The notes beneath the pieces are model-generated. The model was not told the DNA's origin, ran no database searches, and worked only from the letters and a program-made list of their open reading frames with translations. A stretch of DNA of 64,000 bases from an uncultured Pseudomonadales bacterium (lineage in GTDB: Bacteria; Patescibacteriota; Microgenomatia; UBA1400; UBA12028), in contig CAZDWN010000001.1 of NCBI GenBank assembly GCA_964509365.1, positions 80,143-144,142 of the forward strand. The letters run 5' to 3'. The stretch's first letter is position 1, and each line of letters starts with the position of its first letter. Both the position numbers and the translations under genes were made by a program. This document shows, piece after piece, positions 1 through 64,000 of this stretch.

Positions 1-154
1 TGTATTTCAACAGAAAAACAAAGAAAATTTACTTTTCGAGCGCCAAGTGAAACGTGGCGTCGAGAAACGAACTAGCCGATTCTCGACTTCGACTCACTTA
101 GTGAGTCTTTGCTCGAATAGTAACGAAACAAAATGCAATCAATAGAGTCGCACT

Positions 155-1807
155 TTAGAGGAAAGCTTCTTCCGCCGCCTTCACCAACTTCTCATCTTCG
201 GTATTCCCTGTGACATTGCTATGCGGTGAGCCGATGATACGGACAGCTGCCTTCCCAAGTTTGACGTTGTACGTCAGTCTCGCTCCAAACGTCTCTTCGA
301 GGATCCCTTCCATGATGATCATGTTGCGCGAGAGCTCCATCTGTTCCTTATGAAATTGATAGGTTGCTTCGAGTCCGATGTTTTTTCCATCGATCCCGAC
401 GAGTCGGATCGCGCGGAGGAGCCCTTCCATCGGGACCGATTTCTTACGGATTTTTGCAAGCACGATCGGCCACTGTTCCACAACTGTTTCATAGGAAACA
501 GTGACTTCAGACGTTGGAATTTGGACTTTTGGTTCTTCCTTGTCTACCTGTGCTACCTGTCGTACTGGCTCGGTTGATTCCTTGACAGCCACTTTTTCGA
601 CTTTCACTTCCTTGATACTTTCTTCATTGGCAATTTGTGCCAATTTTTCTATCGCCACACTGGATTCCGCCCCGCCATGGCGGGGCTCATCGCCGCCTTT
701 ACCGGAATGACGGGAAGGCAAATTGGAATTTTGCAAGGAATATTCCATGCACGCTATCTCAAAAGGTAGCCACGGCATTGGCAAATTAGGTTCGATAGGG
801 ACGGCGATAGCGCGTAGCAGAGTGACTAGGAGCGCGAGCCGTTTGTCATTGGTACTCGCAAATTCCACGAGCTTCGTATGAGCGAGCGTGAGGACTTCCT
901 TCTGAAACGCGACGCCATCGATCCCTTGACTCCCAAGTTGTGAAAAGATCGTGATCACGATACTGCTGTCTTTTTTCAAAAGAGCCGAGAGGATATCGGC
1001 AGAGAGTCGCTGACTGCTGCCTCCCAATGCGAGCGCGACAGCTGCATCATCGATCTTTTTTGTTCCGGTCGCCACTTGCTCAAAGAGTTTGACCCCGTCG
1101 CGGAAACTTCCGTCAGCCGCGGTAGCGATGAGTGTGAGGGATGGGTCACTGATCTCGATACGTTCCTCCTTGGCGATCGCTTCGAGTCTGCGTTTAAGTT
1201 CATCGGGTGTCGCCTTGCGATATTGGATGAGGGTACAGCGAGAGACGACCGTCGCTGGCATTTTCTGTGCATCAGTTGTGGCGAGGATAAAGACGACGTG
1301 TGAGGGCGGTTCTTCGAGGACTTTCAGCAGTGCGTTAAACGCCTCGGTCGTCAGCATGTGTACTTCATCGATGATAAACACGGAGATGATCCCATCAGGT
1401 GGCGAGAGACCGATTCGCTCTCGAAGTTCCCGGATATCGTCGATGCCTCGATTGCTAGCCGCGTCCATCTCGGTGACAGACATACTTGAGCCAGTGGTGA
1501 TGGCGATGCATGAGGCACACACGTTACAAGGTTCGGAAAGTGAGTTGTTAGTTTTTAGTGATTGGTGAGAAGTTGTTTTTTTGGAATTTTGCGACAGTAT
1601 CGATTCCATGGTCTTTCTGTTCTGTTCGCAGTTTAAGACCTTAGCGAGTATCCGCGCCGCACTCGTCTTCCCTGTCCCTTTTGGACCAGCGAGTAAATAG
1701 GCATGCGAAAATTCCCCTGAAGTGAGGATTCTTGTAAAGGCTTCGCGGACTGGAGTGATATCCAGATCCGCAACCGTTTGCGATCGATACGTGCGATACC
1801 AAGACAT
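155..1807 (-). CDS. dnaX: DNA polymerase III subunit gamma/tau
   Basis: Walker A motif AGPKGTGKTS and a Cys zinc module CNVCASC, with AAA+ clamp-loader layout; 550 aa. Confidence 0.85.
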   Translation of the reverse strand: MSWYRTYRSQTVADLDITPVREAFTRILTSGEFSHAYLLAGPKGTGKTSAARILAKVLNCEQNRKTMESILSQNSKKTTSHQSLKTNNSLSEPCNVCASCIAITTGSSMSVTEMDAASNRGIDDIRELRERIGLSPPDGIISVFIIDEVHMLTTEAFNALLKVLEEPPSHVVFILATTDAQKMPATVVSRCTLIQYRKATPDELKRRLEAIAKEERIEISDPSLTLIATAADGSFRDGVKLFEQVATGTKKIDDAAVALALGGSSQRLSADILSALLKKDSSIVITIFSQLGSQGIDGVAFQKEVLTLAHTKLVEFASTNDKRLALLVTLLRAIAVPIEPNLPMPWLPFEIACMEYSLQNSNLPSRHSGKGGDEPRHGGAESSVAIEKLAQIANEESIKEVKVEKVAVKESTEPVRQVAQVDKEEPKVQIPTSEVTVSYETVVEQWPIVLAKIRKKSVPMEGLLRAIRLVGIDGKNIGLEATYQFHKEQMELSRNMIIMEGILEETFGARLTYNVKLGKAAVRIIGSPHSNVTGNTEDEKLVKAAEEAFL

Positions 1808-1900
1808 AGATTGAAAGGATAGTAGATCAGTATGACAAGTGAGACAAGTAGGACAAGAAGGAATACACTGGTCGCCTGATCACCTTGTCAACTTGTCTAC

Positions 1901-2350
1901 TTATTCATGGTGTTTTCCCATCAGATGATCCAGGGAATGTTCGATATAAAAACAAATATGGTCATCGACCATCTTACCTCGTTTCATCGCTTGTCTGACG
2001 ATCTCAGGAAAGCAGATGACAATATCGCCAAGATTTTTGGTTGGGATTGGTGGGAGGACAAATGCCCCGGCCTCATTCATCTGTGGCTTAGGATCGAGGG
2101 TCGACTCAAAGTCGATCGCACTTCCCTTGTCATACTGGGGGAATGAGAGGACATCAGTCACGCCTTCATGACCGAGGAGTTTCTCATTGAGATCTTTGAT
2201 TTTTCGATCACCGACGATGGAGATACTGACGAGCGCATCAAAGACTTGGCGTTTGGTGAGGTAGTCTTTGACAAAGGCCCGGATTTTCTTCCGGTTGACT
2301 GGATAGCGGGAGCCGACGGTGAGGAGGATCGAGATCATAACTTGGCTCAT
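1901..2350 (-). CDS. ybeY: rRNA maturation endoribonuclease YbeY
   Basis: 149 aa with TDVLSFP and a C-terminal His cluster HxxxHxxxxxHH, as in the YbeY metal site. Confidence 0.7.
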   Translation of the reverse strand: MSQVMISILLTVGSRYPVNRKKIRAFVKDYLTKRQVFDALVSISIVGDRKIKDLNEKLLGHEGVTDVLSFPQYDKGSAIDFESTLDPKPQMNEAGAFVLPPIPTKNLGDIVICFPEIVRQAMKRGKMVDDHICFYIEHSLDHLMGKHHE

Positions 2351-2362
2351 TTTACACCAAAA

Positions 2363-2382
2363 GGGCGGGATAAATCCCGCCC
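2363..2382 (-). terminator. GC hairpin gggcggga-taaa-tcccgccc followed by a T-rich tract on the minus strand, about 15 nt upstream of the ybeY start
   Basis: perfect 8-bp stem read directly from the sequence; candidate rpsU terminator or attenuator. Confidence 0.35.
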
Positions 2383-2397
2383 CTACAATTCAATGTT

Positions 2398-2430
2398 CTG
2401 ATCACCTGGTCTACTGACCATCTGATCTAC
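2398..2430. repeat. GATC-rich octamer tandem repeat
   Basis: ctgatcacctggtctactgaccatctgatctac. Confidence 0.5.
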
Positions 2431-2435
2431 TTTTT

Positions 2436-2642
2436 CTAGCCCATTCTCGCCTTCATTTTGCGCTCACGGATGAGTCGCTTCTTGAGTTCTTTCTTGGCTT
2501 CCTTACGGAGCAAAGCAGGCTTAAAGTAAAATTCTTTCTTTTGGACGAGGGTCAAAATATCGTCAATAAGCACGCGCTTTTTAAAGCGGCGGATCACTGA
2601 GTCGGTATTTTCGTCTTTTTTTGCTTTTACGATTGTTGGCAT
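2436..2642 (-). CDS. rpsU: 30S ribosomal protein S21
   Basis: 68-aa basic protein MPTIVKAKKDEN...RRFKK, typical of S21. Confidence 0.85.
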   Translation of the reverse strand: MPTIVKAKKDENTDSVIRRFKKRVLIDDILTLVQKKEFYFKPALLRKEAKKELKKRLIRERKMKARMG

Positions 2643-2711
2643 AATGTAATGGCACCCCCCTCCGGACGACCCCGAAGGATCGAAAAGCTATTATAGCAGG
2701 CTTTTCCTGCC

Positions 2712-3077
2712 TTGTGGAGCCTGGAATGTGATAGGATCAGAAAAACTATGAGCGAAGATCCGAGCAGTATTTACCGCCCGCACGACTACATCCGTCAGCA
2801 GCAACTTGTTCTCCTCGAGGCCATATATAAGATGCAAACCGAGCAACTCGGCCCGCCTTCAAATCGACGACTTCTCAAGAACATCTATTGTCTGACTATT
2901 ATTTCGATGCTCAACGATAATGTTTTTGTGATGGCGAAAACTTGCAAGGAAGAGCTTGCGCTTGCCTTGGGGCAAGTCAATGAGAATCTCTTTGACCGTG
3001 CATTTATCGAAGTACGAGCCTACGCCATCATGGGTGAATGGCGTGGCCAACCGCTTCCCCGCTTTCCCAGAGAATAA
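2712..3077 (+). CDS. hypothetical protein
   Basis: 121-aa ORF on the plus strand; real start may be the internal ATG at 2748; no recognisable motif. Confidence 0.35.
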   Translation: MWSLECDRIRKTMSEDPSSIYRPHDYIRQQQLVLLEAIYKMQTEQLGPPSNRRLLKNIYCLTIISMLNDNVFVMAKTCKEELALALGQVNENLFDRAFIEVRAYAIMGEWRGQPLPRFPRE

Positions 3078-3116
3078 GTATGAATATGCTATTATTGGTC
3101 CCAAAAGGAGTCGACT

Positions 3117-3488
3117 ATGCAACAAGAACGCATAACGCACTTGGAGATGCCACATGGCATTCGGGCGAAACAACTGTTACTCAAACTGAAAGAATACGAG
3201 ATGCGATGGAGATACGTGACCGATGGGCAGTCACTCCCCTACGTTGCTCCGGAAGTTTTTGGGACCTTCTCTTATTATGAGTACTCCTATGCGATTTTGA
3301 ATCCACTTGTCAATAATGGTTCACTAGACGTTTTAGAGCTTCGCGACAGACTTTTCGGCGACGAACCAGCCGCAGATGAAGAAAAAGCAAAGTTCTGGTC
3401 GTATGTGCAGATCATCCACAACTATATTCTGCTTGGAAATTCTGGAGAAGAGTTTGGCAGTATCCCGTTGCCGGAAGTGCACAAGTAA
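3117..3488 (+). CDS. hypothetical protein
   Basis: 123-aa ORF preceded by a strong SD (aaaggag, then 6 nt, then ATG). Confidence 0.5.
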   Translation: MQQERITHLEMPHGIRAKQLLLKLKEYEMRWRYVTDGQSLPYVAPEVFGTFSYYEYSYAILNPLVNNGSLDVLELRDRLFGDEPAADEEKAKFWSYVQIIHNYILLGNSGEEFGSIPLPEVHK

Positions 3489-3496
3489 GTGGCGAT

Positions 3497-3844
3497 TTAT
3501 TCGTTCTTTTCTTTTTCCATGGTTTTGGCGTCCCAGCCTCCCATGAGATGCAAGTGAATATGCGGGACGATCTGCATCTGATCCCCGACGTTCATGATCA
3601 ATTTGTAATTTTCACCAATTCCGAGTTTCTTCGCTACTTTTCGAGCGGTGAGGAGTAGTCGCGAGTGGAAGTGCTCATCGGCGAGCGATACTTCTTCCAA
3701 AGTCTTATATTCGTGCTTGGGGACGACGAGGACATGCACGGGAGCATGAGGATGGATGTCCCGAAAGACGATAAACTCATCGTCTTCATACTCAATGGTT
3801 GATGGTAATTCGCGGTTGATGATTTTGGTAAAAATGCTTGGCAT
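3497..3844 (-). CDS. HIT-family nucleotide hydrolase
   Basis: histidine triad HIHLHLMGG near the C terminus; 115 aa. Confidence 0.85.
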   Translation of the reverse strand: MPSIFTKIINRELPSTIEYEDDEFIVFRDIHPHAPVHVLVVPKHEYKTLEEVSLADEHFHSRLLLTARKVAKKLGIGENYKLIMNVGDQMQIVPHIHLHLMGGWDAKTMEKEKNE

Positions 3845-3846
3845 AG

Positions 3847-3928
3847 ACGATCAGTTGATCAGCTGAGCAGTCGACCAGTTCGATCAAAATACTGATCCCC
3901 TGATCTCCTAGTCAACTGGTCTACTACT
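3847..3928. repeat. GATC-rich octamer tandem repeat (largest copy, 5 GATC)
   Basis: gatcagttgatcagctgagcagtcgaccagttcgatcaaaatactgatcccctgatctcctagtcaactggtctac, 5' of the HIT gene. Confidence 0.55.
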
Positions 3929-3941
3929 CCTTTCTCGAATA

Positions 3942-4802
3942 CTACTTGAGATTAGTAAAGATTTTAATTACCTGTTCGATTGTGAGTGGAGATGGTTTTT
4001 TATTACTATCCTTGCTACTGCCATTGAGCAGCATTGTTTTCCCAGGATGGAAATACCAATGGCCGACGAGATCCGTATTCGTGATGGTCTTGTAGATAGG
4101 CGTCAGGTCGATTCCCTTCCCTGGGACCGCTTTGATGCGGATATCTCCGCGCTTGGGATCTTTTTTCACCGCGACGACATACCCAGATTTTTGAGCCAGT
4201 TTGAGGACTTCATCGACTGACGTTTCGATCGCGATCCCCTTGCCCCATTTCGTCTCAAACTCGATCCCTTTGGTCAGTTCCTCCTTTGCTTGGATCTGAG
4301 CCCCCAAAGACGCATAGGCAGCGTCCAGGCAGGAAAATCCAAACTGCATCAGGGCTTCATCATCTTGCACTCCAAATCGTTGAAGTCCGTCGATGAGATT
4401 TTGGATCAAAAAACAATTTTTGAGATCATGTGCATTTGGCCAATCGCACTCCTCAAAGTGATCGATCGCATTGACATAGTCGACCAGGAACAGCAGTGCT
4501 TTATCATCTTGTAATTCAGGATGGAGATGCGACACGTAGTCATAGACGAGACTGGTCGCACAGACTCGCTGCATCCCCCGCTCTTCTTGGTGGTGATCAA
4601 AATCTCCGAGACCCGTATCCGTGTGGACGACATCTTCAGGGACAAATCCCATATCGGCTGCAGTACGCAGATCGATCGTGTCTCCGGCATTGACGAAGTA
4701 GTGGCGAGCGGTCGCAAATTCATTCGCGTGGAAGCGAGTAAAACACCACACTGAGGAGATGGCGTCCAGATCAGGAGAGCGATGCGTGACCAAAAGTTTC
4801 AT
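3942..4802 (-). CDS. DHH-family phosphoesterase (NrnA-like nanoRNase/pAp phosphatase)
   Basis: SPDLDAISS and GDFDHHQ motifs matching DHH motifs I-III. Confidence 0.65.
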   Translation of the reverse strand: MKLLVTHRSPDLDAISSVWCFTRFHANEFATARHYFVNAGDTIDLRTAADMGFVPEDVVHTDTGLGDFDHHQEERGMQRVCATSLVYDYVSHLHPELQDDKALLFLVDYVNAIDHFEECDWPNAHDLKNCFLIQNLIDGLQRFGVQDDEALMQFGFSCLDAAYASLGAQIQAKEELTKGIEFETKWGKGIAIETSVDEVLKLAQKSGYVVAVKKDPKRGDIRIKAVPGKGIDLTPIYKTITNTDLVGHWYFHPGKTMLLNGSSKDSNKKPSPLTIEQVIKIFTNLK

Positions 4803-5248
4803 GAAGCTATCTTAGCATAATAATGCTGTCATTTTTCTGATGCAATGCTGAACTCATTGGGGGAAGAATGTGGAGGGATAAAATCCACATAACCACCTAC
4901 AATACTCGAGGAGAATTGTGGTGGTTTTTGTGGTGTTTCCTCACCGGGAATTGATTAAGAGTGAGTATAGAAAATATTTCTGTAAAATCCAGTAGGAGTT
5001 TTAGTTGATTAACAATTTTGATGCGATACAATTCTTCCGTTATGGCAGAAGTTCATCTAAAATTAGATTGCATTGCACTCGCTGATCAAATCGAAACTGC
5101 ATTAATAGACGATGAATTCACAATCGAGGAGCAGCGCGAGGTGTTGATCGATGATCTTTGGAACTCGATTGATCAACGAAACGGTTCACGAATCAACAAG
5201 CTCTACAAAAGTGATGGAACGTCAATAGATAGACCCGTATATGTGCGG

Positions 5249-6499
5249 CTACGCCCGAGAAATCGCTCGTAGTACTTCTTCCACACTCATCAGCTTGGAT
5301 TCTTTTTCCGTTCGCTTTTTGACTTCGATTTGATCGCCGGTTTTTGCGGAGACGACGAGTCGATACGGGATGCCGAGAAGATCCGCATCGGCAAATTTTT
5401 CACCCGGTCGTGCGGCGCGATCGTCCCACAGGACTTCGACGCCTGCTTTGATGAGAGCGTCATAGATTTCCTGTCCACGGTCGGCGGCATTGATGTCGAT
5501 CAATTCGACTTTGTATGGTGCGACTGATTCCGGCCAGACGAGACCACTTTCATCAGCAAATTTTTCTACGAGTACCCCCATGAGTCGTGAAGGTCCGATG
5601 CCATAGCTGCCCGTATAAATATCCTGCTTGGATCCGTCTTCAGCGGTGTATTGGTATCCATACGCCTTGGAAAACTTCGTATTGAGTGGGAAGATATTCC
5701 CGACTTCGCAAGCCCGCACTTCTTCAAGCTTGGAGAAATCGACCCCGAGTTTGGCTTCATCTTCTTTGGTGGTGACTTCTTTGTTGTACGCAATGTTGTT
5801 TTTGCGATCGAGGAAGATGGTATCTTCACCAGCATCACAGAGCGTTTGAAACTCATGTGAGTAGTTTGTCGTGAAGTCGCCGCCAGAGGCTAAGGTGATA
5901 TATGTGCTCTCCCCTATTCCGAGACGCTGGAAGACTCGCATGTACACTGGCTTGGCTTTCTCATAAAAGCTCAAAAGATCAGCTTCGCTGGTATGAAAGC
6001 TATACAGATCCTTCATACGGAACTCTCGGCAGCGGAGTAGTCCAGATTTTGCGCGAGGTTCATTGCGAAACTTTGACTGGATCTGATACACCGACACCGG
6101 GAAGTCTTTATATGAGCGAGCATATTGCGCGACGAGTGGAGTTACCATGTCTTCGTGCGTACAGCTCAAGATATATTCAGTGTCATTTTTGGCTCGGGCC
6201 GCCTCATTTGCTGGTGAGGTTTTCATGAGCACGTCGACGGTATCGATGCGACCAGTCGTCTCCCAATTTGATTTTGGTGAGAGTGACGTCATGACGATTT
6301 CAATGCCGATCGTATCCATTTCTTCACGGATGATATTCTCAATTTTCTTGAGGACACGGAGGCCAAGTGGGAGAAATGTATATGCCCCGGCGACTTCCTG
6401 GTGGATGTACCCTGCTTGGGTCAGCAATCTCGCATTTTTTGATTGCAGATCACTGCTGACATTTTTTGTGGTTTGAAAAATATTTTGTGAATATTTCAT
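5249..6499 (-). CDS. proS: prolyl-tRNA synthetase, short class II form
   Basis: class II aaRS motifs and an anticodon-binding region; 416 aa, so the bacterial INS editing domain is absent. Confidence 0.8.
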   Translation of the reverse strand: MKYSQNIFQTTKNVSSDLQSKNARLLTQAGYIHQEVAGAYTFLPLGLRVLKKIENIIREEMDTIGIEIVMTSLSPKSNWETTGRIDTVDVLMKTSPANEAARAKNDTEYILSCTHEDMVTPLVAQYARSYKDFPVSVYQIQSKFRNEPRAKSGLLRCREFRMKDLYSFHTSEADLLSFYEKAKPVYMRVFQRLGIGESTYITLASGGDFTTNYSHEFQTLCDAGEDTIFLDRKNNIAYNKEVTTKEDEAKLGVDFSKLEEVRACEVGNIFPLNTKFSKAYGYQYTAEDGSKQDIYTGSYGIGPSRLMGVLVEKFADESGLVWPESVAPYKVELIDINAADRGQEIYDALIKAGVEVLWDDRAARPGEKFADADLLGIPYRLVVSAKTGDQIEVKKRTEKESKLMSVEEVLRAISRA

Positions 6500-6915
6500 A
6501 GAAAATCCTTTTGCTCTGATTCAATAATATTACTTTTTTCCAAATGCGCGCTAATCAATTCATATAAGGCACATAACAAGATCGGAGTCACAATACGAAC
6601 TTGCTTCATATCAAATGGTTCCATCGTGAGCCCTCTACTTTGGCTAGCGAAGACTATCAACTCAGCAAGATTCTTAAACTCAGTATGATTACTGATCGCG
6701 GCTTCCAGTATTCCTTCACCGACAATTGTTTCAATTGTCCTTGGAAACATGGTCTTTGTCAGCAATTGTTCTTTGGTTGGTGACGTCTTCCAAATCAGAA
6801 TTTCAAGTTCTTTCATACGAATGAATAAAAAAAACCCGTCTACACCCAGTCCGCCGATTGCGAATTCTAGGAATAAACGGGTGCTTGCAAACTTGTGCTG
6901 AGCTTGCCAAAACAC
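6496..6915 (-). CDS. hypothetical protein
   Basis: 139-aa ORF whose stop overlaps the proS start by 4 nt, so likely operonic. Confidence 0.35.
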   Translation of the reverse strand: MFWQAQHKFASTRLFLEFAIGGLGVDGFFLFIRMKELEILIWKTSPTKEQLLTKTMFPRTIETIVGEGILEAAISNHTEFKNLAELIVFASQSRGLTMEPFDMKQVRIVTPILLCALYELISAHLEKSNIIESEQKDFL

Positions 6916-7003
6916 GGTACCACCGTTAATTTTTACTTTGATACTGGTTGGTTTTGCGTTGAGTGAAAGTTAGGAGCTTTCCAAAACCAATAGAGATAGT
7001 ATA

Positions 7004-7918
7004 TCACCTACTCCATTTTTGAAGTTCATCCGCGAAGATTTTGCCGACGGAGACGACACGGAGTTTAGCAAATGCCTTTGATCCAATTTCGATGGTGTCA
7101 GTGACGATCAATTTATCCAGTTCACTTGCTTGTAGTTTTTCGCTCGCTCCATCAGCGAGGATCGCATGCGTGGCAAACATCACGATCTTTTTCGCACCGT
7201 GTTCGCGCAAGATCCTTGCTGCTTCGATCGCAGTACTTCCTCCGTTGATGATGTCATCGACGATCACCGCAGTCTTGCCTTTGACGTCTCCAGTGATCGC
7301 ATGGGCTACTACTTCACCCGTATGGAGATCGCGCCGCTTGTCGATATTTGCGAGCGGCAAAGTGAGTTTTTGTGCGAAGTTACCTACACGTTTGAGTCCG
7401 CCAAAATCCGATGAAACGATTACAACATCGCCACTCATCGTTTTGATCTCGTCCATGAAGACTTCATCCGAAGAGAGGACCGAACTTGGCTTCGCAAAGA
7501 ATCCTGCGCCGCTACTATTGTGTAGATTCATAAGGATGTAGCGATAGGTGGAGACGCTGTCCAAGAGTGTCGCAATGACTTTCATGGCGATCGGTTCACC
7601 AGGTCGAAATACTTTGTCCTGGAGTGAATATCCAAACCACGGGATGACCGCAAAGACTCTGCGTGCACCAGCGCGAAAGAGCGCATCCGTGATGAGCGCA
7701 AATTCGATGACGTTGGTATCGACTGGATCGGAGAAACTTTGGATGAGACCGATATCGTGCCCTTTCACATCTTCCTTGACCCATACGCGACGCTCGCCAT
7801 TTGAGAACGATGAGAGTTCGATCGCACCAAGTTTGGTGTGCATTGCACTAGCGATTTTTTCAGCGAGCGGTTTGTTTGACGAGCCAGAGAGGAGGATCAT
7901 GAAGTGAGTATATCGCAA
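7004..7918 (-). CDS. prs: ribose-phosphate pyrophosphokinase
   Basis: 304 aa with the PRPP synthetase N-terminal pattern and a PRTase-type PRPP loop (VIVDDIINGGST). Confidence 0.85.
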   Translation of the reverse strand: MRYTHFMILLSGSSNKPLAEKIASAMHTKLGAIELSSFSNGERRVWVKEDVKGHDIGLIQSFSDPVDTNVIEFALITDALFRAGARRVFAVIPWFGYSLQDKVFRPGEPIAMKVIATLLDSVSTYRYILMNLHNSSGAGFFAKPSSVLSSDEVFMDEIKTMSGDVVIVSSDFGGLKRVGNFAQKLTLPLANIDKRRDLHTGEVVAHAITGDVKGKTAVIVDDIINGGSTAIEAARILREHGAKKIVMFATHAILADGASEKLQASELDKLIVTDTIEIGSKAFAKLRVVSVGKIFADELQKWSR

Positions 7919-7930
7919 CTTTTCGCTACA

Positions 7931-7965
7931 AAAAACCCCGCGGTGTGTAGTCGCGGGGTTTTCAT
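7931..7965. terminator. bidirectional intrinsic terminator
   Basis: stem ccccgcg/cgcgggg (7936-7958) flanked by an A-run upstream and a T-run downstream; lies between the prs start and the 7986 gene stop. Confidence 0.6.
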
Positions 7966-7985
7966 TTAAAAAAAACTAGCACAAA

Positions 7986-8216
7986 TTAAACGAGAACTTC
8001 TGCTTTAATTTTCTCGTAAGCTTGACGATCTGCTTGCTTCTTGTCGTGCTTAGCAACAGCTTCTTGTCGTATCGCCTCGAGAGCTGGCATAATGAATGCG
8101 AACTGTGGCTGGTATTCAAAACCAGTGCCAAGCTCCATTGCGGACGTACGTCCATTCAGGGCTGGTTTGATAGGTTCAAAACTAATGTGTTGAGTCCCGC
8201 GGTATTCTGGCAACAT
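7986..8216 (-). CDS. hypothetical small protein
   Basis: 76-aa ORF followed by the terminator hairpin. Confidence 0.4.
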   Translation of the reverse strand: MLPEYRGTQHISFEPIKPALNGRTSAMELGTGFEYQPQFAFIMPALEAIRQEAVAKHDKKQADRQAYEKIKAEVLV

Positions 8217-8343
8217 AGGCTCCTCCTTTGAGGACTACTTGTAAAATGTGATTATGATCACATAGCCTATATTTTCAAGAATTGATTACAGCTTGACGCA
8301 TTTGATATACTTATAAAAATACCTAAGTGAGTTAAGTGTTTTG

Positions 8344-9057
8344 TTATCCCCGGAGCCTATAGACGGTCTGCCAGCTGGAAGAAGCCGAATGACGCTTTTC
8401 GATTGAAGCAATTTCAGAGGGAATTTCAAGTTTCTCATGCTCACGGGTAAAGCTCATTACTCGAGCAGCGCTCCATTCAAAATCATATTTTTCAGTCAAA
8501 TACTCCTGTAGGATCTGATCTTCCCAAAGATTTTCAAACTGCACTCGAAACGGGTAGATGAATCCCACTCCCCCTATTCGCAGAGATGCGTACAAGTTTT
8601 GCAGCGCTTGGAGCGGATCAAAAAGATACATGATTGCATAGACGCAGGTCAAGACATCGTGAAGGTCTCGCTGGGTATACTCATCGATGCTCCCCTGTAG
8701 GATACAAATCTCGCCAGAGTTCACCGCACTTGCTGACGTAGGAGAATCAAGATGGTATGGGAACGCTGATATCCCCGACGCCGTTACTTTTTCTTGCCAT
8801 TTTTGCTTTGCCCCGAGGAGAAACGTTCCCTCACCGCAGCCAGCATCAAAAATATGCACTGGAGTCGCTGAACGTGTTTTCGTTTCGATCGTCTCGCTCA
8901 GGCTCAGTCCTCGGTGCGACCCCAGTAAATACTCATACGAGTTATAGAAGTCGTCGCTGTCGACAAATGCTCGGTCCACTACAAAATACTCTCGAGAAGA
9001 GCGTCTGTTCCAGTTCTCTTGTTTTTTTCGATTATATTCTTCGGGCGTGACACTCAT
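8344..9057 (-). CDS. class I SAM-dependent methyltransferase
   Basis: motif I IFDAGCGEGTF; 237 aa. Confidence 0.6.
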   Translation of the reverse strand: MSVTPEEYNRKKQENWNRRSSREYFVVDRAFVDSDDFYNSYEYLLGSHRGLSLSETIETKTRSATPVHIFDAGCGEGTFLLGAKQKWQEKVTASGISAFPYHLDSPTSASAVNSGEICILQGSIDEYTQRDLHDVLTCVYAIMYLFDPLQALQNLYASLRIGGVGFIYPFRVQFENLWEDQILQEYLTEKYDFEWSAARVMSFTREHEKLEIPSEIASIEKRHSASSSWQTVYRLRG

Positions 9058-9089
9058 CCTCAGATTATACTATTCTCAAGTGAGTTTGC

Positions 9090-9995
9090 TTACTTTTGAA
9101 GTTTCTTTTTCATTTTTTCGATCACAATGAGGAGCGGCAGTGCCACAAATGTACTCGAATATGTGCCTGAGATCGTGCCGACGAGGAGTGCGACGGCAAA
9201 CCATCGCAGAGTCACCCCCCCCAGGAGGATGAGCGAGGTGAGGACGATGACGACGGCCAGAGAATTGCGGACAGATCGCGTCATGGTCTCGAGGACCGCA
9301 GCGTCAATCGTGTCACTGAGATCTTCCCTGACAATTTTCTTTCGTCGTTCCCGGATGCGGTCGTACACGACGACGGTGTCATGCACCGAGAAGGACACGA
9401 TCGTCAGGAGTGCCGTGACAAAGAGTGAGTCGACATCGACATGCGCAAAGTGACCCAAGAGACTAAAAATGCCAAGAAGGATGAGCACATCATGGAGTGT
9501 GGCCACCACTGCACTGACACCATACTCAAATGAATGGAATCGAACCGCGAGATAGATAGCGATGAAGATAGAAGCGACTCCGATTGCAGCTGCCGTCTTC
9601 ACGACGAGTTCTCTTCCGATACTTGGTCCGACCGACGACAAGGATGTTTCCTTATATCCCGGCAATGTTGCGGACAGTGTCGCGATCACACTAGTGCGCT
9701 CAGCGTCGGAAAGTGCTGGCATATGAAGTGAGTACGTCGTCGCACTCGTCGCCGCCAGATCAAGCACTTGGATGCCCCCAGGCAACAATTTTTTGATGTC
9801 GTCAGGCTTTTGCTCAGTCTTTGTCGAAAAATCGAGAATGGTTCCGCCACTAAAGTCGATACCAGGTCGTAGTTTCCAGATCGCGAGTGAGATGATTCCA
9901 GGGATCAAAAAGACGAGTGAGATCGCAAAATAGATCCAATAATATTTGGAGATGATGGGGAAAATTGTTGAGTTTTGTTGTTTCATACTGGTCAA
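9090..9995 (-). CDS. secF: protein translocase subunit SecF
   Basis: six-TM SecF topology and family similarity; overlaps the secD stop. Confidence 0.8.
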   Translation of the reverse strand: MTSMKQQNSTIFPIISKYYWIYFAISLVFLIPGIISLAIWKLRPGIDFSGGTILDFSTKTEQKPDDIKKLLPGGIQVLDLAATSATTYSLHMPALSDAERTSVIATLSATLPGYKETSLSSVGPSIGRELVVKTAAAIGVASIFIAIYLAVRFHSFEYGVSAVVATLHDVLILLGIFSLLGHFAHVDVDSLFVTALLTIVSFSVHDTVVVYDRIRERRKKIVREDLSDTIDAAVLETMTRSVRNSLAVVIVLTSLILLGGVTLRWFAVALLVGTISGTYSSTFVALPLLIVIEKMKKKLQK

Positions 9996-10025
9996 CTGAT
10001 CCTACTAGTCTGCTGATCTCCTGGC
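9988..10025. repeat. GATC-rich octamer tandem repeat (family member) at the secD/secF junction
   Basis: ctggtcaactgatcctactagtctgctgatctcctgg. Confidence 0.5.
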
Positions 10026-11446
10026 TTCCGGTAAAACAATCTCATAAATACTCGCAATACGACCATGCCAGTAAACAAATTGAGGAGGATACCGAGTGCA
10101 AGCGTCAGTGCGAATCCGCGCACCATCCCGGATGTATTGAGGAATGACCAGTCAAATGGATTTGCGAGCAAAAATGCACTGATGAGCGTCACACCGTTCG
10201 CATCTTTGATGGATCCCCAAGCTCTACTAAAGGATCGATTGAGGATCGACACTGTCGTGCCGCGTGGATTGGTCTGTTCTTCTCGCAAGCGTTCAAAGAC
10301 GAGGATTTGCGTATCGACCGCCATTCCGACAGAAAGCAAAAATCCTGCAATACTTGGAAGTGACAGTGTCACGGGGACGAGTTTGTAGAGAGCGAGCGTG
10401 AGGATCCCGTAATAGACGAGCGCGACTGCCCCAATTGCTCCGGTGGCACCATAGAGACAGAGCAAGAAGAGAATCACGAGCCCGATACCGACGAGCCCAC
10501 TGCGCACCGATGTACTCACATACTGGCTCCCCAGAGTGGCTCCCACGGTGCGTTGCGAGAGGACTGAGATCGGTGCGGGGAGACTTCCCGCATTGAGTGT
10601 CGACGCGAGGCTTTGCGCTTCCTTGGTCGTAAAGTTTCCGGAGATTTGAGCGCGTCCATCGGTGATCTCGTTTTGGACGGTTGGTGCATTGATCGCAAAT
10701 TCGTCCATGAAAATTGCGAGCGGCTTTCCGATGTTTCGTTTCGTAATGGCGGCGAATTTTGTAGCCCCATCTTTTGAAAATTCAAGACCTATGATTGGCT
10801 TACCAGAGTTTTGATCGATTTGGACCAGTGCACGCGCGAGGTCCTTTCCAGTCAGATCGGTCTTCACAAAGTCCGTGACTTTCATTCCTGATGGACTCGC
10901 GTTTTTTGCGGAGTCTGTCGCAGGCTTGTACTCACGAAAATCGAGTTGTGCGGTGGAACCGATGAGCGACATGACCGAATCAGATTCGGTGATTCCTGGG
11001 ATCGTCGCGATCAATCGATAGGAGTTATTGGTTTTCGCAGTGGTGACACTACTCTCAGCCAGTCCATACAGATCCACGCGTCGCGCTATCACTTCTTTGG
11101 CACTTTCCAATGCACGATCACGGTCTTCTGCTTTGATCTCTTTCATGTCCACTTGCATGACGACTTCACTGCCACCTTTGACGTCCAGTCCATACCGGAA
11201 TTCAAGATCGCGCTGAAATTGTGTGCCAAAAAGTGTGAAAGATATATTGGGACGCGAAAGTGTAAATGGGATACTGACTGCGATCGGCAGATTTTTGCAC
11301 CCCGCTTCATACGGCACGTTGAGCACTCTACAAATATTTTTCTTCCCAAAGTCGAGCCGTGTGGCGCTTGGCAACAATAAGATGCTTGCGAGCACGAGGA
11401 TCGCGAGCAGGATGAGGTAGTAACGAAATGCTGATAAAAAAGACAT
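9992..11446 (-). CDS. secD: protein translocase subunit SecD
   Basis: N-terminal TM, periplasmic domain and a C-terminal six-TM bundle; the listed C terminus (GDQQTSRIS) is read out of the intergenic GATC repeat and may be shorter. Confidence 0.8.
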   Translation of the reverse strand: MSFLSAFRYYLILLAILVLASILLLPSATRLDFGKKNICRVLNVPYEAGCKNLPIAVSIPFTLSRPNISFTLFGTQFQRDLEFRYGLDVKGGSEVVMQVDMKEIKAEDRDRALESAKEVIARRVDLYGLAESSVTTAKTNNSYRLIATIPGITESDSVMSLIGSTAQLDFREYKPATDSAKNASPSGMKVTDFVKTDLTGKDLARALVQIDQNSGKPIIGLEFSKDGATKFAAITKRNIGKPLAIFMDEFAINAPTVQNEITDGRAQISGNFTTKEAQSLASTLNAGSLPAPISVLSQRTVGATLGSQYVSTSVRSGLVGIGLVILFLLCLYGATGAIGAVALVYYGILTLALYKLVPVTLSLPSIAGFLLSVGMAVDTQILVFERLREEQTNPRGTTVSILNRSFSRAWGSIKDANGVTLISAFLLANPFDWSFLNTSGMVRGFALTLALGILLNLFTGMVVLRVFMRLFYRKPGDQQTSRIS

Positions 11447-11468
11447 AATTACAAATTGACTTACAAGA

Positions 11469-12077
11469 CTATCCGTTAGTTCCTAACTGCGGTTTCACTT
11501 CTAAGAGCCCATCTTCATCTCCGATGATCATCACGCGCCCACCAGCAAGCAAGTCTCGCAAAAATGGATCACGACGAATTTTACGGAACTCAAACTCTTC
11601 ACCCGTGAGCACAGTGTAGTTTATTTCATGACCACGTTTGGTTTCTTCCTCTTTGACGAGAGCTGAGAGTTCGGGGATGACGACTTGTCCGATGACGAGG
11701 ATATCGACATCCGTATTTTTATGAGGTAATCGTCTGGCAAAGGTCCCAGAGAACATAATATATTGGACATCACCGAGTTTCTTGCGATTCTTTTTGAGAT
11801 CTCTCCCGAGCCCAGTTGTCTTCGCTACAAGAGTCAGTAAATCAGGAAAGAAATCATATTGAGGATTGAGGCAGTAGTACAGTCGATTCCCGCGCTCTTC
11901 ACTCCTGACCATCCCGACTTCTTGCATACGTGACAGTTCACGGCGGACGGCATTGATTTCTTCGCCGACGAGTCGGGTCAGTTCACGTACATACCACATC
12001 TCTTCAGGTTTTTGGAAAAACAGTTCGATCAGTTCGACGCGAACTTTTGAGAGCATGAAATCTGAGAGGTGTGCCAT
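11469..12077 (-). CDS. wHTH-fused nucleotidyltransferase (MNT / Pol-beta superfamily)
   Basis: N-terminal winged-helix-like segment; FSGTFARRL...DVDILV matches the GS...D.D NTase motif. Confidence 0.5.
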   Translation of the reverse strand: MAHLSDFMLSKVRVELIELFFQKPEEMWYVRELTRLVGEEINAVRRELSRMQEVGMVRSEERGNRLYYCLNPQYDFFPDLLTLVAKTTGLGRDLKKNRKKLGDVQYIMFSGTFARRLPHKNTDVDILVIGQVVIPELSALVKEEETKRGHEINYTVLTGEEFEFRKIRRDPFLRDLLAGGRVMIIGDEDGLLEVKPQLGTNG

Positions 12078-12145
12078 AGCGTGGTACTACCATACACCGA
12101 GTACAAATAGGTTTCAATATGGTGAAATGGGCGTCGACGTGCTAC

Positions 12146-12289
12146 CTAGCGAGACATGTACGCTTTGCTGGTCGTCGTTTGTGGCTGCTGCACGCCGGAG
12201 ATCGTCGCGAGAGCACCACCGATGAGCACAAAGGCGATGAAGCCACTGAGGACAAATGTGAGGAATGGATGTCGGCTGAGATTTTTCAT
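12146..12289 (-). CDS. putative 47-aa single-TM small protein (below the ORF-track cutoff)
   Basis: ATG at 12289 to TAG at 12146; MKNLSRHPFLTFVLSGFIAFVLIGGALATISG... with a hydrophobic core. Confidence 0.25.
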   Translation of the reverse strand: MKNLSRHPFLTFVLSGFIAFVLIGGALATISGVQQPQTTTSKAYMSR

Positions 12290-12395
12290 ATATATCTAGC
12301 TTAGAGAATTGTTGATATCAGGTCAATAACATATTCGTTCGTGTCTACAGAAAGCGCAGTAAAGCTTTTTTTTAGTCGCAAGTAGAATTACAGCG

Positions 12396-12430
12396 CGCAG
12401 GTATGTCCTTACTGGACGACACGAGCACTG
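12396..12430. repeat. 35-nt conserved intergenic element, copy 1 (cgcaggtatgtccttactggacgacacgagcactg)
   Basis: 34 of 35 nt identical to 35072-35106. Confidence 0.55.
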
Positions 12431-12465
12431 TTAATTCGCTTGCGACGAATAAAGTGACGAAGCAA

Positions 12466-13680
12466 CTATTGAGCGGTGACTGTAGCGGCCTCAGGCACGA
12501 CACTGATCCAGATTTTCCCTCTCACGAGTTTGATCGGCTGACCTTTTTTATCAGTAAGCGTGAGTCGCGAGACGCGATCCTTCTTGCTCCAGACTGCGTC
12601 GATCTGTTGTCCATTTTGGAAGATCGTAGCCTTCCCTGTTCCGTTGGTCTTGTAGTACATGTGCTTGTGCACATCGACTGGTCCTTCTTCATGTTCGAAG
12701 AGAATGATCACGTTTTTTGCAGTGAGCTGCTTCTGATCATTTTGATCGACATGCTTCTCTCCGGCGAGACTGCGAAAGTATGCGTTGGTGACGGCATCGT
12801 AGTCCCACTGTACCGCAAAGTCCTTAAATCCTGCCCAGAATTCATAGGAGACTGCTTTCACCGTGCCGCGCTTATCGGTTGCCGCATCATCTTGGAATGC
12901 CCACTTGGTAAATCCAGTCATCCAGTCAGTTCCTTTACTATCCACATTGGTAAGGGTTCGTTTGGTAGCGGCATAATTCCACAGTCGTTCGGTCGAAGCT
13001 TCCATGGTGTGCTCCGTTGCCAATTCTCTTCCAGCTCCGAGACGATCATAGTTTCGCACAAAGACTGGGTACCCGATGGAGAACTGGTTGAGATCATTCT
13101 TCCCAGTCCAACCATAGTCAGTGAGATGCTCGAGCGCGCGGACACGAGTATCGGTATCCGTCCCATTTGATCCGCCGACGTGCGTATAGAGTGGGTAGTT
13201 ATATTCAGAGGCGTAGTCGATAAACATTTGACGAGCACTTCGCACTGGAGCGACGATCGCATCTTTTTGTTGCGCCTGACAGTAAAATCCTGCCATGAAT
13301 CGAGTGATGCCGCCTTCGACGACAGCTTCATACACGATATCAGCCGATCCAAGTCCTGATTGTGGCCTCGCTTCTGGATGATTTTCGATCATGACAAAGA
13401 GCGGACGACGCTTCATCCAAGCATCTTTGACTTTGGTACTATATTTTTCTCCGTTGATTGGACATTCTTCGGTTTTTGGAAGACTGTCGTCACTGCCGAC
13501 TCCACCACTACTCTTTGGGACCGATGGGGAGATGAGATTCTCGACGAGTGAGCCTCCAGTGAGACTACTGACGAGCGAACTTCCACCAGATGATCCGAGC
13601 GCCAGACGAAATCCCCCAAATGAGAGGACACTTGCGGCGATATAAGCTGCGACCAAGATACCGATATGTTGTGGTTTCAT
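12466..13680 (-). CDS. secreted or lipoprotein-like protein, possibly DUF3048/YerB-like
   Basis: N-terminal hydrophobic segment plus a Gly/Ser-rich linker; family assignment is from memory only. Confidence 0.4.
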   Translation of the reverse strand: MKPQHIGILVAAYIAASVLSFGGFRLALGSSGGSSLVSSLTGGSLVENLISPSVPKSSGGVGSDDSLPKTEECPINGEKYSTKVKDAWMKRRPLFVMIENHPEARPQSGLGSADIVYEAVVEGGITRFMAGFYCQAQQKDAIVAPVRSARQMFIDYASEYNYPLYTHVGGSNGTDTDTRVRALEHLTDYGWTGKNDLNQFSIGYPVFVRNYDRLGAGRELATEHTMEASTERLWNYAATKRTLTNVDSKGTDWMTGFTKWAFQDDAATDKRGTVKAVSYEFWAGFKDFAVQWDYDAVTNAYFRSLAGEKHVDQNDQKQLTAKNVIILFEHEEGPVDVHKHMYYKTNGTGKATIFQNGQQIDAVWSKKDRVSRLTLTDKKGQPIKLVRGKIWISVVPEAATVTAQ

Positions 13681-13809
13681 AAGAGTCTTCCCTTTACTTC
13701 TCCAAAAAAGTCAGCGTAAGCAATAATCGTACCATCTGTCATCCTGGCTTGTCCAGGATCTTTGTTTGATTCTTGACCCTTTGCCCTTTGCGCTTTACCC
13801 TTCAGTCAT

Positions 13810-14031
13810 ATGGCCATCCAACGTCAAGCAGAAAACCCAGGTGAATCGCTCGTGATCGGCGAGCCGTTTCACTACTCTATTAAACCGAGCAAGAAAAAAG
13901 TGACCGCCCCAGTCGCGGCCAGTGAGCCGGCGCATACGGTGGAGTCAGTCAAAAAAGACTTAGTCTATACGGCCGCAGTGTTTATTGGGATCTTGATTCT
14001 TTTAGGCGCGATGTACTTCAAATTCCGCTAG
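13810..14031 (+). CDS. hypothetical small C-terminally TM-anchored protein
   Basis: 73 aa with a C-terminal hydrophobic helix; no clear SD. Confidence 0.3.
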   Translation: MAIQRQAENPGESLVIGEPFHYSIKPSKKKVTAPVAASEPAHTVESVKKDLVYTAAVFIGILILLGAMYFKFR

Positions 14032-14032
14032 T

Positions 14033-15469
14033 TTACGGGAACCACACAGTTCCAGTGATCGATCCAGAAGCTGGTCTTGGAAGAATAAAAACAGAGCAAC
14101 TATCGGCGTTGAGAATTCCTAGTGTTGGATTGGTATTTTGTTGGACATACCCAAGCAAACCTTTTCCATCAAGTGACCAAGTGTTTGAAGCTTGATTCAT
14201 TGCCACTCTATTGGTCCAGCCAAAGTACGAATAGTCAAAGTCACCTTCGCATCGTGTTGTCGACATCGTGTCAGAATCCATGAGTTCCGTGACATACTGT
14301 GCACCGGTCTTCCCCGCTATTTTCTTGGCGTCCTTTGATAGCACGAGCGATTGACCATATGTCGCGAAACCGCGTTTCTCCTTTGTTTTTGTATCGATCA
14401 CCACATTCGAAGGCGTCGCATTAAAATCGTTGAAATACAGCTTCGCCGAATCGGGACTAAATGCGACCGGCGCGCCAACTGGCAATGTATCGAGAGGATC
14501 GTTTTTGAGAGCTTTCTCGAGGACGATATCTTCTTTGCTCGTCACGTCGAGCAGGTGGAGCGCACCACCACTCAGGTACGAAACATATGCACCATTATCA
14601 GACCACAGCGGGAGCAGTGGGACGGTGGCATCAGGGACATGTTGAATCGTATCGACATTAGTCGCTATTACTTGGCGATTGGTTCCGTCGGGAGTGGTGA
14701 GGATCAAATTCTTGTTTTCGACATACGAGATATTTCCTTCTCTCATCCATTGGATCGGCGAGACCGGCGAGTCATCGGTTGCCGCGATATGAAATACTTC
14801 TTCACCGGTTTCACTCGTGATGATTCTTGATTCCTTTCCACTGTCGATCCAAATAGATACATAGCGCTCATCCGGAGACCAGCTTGGATAATAATTTTGA
14901 TGTTGACTATAGGAGATGAGCGTCATGATTTTCCCAGTGGACAGATCGACCACTCCGACGCCGCTATTGAGTGATGTATTTGTTTTGGTATCTGAGAGTT
15001 TGGCTCGATCTTTTGGGAAAAATGAGTACGCGATTTTCGTCCCCGTAGGAGAGATACTCAAGTCAAACCTGTTATTTTCATCATTGGTCTCACGTTTAAG
15101 TTGCGTCCCATCTGCCTCCTCAGTCCAGATTTGTCCATCCACAATATACGCGAGTTTTCCTCGCGCTGCCGACGCGGAAGCGATCGGAAGCTGCCTAATC
15201 TCAGGACTTGGAACAGGTGAATCTGTAGGATTGACTTGAGCAATTTGTTTCTGCGTTTCCTTCACAATATCTTTGACGACTTGCGGCCTGGCCTCTACGT
15301 CAAAAAAGAGCCAGATAGGGAGCGCAAGACACAGTGCGAGCACGGCGAAGACGACAAGTGTCGTCCGGATGCGTTTACTTTTGTTTGAGACCATTTTTCT
15401 AGGAATTACTGTAGGTTCGGAGAGTTCTTCGTCAGGTGCTTGGATTTCTTCTGGAGTGACCATAGGCAA
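14033..15469 (-). CDS. membrane-anchored TolB-like beta-propeller (PD40 repeat) protein
   Basis: N-terminal TM; repeated SPDG/WSPD-type blades (PSWSPDERYVSIW, ISPTGTKIAYS). Confidence 0.55.
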   Translation of the reverse strand: MPMVTPEEIQAPDEELSEPTVIPRKMVSNKSKRIRTTLVVFAVLALCLALPIWLFFDVEARPQVVKDIVKETQKQIAQVNPTDSPVPSPEIRQLPIASASAARGKLAYIVDGQIWTEEADGTQLKRETNDENNRFDLSISPTGTKIAYSFFPKDRAKLSDTKTNTSLNSGVGVVDLSTGKIMTLISYSQHQNYYPSWSPDERYVSIWIDSGKESRIITSETGEEVFHIAATDDSPVSPIQWMREGNISYVENKNLILTTPDGTNRQVIATNVDTIQHVPDATVPLLPLWSDNGAYVSYLSGGALHLLDVTSKEDIVLEKALKNDPLDTLPVGAPVAFSPDSAKLYFNDFNATPSNVVIDTKTKEKRGFATYGQSLVLSKDAKKIAGKTGAQYVTELMDSDTMSTTRCEGDFDYSYFGWTNRVAMNQASNTWSLDGKGLLGYVQQNTNPTLGILNADSCSVFILPRPASGSITGTVWFP

Positions 15470-15495
15470 GCTCTAGTATTTCAACTTACTCCACG

Positions 15496-16563
15496 CTAGT
15501 CAATCAGCTTCCCATTTTTCATGATGACGATGCCGTCGACAGTGATACTCGTCCCTGGAGTTCGCATTTCTTTGACGATATCGACGTGCATTGCAGACTT
15601 GTTGATTCCGCCGCATTCCGCATAGGCTTCCCCAAAAGCTATATGGATGGTCCCTTCGATCTTTTCATCAAAGAGTGTATTGTACATATACTTGGTGATC
15701 CCTGGATTCATGCCGATCGCAAATTCACCAAGAGTGCGAGCTCCGGTGTCGGTATCGAGCATAGAGAGCAAGAGGTCTTCATGCTCACTGGCTGTTGCTT
15801 TGACGATCCTGCCTTTTTCAAACCAAAATCGGATATCACGGATGAGTTTTCCCGATCGCAAAAGTGGGAACTCAAAATACACGTGTCCTTCGACCGAGGT
15901 ATCGACTGGCGCAGTGAAGACTTCCCCGCCCGGCATATTGCATTCCCCATTGTCAGGGATAAATGTGCGACCTTTGGCAGAGAGCGTGAGATCCGTTTCC
16001 TTGCCGATGACGTGAATCAGTTTGGCATTTGTCAGTTTTTTGGCGAGCTTGGTATAGCGTTTCCCTTCTTGTTTCCAATCCCTCAGGGTCGAGTCAAAGT
16101 AAAAGTCTTCAAATGCTTTGGTACTCATGCCTGCATCTTGCGCAAGCGACGGAGTCGGCACATACGTGAGTACCCAAGGCTTCGTCATGGTGACAGCTCT
16201 GATTTTCTTTTTTTGCTGGATGTGGAGCGAAAATTTCTTTGGATCGACGGTAGCGAGTGAGCGAGAGTTTTCCTCACCATACAAGGTGATGATCTTGTCA
16301 GCCCAATCGACGATAAACTCTTCGATCACTGGTTGTGAAGTGAGCTGATGCGCATTGGCGTGTGCAAAGTAGGTAGGAGTTACGGTATCGTCAGTGATAT
16401 CCAGATACGGGAGACATCCGAGTTTCACTGCTTCTTCATAGACTTCGCGAGCGAGCATCAGTGTCGGCAGACCGATGCAGCGGATCCAGACTTTGTCGCC
16501 GTGTTTTGCCATGACACTGTAGTCTAGGAGAAGTTTCGCTAGCTGATTGTATCGATTATCCAT
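15496..16563 (-). CDS. M29-family aminopeptidase (AmpS / aminopeptidase T-like)
   Basis: N-terminal LAKLLLDYSV...GDKVWI and C-terminal HIAFGEAY...HVD pattern typical of M29. Confidence 0.6.
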   Translation of the reverse strand: MDNRYNQLAKLLLDYSVMAKHGDKVWIRCIGLPTLMLAREVYEEAVKLGCLPYLDITDDTVTPTYFAHANAHQLTSQPVIEEFIVDWADKIITLYGEENSRSLATVDPKKFSLHIQQKKKIRAVTMTKPWVLTYVPTPSLAQDAGMSTKAFEDFYFDSTLRDWKQEGKRYTKLAKKLTNAKLIHVIGKETDLTLSAKGRTFIPDNGECNMPGGEVFTAPVDTSVEGHVYFEFPLLRSGKLIRDIRFWFEKGRIVKATASEHEDLLLSMLDTDTGARTLGEFAIGMNPGITKYMYNTLFDEKIEGTIHIAFGEAYAECGGINKSAMHVDIVKEMRTPGTSITVDGIVIMKNGKLID

Positions 16564-16581
16564 ATATAGTTTTCTTTGTGA

Positions 16582-17172
16582 TTACATGATGTTTGCCATG
16601 AGCCATGTTCGCAGTTGTTCTGCTGCTTTTGCTCTATGACTGATCTTATTTTTTTCTTCCGTCCCGATCTCTGCCATCGTTTTGTGATACCCGGTTGGGA
16701 CGAAGATCGGGTCATATCCAAATCCATCATTCCCCATCATTTCTGTGGTGATGATTCCCTTCACTTCTCCGCGAAAGATATGCTTCTCATTTTTCGTAGG
16801 GTCATAGAGGACGATGACGGAGACAAACTTTGCGTTGCGATCTTCTTTACCTTCGAGCTCTTTGAGCATGTGGCGGCAGCGATCTTGATCTGAGCCTTTG
16901 ATGTATCGAGCGGAGTGCACTCCTGGTTTCCCTCCGAGTGCTTCGACTTCGATTCCGCTGTCATCAGAGATCGTAAGGTGGTGACACATATCGCCGACCG
17001 TTATCGCTTTGAGGAAGGCGTTGCCTTCGTACGTCGGAGCTGTCTCATCGACTTCCAGCTTCGCCATGCCCACTTCGTCTAGCGTCATCAGTTTTACGGT
17101 TTCCAGATGCAGGAGATGATTGAACTCATGGACTTTGCCTTTGTTGTGTGACGCGACGACGATGTTTGTCAT
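16582..17172 (-). CDS. rdgB: non-canonical purine NTP pyrophosphatase (RdgB/Ham1 ITPase)
   Basis: IVVASHNKGKVHEF N terminus and DPIF motif; 196 aa. Confidence 0.8.
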   Translation of the reverse strand: MTNIVVASHNKGKVHEFNHLLHLETVKLMTLDEVGMAKLEVDETAPTYEGNAFLKAITVGDMCHHLTISDDSGIEVEALGGKPGVHSARYIKGSDQDRCRHMLKELEGKEDRNAKFVSVIVLYDPTKNEKHIFRGEVKGIITTEMMGNDGFGYDPIFVPTGYHKTMAEIGTEEKNKISHRAKAAEQLRTWLMANIM

Positions 17173-17284
17173 GACTGATCTCCCCTAAAAACTAAGCTCT
17201 AACCACTAATAACTGATTGAAGTGATACTAGCGCATATCGAGAGACATGACAACGGAGGGAAAGCGCGATGCTAAAATGACCAG

Positions 17285-17914
17285 ATGAACGATGCGCTAA
17301 TTCCGACTGTGTTGAAGATCCTTGATGCCACCTACCCCACCATCCCGATGCATGAGGTTCATGGGCAAGATCCGTTTCAATTGCTCGTGGCCGTGATCCT
17401 GTCCCAGCGCTCGCGCGACAGCGTGACCGTGCCGACTGCGTCCAAGCTTTTTGCAGTCGCGAAGACGCCACAAGAGTTTGTGGACTTGCAGGTGGAGCGA
17501 CTTGAGGAACTGATACATGCCATAGGGTTTTACCATGAGAAAGCTATCGCGATTAAAACGATGTCACAGATGCTGCTAGATGACTTTGGGGGCCAAGTAC
17601 CAAAGACAGAAAAAGAACTCTTATCGCTGCCACATGTGGGCCGGAAGACCGCAAATATTATCTTAACGACGTTTTTTGATACACCGCAGATAGCGGTAGA
17701 TATCCATGTCCATCGGATCACCAATCGCTTAGGATGGGTTACGACGACGAAACCAGAACAGACTGAAAAAGAACTGACCAAGATTACCCCCAGGAAATTT
17801 CACTCAATTGTAAATCGAGTCTTTGTCGCGCATGGCCAGACGATTTGTCTGCCCCGGCATCCAAAGTGTGAACTCTGCCCTATTGAAAAGTATTGCGCCA
17901 AAGTTGGAGTGTAG
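17285..17914 (+). CDS. nth: endonuclease III (DNA glycosylase/AP lyase)
   Basis: HhH-GPD fold (LPHVGRKTANIIL) and a C-terminal 4Fe-4S Cys cluster CLPRHPKCELCP. Confidence 0.85.
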   Translation: MNDALIPTVLKILDATYPTIPMHEVHGQDPFQLLVAVILSQRSRDSVTVPTASKLFAVAKTPQEFVDLQVERLEELIHAIGFYHEKAIAIKTMSQMLLDDFGGQVPKTEKELLSLPHVGRKTANIILTTFFDTPQIAVDIHVHRITNRLGWVTTTKPEQTEKELTKITPRKFHSIVNRVFVAHGQTICLPRHPKCELCPIEKYCAKVGV

Positions 17915-17922
17915 CTCACAAC

Positions 17923-19008
17923 TTATTTGCCTAGAGTCACTACTATTGAAGTGGCTTTTGCGCTCTCACTAGCCGTAAAGGTCAGATCTTTGAGTGTGGA
18001 CTTTATCTCGGGGATCAGCGCTTTGTAGGCAGCTGGATACGAGATCGTGCCAGCAAGATCAGCATTTCCATTGCCGACTGTTCCCGTTGTAAAGCCAGCG
18101 GCTTTCAGGAGCGCCGCTTCTTTCGTCGCAAGGCCAGAAATCTTGGTCCCATTGAGGACATCGACTTTGACTTTCTTTTTGAGAAGCGCACTTTCTGATG
18201 CATTCAGGGTCGCACTTTCACTAGCGACTGGAGCTGTCGTACTCACTGGCGTCGGACGCGGTGTCGCGACGACTTCTGGAGTCGGAGTCGGGACACTGGT
18301 CGGACTAAAGAGATTGCGAGCGTAGAGGAAGAGCCCGCCGATCGCGAGGATGAGGACCGCGAGCACCATGAGGATGATACCAATCAGTTTCTTGTTATTC
18401 CCGCCCTCACTGGCGGCTTCATTGATCTCACCGACCACTGCTTGTGGTGCGACAGCTGAGGCATCCGCAAACATGTTTGGAGCTCCTTGCGGGATGCCAG
18501 GTTGCAACGGTTGAGTCTGCATCTGTTGCACTGGTTGGTTCATCCCATTTTTCAAATCATGTTCAAAAAATGATGGGAGTGTCGGCTCGGCGCTCATTCC
18601 CGCTGCTACAGGAGCTTGAGGTTGCATGACTGGAGCAACTTCCGGTTGAGGGGCGAGCACAAAAGGAGCGATATTCGAGACTTCCGGAGCTGCTTGCACT
18701 TGCGGCTGTATCGGCATCACTGGAGCCATTTGTGGCTGCGGCTCACTGACTGGCTGCTGCGACTGCCAGACTCTTTGGACTATCGGTTGCTGCGGTTCCG
18801 GAGCGTGCGGCGTTGGAGTCTCGGGTACTGGGGCTGTATACGAAGGAGGAGTTGGGGTAGGCATTTCTGGTTCCACATTTTCTATCTCGACGACCACCGG
18901 ACGACGAGCTGGTTGCAGTGACGGAGTCTCTGTTTGGTCCTCATCGAAGACATTGACGATAGGGACATTGTGTTTGGTGGTGTGTTTTGTGACAGGCTTG
19001 GGACTCAT
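17923..19008 (-). CDS. LytR_C-domain membrane protein with a Pro-rich linker
   Basis: C terminus KVDVLNGTKISGLATKEAALLKAAGF..YPAAY resembles the LytR C-terminal domain; the ORF track extends to 19179 but the Met at 19008 avoids overlap with the plus-strand gene. Confidence 0.5.
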   Translation of the reverse strand: MSPKPVTKHTTKHNVPIVNVFDEDQTETPSLQPARRPVVVEIENVEPEMPTPTPPSYTAPVPETPTPHAPEPQQPIVQRVWQSQQPVSEPQPQMAPVMPIQPQVQAAPEVSNIAPFVLAPQPEVAPVMQPQAPVAAGMSAEPTLPSFFEHDLKNGMNQPVQQMQTQPLQPGIPQGAPNMFADASAVAPQAVVGEINEAASEGGNNKKLIGIILMVLAVLILAIGGLFLYARNLFSPTSVPTPTPEVVATPRPTPVSTTAPVASESATLNASESALLKKKVKVDVLNGTKISGLATKEAALLKAAGFTTGTVGNGNADLAGTISYPAAYKALIPEIKSTLKDLTFTASESAKATSIVVTLGK

Positions 19009-19072
19009 AGTGTTTAGCGTAGCGCAAAGCGAAAGTGAGAGCAAGTCCAAAATGTTGTATGCTTGATCCACT

Positions 19073-19861
19073 ATGAAATATCTTCTCGTGGTGCTGGTTC
19101 TTTTTGGGTTGGTCGCTACTGCGATCGGGATCGTCGTCTCGCGTCGCCCACAGTCTGTTACCTCCCAAGCAGCTCCCACTCAAAATACCTTGGGAATGCT
19201 GATCAATGACTGCAATTATTTAATGCTGTCCAGATGCTTTTTCATCGAAGAAAAAGCACACATGAATATTTTCGTTCCGACACAGGCGCAAAAGACCGTG
19301 AGAGAGCATGCTTCTCCTACTTTTGCAAACTATAGTGAGTCGGTCGACCCACAAGTCTTCCTTCAACTCGGACAACCGATCGATCTCGGGTTACAACCAA
19401 GGTATACGACGAGTGAGATACTTGCTAGAGTCTCGCTGTCATCACAAATTAGCTATCGACTCCTCGCGGCTATTATGGTGATCCAAGGAAATGACGTGTG
19501 GAATGGAGACAAGCCAGCCGCAAACCCGCTCAATCGAAGTGAGTTATCGTTTGCCTCACAGCTGAGCGGCCTCGCTTCAGATTTACGAAAAGAGATTCAG
19601 GCTCAAAGTGAGATCCCCTCACCAACCGTGCGAAAAGATGACAAGGTCTATACGTTTGCGCCGGATACAACATCAGCTTCACGAGCCTTGACCATCTATT
19701 TTGCGAAGACACTTTCTGCCGAAGAATTTGAAGCGGTTGTCTTACCGACTTCCACTGCCAAAAACGCATTCCGAAATGTGTGGCTTGAGCTCTATGGTTC
19801 GCCTTCCATCCAAGAGATTCATGATCCCTCAGGGAGCGACCTCCCTCCAGGTATACGTTGA
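19073..19861 (+). CDS. membrane-anchored protein, partner paralog A
   Basis: N-terminal TM; the conserved block ILARVSLSSQISYRLLAAIM..NPLNRSELSFASQ aligns with ILSRISLSSDIDNRLLVALF..NPLSRKESSFSGQ of 25487-26296; its 3' end overlaps the giant gene by 33 nt. Confidence 0.55.
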   Translation: MKYLLVVLVLFGLVATAIGIVVSRRPQSVTSQAAPTQNTLGMLINDCNYLMLSRCFFIEEKAHMNIFVPTQAQKTVREHASPTFANYSESVDPQVFLQLGQPIDLGLQPRYTTSEILARVSLSSQISYRLLAAIMVIQGNDVWNGDKPAANPLNRSELSFASQLSGLASDLRKEIQAQSEIPSPTVRKDDKVYTFAPDTTSASRALTIYFAKTLSAEEFEAVVLPTSTAKNAFRNVWLELYGSPSIQEIHDPSGSDLPPGIR

Positions 19862-22800
19862 TGACTTCATTTTTTCCGGAGCGCTCTGGATGAGATCTGG
19901 TCGGTAGATAAAGAGACTTGCTGGTCCTTTATTATTCTCCGCTCCGTTGTTTCCATTCTTGAAGTCTCGTGGGAGATCGATCCCTCGCTTGGCTGCAAAG
20001 GTCCCTTCCCCTATAAACTTTAGATCCGTCCCGGCTGCACCAGTTGAAGCAACCGTGAGTGTCTGATCGGTAAAGTACATTCCTTGCACTTGACCGTCAG
20101 TCGTTTGCGAGTACGTTGAGGTCCCGACCGTATCGGAGATCGTGATCGTACCTTTGACAATGAAGGCGACGAATCCGCCTTTGGCAAGCTTGATGTCTTT
20201 ATTGATGGTGAGATTGCCTCCGACGAAGACGACGACCTTGTCTCCACTCGCGACATTCCAAACCGTATCGACAGTGAGGTTTCCTGATTGATAATAAAAT
20301 GATTTGCAGCTCGCGCCAGCGCATGGCTTCGTTGCGTTGTTTGGAGTACTAAAATCAGTTCCGCCGCTGACACCCACACTAAACTGTCGATAGAACGAGT
20401 CATAACTTTCTTTGAGCGCTGGCGAATTTGCGACACTGATAAGATGTGATGGAGCTGCAGAGACATTGCCAGTACCTCCAGCACTGTTGAGCTTGGAGAC
20501 AGGAGCAGCACTATCGACCAACAGCGATCCTGCAGTCTCTGGTCTACTGCCAGTGAGTGGCAGCGATAGATTTGGATCGCAGCCCGTAACTCCACAGAGT
20601 TGGACTGGGATCGGATCATTGACTGCGCGAGTCGTTGTGCTCAAAGCGGCGATATCCCCGCCAATTGTTTGGAACCAATGTTCCGCAACTGGGCTGGTGT
20701 AGAAGACTATATTTGGGTTCACTGGGACGGTTCGCGCTGGATACGTACAATTGAGTGGACAGGTGCAAAAATCAGTTGAGCCGACTGGTAGGTTGAGCTT
20801 GATGTCATACCCGCTATCATTTGGGATATTGGAGACCGAGAAACCACCACTGCCATTGACTGCACCAGAGAATGACAATGCTCCTTTGCTGACACTGACC
20901 GTACCCCCATTGGTATATACGGATGTCCCACTCGCCGAGCATCCTGGCCCGACGATCTTCCCCGTTCCACCTGGATCGGAGAGCACGGTTGACGCATAGG
21001 TCGACGTACAGACATCAAGTCGGAACAAATTTGATTGGGCGGCCGCTGAGTCTGGGGTACACAGACCGAGTGAGCTATGTGCACTGACGATGGCACGATA
21101 GCTTCGCCCAGGTGCTAGACTCGTCGTCACTGTACATGTCCCCGAGGCACATGGACGCGCTGCACGAGGGATGACGACCGCTCCCGTACTATCCACGACT
21201 TGGAAAAAATATTGATTCGCATTTGGGACAGCGGCCCATGTCCAGTCGACGTTTTGATTGCAAGTCGGACACGGCGCACACGTCGATGGAGCCGGATCTT
21301 GCGGCGTCGGACGCGTACACGCGACTGGAGGCGGCGCAGTATAGGTCACCGTTCGTGTGATGGAGACTGGAGTACCGGCACTATTCACACAGCGCAATGT
21401 ATATGAAGTTGTCGTACTGACACCAGCGATATTGAGAGTCCCCACCGTTGTCTTCGCTCCGGTCCAACCGCCACTTGCGGTACAGCTGGTCGCATTGGTT
21501 GCGGACCACGTCGCTTTGACAGTTGTCGGTGCACTGATACTCGCTGGAGTAACCGTAAACGTGAGGGTTGGCGCTGGGATGACGACTGCACTGAGATTCA
21601 CTGTGACGGTATCTGAGCCGCTACCCCCAGGTCCGGTACACGTGAGCACATACGTTTTTGCTGCGGTAATATTCGTCTGGACGAGGCTGCCGTTCGTCGC
21701 TCGTGCACCCGTCCATGATCCGCTCGAAGTACATGTAGTCGCATTGGTCGTTGTCCACGTGAGTGTGGTACTCCCTGCCGAAGGGACTGTGGCGGGACTG
21801 GCAGTCAATGTCACACTTGGAGCGGTACTGGCGGAAGTCGTGACGGTGACGGAGTCAGTTGATGTCCCACCGGTGCCCGTACATGAGAGGACAAATGTCT
21901 TTGCCGCATTGATTCCGGTGACCGTCAATGTCCCCGAAGTCAATCGCGCTCCTGTCCATCCATTACTGGAGGTACACGTCGTCGCATTGGTCGCCGTCCA
22001 TGTCAGCTTAGTACTACCACCGACCGGGACACTCGTCGGAGCTGCAGTGAGATTGACGACAGGAAGTGGTGGAAGTGATGCGACGTTGACGTTAACCGTC
22101 TTCGAGATTGTGCCACCAGGTCCAGTACACGTGAGTGTATACACATCGTTACTAGAGATTCCATTTTCCGCTTGGGTACCGTTCACGGCTTTCGCGCCTA
22201 TCCAATCACCAGATGCTGTACATGACGTCGTATTGGTGGAAGACCAAGTGAGTGTCGAGTTTCCATTGAGTGGGACCGTCGTCGGGGATGCAGTGAATGT
22301 CAGCGTCGGAGCTGCTGGAGGCGGTGCGGAAAATGTGACTGTGTCTGATGCCGTCGCCGAACCCGTCGCATTTGTACAGGTGATCGTGTACGTCGTGGTT
22401 GTGGCGACACCGGCGATGGTCGTGGTGCCAGAAGTGAGTTTTGTCCCTGTCCAGCCGCCGGTCGCTGTACAACTCGTCGCATTGGTCGAAGACCAACTCA
22501 CCGTGACGGTACTACTGCTACTGATCGTGGCAGGGGTCGCAGTGACCGAGACAGTCGGAGCGGGCGCCACCGGCTTAATCGTCGTAAATGTGAGAATCGT
22601 GTACGCACTGACGCACCCTGCTAAACTGGGATGGAACGTCAAGATAAATAATCGATAATTCGTATTTGGTTTGATAGTGAGCGGCCATCCGCGGGGATTT
22701 TGATACATGATCTCCCCACCAGTGACTTGTTGATTAAACTCATAAGTCCCAGTCGTCATATTGCGAAGTGTGAGTTGATACGCAGTCGCGACGTTGCCGC

Positions 22801-23560
22801 CCGGAGCCGAAAAGAATGGATAGTACGTACCAGGAGTGATGACCGCTCCGTCAGCCATCCCAGCCGGGATAGACCATCGCCACACCGGTGCGCCTGGTGG
22901 GCCACTATTTCCACAGACATTGTTGGTGCAGTTGGCATACTGAAAACTGCCGATGCCCTGCCAGTTTGGTGGGTTACATTGAATACAGACATAGGGAGGA
23001 CCATTTACACCACTCGCATTGCACGTGTCCCCTGCATATCCCATACCACAGTTTGGACTGTAGTTCCCGCAGATTGGAGCTCCGACCCCACCGCCAAAAC
23101 CGCAGCACATTTCGCCGCTCGCACAGCTCCCAGAAGCAGGTTGCCTACCGACTTGGCCACAATTACTCAGGCCTCCAAAGCATGCTCCAGTACACGAGCC
23201 GCCTGTCCCTCCACCACCACTCGTCGGAGTCGGTGTGGGTGCGACGACCGTACAAGTGCCAGGCTGAGATCCGGTGTTCAGATTGCAAGCACCAGTGGAT
23301 AAAATATTACAACTTGAGCTAGTCGTGAAGTATTCACACGTCGTCCCATTGAGTGTGCCTGATACTGAGCGGCAATTTGTGCCTGGAGTACACACAGCAA
23401 TCTGTTTTCCAGTGATTGGGTCAAAGTTACTTGAGCATGCACCATTTGATGAACACACATTGTTACATGTACAACTCGCTGCGAAGGCACTAGTCAAAGT
23501 TCCGAGATACAGGACGAATGAGAATACTCCGATGACGAGCCACTGAAAGTTTTTTTTCAT
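19829..23560 (-). CDS. giant secreted Cys-rich surface protein, paralog A (1243 aa)
   Basis: signal peptide, Cys-rich N-domain shared with paralog C, five tandem Ig-like repeats, and a conserved C-terminal module and tail ...GPASLFIYRPDLIQSAPEK..YTWREVAP. Confidence 0.75.
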   Translation of the reverse strand: MKKNFQWLVIGVFSFVLYLGTLTSAFAASCTCNNVCSSNGACSSNFDPITGKQIAVCTPGTNCRSVSGTLNGTTCEYFTTSSSCNILSTGACNLNTGSQPGTCTVVAPTPTPTSGGGGTGGSCTGACFGGLSNCGQVGRQPASGSCASGEMCCGFGGGVGAPICGNYSPNCGMGYAGDTCNASGVNGPPYVCIQCNPPNWQGIGSFQYANCTNNVCGNSGPPGAPVWRWSIPAGMADGAVITPGTYYPFFSAPGGNVATAYQLTLRNMTTGTYEFNQQVTGGEIMYQNPRGWPLTIKPNTNYRLFILTFHPSLAGCVSAYTILTFTTIKPVAPAPTVSVTATPATISSSSTVTVSWSSTNATSCTATGGWTGTKLTSGTTTIAGVATTTTYTITCTNATGSATASDTVTFSAPPPAAPTLTFTASPTTVPLNGNSTLTWSSTNTTSCTASGDWIGAKAVNGTQAENGISSNDVYTLTCTGPGGTISKTVNVNVASLPPLPVVNLTAAPTSVPVGGSTKLTWTATNATTCTSSNGWTGARLTSGTLTVTGINAAKTFVLSCTGTGGTSTDSVTVTTSASTAPSVTLTASPATVPSAGSTTLTWTTTNATTCTSSGSWTGARATNGSLVQTNITAAKTYVLTCTGPGGSGSDTVTVNLSAVVIPAPTLTFTVTPASISAPTTVKATWSATNATSCTASGGWTGAKTTVGTLNIAGVSTTTSYTLRCVNSAGTPVSITRTVTYTAPPPVACTRPTPQDPAPSTCAPCPTCNQNVDWTWAAVPNANQYFFQVVDSTGAVVIPRAARPCASGTCTVTTSLAPGRSYRAIVSAHSSLGLCTPDSAAAQSNLFRLDVCTSTYASTVLSDPGGTGKIVGPGCSASGTSVYTNGGTVSVSKGALSFSGAVNGSGGFSVSNIPNDSGYDIKLNLPVGSTDFCTCPLNCTYPARTVPVNPNIVFYTSPVAEHWFQTIGGDIAALSTTTRAVNDPIPVQLCGVTGCDPNLSLPLTGSRPETAGSLLVDSAAPVSKLNSAGGTGNVSAAPSHLISVANSPALKESYDSFYRQFSVGVSGGTDFSTPNNATKPCAGASCKSFYYQSGNLTVDTVWNVASGDKVVVFVGGNLTINKDIKLAKGGFVAFIVKGTITISDTVGTSTYSQTTDGQVQGMYFTDQTLTVASTGAAGTDLKFIGEGTFAAKRGIDLPRDFKNGNNGAENNKGPASLFIYRPDLIQSAPEKMKSSTYTWREVAP
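21326..22558 (-). repeat. five tandem ~83-aa (~250-nt) coding repeats inside paralog A
   Basis: each unit carries ...S(V/L)T(A/F)(T/S)P...TL(T/S)W(S/T)(S/T)TNAT(S/T)CTA(S/T)G.WTG(A/T)K...Y(T/V)L(T/S)C(T/V); residues ~335-745. Confidence 0.6.
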
Positions 23561-24150
23561 AGGATCATGCGCTCGATAGATTTGATTTCGATATCTTCGC
23601 TCGGATGCTCCGCAAGTTTTTGAGTGAGGACCGTAAAGTCTGTTTGGCTCATCTGTATATACAGGATAACATGATCATGCTGAGTGAGGAGAGAATCAAC
23701 ATCTGCAAATGGGACGACCTGCCAGATTTGTGAGGATTCAATTTTGCCATTGGTAGGATGGTAGACGAGGATGCCGGTTGGACTATCTGGAAGCACGTAG
23801 ACATTTGAATTGAATTGAGTGCCGTTGAATGTAGTAGAGACTCGAAGGAATTTCCCTTCGCCGAGATCACCAATTTTCTTGTCTGCTGCTGTCCCTGAGA
23901 TGATCAATTCTTTAGAACCTTCGTCGTAAGAGAGTTCAGCGTCGACATCTTTGCCAGTACGCGCCTCTTTGATCGTCGTGTATCTACTTGGCAGAGTGGG
24001 TGCAGACGAGACGATCTTTGATACCAACGGTACGGTATCAAATTTTGAGATGAGGACTGTTTTGTTCGCACCAATGAAGTACGCGACTCCTATAAAAAGT
24101 ATGAAACTGACGATGAGACCTATGAAAATGCGTGAGCGAGCCATGCTCAC
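23557..24150 (-). CDS. hypothetical N-terminally TM-anchored protein
   Basis: 197 aa with an N-terminal hydrophobic helix; overlaps the giant gene start by 4 nt. Confidence 0.45.
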   Translation of the reverse strand: MSMARSRIFIGLIVSFILFIGVAYFIGANKTVLISKFDTVPLVSKIVSSAPTLPSRYTTIKEARTGKDVDAELSYDEGSKELIISGTAADKKIGDLGEGKFLRVSTTFNGTQFNSNVYVLPDSPTGILVYHPTNGKIESSQIWQVVPFADVDSLLTQHDHVILYIQMSQTDFTVLTQKLAEHPSEDIEIKSIERMIL

Positions 24151-24183
24151 TTCATCATAGTGGCAAGAAAATAAAATTACAAG

Positions 24184-25287
24184 TTAGTTGCCAATGGATC
24201 TCGTCGCAAAATATGAGGAGTTACCAAACTCAAGTTCCTCACCATCTTTCGGATACTTTCCATTCACCAAGTCTTTAAACAGTTTTGCCTGATTTGCATA
24301 TGCATCATGGTATGCAATGACGACATCACAAAATTCTGTGCATTTGCTCGCATCTAAGACTGTGTCCTTACCGGATGGGTTGCGCTGAGGCAACGCGATC
24401 ACTATCTGACGCGAATCTATTTTGGCCTGAAACTCATCCCAATCCATGAATCGAGCACCGTTGGCACCATTTTGCGTTACCGCGTACGATTTTACCTTAT
24501 TACCGTTATCCAATGGGTACACCAAGTTATTAAATACAATATTTACCTTCACTCCATCTTTCGGTTCATACACAAAGTGAATTCGCTCGACAGATGCTGA
24601 AAGATCTTTTTGTAGTGCCTCACTATAGAACGTGGTTTCGACCACCTCAGTTTTTACGATTCTTCCCCCGATCGCCCAACCTGGATGGTACGGTTCCTTC
24701 CCTGGGAGGATTCTCACTTTCAGATCATTACTTTGAAACTTTGTGCCTTCGATATTGAGCTCGTACGGTTTTCCAGGGTCAATAGCGACTGCATCTAATG
24801 CTGCCAATGTTGGGTCTTTAACTTCTTTGACTGTCGAAGGTTTTGCAGGTTTTACGGTGAGATCCTCTTTTGTGTATAAAATGTATCGATCAGTACTGTC
24901 GCTGACACGAAAGAGTACCTTGCCGTTGTCAGAGACGCCTTCCCATGTGACCACGGAAATCGTCGCAGTATCAGCTATCTTAAATCTGTTTTTCATGTCG
25001 CTGATGACGTCTGCGAGATCGCCAAAATTCTCTGCGGGGGTAAATATGGGGAGCACTTCATTGCCCTTGAGGACGATCGCCATGGCGATTTCTTGCTGTT
25101 GTACTGGCGTTGGCTCTGGTTCCTGCAGAACTAATTCAATTGATTTGTCATTGATAGGCTTTGTCTCACCACGGTCTTGGTTTGCCAAGACGCTGCCTTG
25201 GAAAAGAAACGCTGCAACAGCGATGACGGCAGGTCTTTCAACCTTCTGAATCATTTCTTCTATTTGTTTTCGTAGTTCAGCAGACAT
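24184..25287 (-). CDS. hypothetical secreted protein
   Basis: 367 aa with an N-terminal hydrophobic segment; no recognised motif. Confidence 0.45.
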   Translation of the reverse strand: MSAELRKQIEEMIQKVERPAVIAVAAFLFQGSVLANQDRGETKPINDKSIELVLQEPEPTPVQQQEIAMAIVLKGNEVLPIFTPAENFGDLADVISDMKNRFKIADTATISVVTWEGVSDNGKVLFRVSDSTDRYILYTKEDLTVKPAKPSTVKEVKDPTLAALDAVAIDPGKPYELNIEGTKFQSNDLKVRILPGKEPYHPGWAIGGRIVKTEVVETTFYSEALQKDLSASVERIHFVYEPKDGVKVNIVFNNLVYPLDNGNKVKSYAVTQNGANGARFMDWDEFQAKIDSRQIVIALPQRNPSGKDTVLDASKCTEFCDVVIAYHDAYANQAKLFKDLVNGKYPKDGEELEFGNSSYFATRSIGN

Positions 25288-25326
25288 ATTTACCTTATAG
25301 CTTTTACTATGAGTCCGACTCGTGGT

Positions 25327-25354
25327 AAAAAAAGAACCGCCTGAGCGGTTTTAT
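25327..25354. terminator. conserved hairpin aaccgc-ctga-gcggtt flanked by A7 and a T-run
   Basis: about 42 nt upstream of the 25287 start; near-copy of the hairpin at 31261-31285. Confidence 0.45.
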
Positions 25355-25486
25355 GCACAATCCAGACTTCTTCGGGTTTCCCTCTCGAGGAAAATGCGAT
25401 ACAGAAGTGAGAAAAGTCTCATTAAATAGTAAGTATATACCATAGGTTGGCACTCGTCAATTGCTATAGGCCATGGCTGAGCTTAC

Positions 25487-26296
25487 TTGCGTAGAGTCGT
25501 CTTTCTCTTGTATGCTGGAGCTAGTATGAAGTCGATCGTGGCAGTTGCCGTCCTGTTTGGTGTCCTATCCCTAGGCATCGGTACCTATTTTGTCTCCACC
25601 GGGCGTGCCCCTCAAATGATCTCTCGGGCTGCACCGGAGACGAGTGTGCTCTCAAATCTGATTGACGACTGCGACTTTATCGCCCTCCCAAACTGCAGCG
25701 ATCGCACTTCCGGGAAATCGCTTGCAGTCTTTATCACGGAAGAGACTGAACAATTGATTCGAGACAATGCGCCGAAATCAGTCGTGGATTATCGAGAGAC
25801 CGTCTCGCCCGACTTGTTCAATGACCTAGGCAACCCTATCGTTCTGCCGACCAAACAAGTCTATTCAGTCGGAGATATCTTATCGAGAATCTCGTTGTCG
25901 TCAGACATTGACAATCGTTTACTCGTCGCTCTGTTTATGTCGCAAGGGTCAAAGGCCTGGGATGGTCAATCGAGTCTTTCTAATCCACTCAGTCGCAAGG
26001 AATCCTCATTTTCTGGCCAATTTGCGCAAGCAGCGATAGAGCTTCGCGATGGCTTTCACTCGCAGCTCGAATTTCCCACCAATTCAGTGACCAACGGCAC
26101 CACAAATTATCCATTTGATTCTGGATATGTGAGTACATCCTCGCGCGCATTGTATGCATATTTGGCCCGCACGAGTTCGCAAGCGGACTTTAAACGAATT
26201 GTTTCTCTGTCACAAGCGGAGCCAACATCATTTCGCGCGGTGTGGAAATTGATCCATCCAGTCGCTCCAAAAAAAGTAATTGAGAATTTGTATTAA
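25487..26296 (+). CDS. membrane-anchored protein, partner paralog B
   Basis: paralog of 19073-19861; its 3' end overlaps giant paralog B by 4 nt. Confidence 0.55.
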   Translation: MRRVVFLLYAGASMKSIVAVAVLFGVLSLGIGTYFVSTGRAPQMISRAAPETSVLSNLIDDCDFIALPNCSDRTSGKSLAVFITEETEQLIRDNAPKSVVDYRETVSPDLFNDLGNPIVLPTKQVYSVGDILSRISLSSDIDNRLLVALFMSQGSKAWDGQSSLSNPLSRKESSFSGQFAQAAIELRDGFHSQLEFPTNSVTNGTTNYPFDSGYVSTSSRALYAYLARTSSQADFKRIVSLSQAEPTSFRAVWKLIHPVAPKKVIENLY

Positions 26297-28800
26297 GGGT
26301 TCACTTCTTTCCAAATGTACGACGGGGTTTTCAGTTTGTCTGGAGCGTTTTGGATCAGGTCAGGTCTATAGATAAAGAGACTTGCTGGCCCTTTGTTGTT
26401 TTCGACGCCGTTGTTCCCATAGCGAAAATCTCGTGGCAAGCTGATACCAGATCGAGCTGCAAACGTCCCTTCTCCGATGAACTTCTTTTCGCTGCCTGCG
26501 ATCGTGGAAGTCGCCACTGTGAGTGTGCCATCAGCAAAGTACATGCCCTGCACTTGTCCTCCACTTGTCTGCGCCGAGAATGGCAAGGTTGCGGTACCGA
26601 CATCTTTACTGATGGAGATATTTCCCTTGACGATAAAGCCGATGAATCCACCTTTCGTCAACGTGATTGAATTATTGATGATCAAATTTCCTTTGACGAA
26701 CACGACGATTTTGTCTGCCGCGCCGACATTCCATGGAGTGTTGATCGTGAGGTCAGTATCCTGATAATAAAAATCTTTGCAGGTTGCGCCGCCACATGGT
26801 TTCGTTGCATTGCTCCCAGCCCCGAAATCATTCCCAAGACTTAGGCCCACACTAAACAATCGATAGAAATAGTCGTAACTATCTTTGATCAGTGGATTTG
26901 TGCCCACTTTGATGAGGCGTGAAGGACTGCCGACATTACTATCTTGCGATCCTGACGGATTACTCTTTAAGTCAGCATTTGCACCAGAGTTGATGAGCAG
27001 CGCGCCAAGACTATTTGCATTCCCAGAGGTCAGTCGCGTAGAGAGATTCGGATCGCAGCCGGTGATCGCGCAGAATTCTGTCGGGATTGGATCGTCGACT
27101 GCATTTCCGGACGGTGCCAACGCGGCGATGTCACCACCGACCGTTTGATACCAACTATTTGCGACAGGACTCAAGTAAAATTTGAGTGCAGGGCTCAGCG
27201 GCACCGTTTTAGAAGAGTATGTGCAACCGGCGGGACACGTGCAGTAGTAATTACTCAGTGGTGAAAGCGTGATGTCATAGTTGGCGTTCATGTTTGGCAC
27301 GTTGTTGATCGTCGCCGTACTTCCACTGACACTCCCATAGTACGTGAGTCCATTGGAGATTCCTTTGGCTTGGATCGCACCGCCACCGGAAAATGCCCTG
27401 CCTGTGCTTGGTGATGTACACTGCTCAGTCGAACCACTTCCAGTTCGGCTCGGCGCTGTCCCATTCGTCAATTGCGGATCTTCTTCGAGCGTCATCGTCA
27501 CATTGCTGGAACATGTACTCAATGTATAGTCCTGCGATCGACCGACCGTTGACGCCGGTGTACATGCCCCTGACGTGCTACTGGCCGTCACCAGTGAATG
27601 ATAGGTACCTGGCAAGAGTTGCAGATCGATATGGCATGTACCGCCTGCCGGACAACCCATTTGCGTTCCCGTTTGTGTAATTGGGGCGATGACGACATTA
27701 TCATTTTGATCTCGTATTTCGACGGTGTATCGATTTGCAAATGGGATCGCGAGCCAATTCCAACGAATGGTGGTCAGAGTTGTCGGTGTGGCTGCGCAGA
27801 CTCCCGACGCCGGATCGAGCGGTACTGGAGTGATACACTGGACCGGCGGTAACGGTCTTGGATTCGCCTGGATTTGCATGTACTGGTCGGGGCCTTTGAC
27901 GAGATACCCTGGACACGTAGTAAACCCATTCACTTTGAATTGAACAATTCCCGGAGACGTCGCTTTAAATCCGCACACCCAGTAGTGAGGAGAGGTCGCG
28001 TTGTAATAGACGTAGCCGCCTGAATAACAGGATACGGGCGTCGTATTCCCGGTCAGCGCCTGAAATGAGAAAGCGCTCGTACACGTGTCGTTGATAGGAT
28101 AGGCGACGGTGTAGAACCCATCGCCGACGAAGACGCTACTTTTTGCTGCAGCCGGTTGCGCAGCTGCATAGCTGTCCACCACATACAGTGAGAGTGATGC
28201 AGGTGGAGGATTGTTACTCCCCTGTCCGCATCCAGATGGATCCCACACACATGCACCACTCGGATTTGTGCGACACTGTGTCTGATTGGTGCCTGGGCAG
28301 CCACTACAACCGCCACAGGCTCCATACCCACTACTGCCATTTCCAGGTCCGCTGCCGCCACTACTTCCATTCACCCAGCAGCCGTAGGTGAGGTTTTGAG
28401 CACTCTCCATACAAGTTGAGTTCGAGCTTCCACCCCCGGAACACGTGGTGATCGACCCATTAAACTGACAACTCGGAGCTCCCGAGCAACCCACTGTCTG
28501 CGATCCCGTTGTCGCACACCAAGGTGGACCTGAGAGTGAGAAGTTATCACAGACTTGAATACACGATCCTTGTGCCGGACCACAATCACTTGGAACTTTT
28601 CCCAATGTACACGCGGTCAATGAATACGAACACTTTGAGCTGTATTGTGTGCAGACAGATGGTCCGCTGGTACATGCATATTGGTTGATGATACGAGATG
28701 GAGCGCAAGTCTGGGCATGGACTTTGCTCGTCTGTGACTGGATCGCAAAAAAGAAGACCGTGAGGGTCAGAATTCGTGCAATGTGCAAGACTTGCTTCAT
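26293..28800 (-). CDS. giant secreted Cys-rich surface protein, paralog B (835 aa)
   Basis: signal peptide, Cys/Gly/Ser-rich N-region, and a C-terminal ~400-aa module and tail GPASLFIYRPDLIQNAPDK..YIWKEVNP shared with A and C. Confidence 0.75.
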   Translation of the reverse strand: MKQVLHIARILTLTVFFFAIQSQTSKVHAQTCAPSRIINQYACTSGPSVCTQYSSKCSYSLTACTLGKVPSDCGPAQGSCIQVCDNFSLSGPPWCATTGSQTVGCSGAPSCQFNGSITTCSGGGSSNSTCMESAQNLTYGCWVNGSSGGSGPGNGSSGYGACGGCSGCPGTNQTQCRTNPSGACVWDPSGCGQGSNNPPPASLSLYVVDSYAAAQPAAAKSSVFVGDGFYTVAYPINDTCTSAFSFQALTGNTTPVSCYSGGYVYYNATSPHYWVCGFKATSPGIVQFKVNGFTTCPGYLVKGPDQYMQIQANPRPLPPVQCITPVPLDPASGVCAATPTTLTTIRWNWLAIPFANRYTVEIRDQNDNVVIAPITQTGTQMGCPAGGTCHIDLQLLPGTYHSLVTASSTSGACTPASTVGRSQDYTLSTCSSNVTMTLEEDPQLTNGTAPSRTGSGSTEQCTSPSTGRAFSGGGAIQAKGISNGLTYYGSVSGSTATINNVPNMNANYDITLSPLSNYYCTCPAGCTYSSKTVPLSPALKFYLSPVANSWYQTVGGDIAALAPSGNAVDDPIPTEFCAITGCDPNLSTRLTSGNANSLGALLINSGANADLKSNPSGSQDSNVGSPSRLIKVGTNPLIKDSYDYFYRLFSVGLSLGNDFGAGSNATKPCGGATCKDFYYQDTDLTINTPWNVGAADKIVVFVKGNLIINNSITLTKGGFIGFIVKGNISISKDVGTATLPFSAQTSGGQVQGMYFADGTLTVATSTIAGSEKKFIGEGTFAARSGISLPRDFRYGNNGVENNKGPASLFIYRPDLIQNAPDKLKTPSYIWKEVNP

Positions 28801-29363
28801 AGCGTTGCGACCATTTGTGGCTGAATACTATAGGTGTTTGGAGTGATTTCTTTGGCTTGGAGGAGCGCCTCCATTGGCGGCACGAGGCTTTTGACAGCGT
28901 CGGCATCCGTCTTCGTGACGACGACTCGGACCTCGATCGACGTTCCTGTTTTGAGTGACGATAAGATCTCCGATACTTTTTGCATCTTCCAAGGCAATTG
29001 ACCTTTCGTATCGAGATCAGCAAAATTGATTTGTGACACACCTTGAGCGAGCATGACACGAACAGGAATTTTCTTCTCATCGCCTTCGATCGCTATATCC
29101 ATCGCATACAGGCCAGAGTAGTCTTTTGGAGCCGTGAGGATCGTCCCTCTCACTGTATAAATCGTTTGATCATTACTTGGTTCGTTTTTGCGGACAAAAT
29201 ATTTTGGATTGCGAGTCTCTTGTATTGTCGGCGTTTGCTCGGTACTGACAGCCACAAATTCCTTTTTCGCCGCACTCCCACTTCGGCGTGTCGCCCAAAA
29301 AACGAGTCCAGCAAGGAGTGTGAAAAAAATGACGAGGACAATGAGGACAGAATACGATTTCAT
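28797..29363 (-). CDS. hypothetical N-terminally TM-anchored protein
   Basis: 188 aa; overlaps the giant gene start by 4 nt, the same layout as 23557-24150. Confidence 0.45.
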   Translation of the reverse strand: MKSYSVLIVLVIFFTLLAGLVFWATRRSGSAAKKEFVAVSTEQTPTIQETRNPKYFVRKNEPSNDQTIYTVRGTILTAPKDYSGLYAMDIAIEGDEKKIPVRVMLAQGVSQINFADLDTKGQLPWKMQKVSEILSSLKTGTSIEVRVVVTKTDADAVKSLVPPMEALLQAKEITPNTYSIQPQMVATL

Positions 29364-29414
29364 GCTACTTTCTAGAGTAGCTGTATCTGATCAGTATTTC
29401 AAGCAGTTATGGAA

Positions 29415-30812
29415 TTATTGTGGGAACACAATGAATGAGGCCGGATAATAGATGCCAGGCTGCATTTGACCTTGTAAGGTGCCGAATCGAACATCAACAT
29501 CGTAATTATTTGCAGGAAATGTACCTGCCGCCGTATTCTTAGCAAGATCTTGAGCAATCGCGATATACGCTGCTCTTACATCTGGGCTGTACCCTATATT
29601 GTTAGCCACCAATTTAATCTGCAATTTTGCACCATTCGGCAGATCTCGCAGTTGTTTCAATATTTCACTCATGTCCAAACTAAGAGGAGCTTTGTCCCCA
29701 ATTGCTAGATCCATTCGTCCTTGCGAAGCAATCGGTATGAGCGCCGCAAAAACTGTATCATTGCCGCCCACCCATTGAACCAGACAGAATGAATATTTTT
29801 CTGTACCGTACATGACCTCGTGTTGCGTACAGTCTGCTAAGGCAACTGTGAGCATCGTTGGTTCTCCGGTCTCAGCATCGATGGAGAATCCGGTTGGACC
29901 AATTTTTTTTACTTCTTCGAGCGACAACATACTTGTAGGTACAAATTTATTGTCGATCAACTCCTGTAGCAATGGAGTGGCAGCTTTCCAGACTGAGGAA
30001 AGGACAATTCCTTCAAATCCTGGAATCTTTAATTCTTTCGTGCTTGATCCGGTCTCCGCAACTGCGGCATTTGTTTCGATAATAAGTTGTAGTCTCTCTC
30101 CACTAAGACCCTTCTGCGCTACCCACTTCCCACTCACTAGCTTGTACCATGTAAGATCGCCATCCGTAAGGGTTTCACCGGTAAAATATTCTTTTGTTCC
30201 AGTGACAAATTTGGTCGCAGGAAAGTTGACCCCTGGACCAGTTCGCAAGTTCGCGCCTTCGACAATATTGATTTGTGCTTTGAAAATAGAAAATTTTGCT
30301 TCCGCAGCGGTGTGAAAAGTTTTGGACTTTTGAGATGCATCTATAGCTTTGAAATTGAGTACGACGTACTCTGGAGTGCCGCCCACGCTGACTTCAAGCA
30401 ATACCACGTCACCCATGTTGACGTCAGGAGAATCCCAGCTTAGTGTATTGACGAGTGAGTCTGGCGTCAGATCCATGACTTTTGCAAGTTGCGAAAGTAT
30501 TTCAGGGGATGCAGGGACGCGAGTGACTGGGATTTCAGCTCCATTGACGGTGAGCGCTAGAGCGATATCGGTCCCGAGTGGATCTTCACCAGTGGATTGT
30601 TCAATATCACGCGGGATGTGCTGCGCCCAAAGATCTGAAGTGACGATCGTACTGTCGCCTTCATTTTTCCCAGAATTACTTTCTACAGTTTTGGAGTTTG
30701 CGGAGATTTCTCCGGCGTTTGCAGCGACGATGAGGCCCATTGCACCCGCGGCGAGTACAGCTTTATTCTTTAGAGTTCTCAAGAAATTTTTCTTTGGTTC
30801 CATCTCTCCCAT
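29415..30812 (-). CDS. secreted protein with an SH3b-like domain
   Basis: signal-like N terminus; GANLRTGPGVNFPATKFVTG...DLTWYKLVSGKWVAQKG resembles bacterial SH3. Confidence 0.5.
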   Translation of the reverse strand: MGEMEPKKNFLRTLKNKAVLAAGAMGLIVAANAGEISANSKTVESNSGKNEGDSTIVTSDLWAQHIPRDIEQSTGEDPLGTDIALALTVNGAEIPVTRVPASPEILSQLAKVMDLTPDSLVNTLSWDSPDVNMGDVVLLEVSVGGTPEYVVLNFKAIDASQKSKTFHTAAEAKFSIFKAQINIVEGANLRTGPGVNFPATKFVTGTKEYFTGETLTDGDLTWYKLVSGKWVAQKGLSGERLQLIIETNAAVAETGSSTKELKIPGFEGIVLSSVWKAATPLLQELIDNKFVPTSMLSLEEVKKIGPTGFSIDAETGEPTMLTVALADCTQHEVMYGTEKYSFCLVQWVGGNDTVFAALIPIASQGRMDLAIGDKAPLSLDMSEILKQLRDLPNGAKLQIKLVANNIGYSPDVRAAYIAIAQDLAKNTAAGTFPANNYDVDVRFGTLQGQMQPGIYYPASFIVFPQ

Positions 30813-30849
30813 ACTACCTTATCTTTCAGGTTGTCTCATGAGTCAAATC

Positions 30850-31218
30850 TCATTCTCGCTTAAAGCAACCAATCTCAACCAACTCACCAAACTGATTTGG
30901 GAACTCCCCAATCACGGTGACTTTTGCTCCGTTTGGACCTTGCTCAGACGGCGGTTCCAGTTGAAAAGTGTGAGGGTTGATAAACGTAGAATCATGAAGA
31001 TTGAGAACTGCGTCGCACTGAGCGATAAGCGAATCAAGATCAGCAGGTTGAGCTGGAATTGGTTCACCGGTTGGCGACTCAGAACGCACTGCTAAAATTG
31101 CTCCAACGGAGATCAAGACTATAGCTGCGGCAGTTTTTAGTCGATCAATGATCTTTGGATCAATTGGCGATTCAGGTGTTCCAAATCCTACGGTTTCTTT
31201 AGTCTTTTGTGTTGCCAT
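30850..31218 (-). CDS. hypothetical protein with one hydrophobic segment
   Basis: 122-aa ORF preceded by the conserved hairpin. Confidence 0.4.
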   Translation of the reverse strand: MATQKTKETVGFGTPESPIDPKIIDRLKTAAAIVLISVGAILAVRSESPTGEPIPAQPADLDSLIAQCDAVLNLHDSTFINPHTFQLEPPSEQGPNGAKVTVIGEFPNQFGELVEIGCFKRE

Positions 31219-31260
31219 ATGTATAACTCATAGCGATTTACTATAAGTTTTGTAGTAAGT

Positions 31261-31285
31261 AAAAAAATGACCGCCTAGGCGGTCT
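31261..31285 (-). terminator. intrinsic terminator gaccgcc-tag-ggcggtc with a T7 run on the minus strand
   Basis: perfect 7-bp stem 150 nt past the paralog C stop; sequence relative of the hairpin at 25327-25354. Confidence 0.55.
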
Positions 31286-31430
31286 GAACAATTTGCAATG
31301 CGCTCTCGAGGAGATTGACATCTTCCCTCAGTGGAACGAACTCTCTTTGCTTCATTAAATACAAAGTATATACCTCTTTGTCAAGGAACGCAATATACTA
31401 TGGGACTTACAGATAAGTTTGAGGTGTACA

Positions 31431-33869
31431 TCAAGGAGAGACTTCTCGCCAATTATAGGAAGATGTGCGCATCCGAGGAGGAGCATTCTTGACGAAGTCA
31501 GGTCGGTAGATAAACAACGCTCCAGGGAATGTGTTGTTGTCCAAGCCTACGTCCGCCCTGGCATAGTCTCGATCGATCTTGATGCCACCACAGGCAGCAT
31601 ATGTCCCTTCCGCTACGAGTTTCTTCTCTTCAGTCACTCCCCCTCCCAAGACTTTGATGCTGTTATTGGCGATAAAGACTCCTTGGACTTGCCCAGGGCC
31701 AGTACTACTATGGTTACTTGTCCCCACATTTGCTCCGATCTGTATATCTCCAGAGACGATGAATGCGAGGAAGGCGTCTGTCGGGACGGTGATGTTTGCA
31801 TTGACGTGAAGATCGCCATTGACAAAGACGACGATCGTATCCCCACTCTGGACATTCCAATCACTAGCGATCGTCAATGGGAGCGCGCCACTGTAATAGT
31901 ATGCAGACTTTCCATTGCTTGGCGAGCTGCCTTTGGCAGGCATCACTGCATTCGCTGGATTTTGGAAATCAGAGCTTGGATTGATACCCATACTATAGAG
32001 ACGATAAAAGTAAAGGTAGTTTTCGTTGCACTGGAGAGCGTTCGTGAGTTTCACCGAGTGGTCATCCGGTGATGCAGCGATAGTACCTGACAGGAAATTG
32101 ACGACTGAGCGCGCCATCGTGATCAAGGCTCCAATCGAGTTTTTACTGATTCCCAGTGGCAGTGAGAGAAATGGATGACAGTACGGCTCGACGCAGCCAG
32201 CTGGGATAGTGTCACCCAGTGCGACTCCCCCATCCACTTGAGCGGCGACATCGCCACCCATTGTTTGATACCAAGCTTTCCCGATCGGCGTGACATAAAA
32301 TTTGAGGTCTTCGGTCGTTGGAGCACTTTTTTGGTGATACTCACATCCTGCTGGACAGCTACAGGTATAGTTTGGATCCGACGGAGTGAATTTAACGGTA
32401 TACGTGCCATCTGCTTGCGGGAGACTCGAAATTGTATATGTGCCATCTCCTTTTATCGAACCACGATATGGGGCCGCGACGCCATTCAGTGCTTCCACCG
32501 ACCCAAAGGTAAATGCGTCACCAGTATCGGGGGAGCTACAGTACTTTGACAAAAATCCTATTGCAGTTGGCTTTGTCCCGCCTTTGAGAGACGGATCCGT
32601 CTCTACATGCGAGGTAATCGATGCGAGAGGTGTGGCAGTCGGTTTTGGCGTTGGTGTCGGCGTAGGGACTGCGGTAGGCGTAGCTGTGGGTTTTGCAGTC
32701 GGAGTGGCCGTCGGCCTCACAGTTGGTGACGCACTCGGATTTGCAGTGGGAGTCGGTGTGGGTACAGTGCCATTGCACGCAGCTTGATTCAACTCGATCA
32801 CATAGCCAATAGATTTTCCGCCACAGAAGAGATCAAGTTGCCACTTGCTACAGATTGGTCCCATGCCAAGCACGATACTCGCGCCTGGCGCCAGTGTTTG
32901 CGTCCCATTAGAGTCCGCCAGTTTATCCCATCGATCCAAGAGCCAATCAAACGTCGCAGGTGTAGTTGAGATATTTTTGACGATGAATTTATCTGTAGTG
33001 TTCCACATGATCGGATCTGGATACGGATTCGTGGTCAGTTGACTGAGGCTACAATTTGCTACGGGTGCAGGAGTTGGACTCGGTGTCGGCGTCGCTACTT
33101 TAGTCGTGAAGTTGAGAGTCAGTACAGAGCTCGTACAGGCGGAGCCAGATGACTGAGCTGTTGCAATTCGCATGGTGTAATCAGTATTGGCTTTGTAGGT
33201 ATATGGCCAGCCACGAGGATTTTGGTACATGATCTCGCCACCAGTCACTTGCGCATTAAACTCATATGAGCCTGGGACGCCCACACTGTGATCGTCGATA
33301 TTGAGATAATAGATCGTAGCGACAGTGCCGCCTGGAGCGCTAAAGAATGGATAGTATTGTCCTGGAGCTATCACTGCTCCATTGGCGATGCCGGCAGGGA
33401 TCGACCAGCGCCAGACTGGAGTCCCAGGTGCACCCAGGGTACCACAGACGTTATTCGTGCAGTTTGGATATTGGAAACTCCCCATTCCTTGCCAAGTGTT
33501 GGTGCTTGCCATGCATTGAATACACACATATGGAGGTCCTGCATTTCCACTCGCATTGCATACTGCTCCCGGAGTCGCTGGACCACAGTTTGGGTTGTAG
33601 TTACCGCACAGTGGTCCTGTATACCCACTACTACACGCATTACCGACAGGATGATCTGCTGGACACGTACGGCAAGAAGGATCAGTGCCGCAATCATCAC
33701 CTTGATTTTTCCAGTAGATATCGTTACTACAGGCGTTACATTTGGTTGGATCATTCCCAGGACTTTCGCAGCAGGTACGGCCGGCAAATGCGTGCGGAGC
33801 TTTGACAAACGAGATCATTCCAAACAGGATAAAAAAAAGTGCGAGTGAACGGATCCGAGCGACAGACAT
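31431..33869 (-). CDS. giant secreted Cys-rich surface protein, paralog C (812 aa)
   Basis: signal peptide; N-domain CGNYNPNCG...PPYVCIQC...VWRWSIPAG..YYPFFSAPGG nearly identical to A; Pro/Thr-rich linker; C-terminal module and tail PGALFIYRPDFVKNAPPR..YNWREVSP. Confidence 0.75.
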   Translation of the reverse strand: MSVARIRSLALFFILFGMISFVKAPHAFAGRTCCESPGNDPTKCNACSNDIYWKNQGDDCGTDPSCRTCPADHPVGNACSSGYTGPLCGNYNPNCGPATPGAVCNASGNAGPPYVCIQCMASTNTWQGMGSFQYPNCTNNVCGTLGAPGTPVWRWSIPAGIANGAVIAPGQYYPFFSAPGGTVATIYYLNIDDHSVGVPGSYEFNAQVTGGEIMYQNPRGWPYTYKANTDYTMRIATAQSSGSACTSSVLTLNFTTKVATPTPSPTPAPVANCSLSQLTTNPYPDPIMWNTTDKFIVKNISTTPATFDWLLDRWDKLADSNGTQTLAPGASIVLGMGPICSKWQLDLFCGGKSIGYVIELNQAACNGTVPTPTPTANPSASPTVRPTATPTAKPTATPTAVPTPTPTPKPTATPLASITSHVETDPSLKGGTKPTAIGFLSKYCSSPDTGDAFTFGSVEALNGVAAPYRGSIKGDGTYTISSLPQADGTYTVKFTPSDPNYTCSCPAGCEYHQKSAPTTEDLKFYVTPIGKAWYQTMGGDVAAQVDGGVALGDTIPAGCVEPYCHPFLSLPLGISKNSIGALITMARSVVNFLSGTIAASPDDHSVKLTNALQCNENYLYFYRLYSMGINPSSDFQNPANAVMPAKGSSPSNGKSAYYYSGALPLTIASDWNVQSGDTIVVFVNGDLHVNANITVPTDAFLAFIVSGDIQIGANVGTSNHSSTGPGQVQGVFIANNSIKVLGGGVTEEKKLVAEGTYAACGGIKIDRDYARADVGLDNNTFPGALFIYRPDFVKNAPPRMRTSSYNWREVSP

Positions 33870-33907
33870 ACATTGAGTATGCCTATAAATGAGACAAACT
33901 GCAATTA

Positions 33908-35035
33908 CTATTTTGAAACGAAGATTGCGAAGAGATCTTTGATCGTGATGAGGAGGAGCAGTCCCATTAAGAACAAAAAACCAAATTGATTGAGGTTTTG
34001 TGAGATTGACTCAAATCGTTTTCCTTTGATAAGTTTTTCAAGGATGAGCAAAAAGATTCTGCCTCCATCGAGTGCTGGGATCGGCAAGAGGTTCATCACC
34101 CCCAGATTGATGGAGAGGAGTGCGGCGAAATTAAATCCAGTCGCCCACCCACTCGAGAAAAGATCTTCTTTTTGCACTTCGTGCGCGATGCCGACTGGTC
34201 CTGAGATGTCGCTGGGGACTCGCCCGCTGCCAAGCGATTTCCCGATGCCAGCGAGCGCATTGAGGATAGAGCCACCAAATGCGATCGATTGCTGGATCCC
34301 GTACATCATCCCTCGCACTGGCTGCTCGATCCCAGGATAAAACTTCGTTGAATAGTCGGTATCAGTGAGTGCAATCCCGATCGTCCCTTCTCCGCTTGGG
34401 ATTTCCGATTCTTTTCTCGCATAGACGGGGATGGTGATCTCGTTGCCTTCGCGTTTGATGATCATCGTCAGCGTCTCACCGCGATGCGCATTCACAAATG
34501 TGATCATCGCTTTAGCGTCGGTGATCTCTTGTTTGGTTTTGCCATCACCGGTTTGGATACGCAGGAGTTGATCTTCTTTGAGGATTCCAGCTTTTTGCGC
34601 GGGACTATTCTGCGAGACTGCCGTCACTTTTGGAGTGATCTTTGTGGTCACTGGGATGCCGTAGAGAGAGAACAATGTCGAAAAGACGATCACCCCAAAG
34701 AGGATATTTACGGTCGGCCCTGCGAGCACGATCAGTATTTTTTGCCACAGTTTTCGCGAATAAAATGGGAAAAACTCACTCTTGCTTGTCGACTTGTCGA
34801 CTGATCGACTGGTCACCTGATCTTCACCTTCCATTCGTACAAACCCACCCAAAAACAGCCAGTTGAGTGTGATTGGGATACCTTTCCAATGAAAAAGAAT
34901 TCCAGCTCGTGGAGGGATACCGAGACCAAACTCTTCGATTTTCACTTTGCACTTTCGCGCGACGAAAAAATGCCCGAGCTCATGGATGAGGATGAGAAAA
35001 GTGAGGACGAGAATGAAAAGAATAATAGATAGCAT
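33908..35035 (-). CDS. rseP: RIP zinc metalloprotease RseP (site-2 protease)
   Basis: HELGHF zinc motif in TM1, internal PDZ-like segment, C-terminal LDGG motif. Confidence 0.8.
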   Translation of the reverse strand: MLSIILFILVLTFLILIHELGHFFVARKCKVKIEEFGLGIPPRAGILFHWKGIPITLNWLFLGGFVRMEGEDQVTSRSVDKSTSKSEFFPFYSRKLWQKILIVLAGPTVNILFGVIVFSTLFSLYGIPVTTKITPKVTAVSQNSPAQKAGILKEDQLLRIQTGDGKTKQEITDAKAMITFVNAHRGETLTMIIKREGNEITIPVYARKESEIPSGEGTIGIALTDTDYSTKFYPGIEQPVRGMMYGIQQSIAFGGSILNALAGIGKSLGSGRVPSDISGPVGIAHEVQKEDLFSSGWATGFNFAALLSINLGVMNLLPIPALDGGRIFLLILEKLIKGKRFESISQNLNQFGFLFLMGLLLLITIKDLFAIFVSK

Positions 35036-35071
35036 AGTTTGGTACGAGGCTTGCTCACTAGAATTTCAGCA

Positions 35072-35106
35072 CGCAGGTATGTCCTTACTGGACGACACGA
35101 GTACTG
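35072..35106. repeat. 35-nt conserved intergenic element, copy 2
   Basis: cgcaggtatgtccttactggacgacacgagtactg in the frr-rseP spacer. Confidence 0.55.
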
Positions 35107-35128
35107 CAAATTCGGTGAGAAAGCCGTT

Positions 35129-35680
35129 TTACAGTTCGCTTAATTCTTTTTCTTTTGTTTTTGTGAGTTCTTCGATCTTCAGTGTAAACTCTTCAGTGAC
35201 CTTTTGTAACTCTACGAGATCTCGCTTGATATCATCTTCACTGATGCCAGCTTGGCCTTCTTGCCCGTCGATCATCTTCTTATATTTCGTGCGGATATCT
35301 CGAAGCATTTCGAGTGCTCCGTTTTTCTTTTGTCCGACGAGCTTGACGAGTTCTTGACGTCGCTCTCCCGTGAGGGCTGGGATCGAGAGTCTGATTTGTT
35401 CCCCGTCGACGATCGGTTGGATATGAAGATCCGAGATCGTGATCGCTTTTTCAATTGCCTTGATCACTGACTTGTCCCAAGGTTTGATGAGGATTTGCGT
35501 CGAGTCTGGAGCGCTGATGGTCGCAAGTTCCATGATTTTCATTTGCGAACCGTAAGCTTCTACTTCGATATTTTCTACGAGTGATGGCTTCGCTCTGCCG
35601 GTGCGCACACTCGCAAGATCCGCGAGGTAGACTTCGGTGAGTTTATTACTATCTTGTTTCATTGATGAAAAACTAAACAT
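35129..35680 (-). CDS. frr: ribosome recycling factor
   Basis: 183 aa with RTGRAKPSL motif; strong SD aggagg. Confidence 0.85.
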   Translation of the reverse strand: MFSFSSMKQDSNKLTEVYLADLASVRTGRAKPSLVENIEVEAYGSQMKIMELATISAPDSTQILIKPWDKSVIKAIEKAITISDLHIQPIVDGEQIRLSIPALTGERRQELVKLVGQKKNGALEMLRDIRTKYKKMIDGQEGQAGISEDDIKRDLVELQKVTEEFTLKIEELTKTKEKELSEL

Positions 35681-35690
35681 CTTCCTCCTA

Positions 35691-35727
35691 TTGATCTACT
35701 GATCTACTGATCAACTGATCTACTAGA
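35691..35727. repeat. GATC-rich octamer tandem repeat (4 x tgatctac-like)
   Basis: ttgatctactgatctactgatcaactgatctac immediately 5' of frr. Confidence 0.55.
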
Positions 35728-35746
35728 GTATGTTACCATACTCTAT

Positions 35747-36592
35747 ATGTGGAAACTGAAGACGTACCTTCATTCTTTACGAGCATCGCTCACTGATCCC
35801 GGCTACTATTTTACCTTACGGAGCACTCGCGCATTTTTTTCCATTCAGTTTTTTTTATTTTCGCTTTTTTTGATCGCACTGGGTGAGATTGCAAACTGGA
35901 ATTATCGCTTGCTGCCGACGATGACTGCCGCGGTCCGAACTGAGACCAACCAAGCGATCGCACAGGTTCCAGAAGATGCAGTGTTTGGCTATGACGGCAA
36001 TACGTTAGTGACCAATGGAGTGTCACTACCATTGACGATTACCTCTTCACAGACAGCGCAAGATCATGGGTTTCCAAAAAACCTCGTTGAAGTGACCAAA
36101 GAAGAAAAAGCGAGTGGCAACTCACTGCTGACGCTGACGCCGACGCATGCAATGTTCCATATGGACACGGATCCCGCTGGCGAGACTACGTATTCCGATA
36201 TTTTTGGGGACATGCGAGGCAATCTTTCCCGTGATCAGATCCGGACTGCAGCGAATACATTGTTTGATACCATCATCATGTATCGACTGCAAATCGCGAT
36301 CATTTTCGCACTTTTTGGATTACTTTCGAGCATTTTTACTGGGATCATCACGATCCTTCTCTACTCAGTGATCGTGCAAGTGATCGGCTGGGTCTTGGAT
36401 CTTCGGTTGACGTATCGCTATGCACTTCGGTGGGGACTTCATATCTTTCCGATTGCCCTAGCGATCCAAGAAATCTCGAGTGTGATCGCGCCTGATTCCT
36501 CGTTTCCGATTCTCTCCGTGACGTATATCGCCATGGCCGTGCTTATTATTTGGATTGGTCGCAGCGAGCGGCCCACTATTGTCTTTCAATGA
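35747..36592 (+). CDS. hypothetical polytopic membrane protein
   Basis: 281 aa with several hydrophobic helices. Confidence 0.45.
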   Translation: MWKLKTYLHSLRASLTDPGYYFTLRSTRAFFSIQFFLFSLFLIALGEIANWNYRLLPTMTAAVRTETNQAIAQVPEDAVFGYDGNTLVTNGVSLPLTITSSQTAQDHGFPKNLVEVTKEEKASGNSLLTLTPTHAMFHMDTDPAGETTYSDIFGDMRGNLSRDQIRTAANTLFDTIIMYRLQIAIIFALFGLLSSIFTGIITILLYSVIVQVIGWVLDLRLTYRYALRWGLHIFPIALAIQEISSVIAPDSSFPILSVTYIAMAVLIIWIGRSERPTIVFQ

Positions 36593-36603
36593 TTGGAGAT
36601 TTT

Positions 36604-37389
36604 ATGACACAAGATGAGCTCTATACTTCACTTGCGACTGCGTACAAGAAAGAAACCGACCAAGATTTTCCGACAAATAAGATCCGTTTTTTTATGGATT
36701 ATTTGTGGAATGCAAGCTTGAATAAACCGCTCACCGAAGAGCAAAAAGTCTCGCTCAAAAGTTTGATTGATTTACTCAATTCGCTGGATGATCATAAACT
36801 TTCCCCTGTCCGCGATATCATCGGGACGCTCAATACGCAGCTAGGCCCCTTGCTCACGACGTACCCTAGTCTGGGACATACCTTTACGTTCGTGGTGACG
36901 ACACTCCTCCCTGCATATCAAAAATATTTGACGAGTTTGGAAAATCAAGTGAAAGAAGCGCATGCATTTACCAAAGAAGAAGTGCTGTTGTATTACGATA
37001 TGACGCTCGTCGATCATGCCGTCCTCTCACACGTGTTTGAGAGTGAGCCATCGCTCAATTTGGTGGAAGTGATCACAGCGATCAAGACGGTGATCGTGGT
37101 GAATGCCTTGACTCATGACTACTTACAAGATGCGATGGGGCGATCAATTTCACTGTTTACCTTTTTGCAGCGTGGTGGACTCGCCAAAGACAAATGTAAA
37201 GAGTTTTACCAAGAGTTAGTGGCCAGTTTGATCGTCACGATGAAAGAGTCAGTGAGCAATAAGAATGTCGAGACTGCAGTAGAGAAGTTGTGCCAAGAGC
37301 TCGGGAAATTGACCGACCAGCCGACACCTGAGGTCGCCGCTCCAGCCGAACCTGCCACTGCGCCAACTGATGCAACACCTGCAAACTAA
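36604..37389 (+). CDS. hypothetical acidic protein
   Basis: start moved to the ATG preceded by a ggag SD; the track start 36550 overlaps the upstream gene. Confidence 0.45.
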   Translation: MTQDELYTSLATAYKKETDQDFPTNKIRFFMDYLWNASLNKPLTEEQKVSLKSLIDLLNSLDDHKLSPVRDIIGTLNTQLGPLLTTYPSLGHTFTFVVTTLLPAYQKYLTSLENQVKEAHAFTKEEVLLYYDMTLVDHAVLSHVFESEPSLNLVEVITAIKTVIVVNALTHDYLQDAMGRSISLFTFLQRGGLAKDKCKEFYQELVASLIVTMKESVSNKNVETAVEKLCQELGKLTDQPTPEVAAPAEPATAPTDATPAN

Positions 37390-37424
37390 AAAGGGACGCA
37401 ATTTCTTGCATCCCTTTTTTTTTC
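37388..37424. terminator. bidirectional terminator agggacgcaa-tttc-ttgcatccct plus T9
   Basis: between the convergent 36604-37389 (+) and tsf (-). Confidence 0.55.
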
Positions 37425-37434
37425 AATGTATGTT

Positions 37435-37466
37435 CTGATCAGCTGATCTCCTGATCACCTGGTCTT
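37435..37466. repeat. GATC-rich octamer tandem repeat
   Basis: ctgatcagctgatctcctgatcacctggtc. Confidence 0.5.
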
Positions 37467-37917
37467 ACACTGTCATTCTGACAATTTGCTTGACGACGAT
37501 ATTCTCGCCGACTTTTCCAGCCGTCTCTTTGATGAGATCAGTGATCGATTTCTTCGGATCACGAATATATGGCTGTTTGAGGAATTCCTCGACATTTTCT
37601 GGACTCATACTGGCGACTTGCATTGCAAGTTCGCGCGATAAGTTCTTAAAGTCTTCAGTGCGAGCGACGAAATCGGTCTCGCAAGCGAGCGCCACCATAC
37701 CAGCGACTTTCCCCGTGGTGTGCACATAGGATCCGACGACTCCTTCGCCAGTTTCGCGGTCAGATTTCTTTTCAGCGATCTTGACTGCTTTTTCTTTGAT
37801 CCACTTTCGTGCTTTATCGAGATCTCCGTTACTCTCTTCCAGAGCTTTGCGGACATCCATGACACCAGCGCCAGTCTCTTCGCGAAGTTTCTTCAGTTGT
37901 TCAATATCTATTGCCAT
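37465..37917 (-). CDS. tsf: elongation factor Ts (short form)
   Basis: N-terminal UBA-like segment LREETGAGVMDVRKALEESNGD; 150 aa. Confidence 0.8.
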   Translation of the reverse strand: MAIDIEQLKKLREETGAGVMDVRKALEESNGDLDKARKWIKEKAVKIAEKKSDRETGEGVVGSYVHTTGKVAGMVALACETDFVARTEDFKNLSRELAMQVASMSPENVEEFLKQPYIRDPKKSITDLIKETAGKVGENIVVKQIVRMTV

Positions 37918-37964
37918 AACAAAAATCCTTTCTTTGTACAGACGTAGCGTGCTACGTCTCTACC

Positions 37965-38708
37965 TTATGCTGCTTTTGCAACCTCTGGTTTCTTTTCTTC
38001 CTGACTCTTACTCAATGCTCTTCCTTGCTTGTATGCACCTGCGAGGGCTTCGACGAGCACTTTGATACTGCCGACCGCATCGTCATTTGCAGGGATAGCG
38101 ATCTTCACGAGATCTGGATCCGTGTTACTGTCAGCGATTGCCAAGACTGGGACGTCTTTGACCAATGCTTCTTTGACAGCGACGAGATCGGTGTTGATGT
38201 CAGCCACGACCAACATATCTGGGATACGTTTCAGTGTCGCGACGCCACCAAAGAATCGTTCGAGTTTGGTGATATCTTTATCGATTTGGACTTGTTCGTA
38301 CTTGGTGTATTTGGTGAATTTGCCTTCTTCGCGGTCTTTCTTCATCTGGTTGAGCTTGGTGATCGATTTCCCGACTTGCTCCCAGTTGGTGATGAGTCCA
38401 CCGAGCCAACGAGTGGTGATAAACATCGCGCCAGCATCGATTGCGGCGGCTTTGACGATCTCTTGAGCTTGGCGTTTGGTACCGACAAAGACGACGACTT
38501 TGCCCAATTTTCCTGCCTCATGCAGTTCTTGGCATGCTGCCTCGAGCTGACTTGCCGTTTTGGCGAGGTCAAAGATATGGACGCCGTCACGCTCTGCGTA
38601 GATGAATTGCTTCATCTTAGGGTTCCAGCGGCGGATTTGGTGGCCAAAATGGCTACCTGCCTCAAGTAATGATTCAAGACTCACGGAAAAACTTGGTGTG
38701 TTTGCCAT
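37965..38708 (-). CDS. rpsB: 30S ribosomal protein S2
   Basis: LLEAGSHFGHQIRRWNPKM signature; start revised to Met17 of the listed ORF (ATG at 38708) behind an aaaggag SD. Confidence 0.9.
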   Translation of the reverse strand: MANTPSFSVSLESLLEAGSHFGHQIRRWNPKMKQFIYAERDGVHIFDLAKTASQLEAACQELHEAGKLGKVVVFVGTKRQAQEIVKAAAIDAGAMFITTRWLGGLITNWEQVGKSITKLNQMKKDREEGKFTKYTKYEQVQIDKDITKLERFFGGVATLKRIPDMLVVADINTDLVAVKEALVKDVPVLAIADSNTDPDLVKIAIPANDDAVGSIKVLVEALAGAYKQGRALSKSQEEKKPEVAKAA

Positions 38709-38730
38709 AGTGAGATCTCCTTTCTGCCTC

Positions 38731-38813
38731 CCCGTTTGCGCTTGTAAGTAGTTCAAGGAGATACTACAAACGGGTGTGTGTTTAAAATACTAGAGGTAGT
38801 ATACCACACACCC
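38731..38813 (-). promoter_or_regulatory. structured rpsB 5' leader (two long stem-loops)
   Basis: stems cccgtttg/caaacggg (38731-38774) and gggtgtgtg/cacacaccc (38772-38813), 23 nt upstream of the rpsB start. Confidence 0.3.
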
Positions 38814-38829
38814 GGGTAGAATTCAGGCA

Positions 38830-39987
38830 TTAGACTGATTGGGTCTGCTTCAGTTCGTCATGCAGGACAGCCTGGAGTTCGTCGTGAGTGATGATTTTTA
38901 CAAGTTTTTGCGATTTCTCATGGAGGGCGCGATATCGCGGTTCGAGATCCTCATCTGACTCCCCATCCACTTTATTGAGGATTCCGTCGATAAACTTGGG
39001 TACAAGCGTGAGAGTCTGAGTCGAGAGTTTTGCTTTTTTTTCGCTCTTTTCGCGCTCTGCTTTCAATATCTCCTCCCCCAGCTTCACTCCAGCTTGAGTG
39101 CGAAATTCTTTTAACGTAGGATATTTTTGCAAAAATTCGAGCAACCAGGCAGTACGACCACTCTCGCCAATGACCACCATGTCTCTATTTTGAATAAAAT
39201 TACGCTCTACTTCCTCGACGGTAATTCCTCCGCCATTATAGACCGCGGCCATACTTCTGGCCTTTTCACCACGAGACTTCTGTTGTAATGCCTCGGCAAC
39301 TTTAAAGAATACTTCAGTTTCGTCTCCAAAGTTGTCTCCTTCGACGAGAACTGAGTGTGTATGGTTGGGCTCGATCACTTCCATATCAGCAGGCTTCTTG
39401 TCCTTCTCGCCTTTCCATACTTGTGCAGATGGTGAGATACCGACGAGCGCTACGTCGATTTTTTCTTTGAGGAGTTGCTCTCGGACTTTTCCAGCAATTT
39501 GGATGATTCCTGAATCAGTACCACCGGTGACCATCACCGGGCGCTTTCCTTCTTGTACTACTTCCTTCAGTTGAGAGCAGAAAGCGTCCACCAGTTTTTG
39601 CTGTTCACCACCCTCGGACTTATCCATGAAGCCAGCACCCCCGTTGAACAGGAGTACAAAGTCAAACGGCGACGCTTGGGTTTGCGTATCGTAGAGTTTG
39701 AGATCTGCGAGCATCTTCTGGACAGCCGATGTATCAGCATTCTTGGGAATCTCTGCGGTCTGTAAACCTGCTTTATCAAGATTAACGACAGGCACTTCGA
39801 CCATCGCAGTACCAGGCTTCTCTTGTGTTTCTTCTACTGCCATCTCTCGCTTCACGGTGGTGGGCCATTCTCCTCGTATCCTGGCCATATTGATGTTATC
39901 TTCCGCACGTAGCGGATTCATCTTTCCATTCATGCTTTCTTTCATAGTGGTTACCCACTCGGTGATCTTATCCATATGTGCCTCCAA
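38830..39987 (-). CDS. Rossmann-fold LOG/SLOG-like protein with N- and C-terminal extensions
   Basis: VMVTGGTDSGIIQIAG and AAVYNGGGITVEEVE resemble the LOG-family glycine motifs; weak assignment. Confidence 0.35.
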   Translation of the reverse strand: MEAHMDKITEWVTTMKESMNGKMNPLRAEDNINMARIRGEWPTTVKREMAVEETQEKPGTAMVEVPVVNLDKAGLQTAEIPKNADTSAVQKMLADLKLYDTQTQASPFDFVLLFNGGAGFMDKSEGGEQQKLVDAFCSQLKEVVQEGKRPVMVTGGTDSGIIQIAGKVREQLLKEKIDVALVGISPSAQVWKGEKDKKPADMEVIEPNHTHSVLVEGDNFGDETEVFFKVAEALQQKSRGEKARSMAAVYNGGGITVEEVERNFIQNRDMVVIGESGRTAWLLEFLQKYPTLKEFRTQAGVKLGEEILKAEREKSEKKAKLSTQTLTLVPKFIDGILNKVDGESDEDLEPRYRALHEKSQKLVKIITHDELQAVLHDELKQTQSV

Positions 39988-40234
39988 AAAGCGTACGAAT
40001 TTATTAATCCTAGCATTTATCTGGGGGTAGATACAAAAAAACCAGCCGAAAGGATCCTTTCCTTCTCTGGCCGGTCGTAATTACGGGTATCTAAAAAATG
40101 CGAAGTGCCACTGATTTTTAAGATGATACCCGTCAAGGCGTTGTTGAGAACAGAGGTAGTATAGCATGCGAAGATAGTACAAGAGCCGCTTGTGAGGCGG
40201 CTCTATGTGTACATGTGTTACTACTTCAAATTTT

Positions 40235-41563
40235 TTAACCCTCGGCGGTGGGCTCTACCGTTTGATCGACTGACTCAAGGAACCATTTTCCTTGGATTCC
40301 TTCTGCACTCCAACCAGTTACTCCCAAATAAGTGATCTGGTACCAGTATTTACCACTATGGCATTTCGGACCACCAATGATGGTGACCGATTCGCCATTG
40401 GCTATGCTGCCAAGCTTGGCAGCATCAGAGCCTGGCAAAGCGCGAATAGCCAGAGGCTCACCATCCGGAGTTGACCTCGCTGCAGTCAATCCAAAAAGTC
40501 GTGATGGAGGAGCACCGACACAGGGGACGATAGTCCCAATTGCCGATGGAGTCCCTGCCGCTGCCGCACTGACCGTTGTCGGAGTTGCGGTTGGCGTAGC
40601 CGTTGTAGTGACGACAACTTTCGCGAAGACCATAGGTACCCATGCATTTGACGCGCCTATGTTTATCTCGTACCAGCCATCTTTTTGGCCGACGTACGTG
40701 AATGTGGCACCTTTTGCCACCACCTGTATCGGCGATACTTCCGCCGATGGCTCAGAGAACACTTGCGTGTCTTTTAGAACCACAATTTTCTGTGGCAGCT
40801 CAGTAGCGACGAGGCCTGGAGTGAGTGTGAGAGCTGGCGTCGCAGTTGCTGCGCCCCCATTCAGCGATGAGCAATCAGGGTGCAATTCAATTACGGGCGT
40901 CCCGTCTTCAAGCAAAGAGAACTTTCCCTTCAGCCATCCTGCATGTGCGTCATCTTTGACGCTGTACCACAACGTCCCGTCACAGTCCGTCGTCTGACCG
41001 AGGTACACAAAAACTGTGCCCTTTGGCGCAACTTCGATAACCGGTGCAAACGGACTCGGGAGAGTCCGCAAGTTCAGGTTTGTTGTATTCACTTGCACTT
41101 TCTTCCCAGATGGATCACCGGCTGATTGCACGGTCGCACTCGAAGTTTGGGCCGGAGGTGCGACAGTTGGTAGGACAGTCTGGCCAATTGGATCGATGTG
41201 GTACTTTTGAGAGAACTTCTCAAAGTCAAACAAATCGTCATCTGCTGAGACGCGGACTTCGATGTCCACATCACCTGTGACGGTCAAGACGACAGACCCC
41301 GTTACCTCAGACTTTCCCTGATCCGCTCCGATGAGCGTGGAAAAGCCTGAAATCTGAACTGGGCCAACCTTTTTCCCATCATCGCAATGCACCGTGGTCT
41401 TGAAAACCACGGTCTGCCCTACGACACCCGACGTCGGATCAGCCGTTAGGCTATCGACGTGACAAGCACCACTAGCCAATGCACTACCAAATGAGTAAAA
41501 GAACAAAAACAGTCCCGCGAACATGAACCCAAGGCCAAGTAACCACTTCACTCTATTAGACAT
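40235..41563 (-). CDS. secreted protein with SH3b-like repeats
   Basis: N-terminal TM/signal; segments GTLWYSVKDDAHAGWLKGKF and KYWYQITYLGVTGWSAEG. Confidence 0.5.
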   Translation of the reverse strand: MSNRVKWLLGLGFMFAGLFLFFYSFGSALASGACHVDSLTADPTSGVVGQTVVFKTTVHCDDGKKVGPVQISGFSTLIGADQGKSEVTGSVVLTVTGDVDIEVRVSADDDLFDFEKFSQKYHIDPIGQTVLPTVAPPAQTSSATVQSAGDPSGKKVQVNTTNLNLRTLPSPFAPVIEVAPKGTVFVYLGQTTDCDGTLWYSVKDDAHAGWLKGKFSLLEDGTPVIELHPDCSSLNGGAATATPALTLTPGLVATELPQKIVVLKDTQVFSEPSAEVSPIQVVAKGATFTYVGQKDGWYEINIGASNAWVPMVFAKVVVTTTATPTATPTTVSAAAAGTPSAIGTIVPCVGAPPSRLFGLTAARSTPDGEPLAIRALPGSDAAKLGSIANGESVTIIGGPKCHSGKYWYQITYLGVTGWSAEGIQGKWFLESVDQTVEPTAEG

Positions 41564-41618
41564 TTTTCACCTCCTCAGGTGAATAATTAGCTCCCAGAAC
41601 GGTTTAAAATTTGATTTT

Positions 41619-41665
41619 CTGGGCAACAGCGTACCCACCACCAGATGTGGCACGCTGTTACCCAG
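41619..41665 (-). promoter_or_regulatory. long inverted repeat in the 5' leader of the 40235-41563 gene
   Basis: arms ctgggcaacagcgt and acgctgttacccag (13 of 14 bp) around a 19-nt loop. Confidence 0.3.
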
Positions 41666-41788
41666 AGTAGTATTCACATGTTAAAGAGCTTGTACTCGAG
41701 GGCTCCAAGCGATCCGTACTGGATCAAAGGAGATCAAGAGACAAGCGAAGATTATATCCTAAAACAGGTGAAAAAGCCAGTTATAGGC

Positions 41789-42448
41789 CTATTTAGAGAG
41801 CCTGGTTAGGCCGTATTCAGAGGTGATCCATCCGAGAGTAGATTCGTTGATTCGTATCTGGTACCAGCCATTGGAGATGACATCGGCAAATGAGATGTAC
41901 CACCCGCTTGGCAAGACGCCGATTTGTGTGGACTGTAAGCTTGCGCCGTTGCGGATTCGCACATTGATTCCAGGGATGATTGCCTGGACGCTGGCGGCCG
42001 CAGTTTGGAGTTTTGACCCCATGATTGGAGCCGACGGGACTCGAGAAGACCTTTGAGCAGACACGGTGTTTGAGGTGCGAGCGACTGCATTCCCATTGAC
42101 TACATACGTCAGCGTCTCGCTAGTAGGGAGCATTCCGTTTGGATCATCTTTCGAGACGACACGCACAGTGACCGTATAGGTTCCAGGTCCAAAGGTAAAT
42201 CCATTGGTATCCCAGATTCCTTCCGAGATGACCGAGGAACGCACGACGTACGACACTGACGCTACTTCTGAAGGACATGAGGTATCGGCAGTAAATCGGA
42301 CACTGGTCCCTGCCGCTACTGGTGAGGCTGGACTCCCCCGAAAATTGGAGATCGTGCAGTCACCCATTGCAAACGCCTGCTTTGGACTTCGAAGAGTACC
42401 GAAGAGGACAGAGATGATGACGATGGCACAAACGATTGGCTTTTTCAT
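41789..42448 (-). CDS. secreted SH3b-domain protein
   Basis: signal peptide; NGWYQIRINESTLGWITSEYG SH3b-type C terminus. Confidence 0.5.
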   Translation of the reverse strand: MKKPIVCAIVIISVLFGTLRSPKQAFAMGDCTISNFRGSPASPVAAGTSVRFTADTSCPSEVASVSYVVRSSVISEGIWDTNGFTFGPGTYTVTVRVVSKDDPNGMLPTSETLTYVVNGNAVARTSNTVSAQRSSRVPSAPIMGSKLQTAAASVQAIIPGINVRIRNGASLQSTQIGVLPSGWYISFADVISNGWYQIRINESTLGWITSEYGLTRLSK

Positions 42449-43029
42449 TGAGCCTGTATTCTACCTCAAAACTGCTCAAAAAGCTAGTTATAGGCTCATC
42501 AATTGAATGTTTTCGAAGACTATTTGCGACTAGTGTGAATATGAGAGTTTTCTTCGGGACGTCAATTCGAGTTGTGAATCTTTTTATTTGGTGGGTGCCA
42601 ACAATATTGATGCTCACTTTTTCAATCTTTCAGTTTCTCAACATTGAGACAACTTTCGCAGAAAAAATATTGATCGTTCCTCTAACGTTGGTATTGTTTG
42701 TAATGGGATACACGTTTTTCTTCATCGTAAGCTTTGTCTACTGGTTTCCTCTGGCGCTATTCATGAGACTGCATCCTGAGGTAGATGATCTTCAAAATTG
42801 GAAGCAAGGGTTGCTTCTTACCTCGAACTTGCTGATTTGTGCCATTTTTATACTCATGAGCTTTTGGTGCAGTCTTGATTATTCCTGTTACAGTGAAGGA
42901 TCACTCTCAAGCGGTGGTGGAGTCATCACGTGGTTTTTCCTCTCACTTCTTTTTGTGACTAGACCGTTTATTCTCTTTTTTGATTTTCCAAAGGCTTCAC
43001 CACCCGCGGAGCGCGCGGAGGAAAAATAG
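42436..43029 (+). CDS. hypothetical polytopic membrane protein
   Basis: 197 aa with four or more hydrophobic helices. Confidence 0.4.
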   Translation: MAFSLSLYSTSKLLKKLVIGSSIECFRRLFATSVNMRVFFGTSIRVVNLFIWWVPTILMLTFSIFQFLNIETTFAEKILIVPLTLVLFVMGYTFFFIVSFVYWFPLALFMRLHPEVDDLQNWKQGLLLTSNLLICAIFILMSFWCSLDYSCYSEGSLSSGGGVITWFFLSLLFVTRPFILFFDFPKASPPAERAEEK

Positions 43030-43332
43030 GAGGACTTTTTTGAAGCCATGGGCGCGCTGATAGCTTTGCCAGGAGCGGTGCTTTTTCTCGTCAAAAGTTC
43101 CAGGGAACGGAGGATTGCACCAGGCGGAGATGACGATATGCTTGCCACCATCTTTCTTGACGATGAGTGTCACCAGTCTCCCGCTGACCATTTTGCGATA
43201 CTCGCTCGTGCCGTACTCTTTGCCACTGTACGACTCATCTGGATGATAAAACGCCTGCGTCGCTATAAACTCTGGCAGACGACGTTCTTTCATTCGGTCC
43301 CGTGCATGATTCGTAAAAATAAGCTGTGCCAT
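42997..43332 (-). CDS. DUF4258-family toxin-like protein
   Basis: HARDRMKERRLPEF motif characteristic of DUF4258, then the typical K..G...IV..W pattern. Confidence 0.55.
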   Translation of the reverse strand: MAQLIFTNHARDRMKERRLPEFIATQAFYHPDESYSGKEYGTSEYRKMVSGRLVTLIVKKDGGKHIVISAWCNPPFPGTFDEKKHRSWQSYQRAHGFKKVLLFFLRALRGW

Positions 43333-43344
43333 ATCTTAATTGTA

Positions 43345-43385
43345 CTGATCTCCTGATCGCCTTGTCCACTGATCGCCTCGTCTGC
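43345..43385. repeat. GATC-rich octamer tandem repeat in a divergent promoter region
   Basis: ctgatctcctgatcgccttgtccactgatcgcctcgtctgc. Confidence 0.5.
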
Positions 43386-43395
43386 TGTATACTTT

Positions 43396-45543
43396 ATGAA
43401 GATGAGTACCCCATTGACCACTACCTTTGAGATACGCACGCCACGCAATAGCGAGTTGACGCCTGAGTCAGCTGGCCATTTTTTTGCTACACTTCCAAAT
43501 CCACCGACGGGTGTATTCAACTGGTTTGCCAAAGCGCCATCGATCACTGTGGAGTTCTTAAGCCAAGGACAGACAGTGTTCACTTTGCTCACCGTCCCGA
43601 CGGATCATGAAGAGTACTTCGTGACGCAATTGTCAGCAGCCTACCCGCAAGTGCGCATAAAAAAGCTGGAGCACAATCCTCTCGATGCTTTTTCACTCAC
43701 CGCTCCGATCGAAGTCGGACGTCTGCGATTATCCTCAGGTACCTATCTCCCGATCAAGACCTATAGAGAGACTGCCCCAAATGATCCACTGACCAATATA
43801 TTCTCTACTCTTGCGAAGCTTGGCGAAAATGAGCAAGCGATGATCCAGTTTGAGATTCACAAAGCGACCGAGCATTGGAAGCACGGAGGTCACAAAGCTG
43901 CCGAGGGACATATCTCAAATGGCGTCGCCGTTCCCCACCCTCAAAAAGCGCAGATTGAGACGAAGCTCTCCCAATCGTCATTTGGTGTCTGTATTTCGAT
44001 CGTGGCACAAGCGCAGACGCAGGAGCGCAGCAATCAAATCTTGCGGTCATTGCAATCAGCATGCACGAGTGTCGATCTTCCGTATCAATCGCTGCGACTC
44101 ACGCAGCCACTGTTGAGAAAGACTCGATTTGCTGAGCAGATTCTCCATCGAACGGTGCCCTACTCCCATCAATATTTGAGTACCGATGAGTTGGCGACGC
44201 TGGTACATTTGCCAAATAAGAACTTCTCAGCGATCAACAACATTGCTTGGGGCAAGACACTTCAGGGAGAGCCACCAGAAAATCTTCCGACATTTGGGAG
44301 TTTATCCGAAGAAGAGCGTGCGAACGTCAATTTATTTGGCCGAGTGCAGTTCAAGAACCAAGATCAAATATTCGGGATCAAGCGCGAAGACCGCAGGCGA
44401 CACATGTATGTCTTGGGGAAAAGTGGGACCGGAAAATCGACACTCCTGGCAAACATGATCATCAGCGACCTAAAGCACAATGAAGGGATTGCGGTCATCG
44501 ATCCACATGGTGATTTGATCGAGACGGTGCTCGAGTACATTCCCAAACACCGCATCAATGATGTCATTCTCTTGGATCCAGCTGATCCTGAAGCAGTCGT
44601 AAAGATGAACTTATTTGAAGGTGGCTCGATGGTGCATCGAGAGTTGATCGCGTCAGGGATCGTCTCCATTTTCCAAAAGATGTATGCGCACTCCTGGGGA
44701 CCTCGGTTGGAGTACATCTTGCGAAACACCCTGCTGACTCTCCTCTCTGAGCAAGCCAAGCTTGATGATATCTTGCACATGCTGACTGATGACAAGTTCC
44801 GGGCAAAAGTCGTGGATCGCCTGCAGGATCCGGTGCTCAAAAACTTTTGGGTGACAGAATTTAATACCATGACTGAAAAGCAACGTATTGAGGCGATCTC
44901 CCCGATTCTCAATAAGGTCGGTCAATTTGTGACGTCTCCATTGGTGAGTGGCGTGGTCAATGCGAAGACCAGTTCATTTAACATCGAAGAAGTGATGGAT
45001 CAAGGCAAGATCTTATTGGTAAATGTATCGCAAGGCAAACTGGGTGAGGATAATGCGTCACTGTTGGGTGCGATGCTTATCACCAAGATCCAGCTCGCTG
45101 CGATGAATCGCGTCTATAAGAGCGAAGAGAGCCGACGAGATTTTTACCTCTATATCGACGAGTTCCAAAATTTTGCCACGACCAGTTTCGTAAAGATTTT
45201 ATCTGAAGCGAGAAAATATCGGCTCAATCTCACGCTCGCAAATCAGTATATGGATCAGATTCCAGAGGAAGTGAAAGCCGCGATCTTTGGCAATGCCGGG
45301 ACGATATGTAGCTTTATCTTAGGTGCCAGTGATGCTGACGCCATGATGAAAGAATTTGGTCAAAAGTACACGCAAGAGGATTTAGTATCGCTTGAGCGCT
45401 ATCAGATCATCACCAAGCTCATGATCGACAACCAGATGAGTCAGCCATTCCCTGCGGCGACCTTGTCGCTCTCCAATTCCAAAAATCAAAACAAAGATAA
45501 AGTCCTTCGCTCCTCTCGCGAACGATATGCGCGGAAGAAATAG
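43396..45543 (+). CDS. TraD/VirD4/HerA-like P-loop ATPase with a ~330-aa N-terminal domain of unknown function
   Basis: Walker A LGKSGTGKST and Walker B FYLYIDEFQNF; C-terminal TraD/TraG-like hallmarks. Confidence 0.6.
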   Translation: MKMSTPLTTTFEIRTPRNSELTPESAGHFFATLPNPPTGVFNWFAKAPSITVEFLSQGQTVFTLLTVPTDHEEYFVTQLSAAYPQVRIKKLEHNPLDAFSLTAPIEVGRLRLSSGTYLPIKTYRETAPNDPLTNIFSTLAKLGENEQAMIQFEIHKATEHWKHGGHKAAEGHISNGVAVPHPQKAQIETKLSQSSFGVCISIVAQAQTQERSNQILRSLQSACTSVDLPYQSLRLTQPLLRKTRFAEQILHRTVPYSHQYLSTDELATLVHLPNKNFSAINNIAWGKTLQGEPPENLPTFGSLSEEERANVNLFGRVQFKNQDQIFGIKREDRRRHMYVLGKSGTGKSTLLANMIISDLKHNEGIAVIDPHGDLIETVLEYIPKHRINDVILLDPADPEAVVKMNLFEGGSMVHRELIASGIVSIFQKMYAHSWGPRLEYILRNTLLTLLSEQAKLDDILHMLTDDKFRAKVVDRLQDPVLKNFWVTEFNTMTEKQRIEAISPILNKVGQFVTSPLVSGVVNAKTSSFNIEEVMDQGKILLVNVSQGKLGEDNASLLGAMLITKIQLAAMNRVYKSEESRRDFYLYIDEFQNFATTSFVKILSEARKYRLNLTLANQYMDQIPEEVKAAIFGNAGTICSFILGASDADAMMKEFGQKYTQEDLVSLERYQIITKLMIDNQMSQPFPAATLSLSNSKNQNKDKVLRSSRERYARKK

Positions 45544-45553
45544 CTCACTTTTT

Positions 45554-46291
45554 TTATTTCCAATTAATGGCTTTCCAAAAGGCTGGGGTAAGTGCTTCCC
45601 CCCTGCTTTTGGTTTGATCCAACTCCTCAAAAATTGCGTCTGGATTCGATTTGGTTGTCGTGTGATATGGATCTAGAGCGGATATTTGATATTGACCGTC
45701 ACAGCTACTGACTAGAGCAAGATACAAATGTGTTGGAATATCCTTCACTGCTATAAGTTGATAGTTCTTCAAGAATTCAGTTCTTTCAAAATACGTACAC
45801 GCAGCTTCAAACAAATACGAGAAAGCACTGTTGAAAAACGAACATTTTGTAATTGGAGGATCGTTAATATCGACGAGCGAAGATGCGCGAACATGCGTGC
45901 TCGTATGGAGCACTTTCTCTGCCAAAGCTTCGTTGTGAGTACCAGTAATTCGCCACATTGCTAGTGCACAGAAAGTAAGTATTTCTTGTAGCGAACATTT
46001 TTTTTCAATGGTCATGGGAATCCGCGCTTCTTCGTGAAGCTGACGAACAATGTCAAAGTATTTCTGCTTGTCTTCAGGTGTCAATCCTTTTTCAAAAAGT
46101 AATTTGTCGTAGTCTTCATTTGTGGGGAAAATTGGTAGATCTATAGCTCGCTCTTCATCCTGGCATAAAAGACCTTGGTATGCCAATGGAACGAATGTAC
46201 CACTGCGATCTTTCATCTGCTCATTCAGCGATACGACTGAAGGTGGAGTAAATCCAGTTTCTGGATTTTTCAATTGCATTGAATCAACCAT
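45554..46291 (-). CDS. hypothetical protein
   Basis: 245-aa ORF; no recognised motifs. Confidence 0.4.
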   Translation of the reverse strand: MVDSMQLKNPETGFTPPSVVSLNEQMKDRSGTFVPLAYQGLLCQDEERAIDLPIFPTNEDYDKLLFEKGLTPEDKQKYFDIVRQLHEEARIPMTIEKKCSLQEILTFCALAMWRITGTHNEALAEKVLHTSTHVRASSLVDINDPPITKCSFFNSAFSYLFEAACTYFERTEFLKNYQLIAVKDIPTHLYLALVSSCDGQYQISALDPYHTTTKSNPDAIFEELDQTKSRGEALTPAFWKAINWK

Positions 46292-46305
46292 AGTACGTTC
46301 ACTGA

Positions 46306-47232
46306 TTATAACGCTGTACTGACCTTTACGATATTTTCCATAAGGCTTATCACCGTGACTGGACCGACGCCGCCAGGGACCGGAGTTAAGAATGATGCTT
46401 TTGGTTCGACAGAAAAGTTTTCCACATCAGCTGCTGGGGATCCGACGTCGATGACGACAGCTCCCTCTCCGACCATCTCACCTTTTAGAAGATCTGCCTG
46501 ACCTGCTGCACAGATGATGATCGGAAAATCTTGAGTTTTGGTGATCTCAAATTCTTGCTTGCCGACATTGACCACTGTATGTCCAAGCACTCGCAAGAGG
46601 TGCGTGAGCGGTTTGCCCACGATATCAGATTTTCCGATGACGAGGACGGATTTTTTCATCCACTCTTCATTCGTCGCTCCCAGCGCATTCTTAGCATTCT
46701 GAAGGATCGAGAGCACTGCTTTGACCGTCGCCGGGACCAGAAAACTATCCGTTCGACCCTCGTGTGAGTACACATGCCTACCGGTAGGCATGGCTCGAGT
46801 GCTCAGGATGACATTCAAGTTCTGCTGAGTCAGACAATCAATATCTTTTTGAGGATCGATTGCGGTCGTGAGACTCTCCCACCATTTTGCAAAATCAGTT
46901 GTCGCTCTCTTGTCATTGTATTTTTCCCAGACCGCTTTCGCTGGTTTCTGGATCATGACACCGGTGACTGACGCATTAAATGACAGTTCACGAATATTTT
47001 GGATGAGTTCGCCCTGATCATCCGCTAGCGAGCACACATATGGTTCGTACAGGATCCCGATGCGCTCGGCAGCTTTCTTCTTGAGGCCCGTGTAGAGGAT
47101 ACTTCCTTCGTCCTCTTTGAATGTGACACTGGTGACGCGAATGGTTTTCCCTTTTGCATGCAGGAGATCGACCTCGTGTTTCAACAACAGTTCTTTTTCC
47201 GCTGCAAAAGTTTTCCCATCAAATAAAATCAT
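46306..47232 (-). CDS. folD: bifunctional methylene-THF dehydrogenase / methenyl-THF cyclohydrolase
   Basis: FolD N-terminal pattern DGK..A, YxxxK motif and Rossmann GxSxxxGxP (VIGKSDIVGKP). Confidence 0.8.
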   Translation of the reverse strand: MILFDGKTFAAEKELLLKHEVDLLHAKGKTIRVTSVTFKEDEGSILYTGLKKKAAERIGILYEPYVCSLADDQGELIQNIRELSFNASVTGVMIQKPAKAVWEKYNDKRATTDFAKWWESLTTAIDPQKDIDCLTQQNLNVILSTRAMPTGRHVYSHEGRTDSFLVPATVKAVLSILQNAKNALGATNEEWMKKSVLVIGKSDIVGKPLTHLLRVLGHTVVNVGKQEFEITKTQDFPIIICAAGQADLLKGEMVGEGAVVIDVGSPAADVENFSVEPKASFLTPVPGGVGPVTVISLMENIVKVSTAL

Positions 47233-47299
47233 AGTTTTTTTTCTAACTTTTGGTGCTCGAAGAGTAAACTGATTGCGAGCAGCATTGCCTACTGCACTC

Positions 47300-48208
47300 T
47301 TATTTTAATAATAATTTCAACATTTCTACATCCACCGCTTCTGGCCCCGTCTTGTTTGGCCCCGGCACTTCGAGGATGAGTGGCAAATGCTTCACCATCG
47401 GATGATTCACAAATGCTTTCATCATCTCGATTGGGATCTGCCCTTCCCCAAGATTTGCATGCCTATCTTTGTGTGAAAAATATTCGTCTCGACTATCATT
47501 GACATGTACGACTTTGAGACTATCGACGAGCTGCAGTTGTTCCATCCAATCAAAGATATATTTCTCTCCATCTTGCGGGACGAGTGAATATCCTGCGGCA
47601 AATGCATGACAGCTATCGAGGCACCATCCAAGTCGTTTCCCACCTTGCACCGTGCGCAGGAGCCAGGTAATCTCACGAAGATCGGATCCAATTTTTCCAT
47701 TCATTCCAGCTGCATTTTCGATCAAAAAGATTGCATCGTCAGGAGTGCTTGCGAGCAGATCAGAGATATGTTTGGCGACTTGATCTTGGACTGCCAGCCA
47801 CCCATTTCCAAGATGTGATCCGAGATGGACGACGACACCTGCAGCCTTCATCCCTGCACATGCGTTCAGATCGACGGAGAGACTGACTTTGCTTTTTTCG
47901 ATATGTTCTGGCTTTTCGGCGGCGAGATTCACGAGATATTGCGCATGGATGACAGTCGCTTCCATTCCTTCTTTTTTTGCGTTCTCATTGTATCTGGCGA
48001 TTTTATCCGCAGGGACGTCGGTGGTCGACCAGGATCGTGGACTACTACAGAAGATTTGGATGGCGTTGCAACCGAAGTCTTTGGCGCGTTTGGGAGCGAG
48101 ATCGATGCCGCCGCCTGCGCTCACGTGTGCTCCGACAAGAATAGTTTGTGACATATGCGCAAGTGTATCACACAGATCCGTAGGGGCGGGTCGTGACCCG
48201 CCCTGCAT
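47300..48208 (-). CDS. nfo: endonuclease IV (AP endonuclease family 2)
   Basis: GAHVSAGGG...QIF..SPRSW TIM-barrel signature. Confidence 0.8.
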   Translation of the reverse strand: MQGGSRPAPTDLCDTLAHMSQTILVGAHVSAGGGIDLAPKRAKDFGCNAIQIFCSSPRSWSTTDVPADKIARYNENAKKEGMEATVIHAQYLVNLAAEKPEHIEKSKVSLSVDLNACAGMKAAGVVVHLGSHLGNGWLAVQDQVAKHISDLLASTPDDAIFLIENAAGMNGKIGSDLREITWLLRTVQGGKRLGWCLDSCHAFAAGYSLVPQDGEKYIFDWMEQLQLVDSLKVVHVNDSRDEYFSHKDRHANLGEGQIPIEMMKAFVNHPMVKHLPLILEVPGPNKTGPEAVDVEMLKLLLK

Positions 48209-48210
48209 TT

Positions 48211-49515
48211 TTATGGCGTGGGGAACTTGCTACAGAGCTCTTTCACTTCCGCAGCGATCGCTAGCAAAGATTTATCATCCTGACAACGAGCGGAGAAGTC
48301 TATCATATATTCAGCTCTCATTGGTTTATCTTCAGGCAATTTCTCATTGACTACATGATCCATGACTTTCCTGATCCATTCTGCGATGAGTTTCATTTCT
48401 GCCTCTTTCATCCCCCGTGTCGTGACAGCTGGTGTCCCGAGTCTGACTCCCGATGGATAAAACGGACTTGGATCATTCGGTACGGTATTTCGATTGGTGA
48501 CGATACCTGCAGCGTGCAGTGCGCGAGCGACGAGTGTCCCTTTCCCGACTGAATCAGCGCTAAAGTCCATGATCATCAAATGATTCTCTGTCCCGTCTCC
48601 GACGAGTTTTATTCCTTGGTCCATGAGTGCATTCGCGAGAGTCTTTGCATTTTTTACAATCTGTTGATTGTAGCCTGTGAACTGTGGTCTACTGGCCTCT
48701 TCGAGAGCGATAGCGATCCCTGCCGTGACATTATTATGAGGACCACCCTGCATGCCCGGGATGACTGCTGAATCAATTTTTTTTGCCAGCTCCGGATCTT
48801 TCTTCATGCCTTCATCTGTCACCATGATCATCGCACCGCGAGGACCTCGGAGGGTCTTGTGAGTCGTCGTCATGATCACATGAGCATGCGGCACTGGTGA
48901 TGGGTGTGCGCCTGCGATGATTAGACCTGCGATGTGAGAAATATCAGCGACTAGGTAGGCTCCAACTTCGTCAGCGATTTCCCGAGCCTTTTTCCAGTCG
49001 AGAATAAATGGATATGCAGTTGTACCGAGGATGATCACCTGTGGTCTGTGGTCTGTAGCCTGTCGTCTCATTTCGTCGTAATCAATCCGTGCATCGGCAG
49101 TCAGACCAAACTGCACAGAGCGATAATATTTTCCGGAAAACGTGACGTTTGGGTGTCCGTGCGTGAGATGGCCCCCCATCGAGAGTTTGAGGCCCATGAC
49201 CGTACTGCCAGGCTCAGCCAGCGCAAGAAGGATCTCACTATTTGCAGGACTGCCCGAGTATGGTTGCACATTCGCGTAGGGGACACCAAAAAGCTTTTTT
49301 GCTCGCTCAATAGCCAGGAGTTCGATTTGATCGATAAAATCATTGCCCTCGTAGTATCGTTTTCCAGCATACCCTTCCGAGTATTTGTTCATGAGGACAG
49401 AACTGACTGCTTCCCGGACAGCAGCTGAAGCATAGTTCTCGCTGGGGATGAGCATCAGCGTCTCTTCTTGGCGCGATTCTTCCTTGGCGATGAGTTCAAA
49501 AATTTGATCTGGCAT
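48211..49515 (-). CDS. glyA: serine hydroxymethyltransferase
   Basis: LIPSENY..AV N terminus and PLP-lysine region TTTHKTLRGPRG. Confidence 0.9.
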   Translation of the reverse strand: MPDQIFELIAKEESRQEETLMLIPSENYASAAVREAVSSVLMNKYSEGYAGKRYYEGNDFIDQIELLAIERAKKLFGVPYANVQPYSGSPANSEILLALAEPGSTVMGLKLSMGGHLTHGHPNVTFSGKYYRSVQFGLTADARIDYDEMRRQATDHRPQVIILGTTAYPFILDWKKAREIADEVGAYLVADISHIAGLIIAGAHPSPVPHAHVIMTTTHKTLRGPRGAMIMVTDEGMKKDPELAKKIDSAVIPGMQGGPHNNVTAGIAIALEEASRPQFTGYNQQIVKNAKTLANALMDQGIKLVGDGTENHLMIMDFSADSVGKGTLVARALHAAGIVTNRNTVPNDPSPFYPSGVRLGTPAVTTRGMKEAEMKLIAEWIRKVMDHVVNEKLPEDKPMRAEYMIDFSARCQDDKSLLAIAAEVKELCSKFPTP

Positions 49516-49532
49516 GAAGATAGTTTAGCACG

Positions 49533-50150
49533 GTGTATACTTTTGTCATGAAACTTCCATTGATTAATCCGGACGTAGAAATACTATTGCAAACCACGAT
49601 TCTCCCAGACCTTGAAAAAGGAAGGAAAAATTTTGACCGTCCCCATACGGAAGCAGTAGTTTTTTGGATGAAGGAGCTTCTTGAGAAAATAAACTCTCCA
49701 ACTTGTGATCAGCTTGTATTAATTACCGCTGCCTATGCTCATGACTGGGGATATATTGGGCTTTTTGATGGAATAGATAGTTCGGACATCAATGTAGTCC
49801 ATAAGATGAAGCCACTTCATATGGAGCGAGGTAGCCTTCTTATAAAAATGCTGATTGATGAAAAGCTCAACAAGTATTTCACCAGCGAGCAAGCGGAGCT
49901 TGTTGCCCATCTGGTCTATATGCATGACCGAATAGAAAAATTAGCAACTGAACCAGAGATCTTACTTATGGAAGCTGATACACTGGGAATGTTAGATACT
50001 GACAGAGTAAAGCCCACGTTTTCCAAAGCCGACAACACTGTGTTTATTTCTCGTGAACTACAAGAAAGAAGATTGCCTGTATTTCTTCATCCTGTCGCCA
50101 AAGATCTGGCTAAATCCCTTATGCAGAAGCGAATTGCTTTCTATTCTTGA
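49533..50150 (+). CDS. HD-domain phosphohydrolase
   Basis: H...HD...D pattern (AAYAHDWGY ... MHD). Confidence 0.5.
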   Translation: MYTFVMKLPLINPDVEILLQTTILPDLEKGRKNFDRPHTEAVVFWMKELLEKINSPTCDQLVLITAAYAHDWGYIGLFDGIDSSDINVVHKMKPLHMERGSLLIKMLIDEKLNKYFTSEQAELVAHLVYMHDRIEKLATEPEILLMEADTLGMLDTDRVKPTFSKADNTVFISRELQERRLPVFLHPVAKDLAKSLMQKRIAFYS

Positions 50151-51385
50151 TTGAAGACCTGAGCTCCTGCAACTGAATATGCGTCAAGCCGATTGAACGA
50201 GAACTCAAAATCGGGATCTGCCAAAGCCAGTTCCACAGCGCCCAAAGCAGAAGTAAACAATTTATATCTTTGATCCTGGTTTTCATTTGCATCGAAAAGT
50301 GAGGAGACAAACGCCTTGTAGCCATAGAATAGTGCCATATACTTTCGAATATGCCTATCATGTCGGTCCAAACCATATTTTGTGACAAAATTATCGGCTA
50401 TTTGAGAAAAATCCCCCACAAGTGTTTCTCCTTTGGATTTATTTGCATCTAAAAAGGCCAAGTCTGCGTACGCAAAGACTACATCATAGCCTGCTTCGCC
50501 AAATCCGACTGATGCGGGGTCAATTATCTCAACTCGATCTTGAAGCTTGTCGGTTGAAACAAAAATGTTGGCCGACCAAAGGTCCCCATGAATCGCAGAT
50601 AATCTAGTTCTCGCATCTTTTGAATATCGTTGTGCTAATTCCGACATCCTTTCCTTCAGCATGTCAACTTTGTCTGAGCCAATTCTACCTTCAGAAAACT
50701 GTGGCATGAGTGCTCCAAGTCCATTAAGTCTAGTTGAATCTTCGATCACATGTAGCACTCCATTCTTGTAGAGTTCTCTGGATCTAGCCAAGATAGCCGG
50801 ACCAAGGGGAGATTCGTGAAGGGTTAACATCTTCTCAGTTACTTCTTTGTAGAGTTCGACAATGTCGTCTTTGGAAGTGTTCATCTCATTCATCAATTCA
50901 GCTGACTGAATTGTAGAGAGTCCCAGTTGTCCCAAGAATGTGAGCATTTGCTTGTATTCTTTCGGATCCAAAAGATTTTGAATCGCAAACACCAAGTCCA
51001 AGTTCTTCAGTTGGTTTGGCGTGATGTCAGTTTCGTCAATGCGAGTAACAGTTATTTGGTCAAGTCCAAAGGCACCGTAGGATTTGTTGACCCCACTACG
51101 AGGACGTGAACTATCGATTAAATCCTTCCGTCTGGCAATATCAAGTCCACTCTCATCCTCGTCTCTATCTCGCTCAGTCTTTATGAAAAAAGGATATGTC
51201 GTTCCAGATGTTTCCACCAGAACCTTGAATCCAAAAGAGAATTGGCCTTGGCCGATTTTTTCTACAGATGAAATTCGGACCGGGATATGTATGTCAGTTA
51301 CATCCTTGAGAAGTGGAATAAATATTTGTTGAATTTGCTCTTCAGGCAAAGTCTCTAGTTGACGTTTCCTTTGTTCGGCTGACAT
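50141..51385 (-). CDS. APH/ChoK-like phosphotransferase (kinase of unknown substrate)
   Basis: catalytic loop IHGDLWSANIFV and DxxS/D motif; 414 aa with an N-terminal extension. Confidence 0.55.
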   Translation of the reverse strand: MSAEQRKRQLETLPEEQIQQIFIPLLKDVTDIHIPVRISSVEKIGQGQFSFGFKVLVETSGTTYPFFIKTERDRDEDESGLDIARRKDLIDSSRPRSGVNKSYGAFGLDQITVTRIDETDITPNQLKNLDLVFAIQNLLDPKEYKQMLTFLGQLGLSTIQSAELMNEMNTSKDDIVELYKEVTEKMLTLHESPLGPAILARSRELYKNGVLHVIEDSTRLNGLGALMPQFSEGRIGSDKVDMLKERMSELAQRYSKDARTRLSAIHGDLWSANIFVSTDKLQDRVEIIDPASVGFGEAGYDVVFAYADLAFLDANKSKGETLVGDFSQIADNFVTKYGLDRHDRHIRKYMALFYGYKAFVSSLFDANENQDQRYKLFTSALGAVELALADPDFEFSFNRLDAYSVAGAQVFNQE

Positions 51386-51388
51386 AGA

Positions 51389-52054
51389 TTATCCTTTTAT
51401 CTGAGCAGATATATGAGTGATTATTTTCTTCGCGTCATCGGGATTATTTTCAAAATCAGTGACGAATTCTTCAGTTACTTCAATTACTTTGACGTCTTTC
51501 GAAGTCAATTTTTCATGAAGTGCGGAGAGTCCAAGTTCAAGCTGTCCCAAGTATTCTCGAGTGTAGAATGCAAGTTCGTAATCTCTCCCTCGTTTTTTGA
51601 GTCGTTCCATCAACGTATCCATCGAGTAGCTCAGTTTGACGACATGTGTATTCTTGAACAATCCATCGGTCAATTCGTCATACAGTGTGTGATACAGTCT
51701 CCACTCATCGTCAGTGATATTTCCGACGAGCAGATGACTGTAGGTATACACCCAGCTCATGAGCAATCCACTATCGATGATCGTGATCCCTTGCTTTCGT
51801 TTCCCGAGTTCTGCTCGCAAGATTTTTATTCGCTCAATTGTGAGCCATGTCTCATTGGCAAATGCCCATCGTTTCATATCTGCAAGATATGGTTTTGCGA
51901 ATGGGTCAGAGGTCTGAAAGAGGTCGTCAGCATCGACTGCATGTGCACCAAGTGATTTGACGAGAATTGGCATGAGGGTCGATTTCCCCGATGCCACATT
52001 GCCGATAATTGTAAGAGTTTTTGCAGACATACTTTTAAGATCGTCTCTTTTCAT
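51389..52054 (-). CDS. deoxynucleoside kinase (dCK/dGK family)
   Basis: P-loop IGNVASGKSTL and dNK-type fold; 221 aa. Confidence 0.7.
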   Translation of the reverse strand: MKRDDLKSMSAKTLTIIGNVASGKSTLMPILVKSLGAHAVDADDLFQTSDPFAKPYLADMKRWAFANETWLTIERIKILRAELGKRKQGITIIDSGLLMSWVYTYSHLLVGNITDDEWRLYHTLYDELTDGLFKNTHVVKLSYSMDTLMERLKKRGRDYELAFYTREYLGQLELGLSALHEKLTSKDVKVIEVTEEFVTDFENNPDDAKKIITHISAQIKG

Positions 52055-53270
52055 TCGGTGCGTGTTTAATCTTCATAAATTCGTAGTTCAGTCTATCCCT
52101 ATGAAATGGGATAGTCGTTGTCTCGCCATCGTCAACGTCACGTATCTCAATCTCAAAATTTTTCACTTTCGGATAGAGTGCAAAGACACTTCGAATTGTC
52201 AGTATGATTCGATCATAATACAACTCCCAGAACTTTGCTTTCCACGTGTCAAAGTGCGGGATACTATGTTCACTATGAAGCTTATGCCACTCTTCCGGGA
52301 CACTTGATCTCATTCCGTTTCGCACACTGCTTTCTACTGCAAATCGTTCATCTTTTGCTTTTCCCGGAGTAAAATCAAGTTTCCAGACAAATGTTTCTTT
52401 GTCTTTTCGCACCCCTATCTCCCGTGTTTTCCCAAGCAAATTTACTGCAAGATGAGGATCCATATCGACTGCTTCCTGACCACCCGCCTTTTCACTCACT
52501 CTGTGTCTCCCAATATCTGTCTTGTCAGCGATAATAAGTGCGAGTGCTTCTGGACCGAAATGCGTTACCATTTTCTCAATTATTTCTGTTTCACTTAGCT
52601 CTCGCTTTCCCGAACTTTCAGACTCGATTTCTCGAGAAAAACTTTCAATCAAAGATGTTGCAATCGGCTCATTGTGAAGTTGCATTGCTCGACGCACAAT
52701 TCGCCAGTCTCGAGCTTGCTTCTGTCGTTTTTTGCTTTCAATCGGAAGATTTGCGTCAGGTTTAATTTGCTCCACTACAGTAGACAAAATGTATGGCGAG
52801 ACCAGTGAGTGAAGTTTCCTACTAAGAATATTTCCAAGATCATGTCCTCGAGATGCTAAGACCGCTCGTCGAATGGTTTGTTTCTTCTCACCAGCATCTT
52901 TGAGAAGTGAGATTACATTCTTCGTCACTTTGTCTATGTGCTTGCTATCATGTCGATTGAACCCATGATTATAAATTTTGTCGAGGGAACCATTGGCTAG
53001 TCCGTACGGTGCGTCAAGACAATTTGATAGAAAAGAGTCCAATTTACGCACTCCACCTTTGTACACATCAAAATCAGATCCACAAAAATCACTCCATTGA
53101 TTCGTCTCAGTTAAGACAAATTCAATGAATGCTTGTGGGCACGCAGCATCCATGAAAAATTGTCGGGCCGGCACGCTCTCTTCTGGCTTTCCAGAATGAT
53201 TGACGAATACTCCATCTTCATTTCGAATAAGCGATTTTGCCAATCGGAATTGTTCAATTGAGACCGACAT
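52035..53270 (-). CDS. HD-domain hydrolase, possibly dNTP triphosphohydrolase or 5'-nucleotidase-like
   Basis: HD motif (SRGHDLGN) and conserved His; overlaps the dNK start by 20 nt. Confidence 0.45.
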   Translation of the reverse strand: MSVSIEQFRLAKSLIRNEDGVFVNHSGKPEESVPARQFFMDAACPQAFIEFVLTETNQWSDFCGSDFDVYKGGVRKLDSFLSNCLDAPYGLANGSLDKIYNHGFNRHDSKHIDKVTKNVISLLKDAGEKKQTIRRAVLASRGHDLGNILSRKLHSLVSPYILSTVVEQIKPDANLPIESKKRQKQARDWRIVRRAMQLHNEPIATSLIESFSREIESESSGKRELSETEIIEKMVTHFGPEALALIIADKTDIGRHRVSEKAGGQEAVDMDPHLAVNLLGKTREIGVRKDKETFVWKLDFTPGKAKDERFAVESSVRNGMRSSVPEEWHKLHSEHSIPHFDTWKAKFWELYYDRIILTIRSVFALYPKVKNFEIEIRDVDDGETTTIPFHRDRLNYEFMKIKHAPNEKRRS

Positions 53271-53648
53271 ATACCACTGAGGGAATAAAAAAACACCCTC
53301 TCCTTTTGACTACTTGGTTTCCCCCCTCGACAGAGCTCGGGGTGTTGTTACTTGGATCAAAAGTGGGTGCTTATATAAGAAGCGTGTTTTCCACTTTCAG
53401 CTATTATAGCATAGTCGAATTCAGATCTGCGTTCCACTTGCCTCTTGAGTAATTTCTGAGAGATAGGGGTTTCCCTCCGCAGACTGTTTCAATTGATACA
53501 CCAGCCCGCCGACAATAGCTTGGTGAGTCAAGAGGGCAGACTTTTCAGAGGAAATTAGTTCCAGACAGCCATTTGAGATGTAGAGATACGAATCCACGGC
53601 ACAACGAGCAGTGATGCTTTGTAGGTCAATTTCGGTCATATGTTCCTT

Positions 53649-54260
53649 TCATTGTGTCATTACTGCTGAGTCGCTAGCAACCGGACTTGGGAGCGCCGTT
53701 CGCATCGGAGCAACCCCTGAGACCACCTCGATATTGGAAGCGATCGAGACCTTGAGGACTTGCGTTGAAGCGTTAAACTCGCCGCTCGCTAAGATGCGCT
53801 TCCCTACCGATGTATCCAGCAGGACTCCGGTTGGGACTTCGAGCCTGATTGCTTGTGTTTGCGTCCCCACCAGATAGTATTGATTGCCCTGTTTTTGAAG
53901 GATTCCAGTCAGCGCAGTCTCCACCCAGGGATTTGGACTCGCTGTGGGCAGTGGCGTCGCCAGGATTGGTATGTATTTGAGGATCGGCGCAGGGACTGCC
54001 AATCTCCCGATGCCAAAGCTCGCGCCACCGACTGCGAGGACGATAAGCACCGCAGTCATGGGATGGATTTTTAGTTTGAGATCGACTCCTTCCCCGTCCA
54101 TCACTCCTTTCCACCATTTGCGAATATACGTCACTGGATTGGTGATTGAGAAACTGACGAATGGAGGGTCAACTTTCGAAAATTTGCCCGACAGGTCACG
54201 TATCGCATTGGCAGCTTGCGAAGATTTAATAGGATCGATGACAGGGTCCGTGGCGGACAT
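53649..54260 (-). CDS. hypothetical single-TM protein
   Basis: 203 aa with a central hydrophobic helix. Confidence 0.4.
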   Translation of the reverse strand: MSATDPVIDPIKSSQAANAIRDLSGKFSKVDPPFVSFSITNPVTYIRKWWKGVMDGEGVDLKLKIHPMTAVLIVLAVGGASFGIGRLAVPAPILKYIPILATPLPTASPNPWVETALTGILQKQGNQYYLVGTQTQAIRLEVPTGVLLDTSVGKRILASGEFNASTQVLKVSIASNIEVVSGVAPMRTALPSPVASDSAVMTQ

Positions 54261-54356
54261 AGCTCATCAATAAGAGTATGTAAAAATAATCCTACTCCTC
54301 TGTATAAAAATGACAAGACTTGTCTTTTTCCGTCAACTATTTAGGATAAAAATCGC

Positions 54357-54998
54357 ATGACTTTTTCCATTGAAAATTCTCAGCTCAGTCCGCAAACAAT
54401 TATCCAAAAGTGCATTGACTTTACCGCAAATCGTCCTGGACTCAAGAAAAATAATTCCAAGGCAAAACTACGAGAACTTGCTGGCCGAGAATTTGATGAG
54501 TTGATCGAAGCACTAGAACGGCCAAAAATGGACGATGACCAATGGATTGTCGAAGTCGCTGAGGAAATTCCAGATGTCTTGATTTTCATTCTTCAGCATT
54601 GGCTCGATGAAAAGAAATCGCACACGCAGATTGCAGAGTTATTGTTTCAAGCGGAGAGCAAAGCGTCGTTGCTTCCTCACTATACGCAGAAAGTCTATGG
54701 ATCAAAGATGCAAGAGCTACGACCAGAACTCGCAAAAAAAACATCGCTTGATGACTCCGTTAGCTTGCGAGCGCTGACTCTTTGTTTTGCGTTGAGTCAT
54801 TCGCTTGATTTTGACTTGTATGAGCTGACTGACCTCAAATCAGATCACAATGACAAACGCTATCAGCCTGAGCTGTATGAAGAGGGGTGTGACTATAAAG
54901 AGTCTCGCAAGATCACGAAAGAATATGCCAAACGAGTAGTGCCAAAGGAGGTACATTTGTATCCGCAAATCCTCGAGCTTCGTCGCAATCGAGATTAG
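54357..54998 (+). CDS. MazG-like all-alpha NTP pyrophosphohydrolase
   Basis: EFDELIEALE...EVAEEIPDVLIFILQ matches the MazG EExxE/D metal-site pattern. Confidence 0.45.
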   Translation: MTFSIENSQLSPQTIIQKCIDFTANRPGLKKNNSKAKLRELAGREFDELIEALERPKMDDDQWIVEVAEEIPDVLIFILQHWLDEKKSHTQIAELLFQAESKASLLPHYTQKVYGSKMQELRPELAKKTSLDDSVSLRALTLCFALSHSLDFDLYELTDLKSDHNDKRYQPELYEEGCDYKESRKITKEYAKRVVPKEVHLYPQILELRRNRD

Positions 54999-55003
54999 GA
55001 AAC

Positions 55004-55234
55004 TTATTGTTGAGTGGCACTCGAGATTAATGATGCAATTACGGATGGCGAGACGATGAAATTTCCCTTTTCAGAAGTCAAGCTTTGCAGTAACAATGAG
55101 AGCTCCTCCGCCCCTCGAGGAAGTTGAATGCGCATTGCGGCATCTTCATCGGGATTGTCGTTTGGCCCATATACAACGAGCTCTCGGACTCCTCCGTTTT
55201 GTTCAATTCTGAATTCCATTTCTCGATTTGCCAT
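55004..55234 (-). CDS. hypothetical small protein
   Basis: 76-aa ORF. Confidence 0.3.
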   Translation of the reverse strand: MANREMEFRIEQNGGVRELVVYGPNDNPDEDAAMRIQLPRGAEELSLLLQSLTSEKGNFIVSPSVIASLISSATQQ

Positions 55235-55263
55235 AGTTCATTTGCATCAGTACAGTTGATGTA

Positions 55264-56061
55264 TTATACACGAGCAAAATTCAAGTTTACTTGCTGATAC
55301 GCCAAAGCACCGCTAGCAGTTTTGTGGTCTTGCGAGGTTTCATGAGAGAGAAACTGCTGAAAAAACACATGTGGCAATACACCACCGACGATAAGAAGTT
55401 CCGCCACTTTCGCTGATACGCTCTCGCCATCGCTTTTTTCTCCACGGTTCCTGACGCGGATATTAGTCCCAAATTTCGAGACCAGGGACGCCAAATTGAC
55501 AATGCTATTGTCAAAAACTGATCGCTCCAGCGACGTTTGCGCATCTACAGTTTGTGCATCAAGTCCCATTGGAAAATCTGCAAAACATTCTAGGACTGCT
55601 CCTCGTTGAAACTGTTTGTCAGAGCTTTGCCAGACGATTCCGACATCCCACTTGACGTAAAACGTCCCATTGCAGTAGAGCTGCCGCGCTATCACCTGGA
55701 CTTCGGCCATCTTTTCCCTTATCAATTGCTGATCATCAGTTTCTTGGCGTATCGCCTTCTTCATTTCCTTAGAGTCCGTTTCAGTTTGCCCTGCCTTCCA
55801 TGTCCAAGTGGCCACATCCGATCCCACGATGAGTGTGGGATGCTCTAAATCTTGATTCTGAAGTATTGCTTCGGTTTTTTCAAATGCTACCATACCAGTG
55901 TCATTCGACATGGATTCTTCGACTCCATATGCCTTCTCTGGGTTGATTGCATCGATGAAAAACGCGTACCGATCATATTGATTGCGTGCAGCCGCGACTC
56001 GAGATTTGGAGCCGGTGGCGATGATGAGTTCTCTGTATGTCCAATTTTTGGCTTCACTCAT
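55264..56061 (-). CDS. Maf-like nucleotide pyrophosphatase (Maf/Ham1 superfamily), extended
   Basis: LIIATGSKSR ~ Maf LILASGSPRR; LIVGSDV ~ IGADT; weak. Confidence 0.4.
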   Translation of the reverse strand: MSEAKNWTYRELIIATGSKSRVAAARNQYDRYAFFIDAINPEKAYGVEESMSNDTGMVAFEKTEAILQNQDLEHPTLIVGSDVATWTWKAGQTETDSKEMKKAIRQETDDQQLIREKMAEVQVIARQLYCNGTFYVKWDVGIVWQSSDKQFQRGAVLECFADFPMGLDAQTVDAQTSLERSVFDNSIVNLASLVSKFGTNIRVRNRGEKSDGESVSAKVAELLIVGGVLPHVFFQQFLSHETSQDHKTASGALAYQQVNLNFARV

Positions 56062-56072
56062 ATTTTTAGCCT

Positions 56073-56097
56073 AAAAAAAAACCCACCTGGTGGTGGG
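56073..56097 (-). terminator. intrinsic terminator cccacc-tggt-ggtggg plus T9 (minus strand)
   Basis: sits about 20 nt upstream of the 55264-56061 start codon. Confidence 0.45.
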
Positions 56098-56468
56098 AAA
56101 ATGAAAAATACAAATAACTGTCAATTCGACAGGTTTTACGAAAAAATAATGATTGTTTCAGGTTATTAGCTTTACCCGTCATAGTTTTAACGTCGTCGGG
56201 CCAAAAAAAAACTCGATCCATAAAGTGTTGAGCTTCCTTGGGGACGAATGTTTGACCTCGTATAGTATATCATGCCATGCCCATTTCGTCCTCACTGGTC
56301 GTTTTTATTGAGGCTACCGTAGCGACCCAGATATATTCCAATCCGTCGAGGAAATACAGGTATCCATCTTCTTCAAACACTTGATCCAGAGTGAATTGTC
56401 TCTCACCTACCGAAAGTGCCATGAGGGCTGCTTGCTGTGTCTCGGTGAGTTGTGGCCGCTTTCGCACA

Positions 56469-57314
56469 TTAAATTCTATGGGCATTGATGCTGTCCCGCA
56501 ATGAGCGGGCCTCCGTGCTAGGGGTACTCGAGAAGATAATTTGACGTGAACTACTGATGAGCATGCCAGCATGATCGCTATTTTTCCCGGCAATCACCGT
56601 TGCTTCCAGATCTCCACCCTGCGCTCCGATTCCAGGGATCAGTAGCGGCATGTCACCGACAATTGAGCGGATTGCCGCCAATTCTGCTGGATAGGTTGCT
56701 CCAGCGACCAGCATGCAGTTGTCATTTGCATTCCACTTCTGGGAAACATTTTCCGCAACAATTTCCCAAAGCTGTTTCTCTTTTTTTTGAATTTTGATTT
56801 TTACATTTTGAATTTCTCCACTTCCCGGATTTGAAGTCTTACACAGGATGATGCTCACTTTGTCTTTTCGATCTAAGAAAGGCTGGAGCGCTTCTTGTCC
56901 GAGGTATGGATGCAAAGTGATCGCATCAAATCCAAGTTCATCAAAGATTGCAGTGACGTACCCAGCGTTTGTATTTCCGATATCACCGCGTTTGGCGTCG
57001 GCGATCGTAAAGATGTCTGGATGATGGGTATGGAGATAGTCCATCGTCATGGCGAGTTCCGTCCATCCCTGCGCCCCTCTTGCTTCATAAAACGCAAAGT
57101 TAGGCTTGTAGGAAGACACATATTCATGCGTTTGCTCGATGATCCATTTATTGAACTCATACTGAGGTGTATGAGATTTCTGAAACTCCGGAGGGATTTT
57201 TGTGATATCACTATCAAGACCCACGCATAAGAGTGAGCTGACTTTGAGCTCACGTTTTCTTAGTTTCTCATGAGCCGTCATATTTCCTCTCCAGATAAGT
57301 AGCTGTCTCGTCAC
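56469..57314 (-). CDS. pyrF: orotidine 5'-phosphate decarboxylase (type 2)
   Basis: LCVGLDSD signature of type-2 ODCase; 281 aa. Confidence 0.75.
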   Translation of the reverse strand: MTRQLLIWRGNMTAHEKLRKRELKVSSLLCVGLDSDITKIPPEFQKSHTPQYEFNKWIIEQTHEYVSSYKPNFAFYEARGAQGWTELAMTMDYLHTHHPDIFTIADAKRGDIGNTNAGYVTAIFDELGFDAITLHPYLGQEALQPFLDRKDKVSIILCKTSNPGSGEIQNVKIKIQKKEKQLWEIVAENVSQKWNANDNCMLVAGATYPAELAAIRSIVGDMPLLIPGIGAQGGDLEATVIAGKNSDHAGMLISSSRQIIFSSTPSTEARSLRDSINAHRI

Positions 57315-57579
57315 TCACAATCTCCTGCAAAGTGCTGCGAAGTGTACTCAGTAGCCCATGTGGATATTTGCTGATGTGTTCAACAAATTCTTGGTCGTAC
57401 AGAATTCCTGATTCGAGAATATTTTCGTACACTGCGGCATGAGCTTGTATAACCGATGGAAGAGTTTGAAGAGCCAAAAAATAATCAGCAGAAGTTTGAT
57501 TGAGATCAAGTTCCGTGAGCTGATTAATATACGCTTCAGCAGCTTTTAGATCAGGGCTTAGTTCTGTTAAGACACTCAT
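57268..57579 (-). CDS. hypothetical protein between pyrE and pyrF
   Basis: start set at the Met behind an aaaggaa SD; overlaps both neighbours, so operonic. Confidence 0.4.
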   Translation of the reverse strand: MSVLTELSPDLKAAEAYINQLTELDLNQTSADYFLALQTLPSVIQAHAAVYENILESGILYDQEFVEHISKYPHGLLSTLRSTLQEIVSDETATYLERKYDGS

Positions 57580-58223
57580 ATATTTCCTTTCGTTCCCCAC
57601 GAATGTGGATTTTTCATCCAGTCTTGTACCATCTTCACTTCCTCCTTAGTGATCTTTTTCATTTTGATTGCTTCTCTGAAAATATGTGCAAATGTAGTCA
57701 GTGTATGCAACCGCACGCCCGAGTTCGCAAATGCTTCATTCGCTTCCGTAAACTCATAACTCGTAATGCTCAAACAATCGGTGACTATTGCACCTGCAGC
57801 ACGAAGAGACTGGACTGCCGTCAGACTTGAGCTCCCTGTCGTTACGTGGTCCTCGATGAGCAGTACTTTCTTTCCGACGACATCTCCTCCTTCAACCATT
57901 TTTTTTGTTCCATGATCTTTGACTGCTTTGCGTACAAAGACCGAGGGGCGTTTGAGAACAAATCCAAGTGCCGCGCTATGCGGTATTCCTGCCGTTTCCA
58001 CCCCAGAGAGTACATCAAAACTGACGAGGCCATCTTCGATGAGTTGCTGAAATCCCTCAAATATTTTTTGCCACCTCGATGGATAAAAAGGCAACTTTCG
58101 GTTATCAACGTACACTGGAGAGAGCATCCCTGTCTTAAACGTAATTGGATTGTTTGGTGAAAAACCTACTGCATTGATCTCAAGTAGTGCTTTGGCAATA
58201 TTTTCTTGCGTGGTCATATCCAT
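57576..58223 (-). CDS. pyrE: orotate phosphoribosyltransferase
   Basis: FKTGMLSPVYVDNR and PRTase loop VLLIEDHVTTGSS. Confidence 0.8.
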   Translation of the reverse strand: MDMTTQENIAKALLEINAVGFSPNNPITFKTGMLSPVYVDNRKLPFYPSRWQKIFEGFQQLIEDGLVSFDVLSGVETAGIPHSAALGFVLKRPSVFVRKAVKDHGTKKMVEGGDVVGKKVLLIEDHVTTGSSSLTAVQSLRAAGAIVTDCLSITSYEFTEANEAFANSGVRLHTLTTFAHIFREAIKMKKITKEEVKMVQDWMKNPHSWGTKGNI

Positions 58224-58231
58224 CTTTCTTT

Positions 58232-58858
58232 TTAATTTGTACCAAAGTAGCGGTCTCCGTAGTCCCCTAGCCCTGGGACGATATATTTTTTAGCATTGAG
58301 ATGACTGTCGACTGCGGCTGTGAAGATCGCGACTTGCGGGAACTCCTCGTGGATAGCGTTGATCCCTTCAGGCGCGGCGATGACGCAGACGACACGCATC
58401 TCTTTCAATTTTTCTTTAGAGACGCGCCGCAGCAGATGCAACAGTGATCCCCCAGTTGCGAGCATCGGATCGGTGACGATGACGACGCTGTGGCTGGCAA
58501 GCTTAGGGAGTTTCCAGTAGTACTCACTGGCCACTGCCGTTTTCTCGTCCCGTGCCAGTCCGACAAATCCGATTTTTGACTTTGGTAGGAGGTCCATGGC
58601 GCCAAATAGCATCGCGATTCCCGATCGCAATACTGGGATGACGACGATCTCGTCGGCGAGCTTCTTTGCAGTGACAGTTTCAAGCGGAGTCTCTATGCTG
58701 ACGTCCTTAAATGACAGTCCGCGGATTGCTTCAGCAAACAAGAGTCTACAGAGGCGATCGGAGTGCCGCCGGAACTTATCCACATCCGTCTGTTTATCTC
58801 GCAGATGCGTGAGTGAGTCTTGGATAAATGGATGATCGATGATAAAGACATTTTTCAT
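58232..58858 (-). CDS. upp: uracil phosphoribosyltransferase
   Basis: IIDHPFIQDSLTHLRDKQT N terminus and PRPP loop; 208 aa. Confidence 0.85.
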   Translation of the reverse strand: MKNVFIIDHPFIQDSLTHLRDKQTDVDKFRRHSDRLCRLLFAEAIRGLSFKDVSIETPLETVTAKKLADEIVVIPVLRSGIAMLFGAMDLLPKSKIGFVGLARDEKTAVASEYYWKLPKLASHSVVIVTDPMLATGGSLLHLLRRVSKEKLKEMRVVCVIAAPEGINAIHEEFPQVAIFTAAVDSHLNAKKYIVPGLGDYGDRYFGTN

Positions 58859-58861
58859 AGT

Positions 58862-59263
58862 CTATTCTTCGTCAGTTTCAATCTGAGATTGATAGAGAGT
58901 CGTGCCAATATGCATATCCACATCTCCTGGATTCAAACCTGCCAATGCCAAAGCCGCAATGTGTCGTGACAACGAAAGATCAGTTTTCTGGACTGATTCA
59001 ATCTCGTCAATAATCGCGTCAGGACTTATTCGAATTCCAAATTTTTCTTCCATACATGCCTCCTGAAAAAGATTACTTTGAACTTCATCATATCGTGTTG
59101 CGCTTCTCGGCCCCCAGTCTGGACACGCGGGCATCCGGTACCAACTTCTCGGGTGTGGTGGAAATCCATTGTGCACCTGAAGCAAATGGTTCCACCACGC
59201 ATCTGTAATAGGTTTCAATGATGGATCGTCATGTTCAGGATTATAGTAAAGTAATTCTGCCAT
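58862..59263 (-). CDS. hypothetical protein (start revised)
   Basis: the listed 59296 start lies inside a terminator stem; Met12 at 59263 follows the T-run. Confidence 0.4.
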   Translation of the reverse strand: MAELLYYNPEHDDPSLKPITDAWWNHLLQVHNGFPPHPRSWYRMPACPDWGPRSATRYDEVQSNLFQEACMEEKFGIRISPDAIIDEIESVQKTDLSLSRHIAALALAGLNPGDVDMHIGTTLYQSQIETDEE

Positions 59264-59269
59264 ATTTTT

Positions 59270-59304
59270 TTTGCCGCAAAAAAAATCTCCCGCCATGGCG
59301 GGAG
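59270..59304 (-). terminator. intrinsic terminator ctcccgcc-atg-ggcgggag plus T8 (minus strand)
   Basis: 8-bp GC stem; terminates the 59416-59721 transcript directly before the next start. Confidence 0.55.
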
Positions 59305-59415
59305 GTGAATACTAGTCATCCAAGCGAGGCTTGGTGATGGTGATACTGAAAATGGTCAAAAAAAATGTAGTGGTGGGCACTAAAAATATAGACTACTCTT
59401 CGTTGGGGAGGTAAA

Positions 59416-59721
59416 TCAAGCGGCAAATCGATGTCTCATGACATTTGAGACGATAGAACTAAAAAAAGCCAAAGCTGGCTTGTTCATAAATGTCGCCTCT
59501 TTGATCCATGAATAGTCGTGATATATATCAGTAAGTTCTTTTTCTCCGGCATTTTCATCGTCTTTTTGGTTGGCGTTGTACAATTTTATGAAGGCACGAA
59601 CAAAAGCATTTTGTACAGTTGTATCAGTGAGTTTGAACATTTCAAAAAAATCGAGCACTGTCGGTCGCAACACCACTTCTTGAGTGACAGCAAGTGCCTC
59701 ATCATGATTCATTAGATCCAT
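59416..59721 (-). CDS. hypothetical protein
   Basis: 101-aa ORF. Confidence 0.4.
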   Translation of the reverse strand: MDLMNHDEALAVTQEVVLRPTVLDFFEMFKLTDTTVQNAFVRAFIKLYNANQKDDENAGEKELTDIYHDYSWIKEATFMNKPALAFFSSIVSNVMRHRFAA

Positions 59722-59724
59722 TTC

Positions 59725-60372
59725 CTACACCTCCAACTTTTCTTTTACTTTTGCCCAGATTTGCTGTTCGACAGTCTCCATATCAGTGTTTGCGTCGATG
59801 GTGACCCAGCGATGATGGTCATTTGCGTCTGCGAGTGTCTTGTACGCCGCACGGACCTGATCATGGAATGAGAGATTTTCCATTTCCATGCGATTGCTTC
59901 CTCCAGCTTGCGCTTGTCTTTTGAGTCCGGTGCTCGTATCGACATCGAGGAAAAAAGTGAGATCTGGGTACGTATCTTTCGTAGAGAGTTTATTGAGCTC
60001 TTCGATCTTGTCGATCCCAAATTGTCTGACGATCCCTTGATAGACCACTGAAGAGTCACGAGTTCGATCCATGAGGACGATTTTTTGAGCTTCGAGACTT
60101 GGGAGCACCAGTTCTCGGTACACTTGGGCACGGGCAGCCTGGAAGAGTAGGACTTCGGCGGTATATGCGATGCCGATATTTTTTGCAGATAAGACGACTT
60201 CGCGGATTTGTTCGGAGATCGCGGTCCCCCCTGGTTCGCGCACGACGACGACATCAAAACCTTCCTTGGTAAGATGGTCGCGCAGGCGCACAATCTGCGT
60301 CGACTTCCCCCCGCCTTCGCCACCTTCAAATGAGATTAAGAAACCTTTTTGCATATGAACAACATACCACAT
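59725..60372 (-). CDS. tmk: thymidylate kinase
   Basis: FEGGEGGGKSTQ P-loop and REPGGT motif. Confidence 0.8.
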   Translation of the reverse strand: MWYVVHMQKGFLISFEGGEGGGKSTQIVRLRDHLTKEGFDVVVVREPGGTAISEQIREVVLSAKNIGIAYTAEVLLFQAARAQVYRELVLPSLEAQKIVLMDRTRDSSVVYQGIVRQFGIDKIEELNKLSTKDTYPDLTFFLDVDTSTGLKRQAQAGGSNRMEMENLSFHDQVRAAYKTLADANDHHRWVTIDANTDMETVEQQIWAKVKEKLEV

Positions 60373-60440
60373 TTACTTCGTTTTGTTGTCATCCTGAGCA
60401 CTCGAATGTACTCACTCGAGGGTCGAATGGATAGTTTTTT

Positions 60441-60725
60441 TTATTTGCCTCCAAATTGAGCTTTCGATTGAATTTGCATCCGTTCGTGGACCGATTTATT
60501 GATAAAAGAATCCTTTGGAAGACTGGCAGTACTTTGAGGTGCTTGGACCGATGAGCGGATATCTTTCATCTCTTTTGCAGCGTAAGTGCTTGCTTGCTGG
60601 GTGAAACTCTCCTGGCTATTGTTCTTGATTGCGTAGGGAGCGTTATCTTGCGGTTGCGTGCTATCAGCCAATTTGATTTTATCTTGGAGTGATTTACGGA
60701 ATTGCCCAGGAGTAAAACGAGACAT
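60441..60725 (-). CDS. hypothetical protein
   Basis: 94-aa ORF. Confidence 0.3.
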   Translation of the reverse strand: MSRFTPGQFRKSLQDKIKLADSTQPQDNAPYAIKNNSQESFTQQASTYAAKEMKDIRSSVQAPQSTASLPKDSFINKSVHERMQIQSKAQFGGK

Positions 60726-60729
60726 AGAT

Positions 60730-61068
60730 TTATGCCTTCACTTCCCTTGGTTGGAGGCTTAGGCCCCATGACGTTGTCTGTATCGCGGCATTGTCATTTA
60801 TGCGAAGAACTGTCAGTTTGTCTGTGAGTCTAGGAGATGCCGCTCTTTTTATCGAATTTTGGGAAATAAGTAGGCCAGCCCATTCCACCGCTTGGAACTC
60901 AGGTACAGTCGAGATTTTAGATAATTCAAGAATGAGGCAATATGCATTTGCCCGTAGCACTTGAGCCGGTTCCAAATCTTGACAATGGCTCTCGACCATT
61001 CTCAGCCGAAATACGGTTTCAATATTATTTATCTCTGATATATCCATTTCTTGCACAGGCATATACAT
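60730..61068 (-). CDS. hypothetical protein
   Basis: 112-aa ORF. Confidence 0.3.
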   Translation of the reverse strand: MYMPVQEMDISEINNIETVFRLRMVESHCQDLEPAQVLRANAYCLILELSKISTVPEFQAVEWAGLLISQNSIKRAASPRLTDKLTVLRINDNAAIQTTSWGLSLQPREVKA

Positions 61069-61127
61069 CTCCGCTTTAATATGGCCAAAGTATCACAAAA
61101 AATGTGGGAAAACACAAGTGGCCTTGC

Positions 61128-62720
61128 TCACGCAGGATCTTGTTCGTAGTGGGTGCCGGTTTTGATGGATTCCTCGGCTTTCTGAAGTTCCAAACCGATA
61201 TACATGAGGTGACCGGGGATCGTGATGTAGTTCCAGTCAGTGATTTGCCAGGCTACTTCCTGAGCAGTGCGGCCTTCAAACATTTTGAGGGCAGGTCCTC
61301 CATTCGGTTCATAGATCGTAGCCCGAATGAGTTTCCCTCCCTCTTTTGGCATTTTCTTCAGCATGCGCTCGACCGCCATCGGTACAGACTCGTTTTCGTA
61401 GCGCTTCGACCAGTACGGAAAGCTCTGAGCATCAGACTCATTGATCACTTCGACGATGGCATTGCCTCGACTATCAAAATCAAAATGCACTTGCGGCGTG
61501 TATCCAAGTTCTTTCTCATAGTGTTTCATGAGCAGCTCATCGACGAGCGCAAAGTCATCAGCGTACATGTGAGCACTATGGGTGATCATGGTGAGCGGTC
61601 CCATCGCCATCCCGGCGCTGTCGGCAATATCTTTTTGAAGTTTGCGCAGTGCAAATGTATTGCGAGGCCAACCATGCACCATATCTTGACTGCGAAAGTG
61701 GCATGTAAAGAAAAATTTATCGTCCTGGACAGATCCTAAGACCATCGTGAGACAAGGAGTGTCGCCTTTGTTCGCTTCGGCCCAGTCACGTTTGGGATCG
61801 ATTGTGATCGCCACCATTTTTTTGCTATCGGGACGAAGTTGAATGAGTTTCTTTATCTCGTCGACTTGATTGACACCGAGATCTTCGCGCAGTCGTTTGC
61901 CATAATTGTAAGCGACTCCAGGGATAGACCTGGCAGTCATCATCTCAGCGTAGTAGGATTCGAGTTCAAATCGTGCGAATGGAAGATATTCGGGAAAATA
62001 AATTTCGTCGGGATCCTCATCAGTGATGACGGCAGTGAGATTCAAGATTTCTTTGAGACTATTATCTTTTGAGTATCTTGTGTGTTTCGGTCTGCCATAC
62101 TTTGATATCTCATTAAGTAGTTTGAGCCAGGTCATTGCCACTTTTGGCGAGCCGACGCGAAACCCAGATTGCTCACTTGGTAGGAGTTGGATCTTTGGCT
62201 CACTTCGTGGGAATTCTCGCGAACGTTTGGCAAATGGCTCGATTGTTTTTTCAGAGAGCTCTTTTGCTTTTGTGACCATCTCGACAGCAGTCTTCCCTCG
62301 CATATCCACGACCGCCACCATTTGCCGAAACTCTTGCAACATGTCTTCTGGGAGCATGTCTTCGATCTCTCCTCGTGCACCGACGATGCGTCGATTTTCG
62401 TCCACTCCGTTTTCAATAAATTTTTTGAGAGACTGCCCCGACTGGCTCATCTCTGCACCCCAGATCAAGATGACACGGATATGCGGATTCGCAAAGATAT
62501 TGCGGATCATCGCATTGATGCCTTGTGCGCTGTAGAGATTGCCGATGGTATTGTAGTCGACGTCCTTTAAAAGTCCTTCAACTGCCTGACGCTCTGTCCA
62601 GAGGCAGCAGATCGCCAAATGATGCTCAGGGTTTTTCACTTTGAGAACATCTTTATAAAATAGCGGCCAGTGGGACAAATCGATAGGCATCGCTGGTGAA
62701 CATAGCAAACCCAAAATCAA
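61128..62720 (-). CDS. thymidylate-synthase-fold enzyme with ~165-aa N-terminal and ~100-aa C-terminal extensions
   Basis: aligns by eye to ThyA: DSKKMVAITIDPKRDW...PC(L) ~ DSRRIIVSAWNP...PCH; RSQDMVHGWPRN ~ RSADMFLGVPFN; GPLTMITHSAHMY ~ GEFIHTLGDAHIY. Confidence 0.65.
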   Translation of the reverse strand: MILGLLCSPAMPIDLSHWPLFYKDVLKVKNPEHHLAICCLWTERQAVEGLLKDVDYNTIGNLYSAQGINAMIRNIFANPHIRVILIWGAEMSQSGQSLKKFIENGVDENRRIVGARGEIEDMLPEDMLQEFRQMVAVVDMRGKTAVEMVTKAKELSEKTIEPFAKRSREFPRSEPKIQLLPSEQSGFRVGSPKVAMTWLKLLNEISKYGRPKHTRYSKDNSLKEILNLTAVITDEDPDEIYFPEYLPFARFELESYYAEMMTARSIPGVAYNYGKRLREDLGVNQVDEIKKLIQLRPDSKKMVAITIDPKRDWAEANKGDTPCLTMVLGSVQDDKFFFTCHFRSQDMVHGWPRNTFALRKLQKDIADSAGMAMGPLTMITHSAHMYADDFALVDELLMKHYEKELGYTPQVHFDFDSRGNAIVEVINESDAQSFPYWSKRYENESVPMAVERMLKKMPKEGGKLIRATIYEPNGGPALKMFEGRTAQEVAWQITDWNYITIPGHLMYIGLELQKAEESIKTGTHYEQDPA

Positions 62721-62738
62721 CTTGCAAGAAGAAGTGCT

Positions 62739-63731
62739 TTACACCGCGCTGTAGGTGACGCCTCGTGTAGTTCCATTTTTCACTATCAATTTTTTTTTGA
62801 GCAAATCATTGACGTCAAAGCTCAGCGTACGACGAGGAATAGTGGGAAAACGCCTGGCGATCAAATCGAGAGAGCAAAACGGATGATCTTTGATGATCTC
62901 AAGGATCTCGTGACGTCGCGGGAGGAGGTTTAAAGGCTTCCCTTCTTTCTCAGGAAGTTTGGTATCGCGGATCTCATCTAAGACTTGTTCAAATCCCCAG
63001 ATGATCGAGTCCAACAAGAATGATTCAAAGTCTTCAATCGTTTTATTGCTTTGCTCCAGATAAAAATAATATTTATCTCGCTGCCGCTCAAAGTATTGGT
63101 CGATTGGGATGACGACATTTTTTGGGGCGATCTCGAATCTCGCGAGAAGAAGATGTAAGAGCACTCGCCCGACCCGACCATTCCCATCGATGAATGGATG
63201 GATTTTTTCAAAAAACAGATGCAGTGGAGCCACTGACAGTAATGCATTTTTTCCTGTATCAATCTTATTAAAAGTAGTTAGAAATGCATCAAGCATCGCA
63301 TCCATCGTCTCGCGATCTGGGGTTAAATACACGGCGTTTCCAAAGGCATCAAAAATAGCAGTTTGCTCTCGCCTGAGCTTCCCAGCATCACTCGATACCG
63401 TATCGAGGATGATTGTGTGGATTTCTTGGAGTGTGATGAGTGAGAGCTTTTCTGTCCATCGAGGCAACAGAGTCAATGTCCTCATAACATTCGCTATTTC
63501 TTTTTTGGATTTTGAATTTTGAATTTTGGAATTTTCGAACTCCTCAAGAGTGAGCGCGTTTCCTTCGATGCGCGCCGAGAACAAGGACGATTTGAGATAT
63601 TGCGTATGAAAGACGCGTTGCGCGAGCTCCGGTGGGATCGGCAGATGCTTCAACGTTTCTGAGAGGACGAAAATCCTTGAGATTTTGGAATCGATTTCTG
63701 GTGTAGACTCGAGACTAGTTATTTCCAGCAT
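62739..63731 (-). CDS. Fic-family protein (AMPylator-type)
   Basis: HPFIDGNGRVGR Fic motif. Confidence 0.8.
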   Translation of the reverse strand: MLEITSLESTPEIDSKISRIFVLSETLKHLPIPPELAQRVFHTQYLKSSLFSARIEGNALTLEEFENSKIQNSKSKKEIANVMRTLTLLPRWTEKLSLITLQEIHTIILDTVSSDAGKLRREQTAIFDAFGNAVYLTPDRETMDAMLDAFLTTFNKIDTGKNALLSVAPLHLFFEKIHPFIDGNGRVGRVLLHLLLARFEIAPKNVVIPIDQYFERQRDKYYFYLEQSNKTIEDFESFLLDSIIWGFEQVLDEIRDTKLPEKEGKPLNLLPRRHEILEIIKDHPFCSLDLIARRFPTIPRRTLSFDVNDLLKKKLIVKNGTTRGVTYSAV

Positions 63732-63833
63732 TGCCTAATACTGCCAGATACTGCCTAATCTTGCAAGATGCTGCGTATTTATTGCCAAATATCCCCTTTT
63801 TGAAGATCCAAAAACTCGTTTATCGGATGTATC

Positions 63834-64000
63834 TTATTTCAAGTTCAGTACTATTCCAAAATTTTCCTCGAATCGTGTTTGAAACTCATCGACCGAAAAA
63901 GAATGTTCTTGACCACCAAAGTTTTCTACTGCGTATGCAGACGAAATAGCTCCCATCTTGCCGCAGATTTCTAAAGGAAGTCCTGCTAAGTATCCACGGA
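63834..64000 (-). CDS. partial pfkB-family sugar/nucleoside kinase (C terminus only, runs off the window)
   Basis: minus-strand frame gives ...GYLAGLPLEICGKMGAISSAYAVENFGGQEHS...LNLK then TAA at 63834-63836, a typical ribokinase-family C terminus. Confidence 0.45.
   Translation of the reverse strand, partial: RGYLAGLPLEICGKMGAISSAYAVENFGGQEHSFSVDEFQTRFEENFGIVLNLK

Follow-up and report, generated by a model that had tools for sequence, protein, structure and literature searches.

Introduction

Patescibacteria rely on surface appendages, chiefly type IV pili, for locating their host cells and staying attached to them, and the majority of the proteins that take part lack annotation. Among described proteins, the N-acetylglucosaminidases of family GH73 (PF01832), such as FlgJ, LytB, AtlE and the membrane-anchored SagB of Staphylococcus aureus, are the nearest by fold to the small protein described here. 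Lytic enzymes are also associated with larger machines: FlgJ with flagella, EtgA and IpgF with type III secretion systems, VirB1 and PrgK with type IV secretion systems, and PleA with the pili and flagella of Caulobacter. To our knowledge, no dedicated wall enzyme has been established for monoderm-type type IV pili. On the adhesin side, the proteins to compare are ComZ of Thermus thermophilus, a pilus-tip competence pilin with an inserted ice-binding-protein-like beta-solenoid, the DUF3494 ice-binding-type proteins, and the tapirins of Caldicellulosiruptor, which are beta-helix adhesins of a type IV pilus locus. We know of no lysozyme-like partner of the tapirins. Here, we report two tandem cassettes in a window of 64 kb (the whole stretch of DNA analysed), each with a gene for a large secreted protein, the giant, and on the opposite strand a gene for a small protein, the partner, whose predicted fold is lysozyme-like.

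Results

Organisation and copy number of the cassette

A first-pass annotation of this DNA had described a two-gene module, partner plus giant, duplicated as a unit. The duplication stands, and the unit is larger than proposed: a cassette of about 6.47 kb made up of an intergenic element, the genes X and Y, the giant gene and the opposite-strand partner, with a direct-repeat spacing of 6464–6476 nt. The features are as follows.

17923–19008, minus strand: LytR_C-domain envelope protein, 361 aa from ATG 19008; long Pro/Gln-rich N-terminal region, transmembrane helix, C-terminal LytR_C domain (Pfam E 4.6e-11)
19073–19861, plus strand: partner A, 262 aa; membrane helix, linker, Cys47-Cys55 subdomain, predicted lysozyme-like (GH73-type) domain
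19829–23560, minus strand: giant A, 1243 aa, with a signal peptide, a Cys-rich head in common with giant C, at least five Ig-like repeats of about 82 aa, C-terminal module of about 410 aa with a predicted beta-solenoid core
23557–24150, minus strand: Y_A, small bitopic protein of 197 aa, translationally coupled and upstream of giant A
24184–25287, minus strand: X_A, 367 aa, first gene of the cassette A operon
25288–25525, no strand: intergenic element of cassette A, a copy of 31219–31430, with a minus-strand terminator hairpin (25350–25335) and a conserved motif (25419–25441)
25526–26296, plus strand: partner B, 256 aa, paralog of partner A; overlaps the stop codon of giant B by 4 nt
26293–28800, minus strand: giant B, 835 aa, with a signal peptide and a Cys-rich head unlike that of giant A; its C-terminal ~520 aa are 49% identical to giant A
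28797–29363, minus strand: Y_B, small bitopic protein of 188 aa, E 6e-10 to Y of the related locus L007
29415–30812, minus strand: X_B, 465 aa, with a diverged SH3b-like segment matching the SH3_3 segment of X in locus L006 (E 7e-5)
30850–31218, minus strand: ORF for a small membrane protein of 122 aa, at the start of the cassette B operon; the P0010 contig has a 146-aa gene at this place
31219–31430, no strand: intergenic element of cassette B, with the terminator of giant C (31284–31269) and conserved motifs; conserved also in L007
31431–33869, minus strand: giant C, 812 aa, with the same C-terminal module and no partner

Partners A and B are paralogs, as had been proposed (BLASTP 35% identity over 241 aa, E 9e-50, well past chance). 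The core motifs quoted for them occur in both sequences, and the N-terminal hydrophobic helix, which spans residues 2–23 in the structure model, is found in both and in 18/18 family representatives. This helix would anchor the partner in the membrane; a small-x-Ala motif kept about 10 residues past it is a candidate signal-peptidase site and could be used as such. The longest ORF of partner B opens at TTG 25487, the start first assigned. Because all partner homologues begin MK... and the public gene call for the same sequence is the 256-aa ATG form, partner B is placed at 25526–26296. The start of the LytR_C gene (ATG 19008) was likewise set from the sequence and its homologues.

BLAST found no direct similarity between X_A and X_B or between Y_A and Y_B, and each pair is linked solely through L007 and L006 intermediates and by position. 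Y_A has weak similarity to Y of L007 (E 0.009), and a gene of its size and position is present in L007, L018, L023, L025 and the P0010 contig. X_A occupies, by position only, the slot of the SH3b-containing X proteins of relatives, its sequence having diverged beyond detection. The promoters of X_A and partner B presumably lie within 25288–25525. Tandem Repeats Finder returned nothing between 19 and 34 kb, and Rfam had no match in the window.

The cassette varies in number at one chromosomal site, between giant C and the LytR_C gene: L007, L023 and the P0010 contig have one copy there, L009 has none and the window has two. Giant C, beside RseP (M50) and RRF, is the fixed left flank of this site in relatives. 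It has no partner, as first noted, since the partner-family profile matches just two ORFs in the 64-kb window, partners A and B. Two ORFs considered as a third partner near giant C (30349–31095 and 31419–32072) are antisense artefacts without similarity. A shufflon-type inversion was rightly judged unlikely, with no recombinase among the annotated neighbours and no framing inverted repeats, and both partner genes are complete, each having a start and homologues of its own. One 21-nt inverted pair occurs in the 17.5–34 kb region, within giants A and C, 9.5 kb apart.

A word-indexed homologue search with partner A matched only partner A itself, a genome scan with a two-sequence partner profile gave no matches, and Pfam, NCBIfam and PDB sequence searches with the partner or the giants yielded nothing meaningful. 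Relatives were located with the C-terminal module of the giants as probe. The partner family is previously unnamed and confined to a small clade of Patescibacteria.

Association with type IV pili in relatives

In the distant relatives L010, L012, L013 and L018 a giant homologue, last gene of X-Y-giant, is followed by an N_methyl pilin gene inside a complete pilus cluster, and the pilin motif is found only in these separate downstream genes. The giants themselves open with ordinary signal peptides and not with pilin (class III signal) N-termini. A partner-like gene lies between the pilin/giant operon and pilMNO in L018/L019, and one gene upstream of pilM-N-O in L021/L022. As part of our overall reading, to which we give about an even chance, the X-Y-giant module would ancestrally have belonged to the type IV pilus apparatus. 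No pilin or pilus genes were found in the 64-kb window, and for its genome a pilus association would be an extrapolation from relatives whose partners and giants are only ~20–40% identical. A VirD4-like gene at 43396–45543 was considered as a link to a type IV secretion system of Patescibacteria and dropped, as it is 17 kb away and the paper on that system describes no related component.

Predicted fold of the partner and the position of the GH73 catalytic Glu

The structure model of the partner (pLDDT 88.2, pTM 0.79) is a lysozyme-like alpha+beta fold with a substrate groove, in agreement with the fold of a GH73 glucosaminidase, and its closest structural neighbours are active GH73 enzymes and machine-associated lytic enzymes. 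The ectodomain is thus predicted to be lysozyme-like and nearest to the GH73 glucosaminidases. All of the top five Foldseek matches in the PDB were GH73 proteins at non-significant values (E >= 0.38), and hhalign against the FlgJ GH73 profile gave E 0.06–0.19, likewise non-significant (probability 0.9% at E 0.06). In this alignment the partner helix RVSLSSQISYRLLAAIMV falls on the GH73 active-site helix (ASQQSGVPHHLILAQAAL, running into ESGWG), and the relaxed alignment places NPLNR over NLFGVK. The Pfam profile PF01832 matched neither paralog, and 18 family members gave no match at a cut-off as loose as E <= 10.

The residue at the position of the GH73 catalytic Glu is Q138 in the helix register or N140 in the Trp-anchored register, which places it only to within two positions. 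No conserved catalytic acid is present in the partners, and the Q138 and N140 columns are each acidic in at most two of 18 members. The first-pass annotation had offered a dedicated chaperone or an anchor as roles for the partner. A classical chaperone is disfavoured by the predicted GH73-type fold, which points to the cell wall, and the partner may act as an anchor; we infer that the partner is non-catalytic and binds peptidoglycan.

Alternatively, the partner could actively hydrolyse peptidoglycan as a specialised enzyme like FlgJ, EtgA, VirB1 or PleA, with a non-canonical or shifted catalytic residue, and so pierce the wall locally where the giant or a pilus is exported or assembled. This alternative is unlikely. 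It would suit the active enzymes among the structural neighbours and the position of the partner gene within the pilus clusters of L018 and L021/L022. Acidic residues are also at hand: E89 is conserved in 16/18 members (89%), E220 and E157 in about 70–80%, and Asp or Glu stands at 140/141 in several members (D141 in partner A), with ESAW in P0004 resembling the ESGW of GH73. However, neither plausible catalytic register has a conserved acid, partner B having QGSK and the distant branch IG or QQ at this position, E89 belongs to an N-terminal add-on subdomain outside the lysozyme-like core of about 135 residues, and GH73 and SLT profiles found no match in the partner.

The giants and their relation to the partner

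The three proteins first called giant are, at 1243, 835 and 812 aa, large rather than giant; we keep the word as a label. They share the C-terminal module of about 410 aa and its conserved tail (...LFIYRPD..AP..MK...W.EV.P), and one member of the family bears a VWA head. The model of this C-terminus has a pLDDT of 58.5 overall and of 70–90 for the solenoid core alone, and its beta-helix matches are promiscuous. At this low model confidence the module is a candidate right-handed triangular beta-solenoid of the ice-binding-protein/ComZ type. The giants had no match to Pfam DUF3494 and only sub-threshold matches to DUF7305 (E 9e-4 to 0.058).

It is quite improbable that the partner serves as a dedicated protein-protein anchor or receptor for the C-terminal module of the giant, with the lysozyme fold as a mere scaffold and no role in peptidoglycan binding. 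Such a receptor would account for giants in which no LPXTG, SLH or transmembrane anchor was found and whose tail is yet strongly conserved, and for the exchange of partner and giant as one block between near-identical strains, both of them evolving far faster than the flanking genes. Yet the same module occurs without a partner in giant C, in the second giant of L007/L023 and in the giants of L009–L016, and the identities of partner and giant are poorly matched (55% between the L017 giant and giant B, 20% between the partners). X (SH3b) and Y (bitopic) would be equally good anchor candidates.

Genomic neighbourhood of the partner

The partner is convergent on and adjacent to a giant in 12 places, where the partners are only 20–46% identical, and a giant-family gene or an X-Y operon lies within ~4 kb of every partner homologue with enough flanking sequence. 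In L006 the partner is beside the LytR_C gene, and five genes (3.1 kb) separate it from the giant. Between L001 and L017 the DNA is 94.5% identical until 6 nt inside the partner ORF; past this break the partners are 20% and the giant C-termini 52% identical. Here partner and giant have been exchanged together within a hypervariable block. The recurring convergent adjacency and the joint replacement support the functional linkage that the first-pass annotation had suggested.

In 12 places the partner has the LytR_C gene as its divergently transcribed neighbour, the two starts being 62–100 nt apart. Together with the L006 arrangement, in which the partner stays by LytR_C and the giant does not, this could mean that partner and LytR_C protein act in general wall maintenance and that adjacency to the giant reflects a shared chromosomal hotspot. 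We consider this very improbable. The duplication of partner B included the giant operon but not LytR_C, L005 retains the giant while MsrA replaces LytR_C, and L009 has LytR_C beside giant C and no partner. In the pilus-cluster relatives L018 and L021/L022 the neighbourhood contains X-Y-giant or pilMNO but not LytR_C. Moreover, LytR_C is 61–69% identical between genomes whose partners are 34–39% identical, the break in identity coming at the partner start.

The tail-to-tail junctions

Partner A overlaps giant A by exactly 33 nt, and partner B overlaps giant B by exactly 4 nt, in palindromic TTAA stop codons. The overlap had been taken as kept through the duplication. The convergent adjacency recurs as described, whereas the overlap does not: in ten other places the genes are separated by gaps of 4, 5, 11, 20, 22, 50, 158, 158, 159 and 200 nt. 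Since gaps and not overlaps are found there, nothing indicates that the overlap is a selected feature, and it is probably incidental and of no special significance. On the reading favoured below it would result from a compact genome and a variable, unconstrained C-terminal tail of the partner, and would not be a conserved device. That convergent transcription is itself selected, with antisense or transcription-interference control and reciprocal expression arising where the 3' ends overlap or where transcripts of the giant operon run on through the partner gene, has only the slightest chance of being right: although neither junction has a terminator-like hairpin, the first strong minus-strand terminator past giant B (25350–25335) lies beyond the entire partner B, and the partner is the sole opposite-strand gene in a co-directional string from RRF to LytR_C, the varying gaps speak against it, the partner of pilus-cluster relatives is divergent from X or co-directional with pilMNO and not convergent on a giant, and the terminator scan is overall close to chance (18 found versus 16.2 expected).

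Discussion

The explanation that we favour, and would put at roughly even chances as a whole, is that the partner is an accessory to an adhesin module linked to pili, interacting with the wall and probably lacking catalytic activity. The window would come from the genome of an ultrasmall bacterium of the Patescibacteria (Microgenomates/Woesebacteria-like) carrying two tandem cell-surface cassettes with a period of about 6.47 kb. Each would comprise the conserved intergenic element, an operon encoding X as an SH3b-type wall-binding protein, Y as a small bitopic protein and the giant as a secreted adhesin, and the partner opposite. The giant would combine a variable head with a conserved C-terminal beta-solenoid, possibly of the ice-binding-protein/ComZ type. 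The partner would be a bitopic envelope protein with an extracytoplasmic lysozyme-like domain that lacks a conserved catalytic acid, most likely binding the glycan strands of peptidoglycan with at most weak local cutting. By binding the wall it may position, gate or retain the bulky adhesin and the pilus-associated assembly, and in doing so would cooperate physically with the giant.

A more far-reaching version is distinctly unlikely. In it, the two proteins of each cassette would be matched to one another: the giant as a beta-solenoid adhesin linked to pili, and the partner as a GH73-like "wall lectin", tethered to the membrane and without catalytic activity, that specifically docks or gates this adhesin through peptidoglycan. 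The pair would co-diversify as a swappable unit, and an ultrasmall episymbiont would tune its host range or its evasion of phages by the number of stacked cassettes (0, 1 or 2). If so, the partner would be a natural E-to-Q style pseudo-lysozyme and, among type IV pilus/adhesin systems of the monoderm type, the first described factor dedicated to interaction with the wall.

The locus gives fold and context to four families so far called hypothetical, namely the lysozyme-like partner, the SH3b protein, the small bitopic protein and the putative beta-solenoid adhesin, and shows their genes as a fast-evolving unit whose copy number varies while its chromosomal site is fixed. Should the partner indeed be a non-catalytic glycan binder that ties the adhesin or pilus to the wall, it would supply a missing element in the account of how bulky surface structures cross or attach to the thick wall of these organisms, and the cassette would be a useful metagenome marker of strain-level variation in host range.

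Compared with known systems, the partner differs from the GH73 enzymes in having neither a profile-level sequence match nor a conserved catalytic Glu, in an added N-terminal subdomain that bears two conserved Cys, in a long helix inserted at 160–180, and in its restriction to one small clade. The machine-associated lytic enzymes keep the catalytic Glu, whereas the partner family does not. Partners of the distant branch lie within the clusters of a machine, here the pilus (L018/L019, L021/L022); in the window and its close relatives the partner is beside the X-Y-giant operon, and no pilus genes were found within 64 kb. The giants, whose putative solenoid may be of the ComZ type, have an ordinary signal peptide and no pilin domain, the pilin of relatives being a separate downstream gene that is absent in the window. 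From the DUF3494 ice-binding-type proteins they are set apart by the missing Pfam match, at low confidence of the solenoid model. The structural score of the giants against tapirins is weak and generic for beta-helices, and they have no sequence similarity to these adhesins.

Results

Partner and giant genes

Two paralogous plus-strand genes, here called partners, converge on two of the three large minus-strand genes (giants) of the window.

19073-19861, plus strand: partner A, taken from the ORF list and its translation
25526-26296, plus strand: partner B, 256 aa, ATG start
19829-23560, minus strand: giant A, overlapping the 3' end of partner A by 33 nt
26293-28800, minus strand: giant B, overlapping the 3' end of partner B by 4 nt through palindromic TTAA stops
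31431-33869, minus strand: giant C, without a partner

The genes, their paralogy and the two tail-to-tail overlaps described in the first-pass annotation were borne out by the ORF list and the translations, the partners being 35% identical over 241 aa (E 9e-50), and the convergence of these paralogs on giants is real and non-random. The longest ORF of partner B begins with a TTG at 25487; the shorter form is preferred because every homologue starts MK... and the identical sequence is publicly annotated as the 256-aa ATG form. Giant C was likewise correctly described as partnerless, since a partner-family profile matched only two ORFs in the window.

Nature of the partner

At 50% clustering, 1.84 billion proteins yielded 18 representatives of the partner family, each about 250–310 aa long and sharing the N-terminal helix. 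Sequence searches of Pfam, NCBIfam and PDB gave no match to the partner. An AlphaFold2 model from the 18-sequence alignment was confident (pLDDT 88.2, pTM 0.79) and consisted of a helix (2-23), a disordered linker (25-34) and a mainly helical domain with a single beta-hairpin (185-195). In a Foldseek search of the partner, GH73 entries ranked first, though not significantly, and hhalign against a GH73 profile of relatives of E. coli FlgJ (FlgJ taken from NC_000913) placed partner residues 119-137 on the GH73 active-site helix, again below significance (E 0.06–0.19). A rival reading makes the partner an active hydrolase, which the fold would favour. In the hhalign helix register Q138 falls on the catalytic Glu of ALESGWG, and in a relaxed, Trp-anchored alignment N140 does so, with NPLNR on NLFGVK; in neither register is an acid conserved among the partner family, partner B having QGSK and the distant branch IG or QQ. 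The residues that are conserved are C47, C55, E89, Q163, Y193, S203, F219 and E220.

Linkage of partner and giant

Twelve places have a partner that is convergent with an adjacent giant, namely window A and B, the homologous loci L001, L002, L004, L005, L007, L008, L017, L023 and L025, and the contig encoding the partner-family protein P0010. The stop-to-stop distances are -33 nt (window A), -4 (window B), +5 (L001), +4 (L002), +158 (L004), +158 (L005), +200 (L007), +50 (L008), +11 (L017), +159 (L023), +22 (L025) and +20 (P0010 contig). Two loci, L003 and L024, were too short for adjacency to be judged, and in L006 partner and giant are separated by five ORFs (3.1 kb). This spread from -33 to +200 nt indicates that adjacency is kept and overlap is not. 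The functional coupling that had been proposed from a conserved 3' overlap holds in spirit, while the stress on overlap is not supported; of the 12 places only the two in the window have negative spacing.

The gene for the envelope protein LytR_C is the divergent neighbour of a partner, also in 12 places, which would suit a LytR_C-centred role for the partner; it is not the divergent neighbour of partner B, of the L005 partner or of the pilus-cluster relatives. The window LytR_C protein (17923-19008) has a Pro/Gln-rich cytoplasmic region of about 200 aa, which opens with the strongly conserved VPIVNVFDED...ARRPVVVEIEDV, present in all orthologues examined. Antisense control between partner and giant is a further alternative, to which the convergent arrangement would lend itself and for which the variable spacing would be a poor basis.

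A larger cassette with variable copy number

The duplicated two-gene unit proposed earlier was not supported; the repeated unit is a larger cassette with an intergenic element, an SH3b-type gene (X), a small bitopic-protein gene (Y), the giant and the partner. L007, a 504-kb contig from the genome of a Patescibacteria relative, runs collinear with the window and reads RRF, RseP (M50), giant C type, X (420 aa, SH3_3), Y (182 aa), giant B type, partner (opposite strand), LytR_C, EndoIII and, further on, M29 peptidase. This single-copy locus is also found in the 834-kb P0010 contig and L023, and in part in L025. In L009 the order is RRF, M50, giant C type and LytR_C, with nothing between the last two, and the window holds the unit twice, as X_A-Y_A-giant A with partner A and as (122-aa ORF)-X_B-Y_B-giant B with partner B. 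Between LytR_C and the giant C-type gene, related genomes have 0, 1 or 2 copies at one and the same site:

L009 9653-12634: cassette site with 0 copies
L007 4572-13276: cassette site with 1 copy
Window 17923-33869: cassette site with 2 copies

Direct repeats between the window cassettes are spaced 6464–6476 nt apart. DNA similarity between the copies remains only at the 3' ends of the giants (69%), and partner B shares 46% identity with the L001 partner, against 32% with partner A. The two copies are old, or have been acquired separately.

SH3_3 was detected in X of the P0010 contig, L007, L006 and L012; in L023 the match was weak. The 122-aa membrane-protein ORF (30850-31218), first in the cassette B operon, is without counterpart in cassette A or L007; the P0010 contig has a 146-aa gene at the matching position. 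Four further envelope or mobile-type genes were seen in the window (38830-39987, 40235-41563, 41789-42448 and 43396-45543), among them a prokaryotic SLOG/LSDAT protein and two SH3_3 wall-binding proteins, one also with GW; the fourth encodes a coupling ATPase that resembles VirD4/TraG, and no further T4SS gene was seen among the annotated window genes.

Upstream of X lies an intergenic element that occurs twice in the window (25288-25525 and 31219-31430) and is kept in L007 (6228-6420); it has the motif TCATTAAATA..AAGTATATACC. It contains a minus-strand terminator hairpin, AACCGC-N4-GCGGTT followed by T7 in cassette A (25350-25335) and GACCGC-N4-GCGGTC followed by T7 in cassette B (31284-31269), the two stems differing at their base by a compensatory A:T/G:C change. 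After the hairpin comes CT[CT]ATAGTAA, about 20 nt ahead of the start codon. The element had no Rfam match and is kept across species whose proteins share only 30–45% identity.

Hypervariability and mosaic giants

The DNA of the LytR_C 5' end and of the intergenic region is 94.5% identical between L001 (738-1175) and L017 (1-440), and this identity ends 6 nt inside the partner ORF, past which the partners are 20% and the giant C-termini 52% identical. The break marks a sharp boundary of recombination or replacement at the start codon of the partner. When the window is compared with L002 or L008, LytR_C is 67–69%, the partners 38–39% and the conserved ends of the giants 50–54% identical, and DNA similarity stops in the TM-coding segment of the partner. 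Such breaks at the partner 5' end place partner and giant in a single replaceable block that evolves fast and has a sharp left edge.

A C-terminal module of about 410 aa is common to giants A, B and C. Giants A and C have a common Cys-rich head at the N-terminus (63% over 175 aa) and giants A and B are alike over their last ~520 aa (49%), implying domain shuffling among giant paralogs. The giants are mosaics with direct repeats (D2, D5, D9, D11) among them, and giant A has at least five diverged copies (DNA identity 62–74%) of an Ig-like repeat of about 246 nt (82 aa) at 21459-22510, which Tandem Repeats Finder misses. One member of the giant family has a VWA head. The model of the C-terminal module was poor overall (pLDDT 58.5), with the solenoid core at 70–90.

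Association with type IV pili

In the loci L010, L012, L013 and L018/L019 a pilin-like gene with an N-terminal methylation motif lies directly 3' of, and overlapping, the giant homologue, and both genes are inside complete type IV pilus clusters holding several pilins, PilD, PilC, ATPases and PilMNO. The most distant partner-like genes, P0015 and P0018, were also found in type IV pilus clusters; in L018 the partner-like gene is divergent from X, and its L021/L022 counterpart shares the strand of pilM-N-O and is placed one gene upstream of them, the gaps measuring 3 and 17 nt. A tandem pair of nucleoside 2-deoxyribosyltransferase-like genes adjoins the partner-like gene in L021 (3582-4766) and L018 (10989-12147), sitting between the X-Y-giant operon and pilMNO. 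No pilin gene was found in the 64-kb window. Nearly all Patescibacteria have type IV pili, through which they bind their hosts (PMC11623550).

Discussion

The cassette encodes four envelope proteins: a wall binder of the SH3b type, a bitopic protein, a solenoid adhesin that is secreted, and a second bitopic protein with a lysozyme fold. It is linked to pili in relatives, it is hypervariable, and its copy number varies. The ectodomain of the partner may engage wall glycan strands without efficient cleavage, and the partner may help to place, pass or retain the adhesin or a pilus-tip assembly. As a rival reading, the partner may act purely as a protein anchor, with the lysozyme-like fold as no more than a scaffold. 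The 3' overlap is probably explained by the unconserved, variable-length C-terminal tail of the partner meeting the conserved end of the giant in a compact genome.

Among known systems, ComZ has a solenoid nearest to an ice-binding protein and has been argued to occupy the pilus tip (PMC6561018). The partner is a new family that can be assigned by its structure, and a variant of a known theme, the lysozyme-fold accessories of surface machines.

Follow-up and report, generated by a model that had tools for sequence, protein, structure and literature searches.

A soluble VirD4/TrwB-branch ATPase with a predicted VirB4-like N-terminal domain and its RelE/BrnT-fold neighbor in Patescibacteria

Results

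Two divergent genes were analyzed in a 64-kb stretch of DNA (the window). Both open reading frames (ORFs) of the original prediction are present at the positions that it gave, a small gene on the minus strand and an ATPase gene on the plus strand. The features of the locus are as follows.

42436..43029, plus strand: putative orphan ORF with approximately four hydrophobic segments (ORF listing, hydropathy)
42997..43332, minus strand: solitary 111-aa RelE/BrnT-fold (DUF4258-like) protein
43003-43095, minus strand: two extra C-terminal helices of the small protein (residues 80-110), with a basic, aromatic-rich tail at the end
43108-43332, minus strand: RelE/BrnT-fold core of the small protein (residues 1-75)
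43333..43395: divergent intergenic region of 63 bp (sequence)
43396..45543, plus strand: soluble ATPase ORF of the type IV coupling-protein family, 715 aa from 43396 (ORF listing, Pfam)
43396..44385, plus strand: N-terminal domain (N-domain), probable DUF8128 with a predicted VirB4-N-terminal-domain-like alpha/beta fold (residues 1-330)
44176..44295, plus strand: linker motif S..E.A...H.PN....NIAWGK.L.GEPP..LP (residues 261-300), strongly conserved in a 121-sequence profile
44386..45540, plus strand: VirD4/TrwB-like P-loop motor (residues 331-715; hhalign, phmmer)
44416..44442, plus strand: Walker A, GKSGTGKST (residues 341-349; sequence)
45151..45174, plus strand: Walker B, YIDEFQNF (residues 586-593; sequence)

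On the plus strand of the intergenic region, TATACT (43388-43393) lies 8 nt ahead of an ATG at 43402, and the same hexamer is conserved 7-8 nt ahead of the ATPase ATG in L005, L007, and L008. Because this spacing is conserved and the orthologues in L005 and L008 are 713 aa long, the true start of the ATPase is probably 43402 rather than 43396, giving 713 aa. On the minus strand, TGGACA (43368-43363) is followed, after an 18-nt spacer, by TACAAT (43344-43339), located 6 nt before the ATG of the small gene. The promoter consensus scan gave 10/12, yet promoter-like sites are no more numerous than in shuffled sequence. Both transcripts are probably leaderless.

The two genes had been thought to share a GATC-repeat promoter region. 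GATC occurs 8.6 times per kb over the whole window, approximately 2.2-fold more often than expected, with 21 clusters of at least three sites within 30 bp, and relatives lack the repeats in the corresponding intergenic region. The repeats were therefore rejected as a regulatory feature. A convergent membrane-protein gene proposed downstream of the small gene fares no better. The putative ORF at 42436..43029, 197 aa long if it starts at a TTG and 162 aa if it starts at the ATG of position 42541, occupies a low-GC (39%) gap whose equivalent in relatives is only ~180-220 bp. It has no tblastn match in 160+ loci and no Pfam, NCBIfam, or PADLOC match, and it is context outside the ATPase/small-gene system.

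The motor half of the ATPase is conserved at 80-96% per column in the 121-sequence profile. Among 33 homologues, the invariant positions are G341, K342, G344, K347, and T349 in Walker A and Y586, D588, E589, F590, Q591, N592, and F593 in Walker B, so both motifs, noted in the original prediction, are nearly or fully invariant. The proposed resemblance of this half to type IV secretion (T4SS) coupling and HerA-FtsK proteins was borne out by three Pfam matches above their cut-offs: TrwB_AAD_bind (37.9 bits, cut-off 20.5), DUF87 (29.7 bits), and TraG-D_C (23.8 bits). Alignment of the family profile with R388 TrwB by hhalign gave a probability of 95.1% and an E value of 3.3e-8 over 257 columns, pairing residues 328-624 with TrwB 117-393; this span covers the all-alpha domain region of TrwB, at low confidence there. 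A phmmer search of the ATPase against PDB TrwB gave an E value of 2.3e-5. The same hhalign comparison with R388 TrwK/VirB4 gave 1.9%, over 35 columns around the P-loop only. The top NCBIfam matches are TraD/VirD4-type models, all scoring far below their cut-offs (SXT_TraD, 43.2/366 bits; conj_TOL_TraD, 25.7/647.55; conju_CD1115, 39.8/250). At 24.3 and 21.7 bits, the VirB4-like NCBIfam models are also far below cut-off, and no VirB4-specific Pfam family matches the ATPase. By sequence, the P-loop motor in the C-terminal half is intact and shares homology with TrwB.

The first 330 residues had been described as matching nothing recognizable. Precomputed Pfam annotation, however, lists PF26449/DUF8128 for most homologues, including P0001 and P0004. 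Residues 1-336 of the window ATPase matched no family in a Pfam copy lacking that model. The structure model of this domain is confident, and its best fold match, by two independent methods, is TrwK/VirB4. The sequence identity to VirB4 is ~10%, and the likeness is one of fold alone. The modeled N-domain folds like the N-terminal domain of VirB4, the portion of that protein that contacts the inner-membrane complex. A standard TraD/VirD4 membrane anchor, an outcome that would have counted against the original prediction, was looked for in this region, and no hydrophobic helix was found. All 19-residue Kyte-Doolittle windows of the ATPase fall below 1.6, and the maximum of 1.4 lies inside the motor, indicating that the protein has no transmembrane (TM) helix. 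In the linker between the N-domain and the motor, the invariant columns are E265, H271, P273, W285, G286, K287, G291, E292, P293, P294, and P298. A literature search for "DUF8128" found no papers.

The ATPase is one of a large family. More than 4,292 full-length homologues were counted in Patescibacteria, 54-98% identical over their full length, with 54-66% identity across named lineages; P0001 is 98% identical, and P0004 is 73% identical. NCBI and UniRef name these homologues type IV secretion DNA-binding or coupling proteins. The Patescibacteria homologues form two subfamilies, one soluble and one in which a single N-terminal TM helix precedes the two domains seen in the window ATPase. An S1 domain lies at the C terminus of one soluble-type member (P0235) and one TM-type member (P0282), and BLAST shows one in P0342. 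These domains hint at a nucleic-acid substrate; such fusions are rare (S1 in three and NUDIX in one of ~24 long-tailed representatives). The homology searches place the ATPase in a Patescibacteria-wide family whose N-terminus Pfam calls DUF8128. Within the VirD4/TrwB branch of HerA/FtsK ATPases, it represents a soluble, vertically inherited member encoded on the chromosome.

Synteny with glyA, nfo, folD, rpsB, and tsf is kept in relatives. Variable housekeeping genes flank the ATPase in 86 homologous loci and likewise in the window. ORF clustering within 3 kb in these 86 loci revealed no conserved partner; the only recurring neighbors were a sigma-70 gene, located upstream of the ATPase in 11 loci, and SecD/SecF, present in seven. 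No relaxase or type IV secretion neighbor recurs among the 86 loci, and no relaxase, integrase, VirB4, or other type IV secretion Pfam family was detected among the major ORFs scanned in the 64-kb window. Of the contexts that the original prediction had named for homologues, conjugation surrounds the Gram-positive plasmid homologues; Patescibacteria loci have variable housekeeping surroundings, and the five proteins scanned around the window ATPase gave no defense match beyond the generic motor.

Comparison with characterized systems refines this placement. VirD4/TrwB/TraD proteins such as R388 TrwB share a homologous P-loop motor with the window ATPase, aligned through Walker A, Walker B, and the intervening region. 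In contrast to them, the window ATPase lacks an N-terminal TM anchor, has a 330-aa VirB4-like domain in its place, is unlinked to relaxase or type IV secretion genes, and falls far below the cut-offs of the curated TraD/VirD4 NCBIfam models. VirB4/TrwK proteins share its layout, an N-domain followed by a P-loop motor with no TM helix, and in the structure model the N-domain has the VirB4-type N-terminal feature. However, sequence similarity to VirB4/TrwK does not extend past the P-loop, no VirB4-type Pfam family matches, and no VirB3-like gene adjoins the window ATPase.

Relatives of the ATPase were found in 596 plasmid records, of which 41 cover at least 80% of the query. "DUF87 domain-containing" ATPases of a 27.5-kb Bacillus subtilis plasmid (NZ_CP154917) and of Bacillus thuringiensis pBMB65 have the same two-domain architecture; tblastn aligns the Gram-positive plasmid ATPases over residues 43-685 at only 23-25% identity. 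The N-domain profile of the Bacillus plasmid protein aligns with that of the window family at 96.9% (E value 1.8e-10), an alignment that makes the N-domain homologous to that of ATPases beside a relaxase in Gram-positive conjugation operons. Like the window ATPase, the B. subtilis protein is soluble, whereas the pBMB65 protein carries a pair of TM helices and a tail rich in repeats. The Bacillus gene heads a conjugation operon beside a replication-relaxation gene and TcpD/TcpE-like genes, and the operon also encodes a lytic transglycosylase and a second ATPase of VirB4 size. A relaxase-type gene adjoins these operon-heading plasmid genes; the window gene, in contrast, is a solitary chromosomal gene distributed across the phylum.

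The coupling-protein passages of Quinonero-Coronel et al. 2025 (PMC12102498) describe VirD4-type homologues as near-universal in Patescibacteria (5,713 in 2,918 of 3,035 genomes) and rarely beside virB4 (only 148). They also report a separate, true VirB4 in these bacteria, and are silent on the N-domain and its VirB4-like fold. Roughly two copies per genome fit a soluble plus a TM-anchored subfamily. Six homologue accessions sought in two supplementary files of that study were not found there (0/6), and the family that it counted may differ from ours.

The small protein carries the DUF4258 signature FTNHARDRMKERRL that had been noted in it. DUF4258 (PF14076) is its sole Pfam match (residues 6-70), at 23.9 bits against a gathering cut-off of 25, and a precomputed PF14076 match exists for approximately 10 of 100 family members. 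In the structure model, two additional C-terminal helices follow a RelE/BrnT toxin fold; these helices and the basic-aromatic tail are conserved in the family, which is found mainly in Microgenomatia-type lineages. The protein shares the H-A-x-x-R-[ML]-x-x-R motif with toxins of the RelE/ParE/BrnT superfamily (DUF4258; BrnT 3u97), and differs from them in its score below the Pfam cut-off and in its extra conserved helices. An antitoxin-sized partner is absent from the window, as the original prediction had observed: the 548-bp downstream gap has no credible minus-strand ORF. Nor does a canonical antitoxin adjoin the gene in relatives; none of 80 species loci has an antitoxin-like neighbor family, and by neighbor clustering the commonest neighbor family occurs in 9/80. 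With no adjacent, co-oriented antitoxin in the window or in these loci, a type II toxin-antitoxin pair was rejected. Unlike those toxins, the small protein acts as a conserved single gene and does not resemble a mobile toxin-antitoxin cassette.

The two genes had been treated as a pair, a view that the distribution of both families does not sustain. An ATPase lies within 5 kb in only five of 80 small-protein loci, and none of 80 metagenomic ATPase loci has the small protein within 3 kb. On one Woesebacteria contig, the accessions of the two proteins are 42 numbers apart. At least four layouts bring the genes together. The window clade has them divergent; in L001 the small gene is downstream of the ATPase, and their start and stop overlap by 4 nt; L035 has a divergent pair whose ATPase is 43% identical; and in L036 and L047 the small gene lies ~1.5 kb downstream. 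This adjacency is somewhat above the roughly 1-2% expected by chance, and so the two may be loosely linked in function. The small-protein family has a much narrower distribution than the ATPase family. The small gene is a separate neighbor, and its adjacency to the ATPase is lineage-limited rather than an obligate partnership.

Discussion

We put at roughly 60% the probability that the ATPase is a soluble VirD4/TrwB-branch enzyme with a VirB4-like N-domain that serves a T4SS-like apparatus, with the small gene an unlinked RelE/BrnT-fold neighbor. The ATPase would form a ring, as its relatives do. Its N-domain, replacing the TM anchor, would attach it to membrane parts of the type IV secretion-like apparatus of Patescibacteria; this role is extrapolated from fold likeness to VirB4 alone, at ~10% sequence identity. 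ATP would then power the passage of a macromolecular substrate through the channel, inward or outward, with single-stranded nucleic acid or nucleoprotein the likeliest cargo. In Ca. Southlakia epibionticum, the coupling-protein homologue is dispensable for epibiotic growth and other type IV secretion genes are essential, according to the same coupling-protein passages (PMC12102498). That dispensability fits poorly with a core role in a secretion machine; the Southlakia homologue is possibly not of the DUF8128 type.

A less probable account, unlikely in our view yet deserving weight, is that the ATPase was exapted from type IV secretion and is now a free cytoplasmic nucleic-acid motor with no VirB-type channel, for example one that processes or imports host-derived RNA or DNA, or segregates or repairs DNA. 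Exaptation of the VirD4-type homologues "cannot be ruled out," in the words of the authors who counted them, and both the scarcity of nearby virB4 (148/5,713) and the nonessential Southlakia homologue agree with it (PMC12102498, coupling-protein passages). So do the Southlakia type IV secretion system, which has no recognizable coupling and relaxase proteins (Wang et al. 2023), and the uptake of host RNA by a cultivated Patescibacterium, reported in a 2026 preprint. The solubility of the window ATPase, the S1 RNA-binding or NUDIX fusions of some family members, and the usual sigma-70 and other housekeeping neighbors point the same way. However, the predicted N-domain fold is that of VirB4, the closest annotated full-length relatives are located in conjugation operons, the sister subfamily is membrane-anchored, and the fusions are rare. 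In a further account, a remnant reading that the original prediction had entertained, the locus would be what is left of an integrated conjugative element after decay, with the ATPase as a leftover coupling protein. The full-length relatives in the coupling position on Bacillus, Streptomyces, and Staphylococcus plasmids, the nearby toxin-fold gene, and the adjoining low-GC gap with its orphan ORF would suit such an origin. We nevertheless regard it as extremely improbable: the ORF is intact with its catalytic motifs all invariant, its motor is highly conserved, hundreds of chromosomal orthologues are 54-98% identical, the housekeeping synteny is kept, and among the scanned major ORFs of the window Pfam finds neither an integrase nor a relaxase, nor VirB4 or any other T4SS family. 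VirD4-type homologues are also near-universal in the phylum, as those passages report, and viral or mobile-element contigs hold few relatives (12 loci, nearly all motor-only).

Readings that join the two genes fare little better. It is improbable that they form a functional module in which a RelE-fold effector or toxin is recruited or regulated by the ATPase, as in defense or abortive-infection pairs that combine HerA with an effector, or is exported as its substrate. The several arrangements in which they adjoin, including the L001 overlap and the 43%-identical ATPase of L035, are consistent with a module, as are the conserved basic-aromatic tail and the absence of an antitoxin, which is expected if the small protein is not a classic toxin-antitoxin toxin. 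The PADLOC mad8 (59.6 bits) and HerA (at most 30 bits) models do match the ATPase, yet these matches cover the generic motor only, and no other defense match was found in the five proteins scanned. Nuclease, Sir2, and methylase partners are likewise absent among the five, and a HerA-type or MADS defense system was rejected, as was the defense-module idea of the original prediction. The setting is one of housekeeping genes rather than a defense island, and the low co-occurrence in both directions (5/80 and 0/80), the distant Woesebacteria accessions, and the much wider spread of the ATPase family all argue against a module. A bolder version, built on the conserved tail and the missing immunity partner, is a long shot: the small protein would be a ribonuclease effector that the soluble DUF8128 ATPase recognizes and passes on, so that the type IV secretion apparatus of Patescibacteria delivers it into the host bacterium. 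If true, this would tie a coupling ATPase to the exploitation of host RNA by Patescibacteria epibionts. As a separate long shot, DUF8128 ATPases would be a third architectural class of T4SS ATPase, joining a VirB4-type N-domain to a VirD4-type motor and bridging both families.

On the preferred reading, the results mostly clarify the locus: the ATPase gene is an ordinary chromosomal member of a known family, and the toxin-fold gene beside it is an unrelated orphan. VirD4-like ATPases away from a type IV secretion cluster occur in almost every Patescibacteria genome, as described in the coupling-protein passages of PMC12102498. The VirB4 N-terminal fold predicted for DUF8128, the homology with Gram-positive plasmid ATPases, and the split into soluble and single-TM subfamilies provide handles on their role. 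Together, these three results suggest membrane partners to seek and a reason that a TM anchor could be dispensable for a coupling ATPase.

Results

A VirD4-type motor joined to a VirB4-like N-terminal domain

The ORF listing of the window places a large and a small gene in divergent orientation, with 63 bp between them:

43396-45543, + strand: large ORF, 715 aa
42997-43332, - strand: small ORF, 111 aa

The 715-aa protein contains GKSGTGKST and YIDEFQNF, and the Pfam models TrwB_AAD_bind, DUF87 and TraG-D_C all score above cut-off. Its top NCBIfam matches are TraD/VirD4-type conjugation models, every one of them far under the curated cut-off. When the family profile was aligned using hhalign, R388 TrwB, a VirD4-type coupling protein, was matched with a probability of 95% over 257 columns, whereas R388 TrwK, a VirB4 ATPase, gave 1.9% at the P-loop alone. 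By sequence, the motor (residues 331-715) is VirD4-like and not VirB4-like, placing the ATPase in the VirD4-type motor branch, and the original prediction of a TraD/VirD4-like ATPase half holds. No hydrophobic helix was found in the ATPase (Kyte-Doolittle maximum 1.4, located within the motor), and the protein is predicted to be soluble.

Residues 1-330 had been described originally as matching nothing recognizable. This description no longer applies, as precomputed Pfam annotation assigns PF26449 (DUF8128) to the N-terminus of most homologues and structural modeling points to a known fold. Residues 1-330 were modeled with AlphaFold2 from an alignment of 30 sequences, and the model is confident (pLDDT 91.6, pTM 0.87). 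In an independent Foldseek comparison, the 14 best matches to this model were without exception R388 structures of type IV secretion, either TrwK/VirB4 or inner-membrane-complex entries; the best E was 6e-6 and the TM-score, normalised to the query, 0.53. The P-loop domain was not part of the model, from which we infer that the similarity must lie in the N-terminal domain of VirB4. As modeled, DUF8128 has a VirB4-N-domain-like fold.

Distribution and subfamilies of the ATPase

The ATPase had more than 4,292 matches in a search among 5.8 billion proteins. The best 120 of these are all full-length (about 700-760 aa; identity 54-98%), and the named homologues among them are Patescibacteria (Woesebacteria, Cerribacteria, 'Patescibacteria group'). 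Homologues are named at source as 'type IV secretion system DNA-binding domain-containing protein' or similar. Per-column conservation is 80-96% in the motor half and 35-70% in the N-domain; the linker between them, NIAWGK.L.GEPP..LP, is almost invariant.

Among 1.84 billion representatives, 3,510 clusters at 50% identity matched an N-domain profile. In all 20 longer representatives subjected to a Pfam scan, the N-domain is followed by a motor of the same type, containing DUF87 and usually also TrwB_AAD_bind and TraG-D_C. These ATPases form two subfamilies: one soluble, to which the window protein belongs, and one with a single N-terminal transmembrane (TM) helix, often with a long low-complexity C-terminal tail. 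Two subfamilies fit the approximately two copies per genome implied by a published survey of 3,035 Patescibacteria genomes, 2,918 of which contain VirD4-type homologues (5,713 in total, just 148 of them near virB4; PMC12102498). The distribution of the family is phylum-wide and housekeeping-like.

An S1 RNA-binding domain is present at the C-terminus of three representatives (P0235, P0282 and P0342), and a NUDIX domain at that of one soluble representative (P0239). The S1 domains occur in both the soluble and the TM-anchored subfamily; most other long C-terminal tails are of low complexity, with an abundance of basic, proline or glutamine residues. Motor-only relatives of about 410-580 aa also exist, some on viral or prophage-like contigs. 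Those at loci L160, L154 and L170-L173 lack both the N-domain and a TM helix and start exactly at the beta-hairpin preceding Walker A; four of them are on IMG/VR viral or prophage-like contigs.

Relatives on Gram-positive conjugative plasmids

Of 72,556 plasmids searched with tblastn, 596 records have relatives, and in 41 the match spans 80% of the query or more; the main sources are Bacillus, Streptomyces, Staphylococcus, Clostridium, haloarchaea and Sulfolobus. The homologue is the first gene of a Gram-positive conjugation operon both on a 27.5-kb B. subtilis plasmid and on B. thuringiensis pBMB65, with a replication-relaxation gene directly downstream. TcpD/TcpE-like genes follow in pBMB65 and a lytic transglycosylase in the B. 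subtilis plasmid, and both plasmids encode a separate VirB4-sized ATPase. The homologue thus occupies the coupling-protein position in both operons. The Patescibacteria N-domain profile matches the N-terminus of the B. subtilis protein with a probability of 96.9% (E 1.8e-10, 235 columns). The B. subtilis protein is soluble, like the window ATPase, whereas the pBMB65 protein has two TM helices. These data show that the two-domain protein is homologous overall to ATPases in the coupling position on conjugative plasmids of monoderms (bacteria of the single-membrane, Gram-positive type).

Genomic context of the ATPase

The window neighbors are housekeeping genes: rpsB, tsf, frr, secD/secF, PRPP synthetase, folD, nfo, glyA, dNK and pyrF-like genes, together with those for an RseP-like protease and prolyl-tRNA synthetase. 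Among the major window ORFs scanned, there was no match to relaxase, VirB4, integrase or other type IV secretion Pfam families, and no tRNA or Rfam elements were found in the sequence. Clustering of every ORF within 3 kb of the ATPase at 86 loci (identity 36-98%) gave no conserved partner gene; a sigma-70 gene lies upstream at 11 loci and SecD/SecF genes lie nearby at 7. Single-locus look-ups of neighbors gave RNR, UvrD, TIM and Lon. This pattern is typical of a vertically inherited chromosomal gene. The sigma-70-family gene (~350 aa, same strand, just 5' of the ATPase, e.g., 1160-2212 in L152), the sole neighbor noted as recurrent, may reflect old synteny.

Other loci in the window were also noted. 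A 14-kb run of seven co-directional genes (19829-33869, - strand) has no convincing Pfam or NCBIfam match. It encodes three large Cys-rich proteins (1243, 835 and 812 aa) with signal-peptide-like N-termini, and close to each are encoded one small protein with a membrane anchor (197 or 188 aa) and one of intermediate size (367 or 465 aa); the run resembles a repeated surface-protein cassette. Between rpsB and genes for SH3-domain secreted proteins lies the gene of a 385-aa protein (38830-39987, - strand) that matches a prokaryotic SLOG/LSDAT domain at 100 bits. A 530-aa ORF (61128-62720, - strand) has MtrA-like, thymidylate-synthase and PterinBD-DUF4346 Pfam matches, an unusual fusion, and a 330-aa Fic/DOC-family protein (57 bits; 62739-63731, - strand) lies at the window edge.

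The small protein and its association with the ATPase

The 111-aa protein carries FTNHARDRMKERRL. Its sole Pfam match is DUF4258, at 23.9 bits, just below the 25-bit cut-off. About 100 full-length homologues were retrieved (109-131 aa, identity 35-80%) from Woesebacteria, Levyibacteriota, Daviesbacteria, Roizmanbacteria and 'Parcubacteria'-labelled genomes; T7, H9, R17, D32, S69, W71, P74, P75, G78 and G110 are invariant. No relatives were found in viral contigs. The DUF4258-like gene had been noted originally to lack an antitoxin-sized partner, and likewise no antitoxin-like neighbor family emerged from 80 species-representative loci, the most frequent neighbor family occurring at no more than 9. 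As modeled, the small protein has a RelE/BrnT-type toxin fold, and it has no partner. Many of its species-representative records (L011, L012, L016-L018 and others) bear the title 'uncultured Gammaproteobacteria' or 'uncultured Pseudomonadales' bacterium; one such contig, CAZBKJ010000005.1 (L001/L012), also carries a Patescibacteria-type ATPase, and the titles seem to assign the wrong taxonomy.

Close relatives (ATPase 86-87% identical) retain both the divergent arrangement and the synteny glyA-nfo-folD ... rpsB-tsf. The ATPase lies within 5 kb of the small gene at 5 of 80 species loci, including this divergent arrangement. In L001 (ATPase 73%, small protein 44% identical), the small gene follows the ATPase directly and overlaps it by 4 nt, and the neighborhood differs. 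L035 has a divergent pair with a 43% identical ATPase, and in L036 and L047 the genes are ~1.5 kb apart with an unrelated gene in between. Conversely, none of 80 metagenomic ATPase loci has the small gene within 3 kb, and on one Woesebacteria contig the two accessions differ by 42 numbers. The 5 of 80 somewhat exceeds our estimated chance expectation of 1-2% (random placement, ~1-Mb genome), the five cases not all being independent. We read the proximity as residual synteny, at most a loose association, and not as an obligate module.

The intergenic region and adjacent gap

The shared GATC-repeat promoter region proposed originally did not stand out: GATC occurs 548 times in the whole window, or 8.6 per kb, roughly double the number expected at random; three or more sites fall within 30 bp in 21 clusters, several of them near 35.4-38.1 kb; and the repeats are missing from the equivalent intergenic region of relatives. 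A TATACT box 7-8 nt 5' of the ATPase ATG is conserved. In the window, TATACT is 8 nt ahead of the second ATG (43402), predicting a leaderless mRNA and a 713-aa product, the length of the L005 and L008 orthologues. On the minus strand, TGGACA and TACAAT are separated by 18 nt, and the latter ends 6 nt ahead of the small gene's ATG; this is only suggestive because a scan of intergenic promoter-like sites gave no excess over shuffled sequence.

The gap at 42449-42996 (548 bp, 39% GC, T-rich) corresponds to a shorter gap of about 180-220 bp in close relatives and is occupied by an orphan ORF:

42436-43029, + strand: hydrophobic orphan ORF, 197 aa

No homologue was found in any fetched locus, and the ORF may be a lineage-specific gene or insertion.

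Discussion

Our analysis suggests how a soluble VirD4-type ATPase might function. The N-domain would stand in for a membrane anchor by docking on channel components, as the VirB4 N-domain does, and the substrate would be nucleic acid or nucleoprotein. The essential type IV secretion system of Southlakia is described as being without recognizable coupling and relaxase proteins (Wang et al. 2023). The main rival is that the ATPase acts independently of a type IV secretion apparatus. Three points favor this rival: the ATPase lacks linkage to virB4, some family members carry S1 or NUDIX fusions, and the Southlakia homologue is reported to be non-essential. The survey authors leave exaptation of the Patescibacteria VirD4-type homologues possible (PMC12102498). 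The VirB4-like fold of the modeled N-domain and the coupling position of the plasmid homologues count against the rival. The remaining readings offered originally, a defence module or the remnant of an element, are both poorly supported.

In the literature passages covered, we found neither the VirB4 N-domain-like structure of DUF8128 nor its sequence link to Gram-positive coupling ATPases, and we claim priority for neither. The family is already annotated, counted in a published survey (PMC12102498) and provided with a Pfam number for its N-domain. The window therefore adds one member to an established family, whose N-domain and motor architecture extends beyond Patescibacteria.

Follow-up and report, generated by a model that had tools for sequence, protein, structure and literature searches.

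Bacteria of the CPR lack complete nucleotide biosynthesis, yet commonly retain glyA, folD and folA (PMC11974145; PMC12455944). Among ThyA-fold enzymes, an Asp instead of Leu at position 143 has been linked to hydroxymethylating rather than methylating activity (PMC13326640). The sequence analysed here, hereafter referred to as the window (64 kb of a 326-kb contig), is part of a Microgenomates-type Patescibacteria (CPR) chromosome and carries at positions 46306-64000, the limits proposed by the initial annotation, a block of nucleotide, one-carbon and repair genes located nearly all on the minus strand. Such roles are found for 10-13 of the 23 genes of this block versus 3 of the roughly 45 genes that the window contains outside it (Fisher p = 6e-4 to 1e-5), and the gene order of the block recurs among related genomes. 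With a probability of about 0.7, we consider it best explained as the vertically inherited pyrimidine, thymidylate and one-carbon supercluster of a Microgenomates-type CPR chromosome, present here in a reduced version.

The contiguous, one-strand cluster previously described at this place is real, and domain searches back its FolD, Nfo, SHMT, small HD, dNK-family kinase, PyrF, PyrE, Upp, Tmk, ThyA-fold fusion and Fic members (Table 1). For the second HD protein as well as the APH-like kinase, support came from motifs and fold, and rdgB and nth were confirmed at 16.6-17.9 kb. The 54-aa PfkB fragment alone has no Pfam match; the partial pfkB was nevertheless recovered through an L003 ORF that lies upstream of the ThyA fusion, is 53% identical at its C-terminus and displays the DPTGAGDA motif and a PF00294 match of 124 bits. 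The Prs gene was absent from the earlier gene list. The genes of the block form transcription-unit-like groups: pfkB-fic-thyA(fusion)-unk94-tmk, upp-pyrE-pyrF, HD2-dNK-kinase and glyA-nfo-folD.

Table 1. Coordinates, strand and supporting evidence of the features in the window
Feature	Position	Strand	Evidence or remark
Prs, PRPP synthetase	7004..7918	minus	Pribosyltran_N, Pribosyl_synth and Pribosyltran matches; outside the island
RdgB/Ham1; endonuclease III	16582-17172; 17285-17914	minus; plus	both remote from the island
FolD-like methylene-THF dehydrogenase/cyclohydrolase	46306..47232	minus	PF00763 and PF02882 above cut-off
Nfo, endonuclease IV (AP endonuclease)	47300..48208	minus	TIGR00587, 199 bits (cut-off 129.65)
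GlyA, serine hydroxymethyltransferase (SHMT)	48211..49515	minus	PF00464, 3.7e-146; NF000586, 530 bits (335)
HD205, small HD-domain phosphohydrolase	49533..50150	plus	PF01966, 24.1 bits (cut-off 22)
ELK/APH-fold small-molecule kinase	50141..51385	minus	third gene of the HD2-dNK-kinase operon; motifs and near-cut-off profiles
dNK-family P-loop kinase	51389..52054	minus	PF01712, 77 bits (cut-off 27)
HD2, HD-superfamily phosphohydrolase/phosphodiesterase, 411 aa	52035..53270	minus	small family; first gene of the operon
203-aa protein, one hydrophobic segment	53649..54260	minus	shares 59% identity with the L009 ORF that precedes HD2
213-aa orphan	54357..54998	plus	PF03819, E=0.03, 15 bits (cut-off 22), residues 38-83
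265-aa orphan	55264..56061	minus	no library match
PyrF, orotidine-5'-phosphate decarboxylase	56469..57314	minus	TIGR02127, 223 bits (cut-off 110.6)
PyrE, orotate phosphoribosyltransferase	57576..58223	minus	TIGR00336, 114.4 bits (cut-off 106.8)
Upp, uracil phosphoribosyltransferase	58232..58858	minus	TIGR01091, 235 bits (cut-off 208)
Tmk, dTMP kinase	59725..60372	minus	TIGR00041, 169 bits (cut-off 83)
unk94, conserved 94-aa protein	60441..60725	minus	always immediately upstream of tmk; homologs at the same place in L002, L004 and L009
Three-domain ThyA-like fusion, 520 aa	61128..62690	minus	MtrA-like, minimal ThyA and DUF4346 domains
Fic-domain protein	62739..63731	minus	PF02661; motifs HPFIDGNGRVGR and SARIEG
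PfkB-family (nucleoside/sugar) kinase, C-terminal 54 codons	63834..64000	minus	cut by the window end

Across relatives, the core of the block consists of the thyA fusion, tmk, glyA, nfo and folD. The fusion is followed by tmk in L002, L004, L005, L006 and L014, the order tmk(-pyrH)-glyA-nfo-folD occurs in L005 and L006, and the glyA-nfo-folD unit, in which folD is the final gene, is kept in L005, L006, L007 and L010. The FolD-like protein itself scores 85-127 bits with the NCBIfam FolD models, well under every cut-off, and is thus a divergent FolD. A full colinear block is present in L002 and L007 taken together, with pyrB, pyrC, pyrD, PfkB, TK, a PRTase and GuaA as extras. In the closest long relative, the Woesebacteria contig JBDTWD010000002.1, pyrB, pyrC and pyrD lie between upp and pyrE, and tdk, guaA and a second PRTase are also found in the syntenic block; another relative, L009, carries pyrC and pyrD as well. 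The window has a gap of 8 bp between upp and pyrE, at the very point where L007 holds pyrB, pyrC and pyrD. PyrF, PyrE, Upp and Tmk all exceed their NCBIfam equivalog cut-offs. PyrF likely starts at the ATG at 57281, where the alignment with its ortholog begins, and a terminator-like hairpin (56097-56082) lies downstream of its gene.

The earlier statement that the window has no de novo genes beyond pyrE and pyrF is true for every ORF scanned, and the PyrB, PyrC, PyrD, TK and GuaA sequences of the relative, used as tblastn queries, had no match anywhere in the 64 kb. As the block of the relative keeps pyrB, pyrC, pyrD, tdk and guaA, the de novo pyrimidine steps appear to have been deleted from the cluster in the lineage of the window; pyrB, pyrC and pyrD may sit elsewhere on the 326-kb contig. 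A search of the window with an approximate E. coli PyrH sequence did not retrieve pyrH, leaving the UMP-to-UDP step unaccounted for within it. The presence of de novo genes in the syntenic blocks of JBDTWD010000002.1 (pyrB, pyrC, pyrD) and L009 (pyrC, pyrD) makes the term "salvage island" inappropriate, the block not being salvage-specific, and suggests instead a reduced version of a more general supercluster. The host-dependent scavenging that had been proposed is strengthened by the affiliation of the host to CPR, a group without complete nucleotide biosynthesis (PMC11974145; PMC12455944).

The fusion is the most conserved gene of the block (84% identity with its Woesebacteria ortholog versus 45-74% for its neighbours). 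A TTG start at 62720 defines an upstream extension of its ORF, the true gene being that of Table 1. In the encoded protein, an MtrA-like Rossmann domain spans roughly residues 1-160, a minimal ThyA core of archaeal type roughly 175-395 and a DUF4346/'PterinBD' domain roughly 405-520, no solved structure matching the last of these; full-text literature searches for DUF4346 and PterinBD returned nothing. The protein scores under the NCBIfam equivalog cut-offs. Equivalents of Cys146, Arg166, Ser167, Asp169, Asn177, His207 and Tyr209 are kept by 135 or more of 150 family representatives, Asn177 being a mark of uracil specificity. The family is large, with members in CPR, KSB1 and DPANN located next to tmk, dut/dcd or dCMP deaminase genes, among them a KSB1 contig with tmk and dUTPase/DCD and a Nanobdellota neighbourhood with dCMP deaminase. 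From these features, the fusion is most likely the thymidylate synthase of the cell. Since its minimal core is devoid of the canonical folate-contact loop, binding or positioning of the pterin cofactor is probably the task of the DUF4346 and MtrA-like domains fused to it.

HD2, the dNK-family kinase and the ELK/APH-fold kinase are encoded by genes that abut or overlap (the dNK start overlaps the HD2 end by 20 nt) and that occur in the same order in L007, L010 and a JGI contig, indicating a rare conserved operon; in L009, the gene after dNK encodes a PNP/UDP-type nucleoside phosphorylase rather than the kinase. The dNK-family kinase (88% identity with L007, 75% with L009 and 51% with L010) displays the P-loop GNVASGKS and the LID RLKKRGRDYE, with IIDSG in place of the E/DRS of the family. 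The ELK/APH kinase has only 7 relatives among 5.8 billion proteins and contains the motif HGDLWSAN, followed further downstream by an invariant Asp (H266, D268, N273 and D289 being invariant). Its matches to the APH, fructosamine-kinase and MTRK profiles are slightly under cut-off and its top PDB profile matches are MtnK 2olc and 2pyw (E=0.04-0.09), which places it, marginally, closest to 5-methylthioribose kinase. HD205 is convergent with this operon and has a positionally equivalent ortholog in L007 (69% identity) and two copies in L010.

Between this operon and pyrF lie three proteins of less clear affiliation. The 203-aa protein had no family match in profile searches, its position just upstream of HD2 being kept in one relative (L009). 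The 213-aa and 265-aa orphans had no relative in metagenome scans or in any fetched locus. The former is possibly an all-alpha MazG-type NTP pyrophosphatase, the sub-cut-off PF03819 match, which spans an ExxE...ExxD stretch, lending weak support to its earlier MazG-like label. The latter matched nothing in Pfam, NCBIfam, PHROGs, PADLOC or PDB and gave no pairwise signal (z=1.0) with an approximate B. subtilis Maf sequence; its designation as Maf-like is not supported. Nucleotide sanitation by MazG and Maf, as initially proposed, thus relied on family calls without tool support.

The previously outlined succession from SHMT and FolD to a ThyA-like enzyme and Tmk, complemented by salvage through Upp, PyrE, dNK and PfkB and by Nfo, fits the families found and the genes beside distant fusion homologs. 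Judging from family functions, SHMT would produce 5,10-methylene-THF from serine and FolD would interconvert the C1-THF forms; the three-domain enzyme would then methylate dUMP into dTMP through the conserved nucleophile Cys313, and Tmk would form dTDP in the next step. Scavenged uracil and orotate would be converted into UMP by Upp and PyrE/PyrF, with PRPP from Prs; by keeping PyrE and PyrF, the last two de novo steps, the lineage could still use external orotate. Scavenged (deoxy)nucleosides would be phosphorylated again by the PfkB and dNK-family kinases, both HD proteins could hydrolyse nucleotide phosphoesters and thereby feed or balance the pool, and the ELK-fold kinase, by its likeness to anomeric sugar kinases such as MTR kinase, may phosphorylate a hydroxyl on a sugar- or nucleoside-like molecule. 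Nfo would cleave at abasic sites.

The absence of the hydrophobic Trp80/Trp83 loop and the Asp at the position of E. coli Leu143 count against a thymidylate synthase, and are compatible with a DNA base-modification pathway, in which the ThyA-like domain would act as a dUMP hydroxymethylase, its product 5-hm-dUMP being phosphorylated by Tmk, and the products of the HD, MazG-like and kinase genes would either keep out or recycle canonical dTTP or process the modified base. Asp310 (Leu143), Asn344 (Asn177) and Asp336 (Asp169) are found in the window protein and in each of its 27 aligned homologs (59-84% identical to it), a pattern that is the one of phage SPO1 gp29 (L011), an experimentally known dUMP hydroxymethylase, and that agrees with the rule in PMC13326640. 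This single hint, which gives some substance to the alternative raised initially, is offset by the composition of the Leu143 equivalent in the 150 family representatives (N37, S26, G18, D17, H17, R9...), too unconstrained for a conserved catalytic determinant of the family. The family is moreover chromosomal, very widespread and found beside ordinary dTMP-pathway genes, the block of a close relative includes a thymidine kinase, and our search recovered no hypermodification proteins of PHROG or phage type. The HD2-dNK-kinase module, with 15 and 7 database relatives, does not match the distribution of the far commoner fusion, and the HD2 and kinase families cannot be obligate partners of a fusion that outnumbers them by orders of magnitude. 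We therefore regard base modification as highly improbable.

A mechanistically new thymidylate synthase, whose flanking domains would provide a cofactor cycle that plain ThyA does not have, such as a corrinoid- or pterin-bound methyl/methylene relay or an in-cis tetrahydrofolate regeneration following the logic of DHFR-TS fusions, is an unlikely reading with several points in its favour. The three-domain architecture is shared by almost every one of the 150 closest cluster representatives, residues W31, G50, Y53, G57, R63, N64, D/E80, D406, G409, H494 and Q517 of the flanking domains are invariant family-wide, and DUF4346 is also C-terminal in another pterin enzyme, the archaeal DHPS-like family TIGR00284. 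No DHFR gene (folA) was detected in the window or in the fetched loci with an approximate E. coli FolA sequence as query; some CPR, however, have a functional FolA (PMC11974145). The cobalamin determinants of MtrA, namely His84 as cobalt ligand, Glu54 as its partner and the conserved GAIPYxEN meander, are deleted or replaced in the fusion family, and the fusion has no evident nucleotide-binding glycine motif. The Fic protein, whose catalytic motif is intact and which has an inhibitory motif at its N-terminus, adjoins the fusion in L001 and L002 and matches the PADLOC SoFic model (1.6e-44). Together with a TrwB/TraG-like ATPase just upstream of the block (43396-45543), the great rarity of the HD2 and kinase families and the lower GC of the HD205-to-HD2 stretch (0.41-0.43 versus 0.49-0.50 for glyA), it could evoke an island that is mobile or was acquired horizontally, of phage origin or with a defensive role, acting for example on the nucleotide pool through Fic, HD proteins and kinases. 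Such an origin is extremely doubtful considering that the gene order runs colinear with that of relatives along more than 30 kb, that no integrase, repeat or tRNA boundary was found, that the HD and kinase genes have no PADLOC or PHROG match and that this GC dip is not larger than those elsewhere in the window.

Compared with known systems, the fusion core most resembles the archaeal short thymidylate synthase TIGR03283 (thy_syn_methano), its best-scoring ThyA model (126.6 bits over residues 192-391): it is short, without the long insertions of bacterial ThyA, and possesses the catalytic Cys, Arg, Ser, Asp, Asn, His and Tyr. It differs by its score under the equivalog cut-off (174.55), its flanking domains and its bacterial host, which harbours folate enzymes (SHMT, FolD) instead of methanopterin ones. 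The top structural similarity scores were obtained with gp29, T4 gp42, MilA (also the best PDB sequence match, 1.3e-7) and the 5-hydroxy-dCMP synthase 9iqc. Whereas gp29 bears the three residues discussed above exactly, it has a long unrelated C-terminal extension and neither MtrA nor DUF4346 domains, and, unlike these ThyA-fold hydroxymethylases and hydroxylases, the fusion is cellular, chromosomal and family-wide, with no accompanying modification genes found. The N-terminal domain is homologous to MtrA, the corrinoid subunit of methyl-H4MPT:CoM methyltransferase (PDB 5laa; PMC4915002), with the same Rossmann-like fold, and differs from it, beyond the lost cobalamin determinants, by the lack of a membrane anchor and of other Mtr subunits. 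Relative to the bifunctional DHFR-TS of protozoa and plants (e.g. PDB 8dae), the extra domains are unrelated to DHFR and their order is N-domain, TS, C-domain instead of DHFR, TS. The block as a whole shares with the reduced metabolism of CPR the incomplete nucleotide synthesis, the retention of glyA/folD/thyA-type functions and the salvage enzymes, while the gene block, the three-domain enzyme and the HD2-dNK-kinase operon are not described in PMC11974145 and PMC12455944. In an ultra-small CPR bacterium, most genes for pyrimidine, thymidylate and folate one-carbon metabolism and for nucleoside recycling would thus sit within one inherited 18-kb block, largely expected for CPR, whose unusual parts are the three-domain ThyA-like enzyme and the rare three-gene kinase/hydrolase module.

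The 64-kb window belongs to a bacterial chromosome and carries dnaX, a class II aminoacyl-tRNA synthetase, secD/secF, rseP, rpsB, tsf, frr, ybeY and prs, along with numerous large proteins without Pfam match, while no tRNA gene and no Rfam match were found over its length. The closest homologs of its proteins belong to MAGs of Candidatus Woesebacteria, Pacebacteria, Cerribacteria and other Patescibacteria, which identifies the organism as a Microgenomates-type CPR bacterium. Nucleotide, one-carbon and repair genes are enriched in the last 18 kb of the window relative to the rest of it (Fisher p 6e-4 to 1e-5), in agreement with the island of nucleotide salvage, house-cleaning and repair genes proposed in the initial annotation, whose gene list did not include a PRPP synthetase and a HIT-family nucleotide hydrolase located near the start of the window. 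Elsewhere lies a series of very large ORFs (1243, 835, 465 and 812 aa), with Pfam matches either absent or below threshold, as is usual for CPR surface proteins or proteins of unknown function. Next to rpsB is the gene of a protein with a prokaryotic SLOG/LSDAT (TRPM-type) domain; the ligands of SLOG domains are nucleotide-derived. Just ahead of the island lies the gene of a TrwB/TraG-like ATPase of the type IV coupling protein kind, which could be linked to the uptake or transfer of DNA, and after it comes that of a 245-aa protein without family match.

Coordinates of the features discussed, in the window and in comparison loci (L001 to L010) from related genomes
Feature	Sequence	Position	Strand
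HIT-family nucleotide hydrolase	window	3497-3844	
PRPP synthetase	window	7004-7918	
RdgB and Nth	window	16.6-17.9 kb	
Series of very large ORFs	window	19829-33869	
rpsB-tsf-frr cluster without pyrH	window	35129-38756	
frr	window	35129-35680	-
tsf	window	37465-37917	-
SLOG/LSDAT domain protein	window	38830-39987	
TrwB/TraG-like ATPase	window	43396-45543	
FolD	window	46306-47232	
MazG-like candidate	window	54357-54998	
Maf-like candidate	window	55264-56061	
Terminator-like hairpin	window	56097-56082	-
Terminator-like hairpin	window	59304-59287	-
94-aa protein (unk94)	window	60441-60725	
unk94 homolog	Woesebacteria contig (L002)	12696-12977	
unk94 homolog	L004	9608-9868	
unk94 homolog	L009	958-1212	
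ThyA-fold fusion	window	61128-62690	
Fic	window	62739-63731	
Fic	L001	8927-9919	
Fic	Woesebacteria contig (L002)	11675-12664	
Partial pfkB	window	63834-64000	
Amidinotransferase/ADI-like gene and argininosuccinate-synthase-like fusion	L009	2013-4443	
Folylpolyglutamate synthase (FolC-like)	L010	10563-11888	

Domain searches confirmed most of the families initially assigned, namely a divergent FolD, Nfo, SHMT, a small HD protein, the dNK-family kinase, PyrF, PyrE, Upp, Tmk, the ThyA-fold fusion and Fic in the island, as well as RdgB and Nth further upstream. The partial pfkB call is sustained by a 53%-identical ortholog in L003, with 124 bits on PfkB (PF00294) and the DPTGAGD signature, PF00294 being undetectable on the 54-aa fragment alone. 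The gene families are ordinary, and two of the calls are not confirmed. The MazG-like assignment retains only a PF03819 match at E=0.03 (15 bits against a cut-off of 22) that covers the ExxE...ExxD stretch, and phmmer against the PDB gave no relevant match. The Maf-like assignment finds no support: the product shows no similarity to PF02545 even at E<=10 and none among the solved structures of the PDB, and a shuffle-controlled pairwise alignment with B. subtilis Maf reached z=1.0. Taken together, Pfam at E<=10, NCBIfam, PHROGs, PADLOC, phmmer against the PDB and two metagenome scans yielded a single sub-threshold MazG match for the two candidates, which are orphans at the sensitivity reached by the metagenome scans for homologs. 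E. coli ThyA, FolA and PyrH served as reference sequences for other comparisons, and PDB alignments (S. aureus ThyA) were used to cross-check the mapping onto ThyA.

The island proteins were searched by tblastn in ten related loci, revealing a recurring core composed of the thyA-fusion, unk94 and tmk. In more distant relatives, where the fusion is 72-75% identical, tmk is followed by pyrH and then by glyA, nfo and folD. The closest of the long relatives, the Woesebacteria contig JBDTWD010000002.1 (covered by L002 and L007), is colinear with the entire island, with additional genes inserted at specific places. Between upp and pyrE it includes pyrB, pyrC and pyrD; a PfkB kinase gene separates pyrE from pyrF, which is followed by that of a thymidine kinase; and genes for a phosphoribosyltransferase and for GMP synthase precede glyA. 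In a third relative (L009), pyrC and pyrD occupy the same place. In the window the gap between upp and pyrE is 8 bp, and none of these extra genes is found in the 64 kb. Two minus-strand terminator-like hairpins fit separate thyA..tmk and upp-pyrE-pyrF units. The simplest reading would be an ancestral pyrimidine, thymidylate and one-carbon supercluster whose de novo steps were lost in this lineage. This reading supports the scavenging lifestyle initially proposed, whereas the notion of an island designed for salvage does not hold, given that the same block in the Woesebacteria relative keeps pyrB, pyrC and pyrD.

Several local variations of the block were also observed. In L009, the place that pyrB has in the Woesebacteria block is taken by two genes, one amidinotransferase/ADI-like and the other encoding a 543-aa argininosuccinate-synthase-like protein with a fused MGS-like domain. 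This pair immediately precedes pyrC and pyrD and may provide an alternative route to the carbamoyl-aspartate step. In L010, a folylpolyglutamate synthase gene lies between glyA and nfo, indicating that these organisms retain and polyglutamylate folates. FolD is unusually divergent: its NCBIfam scores are 85-127 bits where the cut-offs are 330-540, and its identity between relatives is only 33-54%, compared with 49-74% for SHMT. The usual rpsB-tsf-pyrH-frr cluster is present without pyrH, two plus-strand ORFs of 281 and 279 aa without Pfam match lying between tsf and frr, the first of them having the appearance of a multi-pass membrane protein. With E. coli PyrH as query, no pyrH was found in the window or in the block of the Woesebacteria relative; in L005 and L006 this gene directly follows tmk, within the thymidylate cluster.

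The ThyA-fold fusion encodes 520 aa, an upstream TTG being unused by its homologs, and is composed of an MtrA-like domain, a short ThyA core and a DUF4346/'PterinBD' domain. The core has the ThyA fold and matches PF00303 above cut-off; its best model is the methanogen-type TIGR03283 (126.6 against an equivalog cut-off of 174.55), with TIGR03284 at 30.6 against 108.35. All three domains are shared by more than 477 database proteins at 59-93% identity, and an exhaustive HMMER search with the core only retrieved 476 clusters at E<1e-10, nearly all of 450-530 aa with the core at residues 160-400. Patescibacteria, a KSB1 bacterium and Nanobdellota/Nanoarchaeota archaea account for the named members, every one of which is labelled 'thymidylate synthase'. 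Full-text literature searches found no published description of this architecture and no biochemical characterisation of the family. The structural similarity score of the fusion was 23.0 with the 5-hydroxy-dCMP synthase 9iqc, 21.3 with MilA, 17-19 with canonical ThyA, and 17.2 with both T4 dCMP hydroxymethylase and MtrA, its C-terminal domain having no structural match. The N-terminal domain displays the Rossmann-like fold of MtrA and sequence homology with it. In MtrA, His84 ligates cobalt with Glu54 as its partner (PMC4915002); both residues fall in insertions absent from the fusion family, and the GAIPYxEN segment of the MtrA meander motif is replaced by GEIE. Since these three elements are all missing, MtrA-style cobalamin binding is unlikely, and a cobalamin methyl relay, in which an MtrA-like carrier and a methyl-pterin site on DUF4346 would serve a Cys-activated dUMP acceptor, was downgraded on the same ground. 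A strictly conserved ThyA-like C-terminal tail was likewise discarded, YEQDPA being clade-specific and only a Gln near the end being found family-wide.

The window protein carries the catalytic set C313 (in a Pro-Cys motif), R333, S334, D336, N344, H374 and Y376, equivalent to the catalytic Cys, Arg166, Ser167, Asp169, Asn177, His207 and Tyr209 of E. coli ThyA, and these residues are kept in 135-150 of the 150 family representatives. Conversely, the position of Leu143 is occupied by Asp310 and the Trp80-Trp83 segment is deleted, so that neither the hydrophobic shield nor the folate contacts are conserved. According to published specificity rules (PMC13326640), Asn at position 177 indicates uracil over cytosine and Asp at 169 indicates that the enzyme is not a 5-hydroxylase; an acidic residue in place of Leu143, when combined with these two, is the signature that the same rules give for dUMP hydroxymethylases. 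The resulting Asp143/Asp169/Asn177 pattern (D310/D336/N344 in the fusion) is identical to that of phage SPO1 gp29, an experimentally known dUMP hydroxymethylase, and D310 is invariant in the close clade of 28 sequences. The fusion could accordingly be read as an enzyme hydroxymethylating dUMP, and the lost folate loop combined with the gp29-like pattern would then imply 5-hydroxymethyluracil or a derivative in the DNA of some CPR, and perhaps DPANN, cells. This residue pattern is the sole positive hint for the DNA base modification that the initial annotation had raised as an alternative to salvage. Against it, the Leu143-equivalent is polar or small in about 145 of the 150 representatives and appears unconstrained (N, S, G, D, H, R...) while the other catalytic residues are conserved, PHROGs gave no match to modification enzymes, the block of the Woesebacteria relative encodes a thymidine kinase, and distant members of the family adjoin tmk and dUTPase/DCD (KSB1 contig) or dCMP deaminase (Nanobdellota).

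In its genomic surroundings, the fusion is linked to the dTMP pathway through tmk, dut/dcd, dCMP deaminase and glyA. On the basis of the conserved catalytic residues, the unconstrained Leu143 site, these dTMP-gene neighbours and the thymidine kinase of the relative, the fusion is most likely the thymidylate synthase of the cell, its flanking domains presumably supplying the cofactor binding that the minimal core lacks. A broader departure from an ordinary ThyA in this clade, either by hydroxymethylation of dUMP or by formation of dTMP through an MtrA-like/DUF4346 cofactor route, with the neighbouring HD2, dNK-family and ELK-fold kinase proteins handling non-standard nucleosides, appears improbable to us.

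A defence system and a phage origin were considered for the block and rejected, PADLOC having matched Fic alone and PHROGs only generic kinases, with no viral predicted structure spanning more than the ThyA core. Repeats, tRNA and Rfam elements were searched at the island borders and none was found. Fic adjoins the fusion in three genomes, on differing sides; its HPFIDGNGRVGR motif is intact, an inhibitory SxxxEG motif is present at the N-terminus, and it matches the PADLOC SoFic defence model at 1.6e-44. In four genomes the gene of the Gln/Ser-rich unk94 protein directly precedes tmk; a weak match to VC2046, under cut-off, is the only one to any family.

The genes for HD2, the dNK-family kinase and the APH/ELK-fold kinase overlap or abut, an arrangement whose order is shared by the Woesebacteria relative, L010 and one JGI contig. 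The first gene in L010 is a distant HD2 family member, missed by phmmer and recovered at 1.6e-13 by the family profile, whereas the 484-aa product preceding dNK in the JGI contig has no Pfam match and would correspond to HD2 by its place in the gene order. In L009, a PNP/UDP-type nucleoside phosphorylase follows dNK in the place of the kinase. A small HD protein is encoded beside the module in the window, in the Woesebacteria block (L007) and twice in L010. The HD2 and kinase families are tiny, with 15 and 7 clusters among 5.8 billion proteins. HD2 (411 aa) presents the H...HD...D metal-binding residues and the all-alpha HD fold. The dNK-like protein, 88% identical to its Woesebacteria ortholog, scores 77.4 bits against 27 for PF01712, with a GNVASGKS P-loop and an arginine-rich LID (RLKKRGRDYE). 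In the dNK family, an E/D-R-S motif contacts the deoxyribose; [DE]R[SH] occurs nowhere in this protein, IIDSG being found at the corresponding strand end. The ELK-fold kinase has Pfam scores just under cut-offs (APH 20.4 against 23.2, Fructosamin_kin 20.6 against 22.4), two family members having precomputed PF01636 matches. The APH-like call made for it is upheld by the HGDLWSAN segment at residue 266, which provides an HxDxxxxN catalytic loop that, together with a metal-binding Asp, is invariant (H266, D268, N273 and D289 in 7 sequences). This segment aligns to the catalytic loop of MtnK, and the sequence leans weakly and consistently towards 5-methylthioribose kinase. The likeliest role of the module would be to process scavenged (deoxy)nucleosides, or the sugars derived from them, and to phosphorylate them again.

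CPR bacteria and DPANN archaea are considered host-dependent for their nucleotide supply. The block offers a datable step of genome reduction, the de novo pyrimidine genes being present in one relative and cleanly absent here between upp and pyrE. Thymidylate formation, the one indispensable DNA-specific step, is apparently carried out in these lineages by a large three-domain family devoid of canonical folate-contact elements. Should the fusion be a plain thymidylate synthase, it would illustrate how a minimal ThyA core delegates cofactor binding; otherwise it would have a bearing on DNA chemistry or the folate economy in a large share of microbial diversity. The small HD2-dNK-kinase operon is a candidate salvage module that suits direct tests for new nucleoside-salvage activities.

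The reduced nucleotide metabolism of CPR, with glyA, folD and thyA functions kept, is an already published theme (PMC11974145; PMC12455944). Beyond it stand a conserved supercluster in which the deletion of pyrB, pyrC and pyrD is visible, a rare three-gene HD/kinase operon, and a three-domain ThyA-like enzyme, very widespread and uncharacterised, whose active-site shell is non-canonical.
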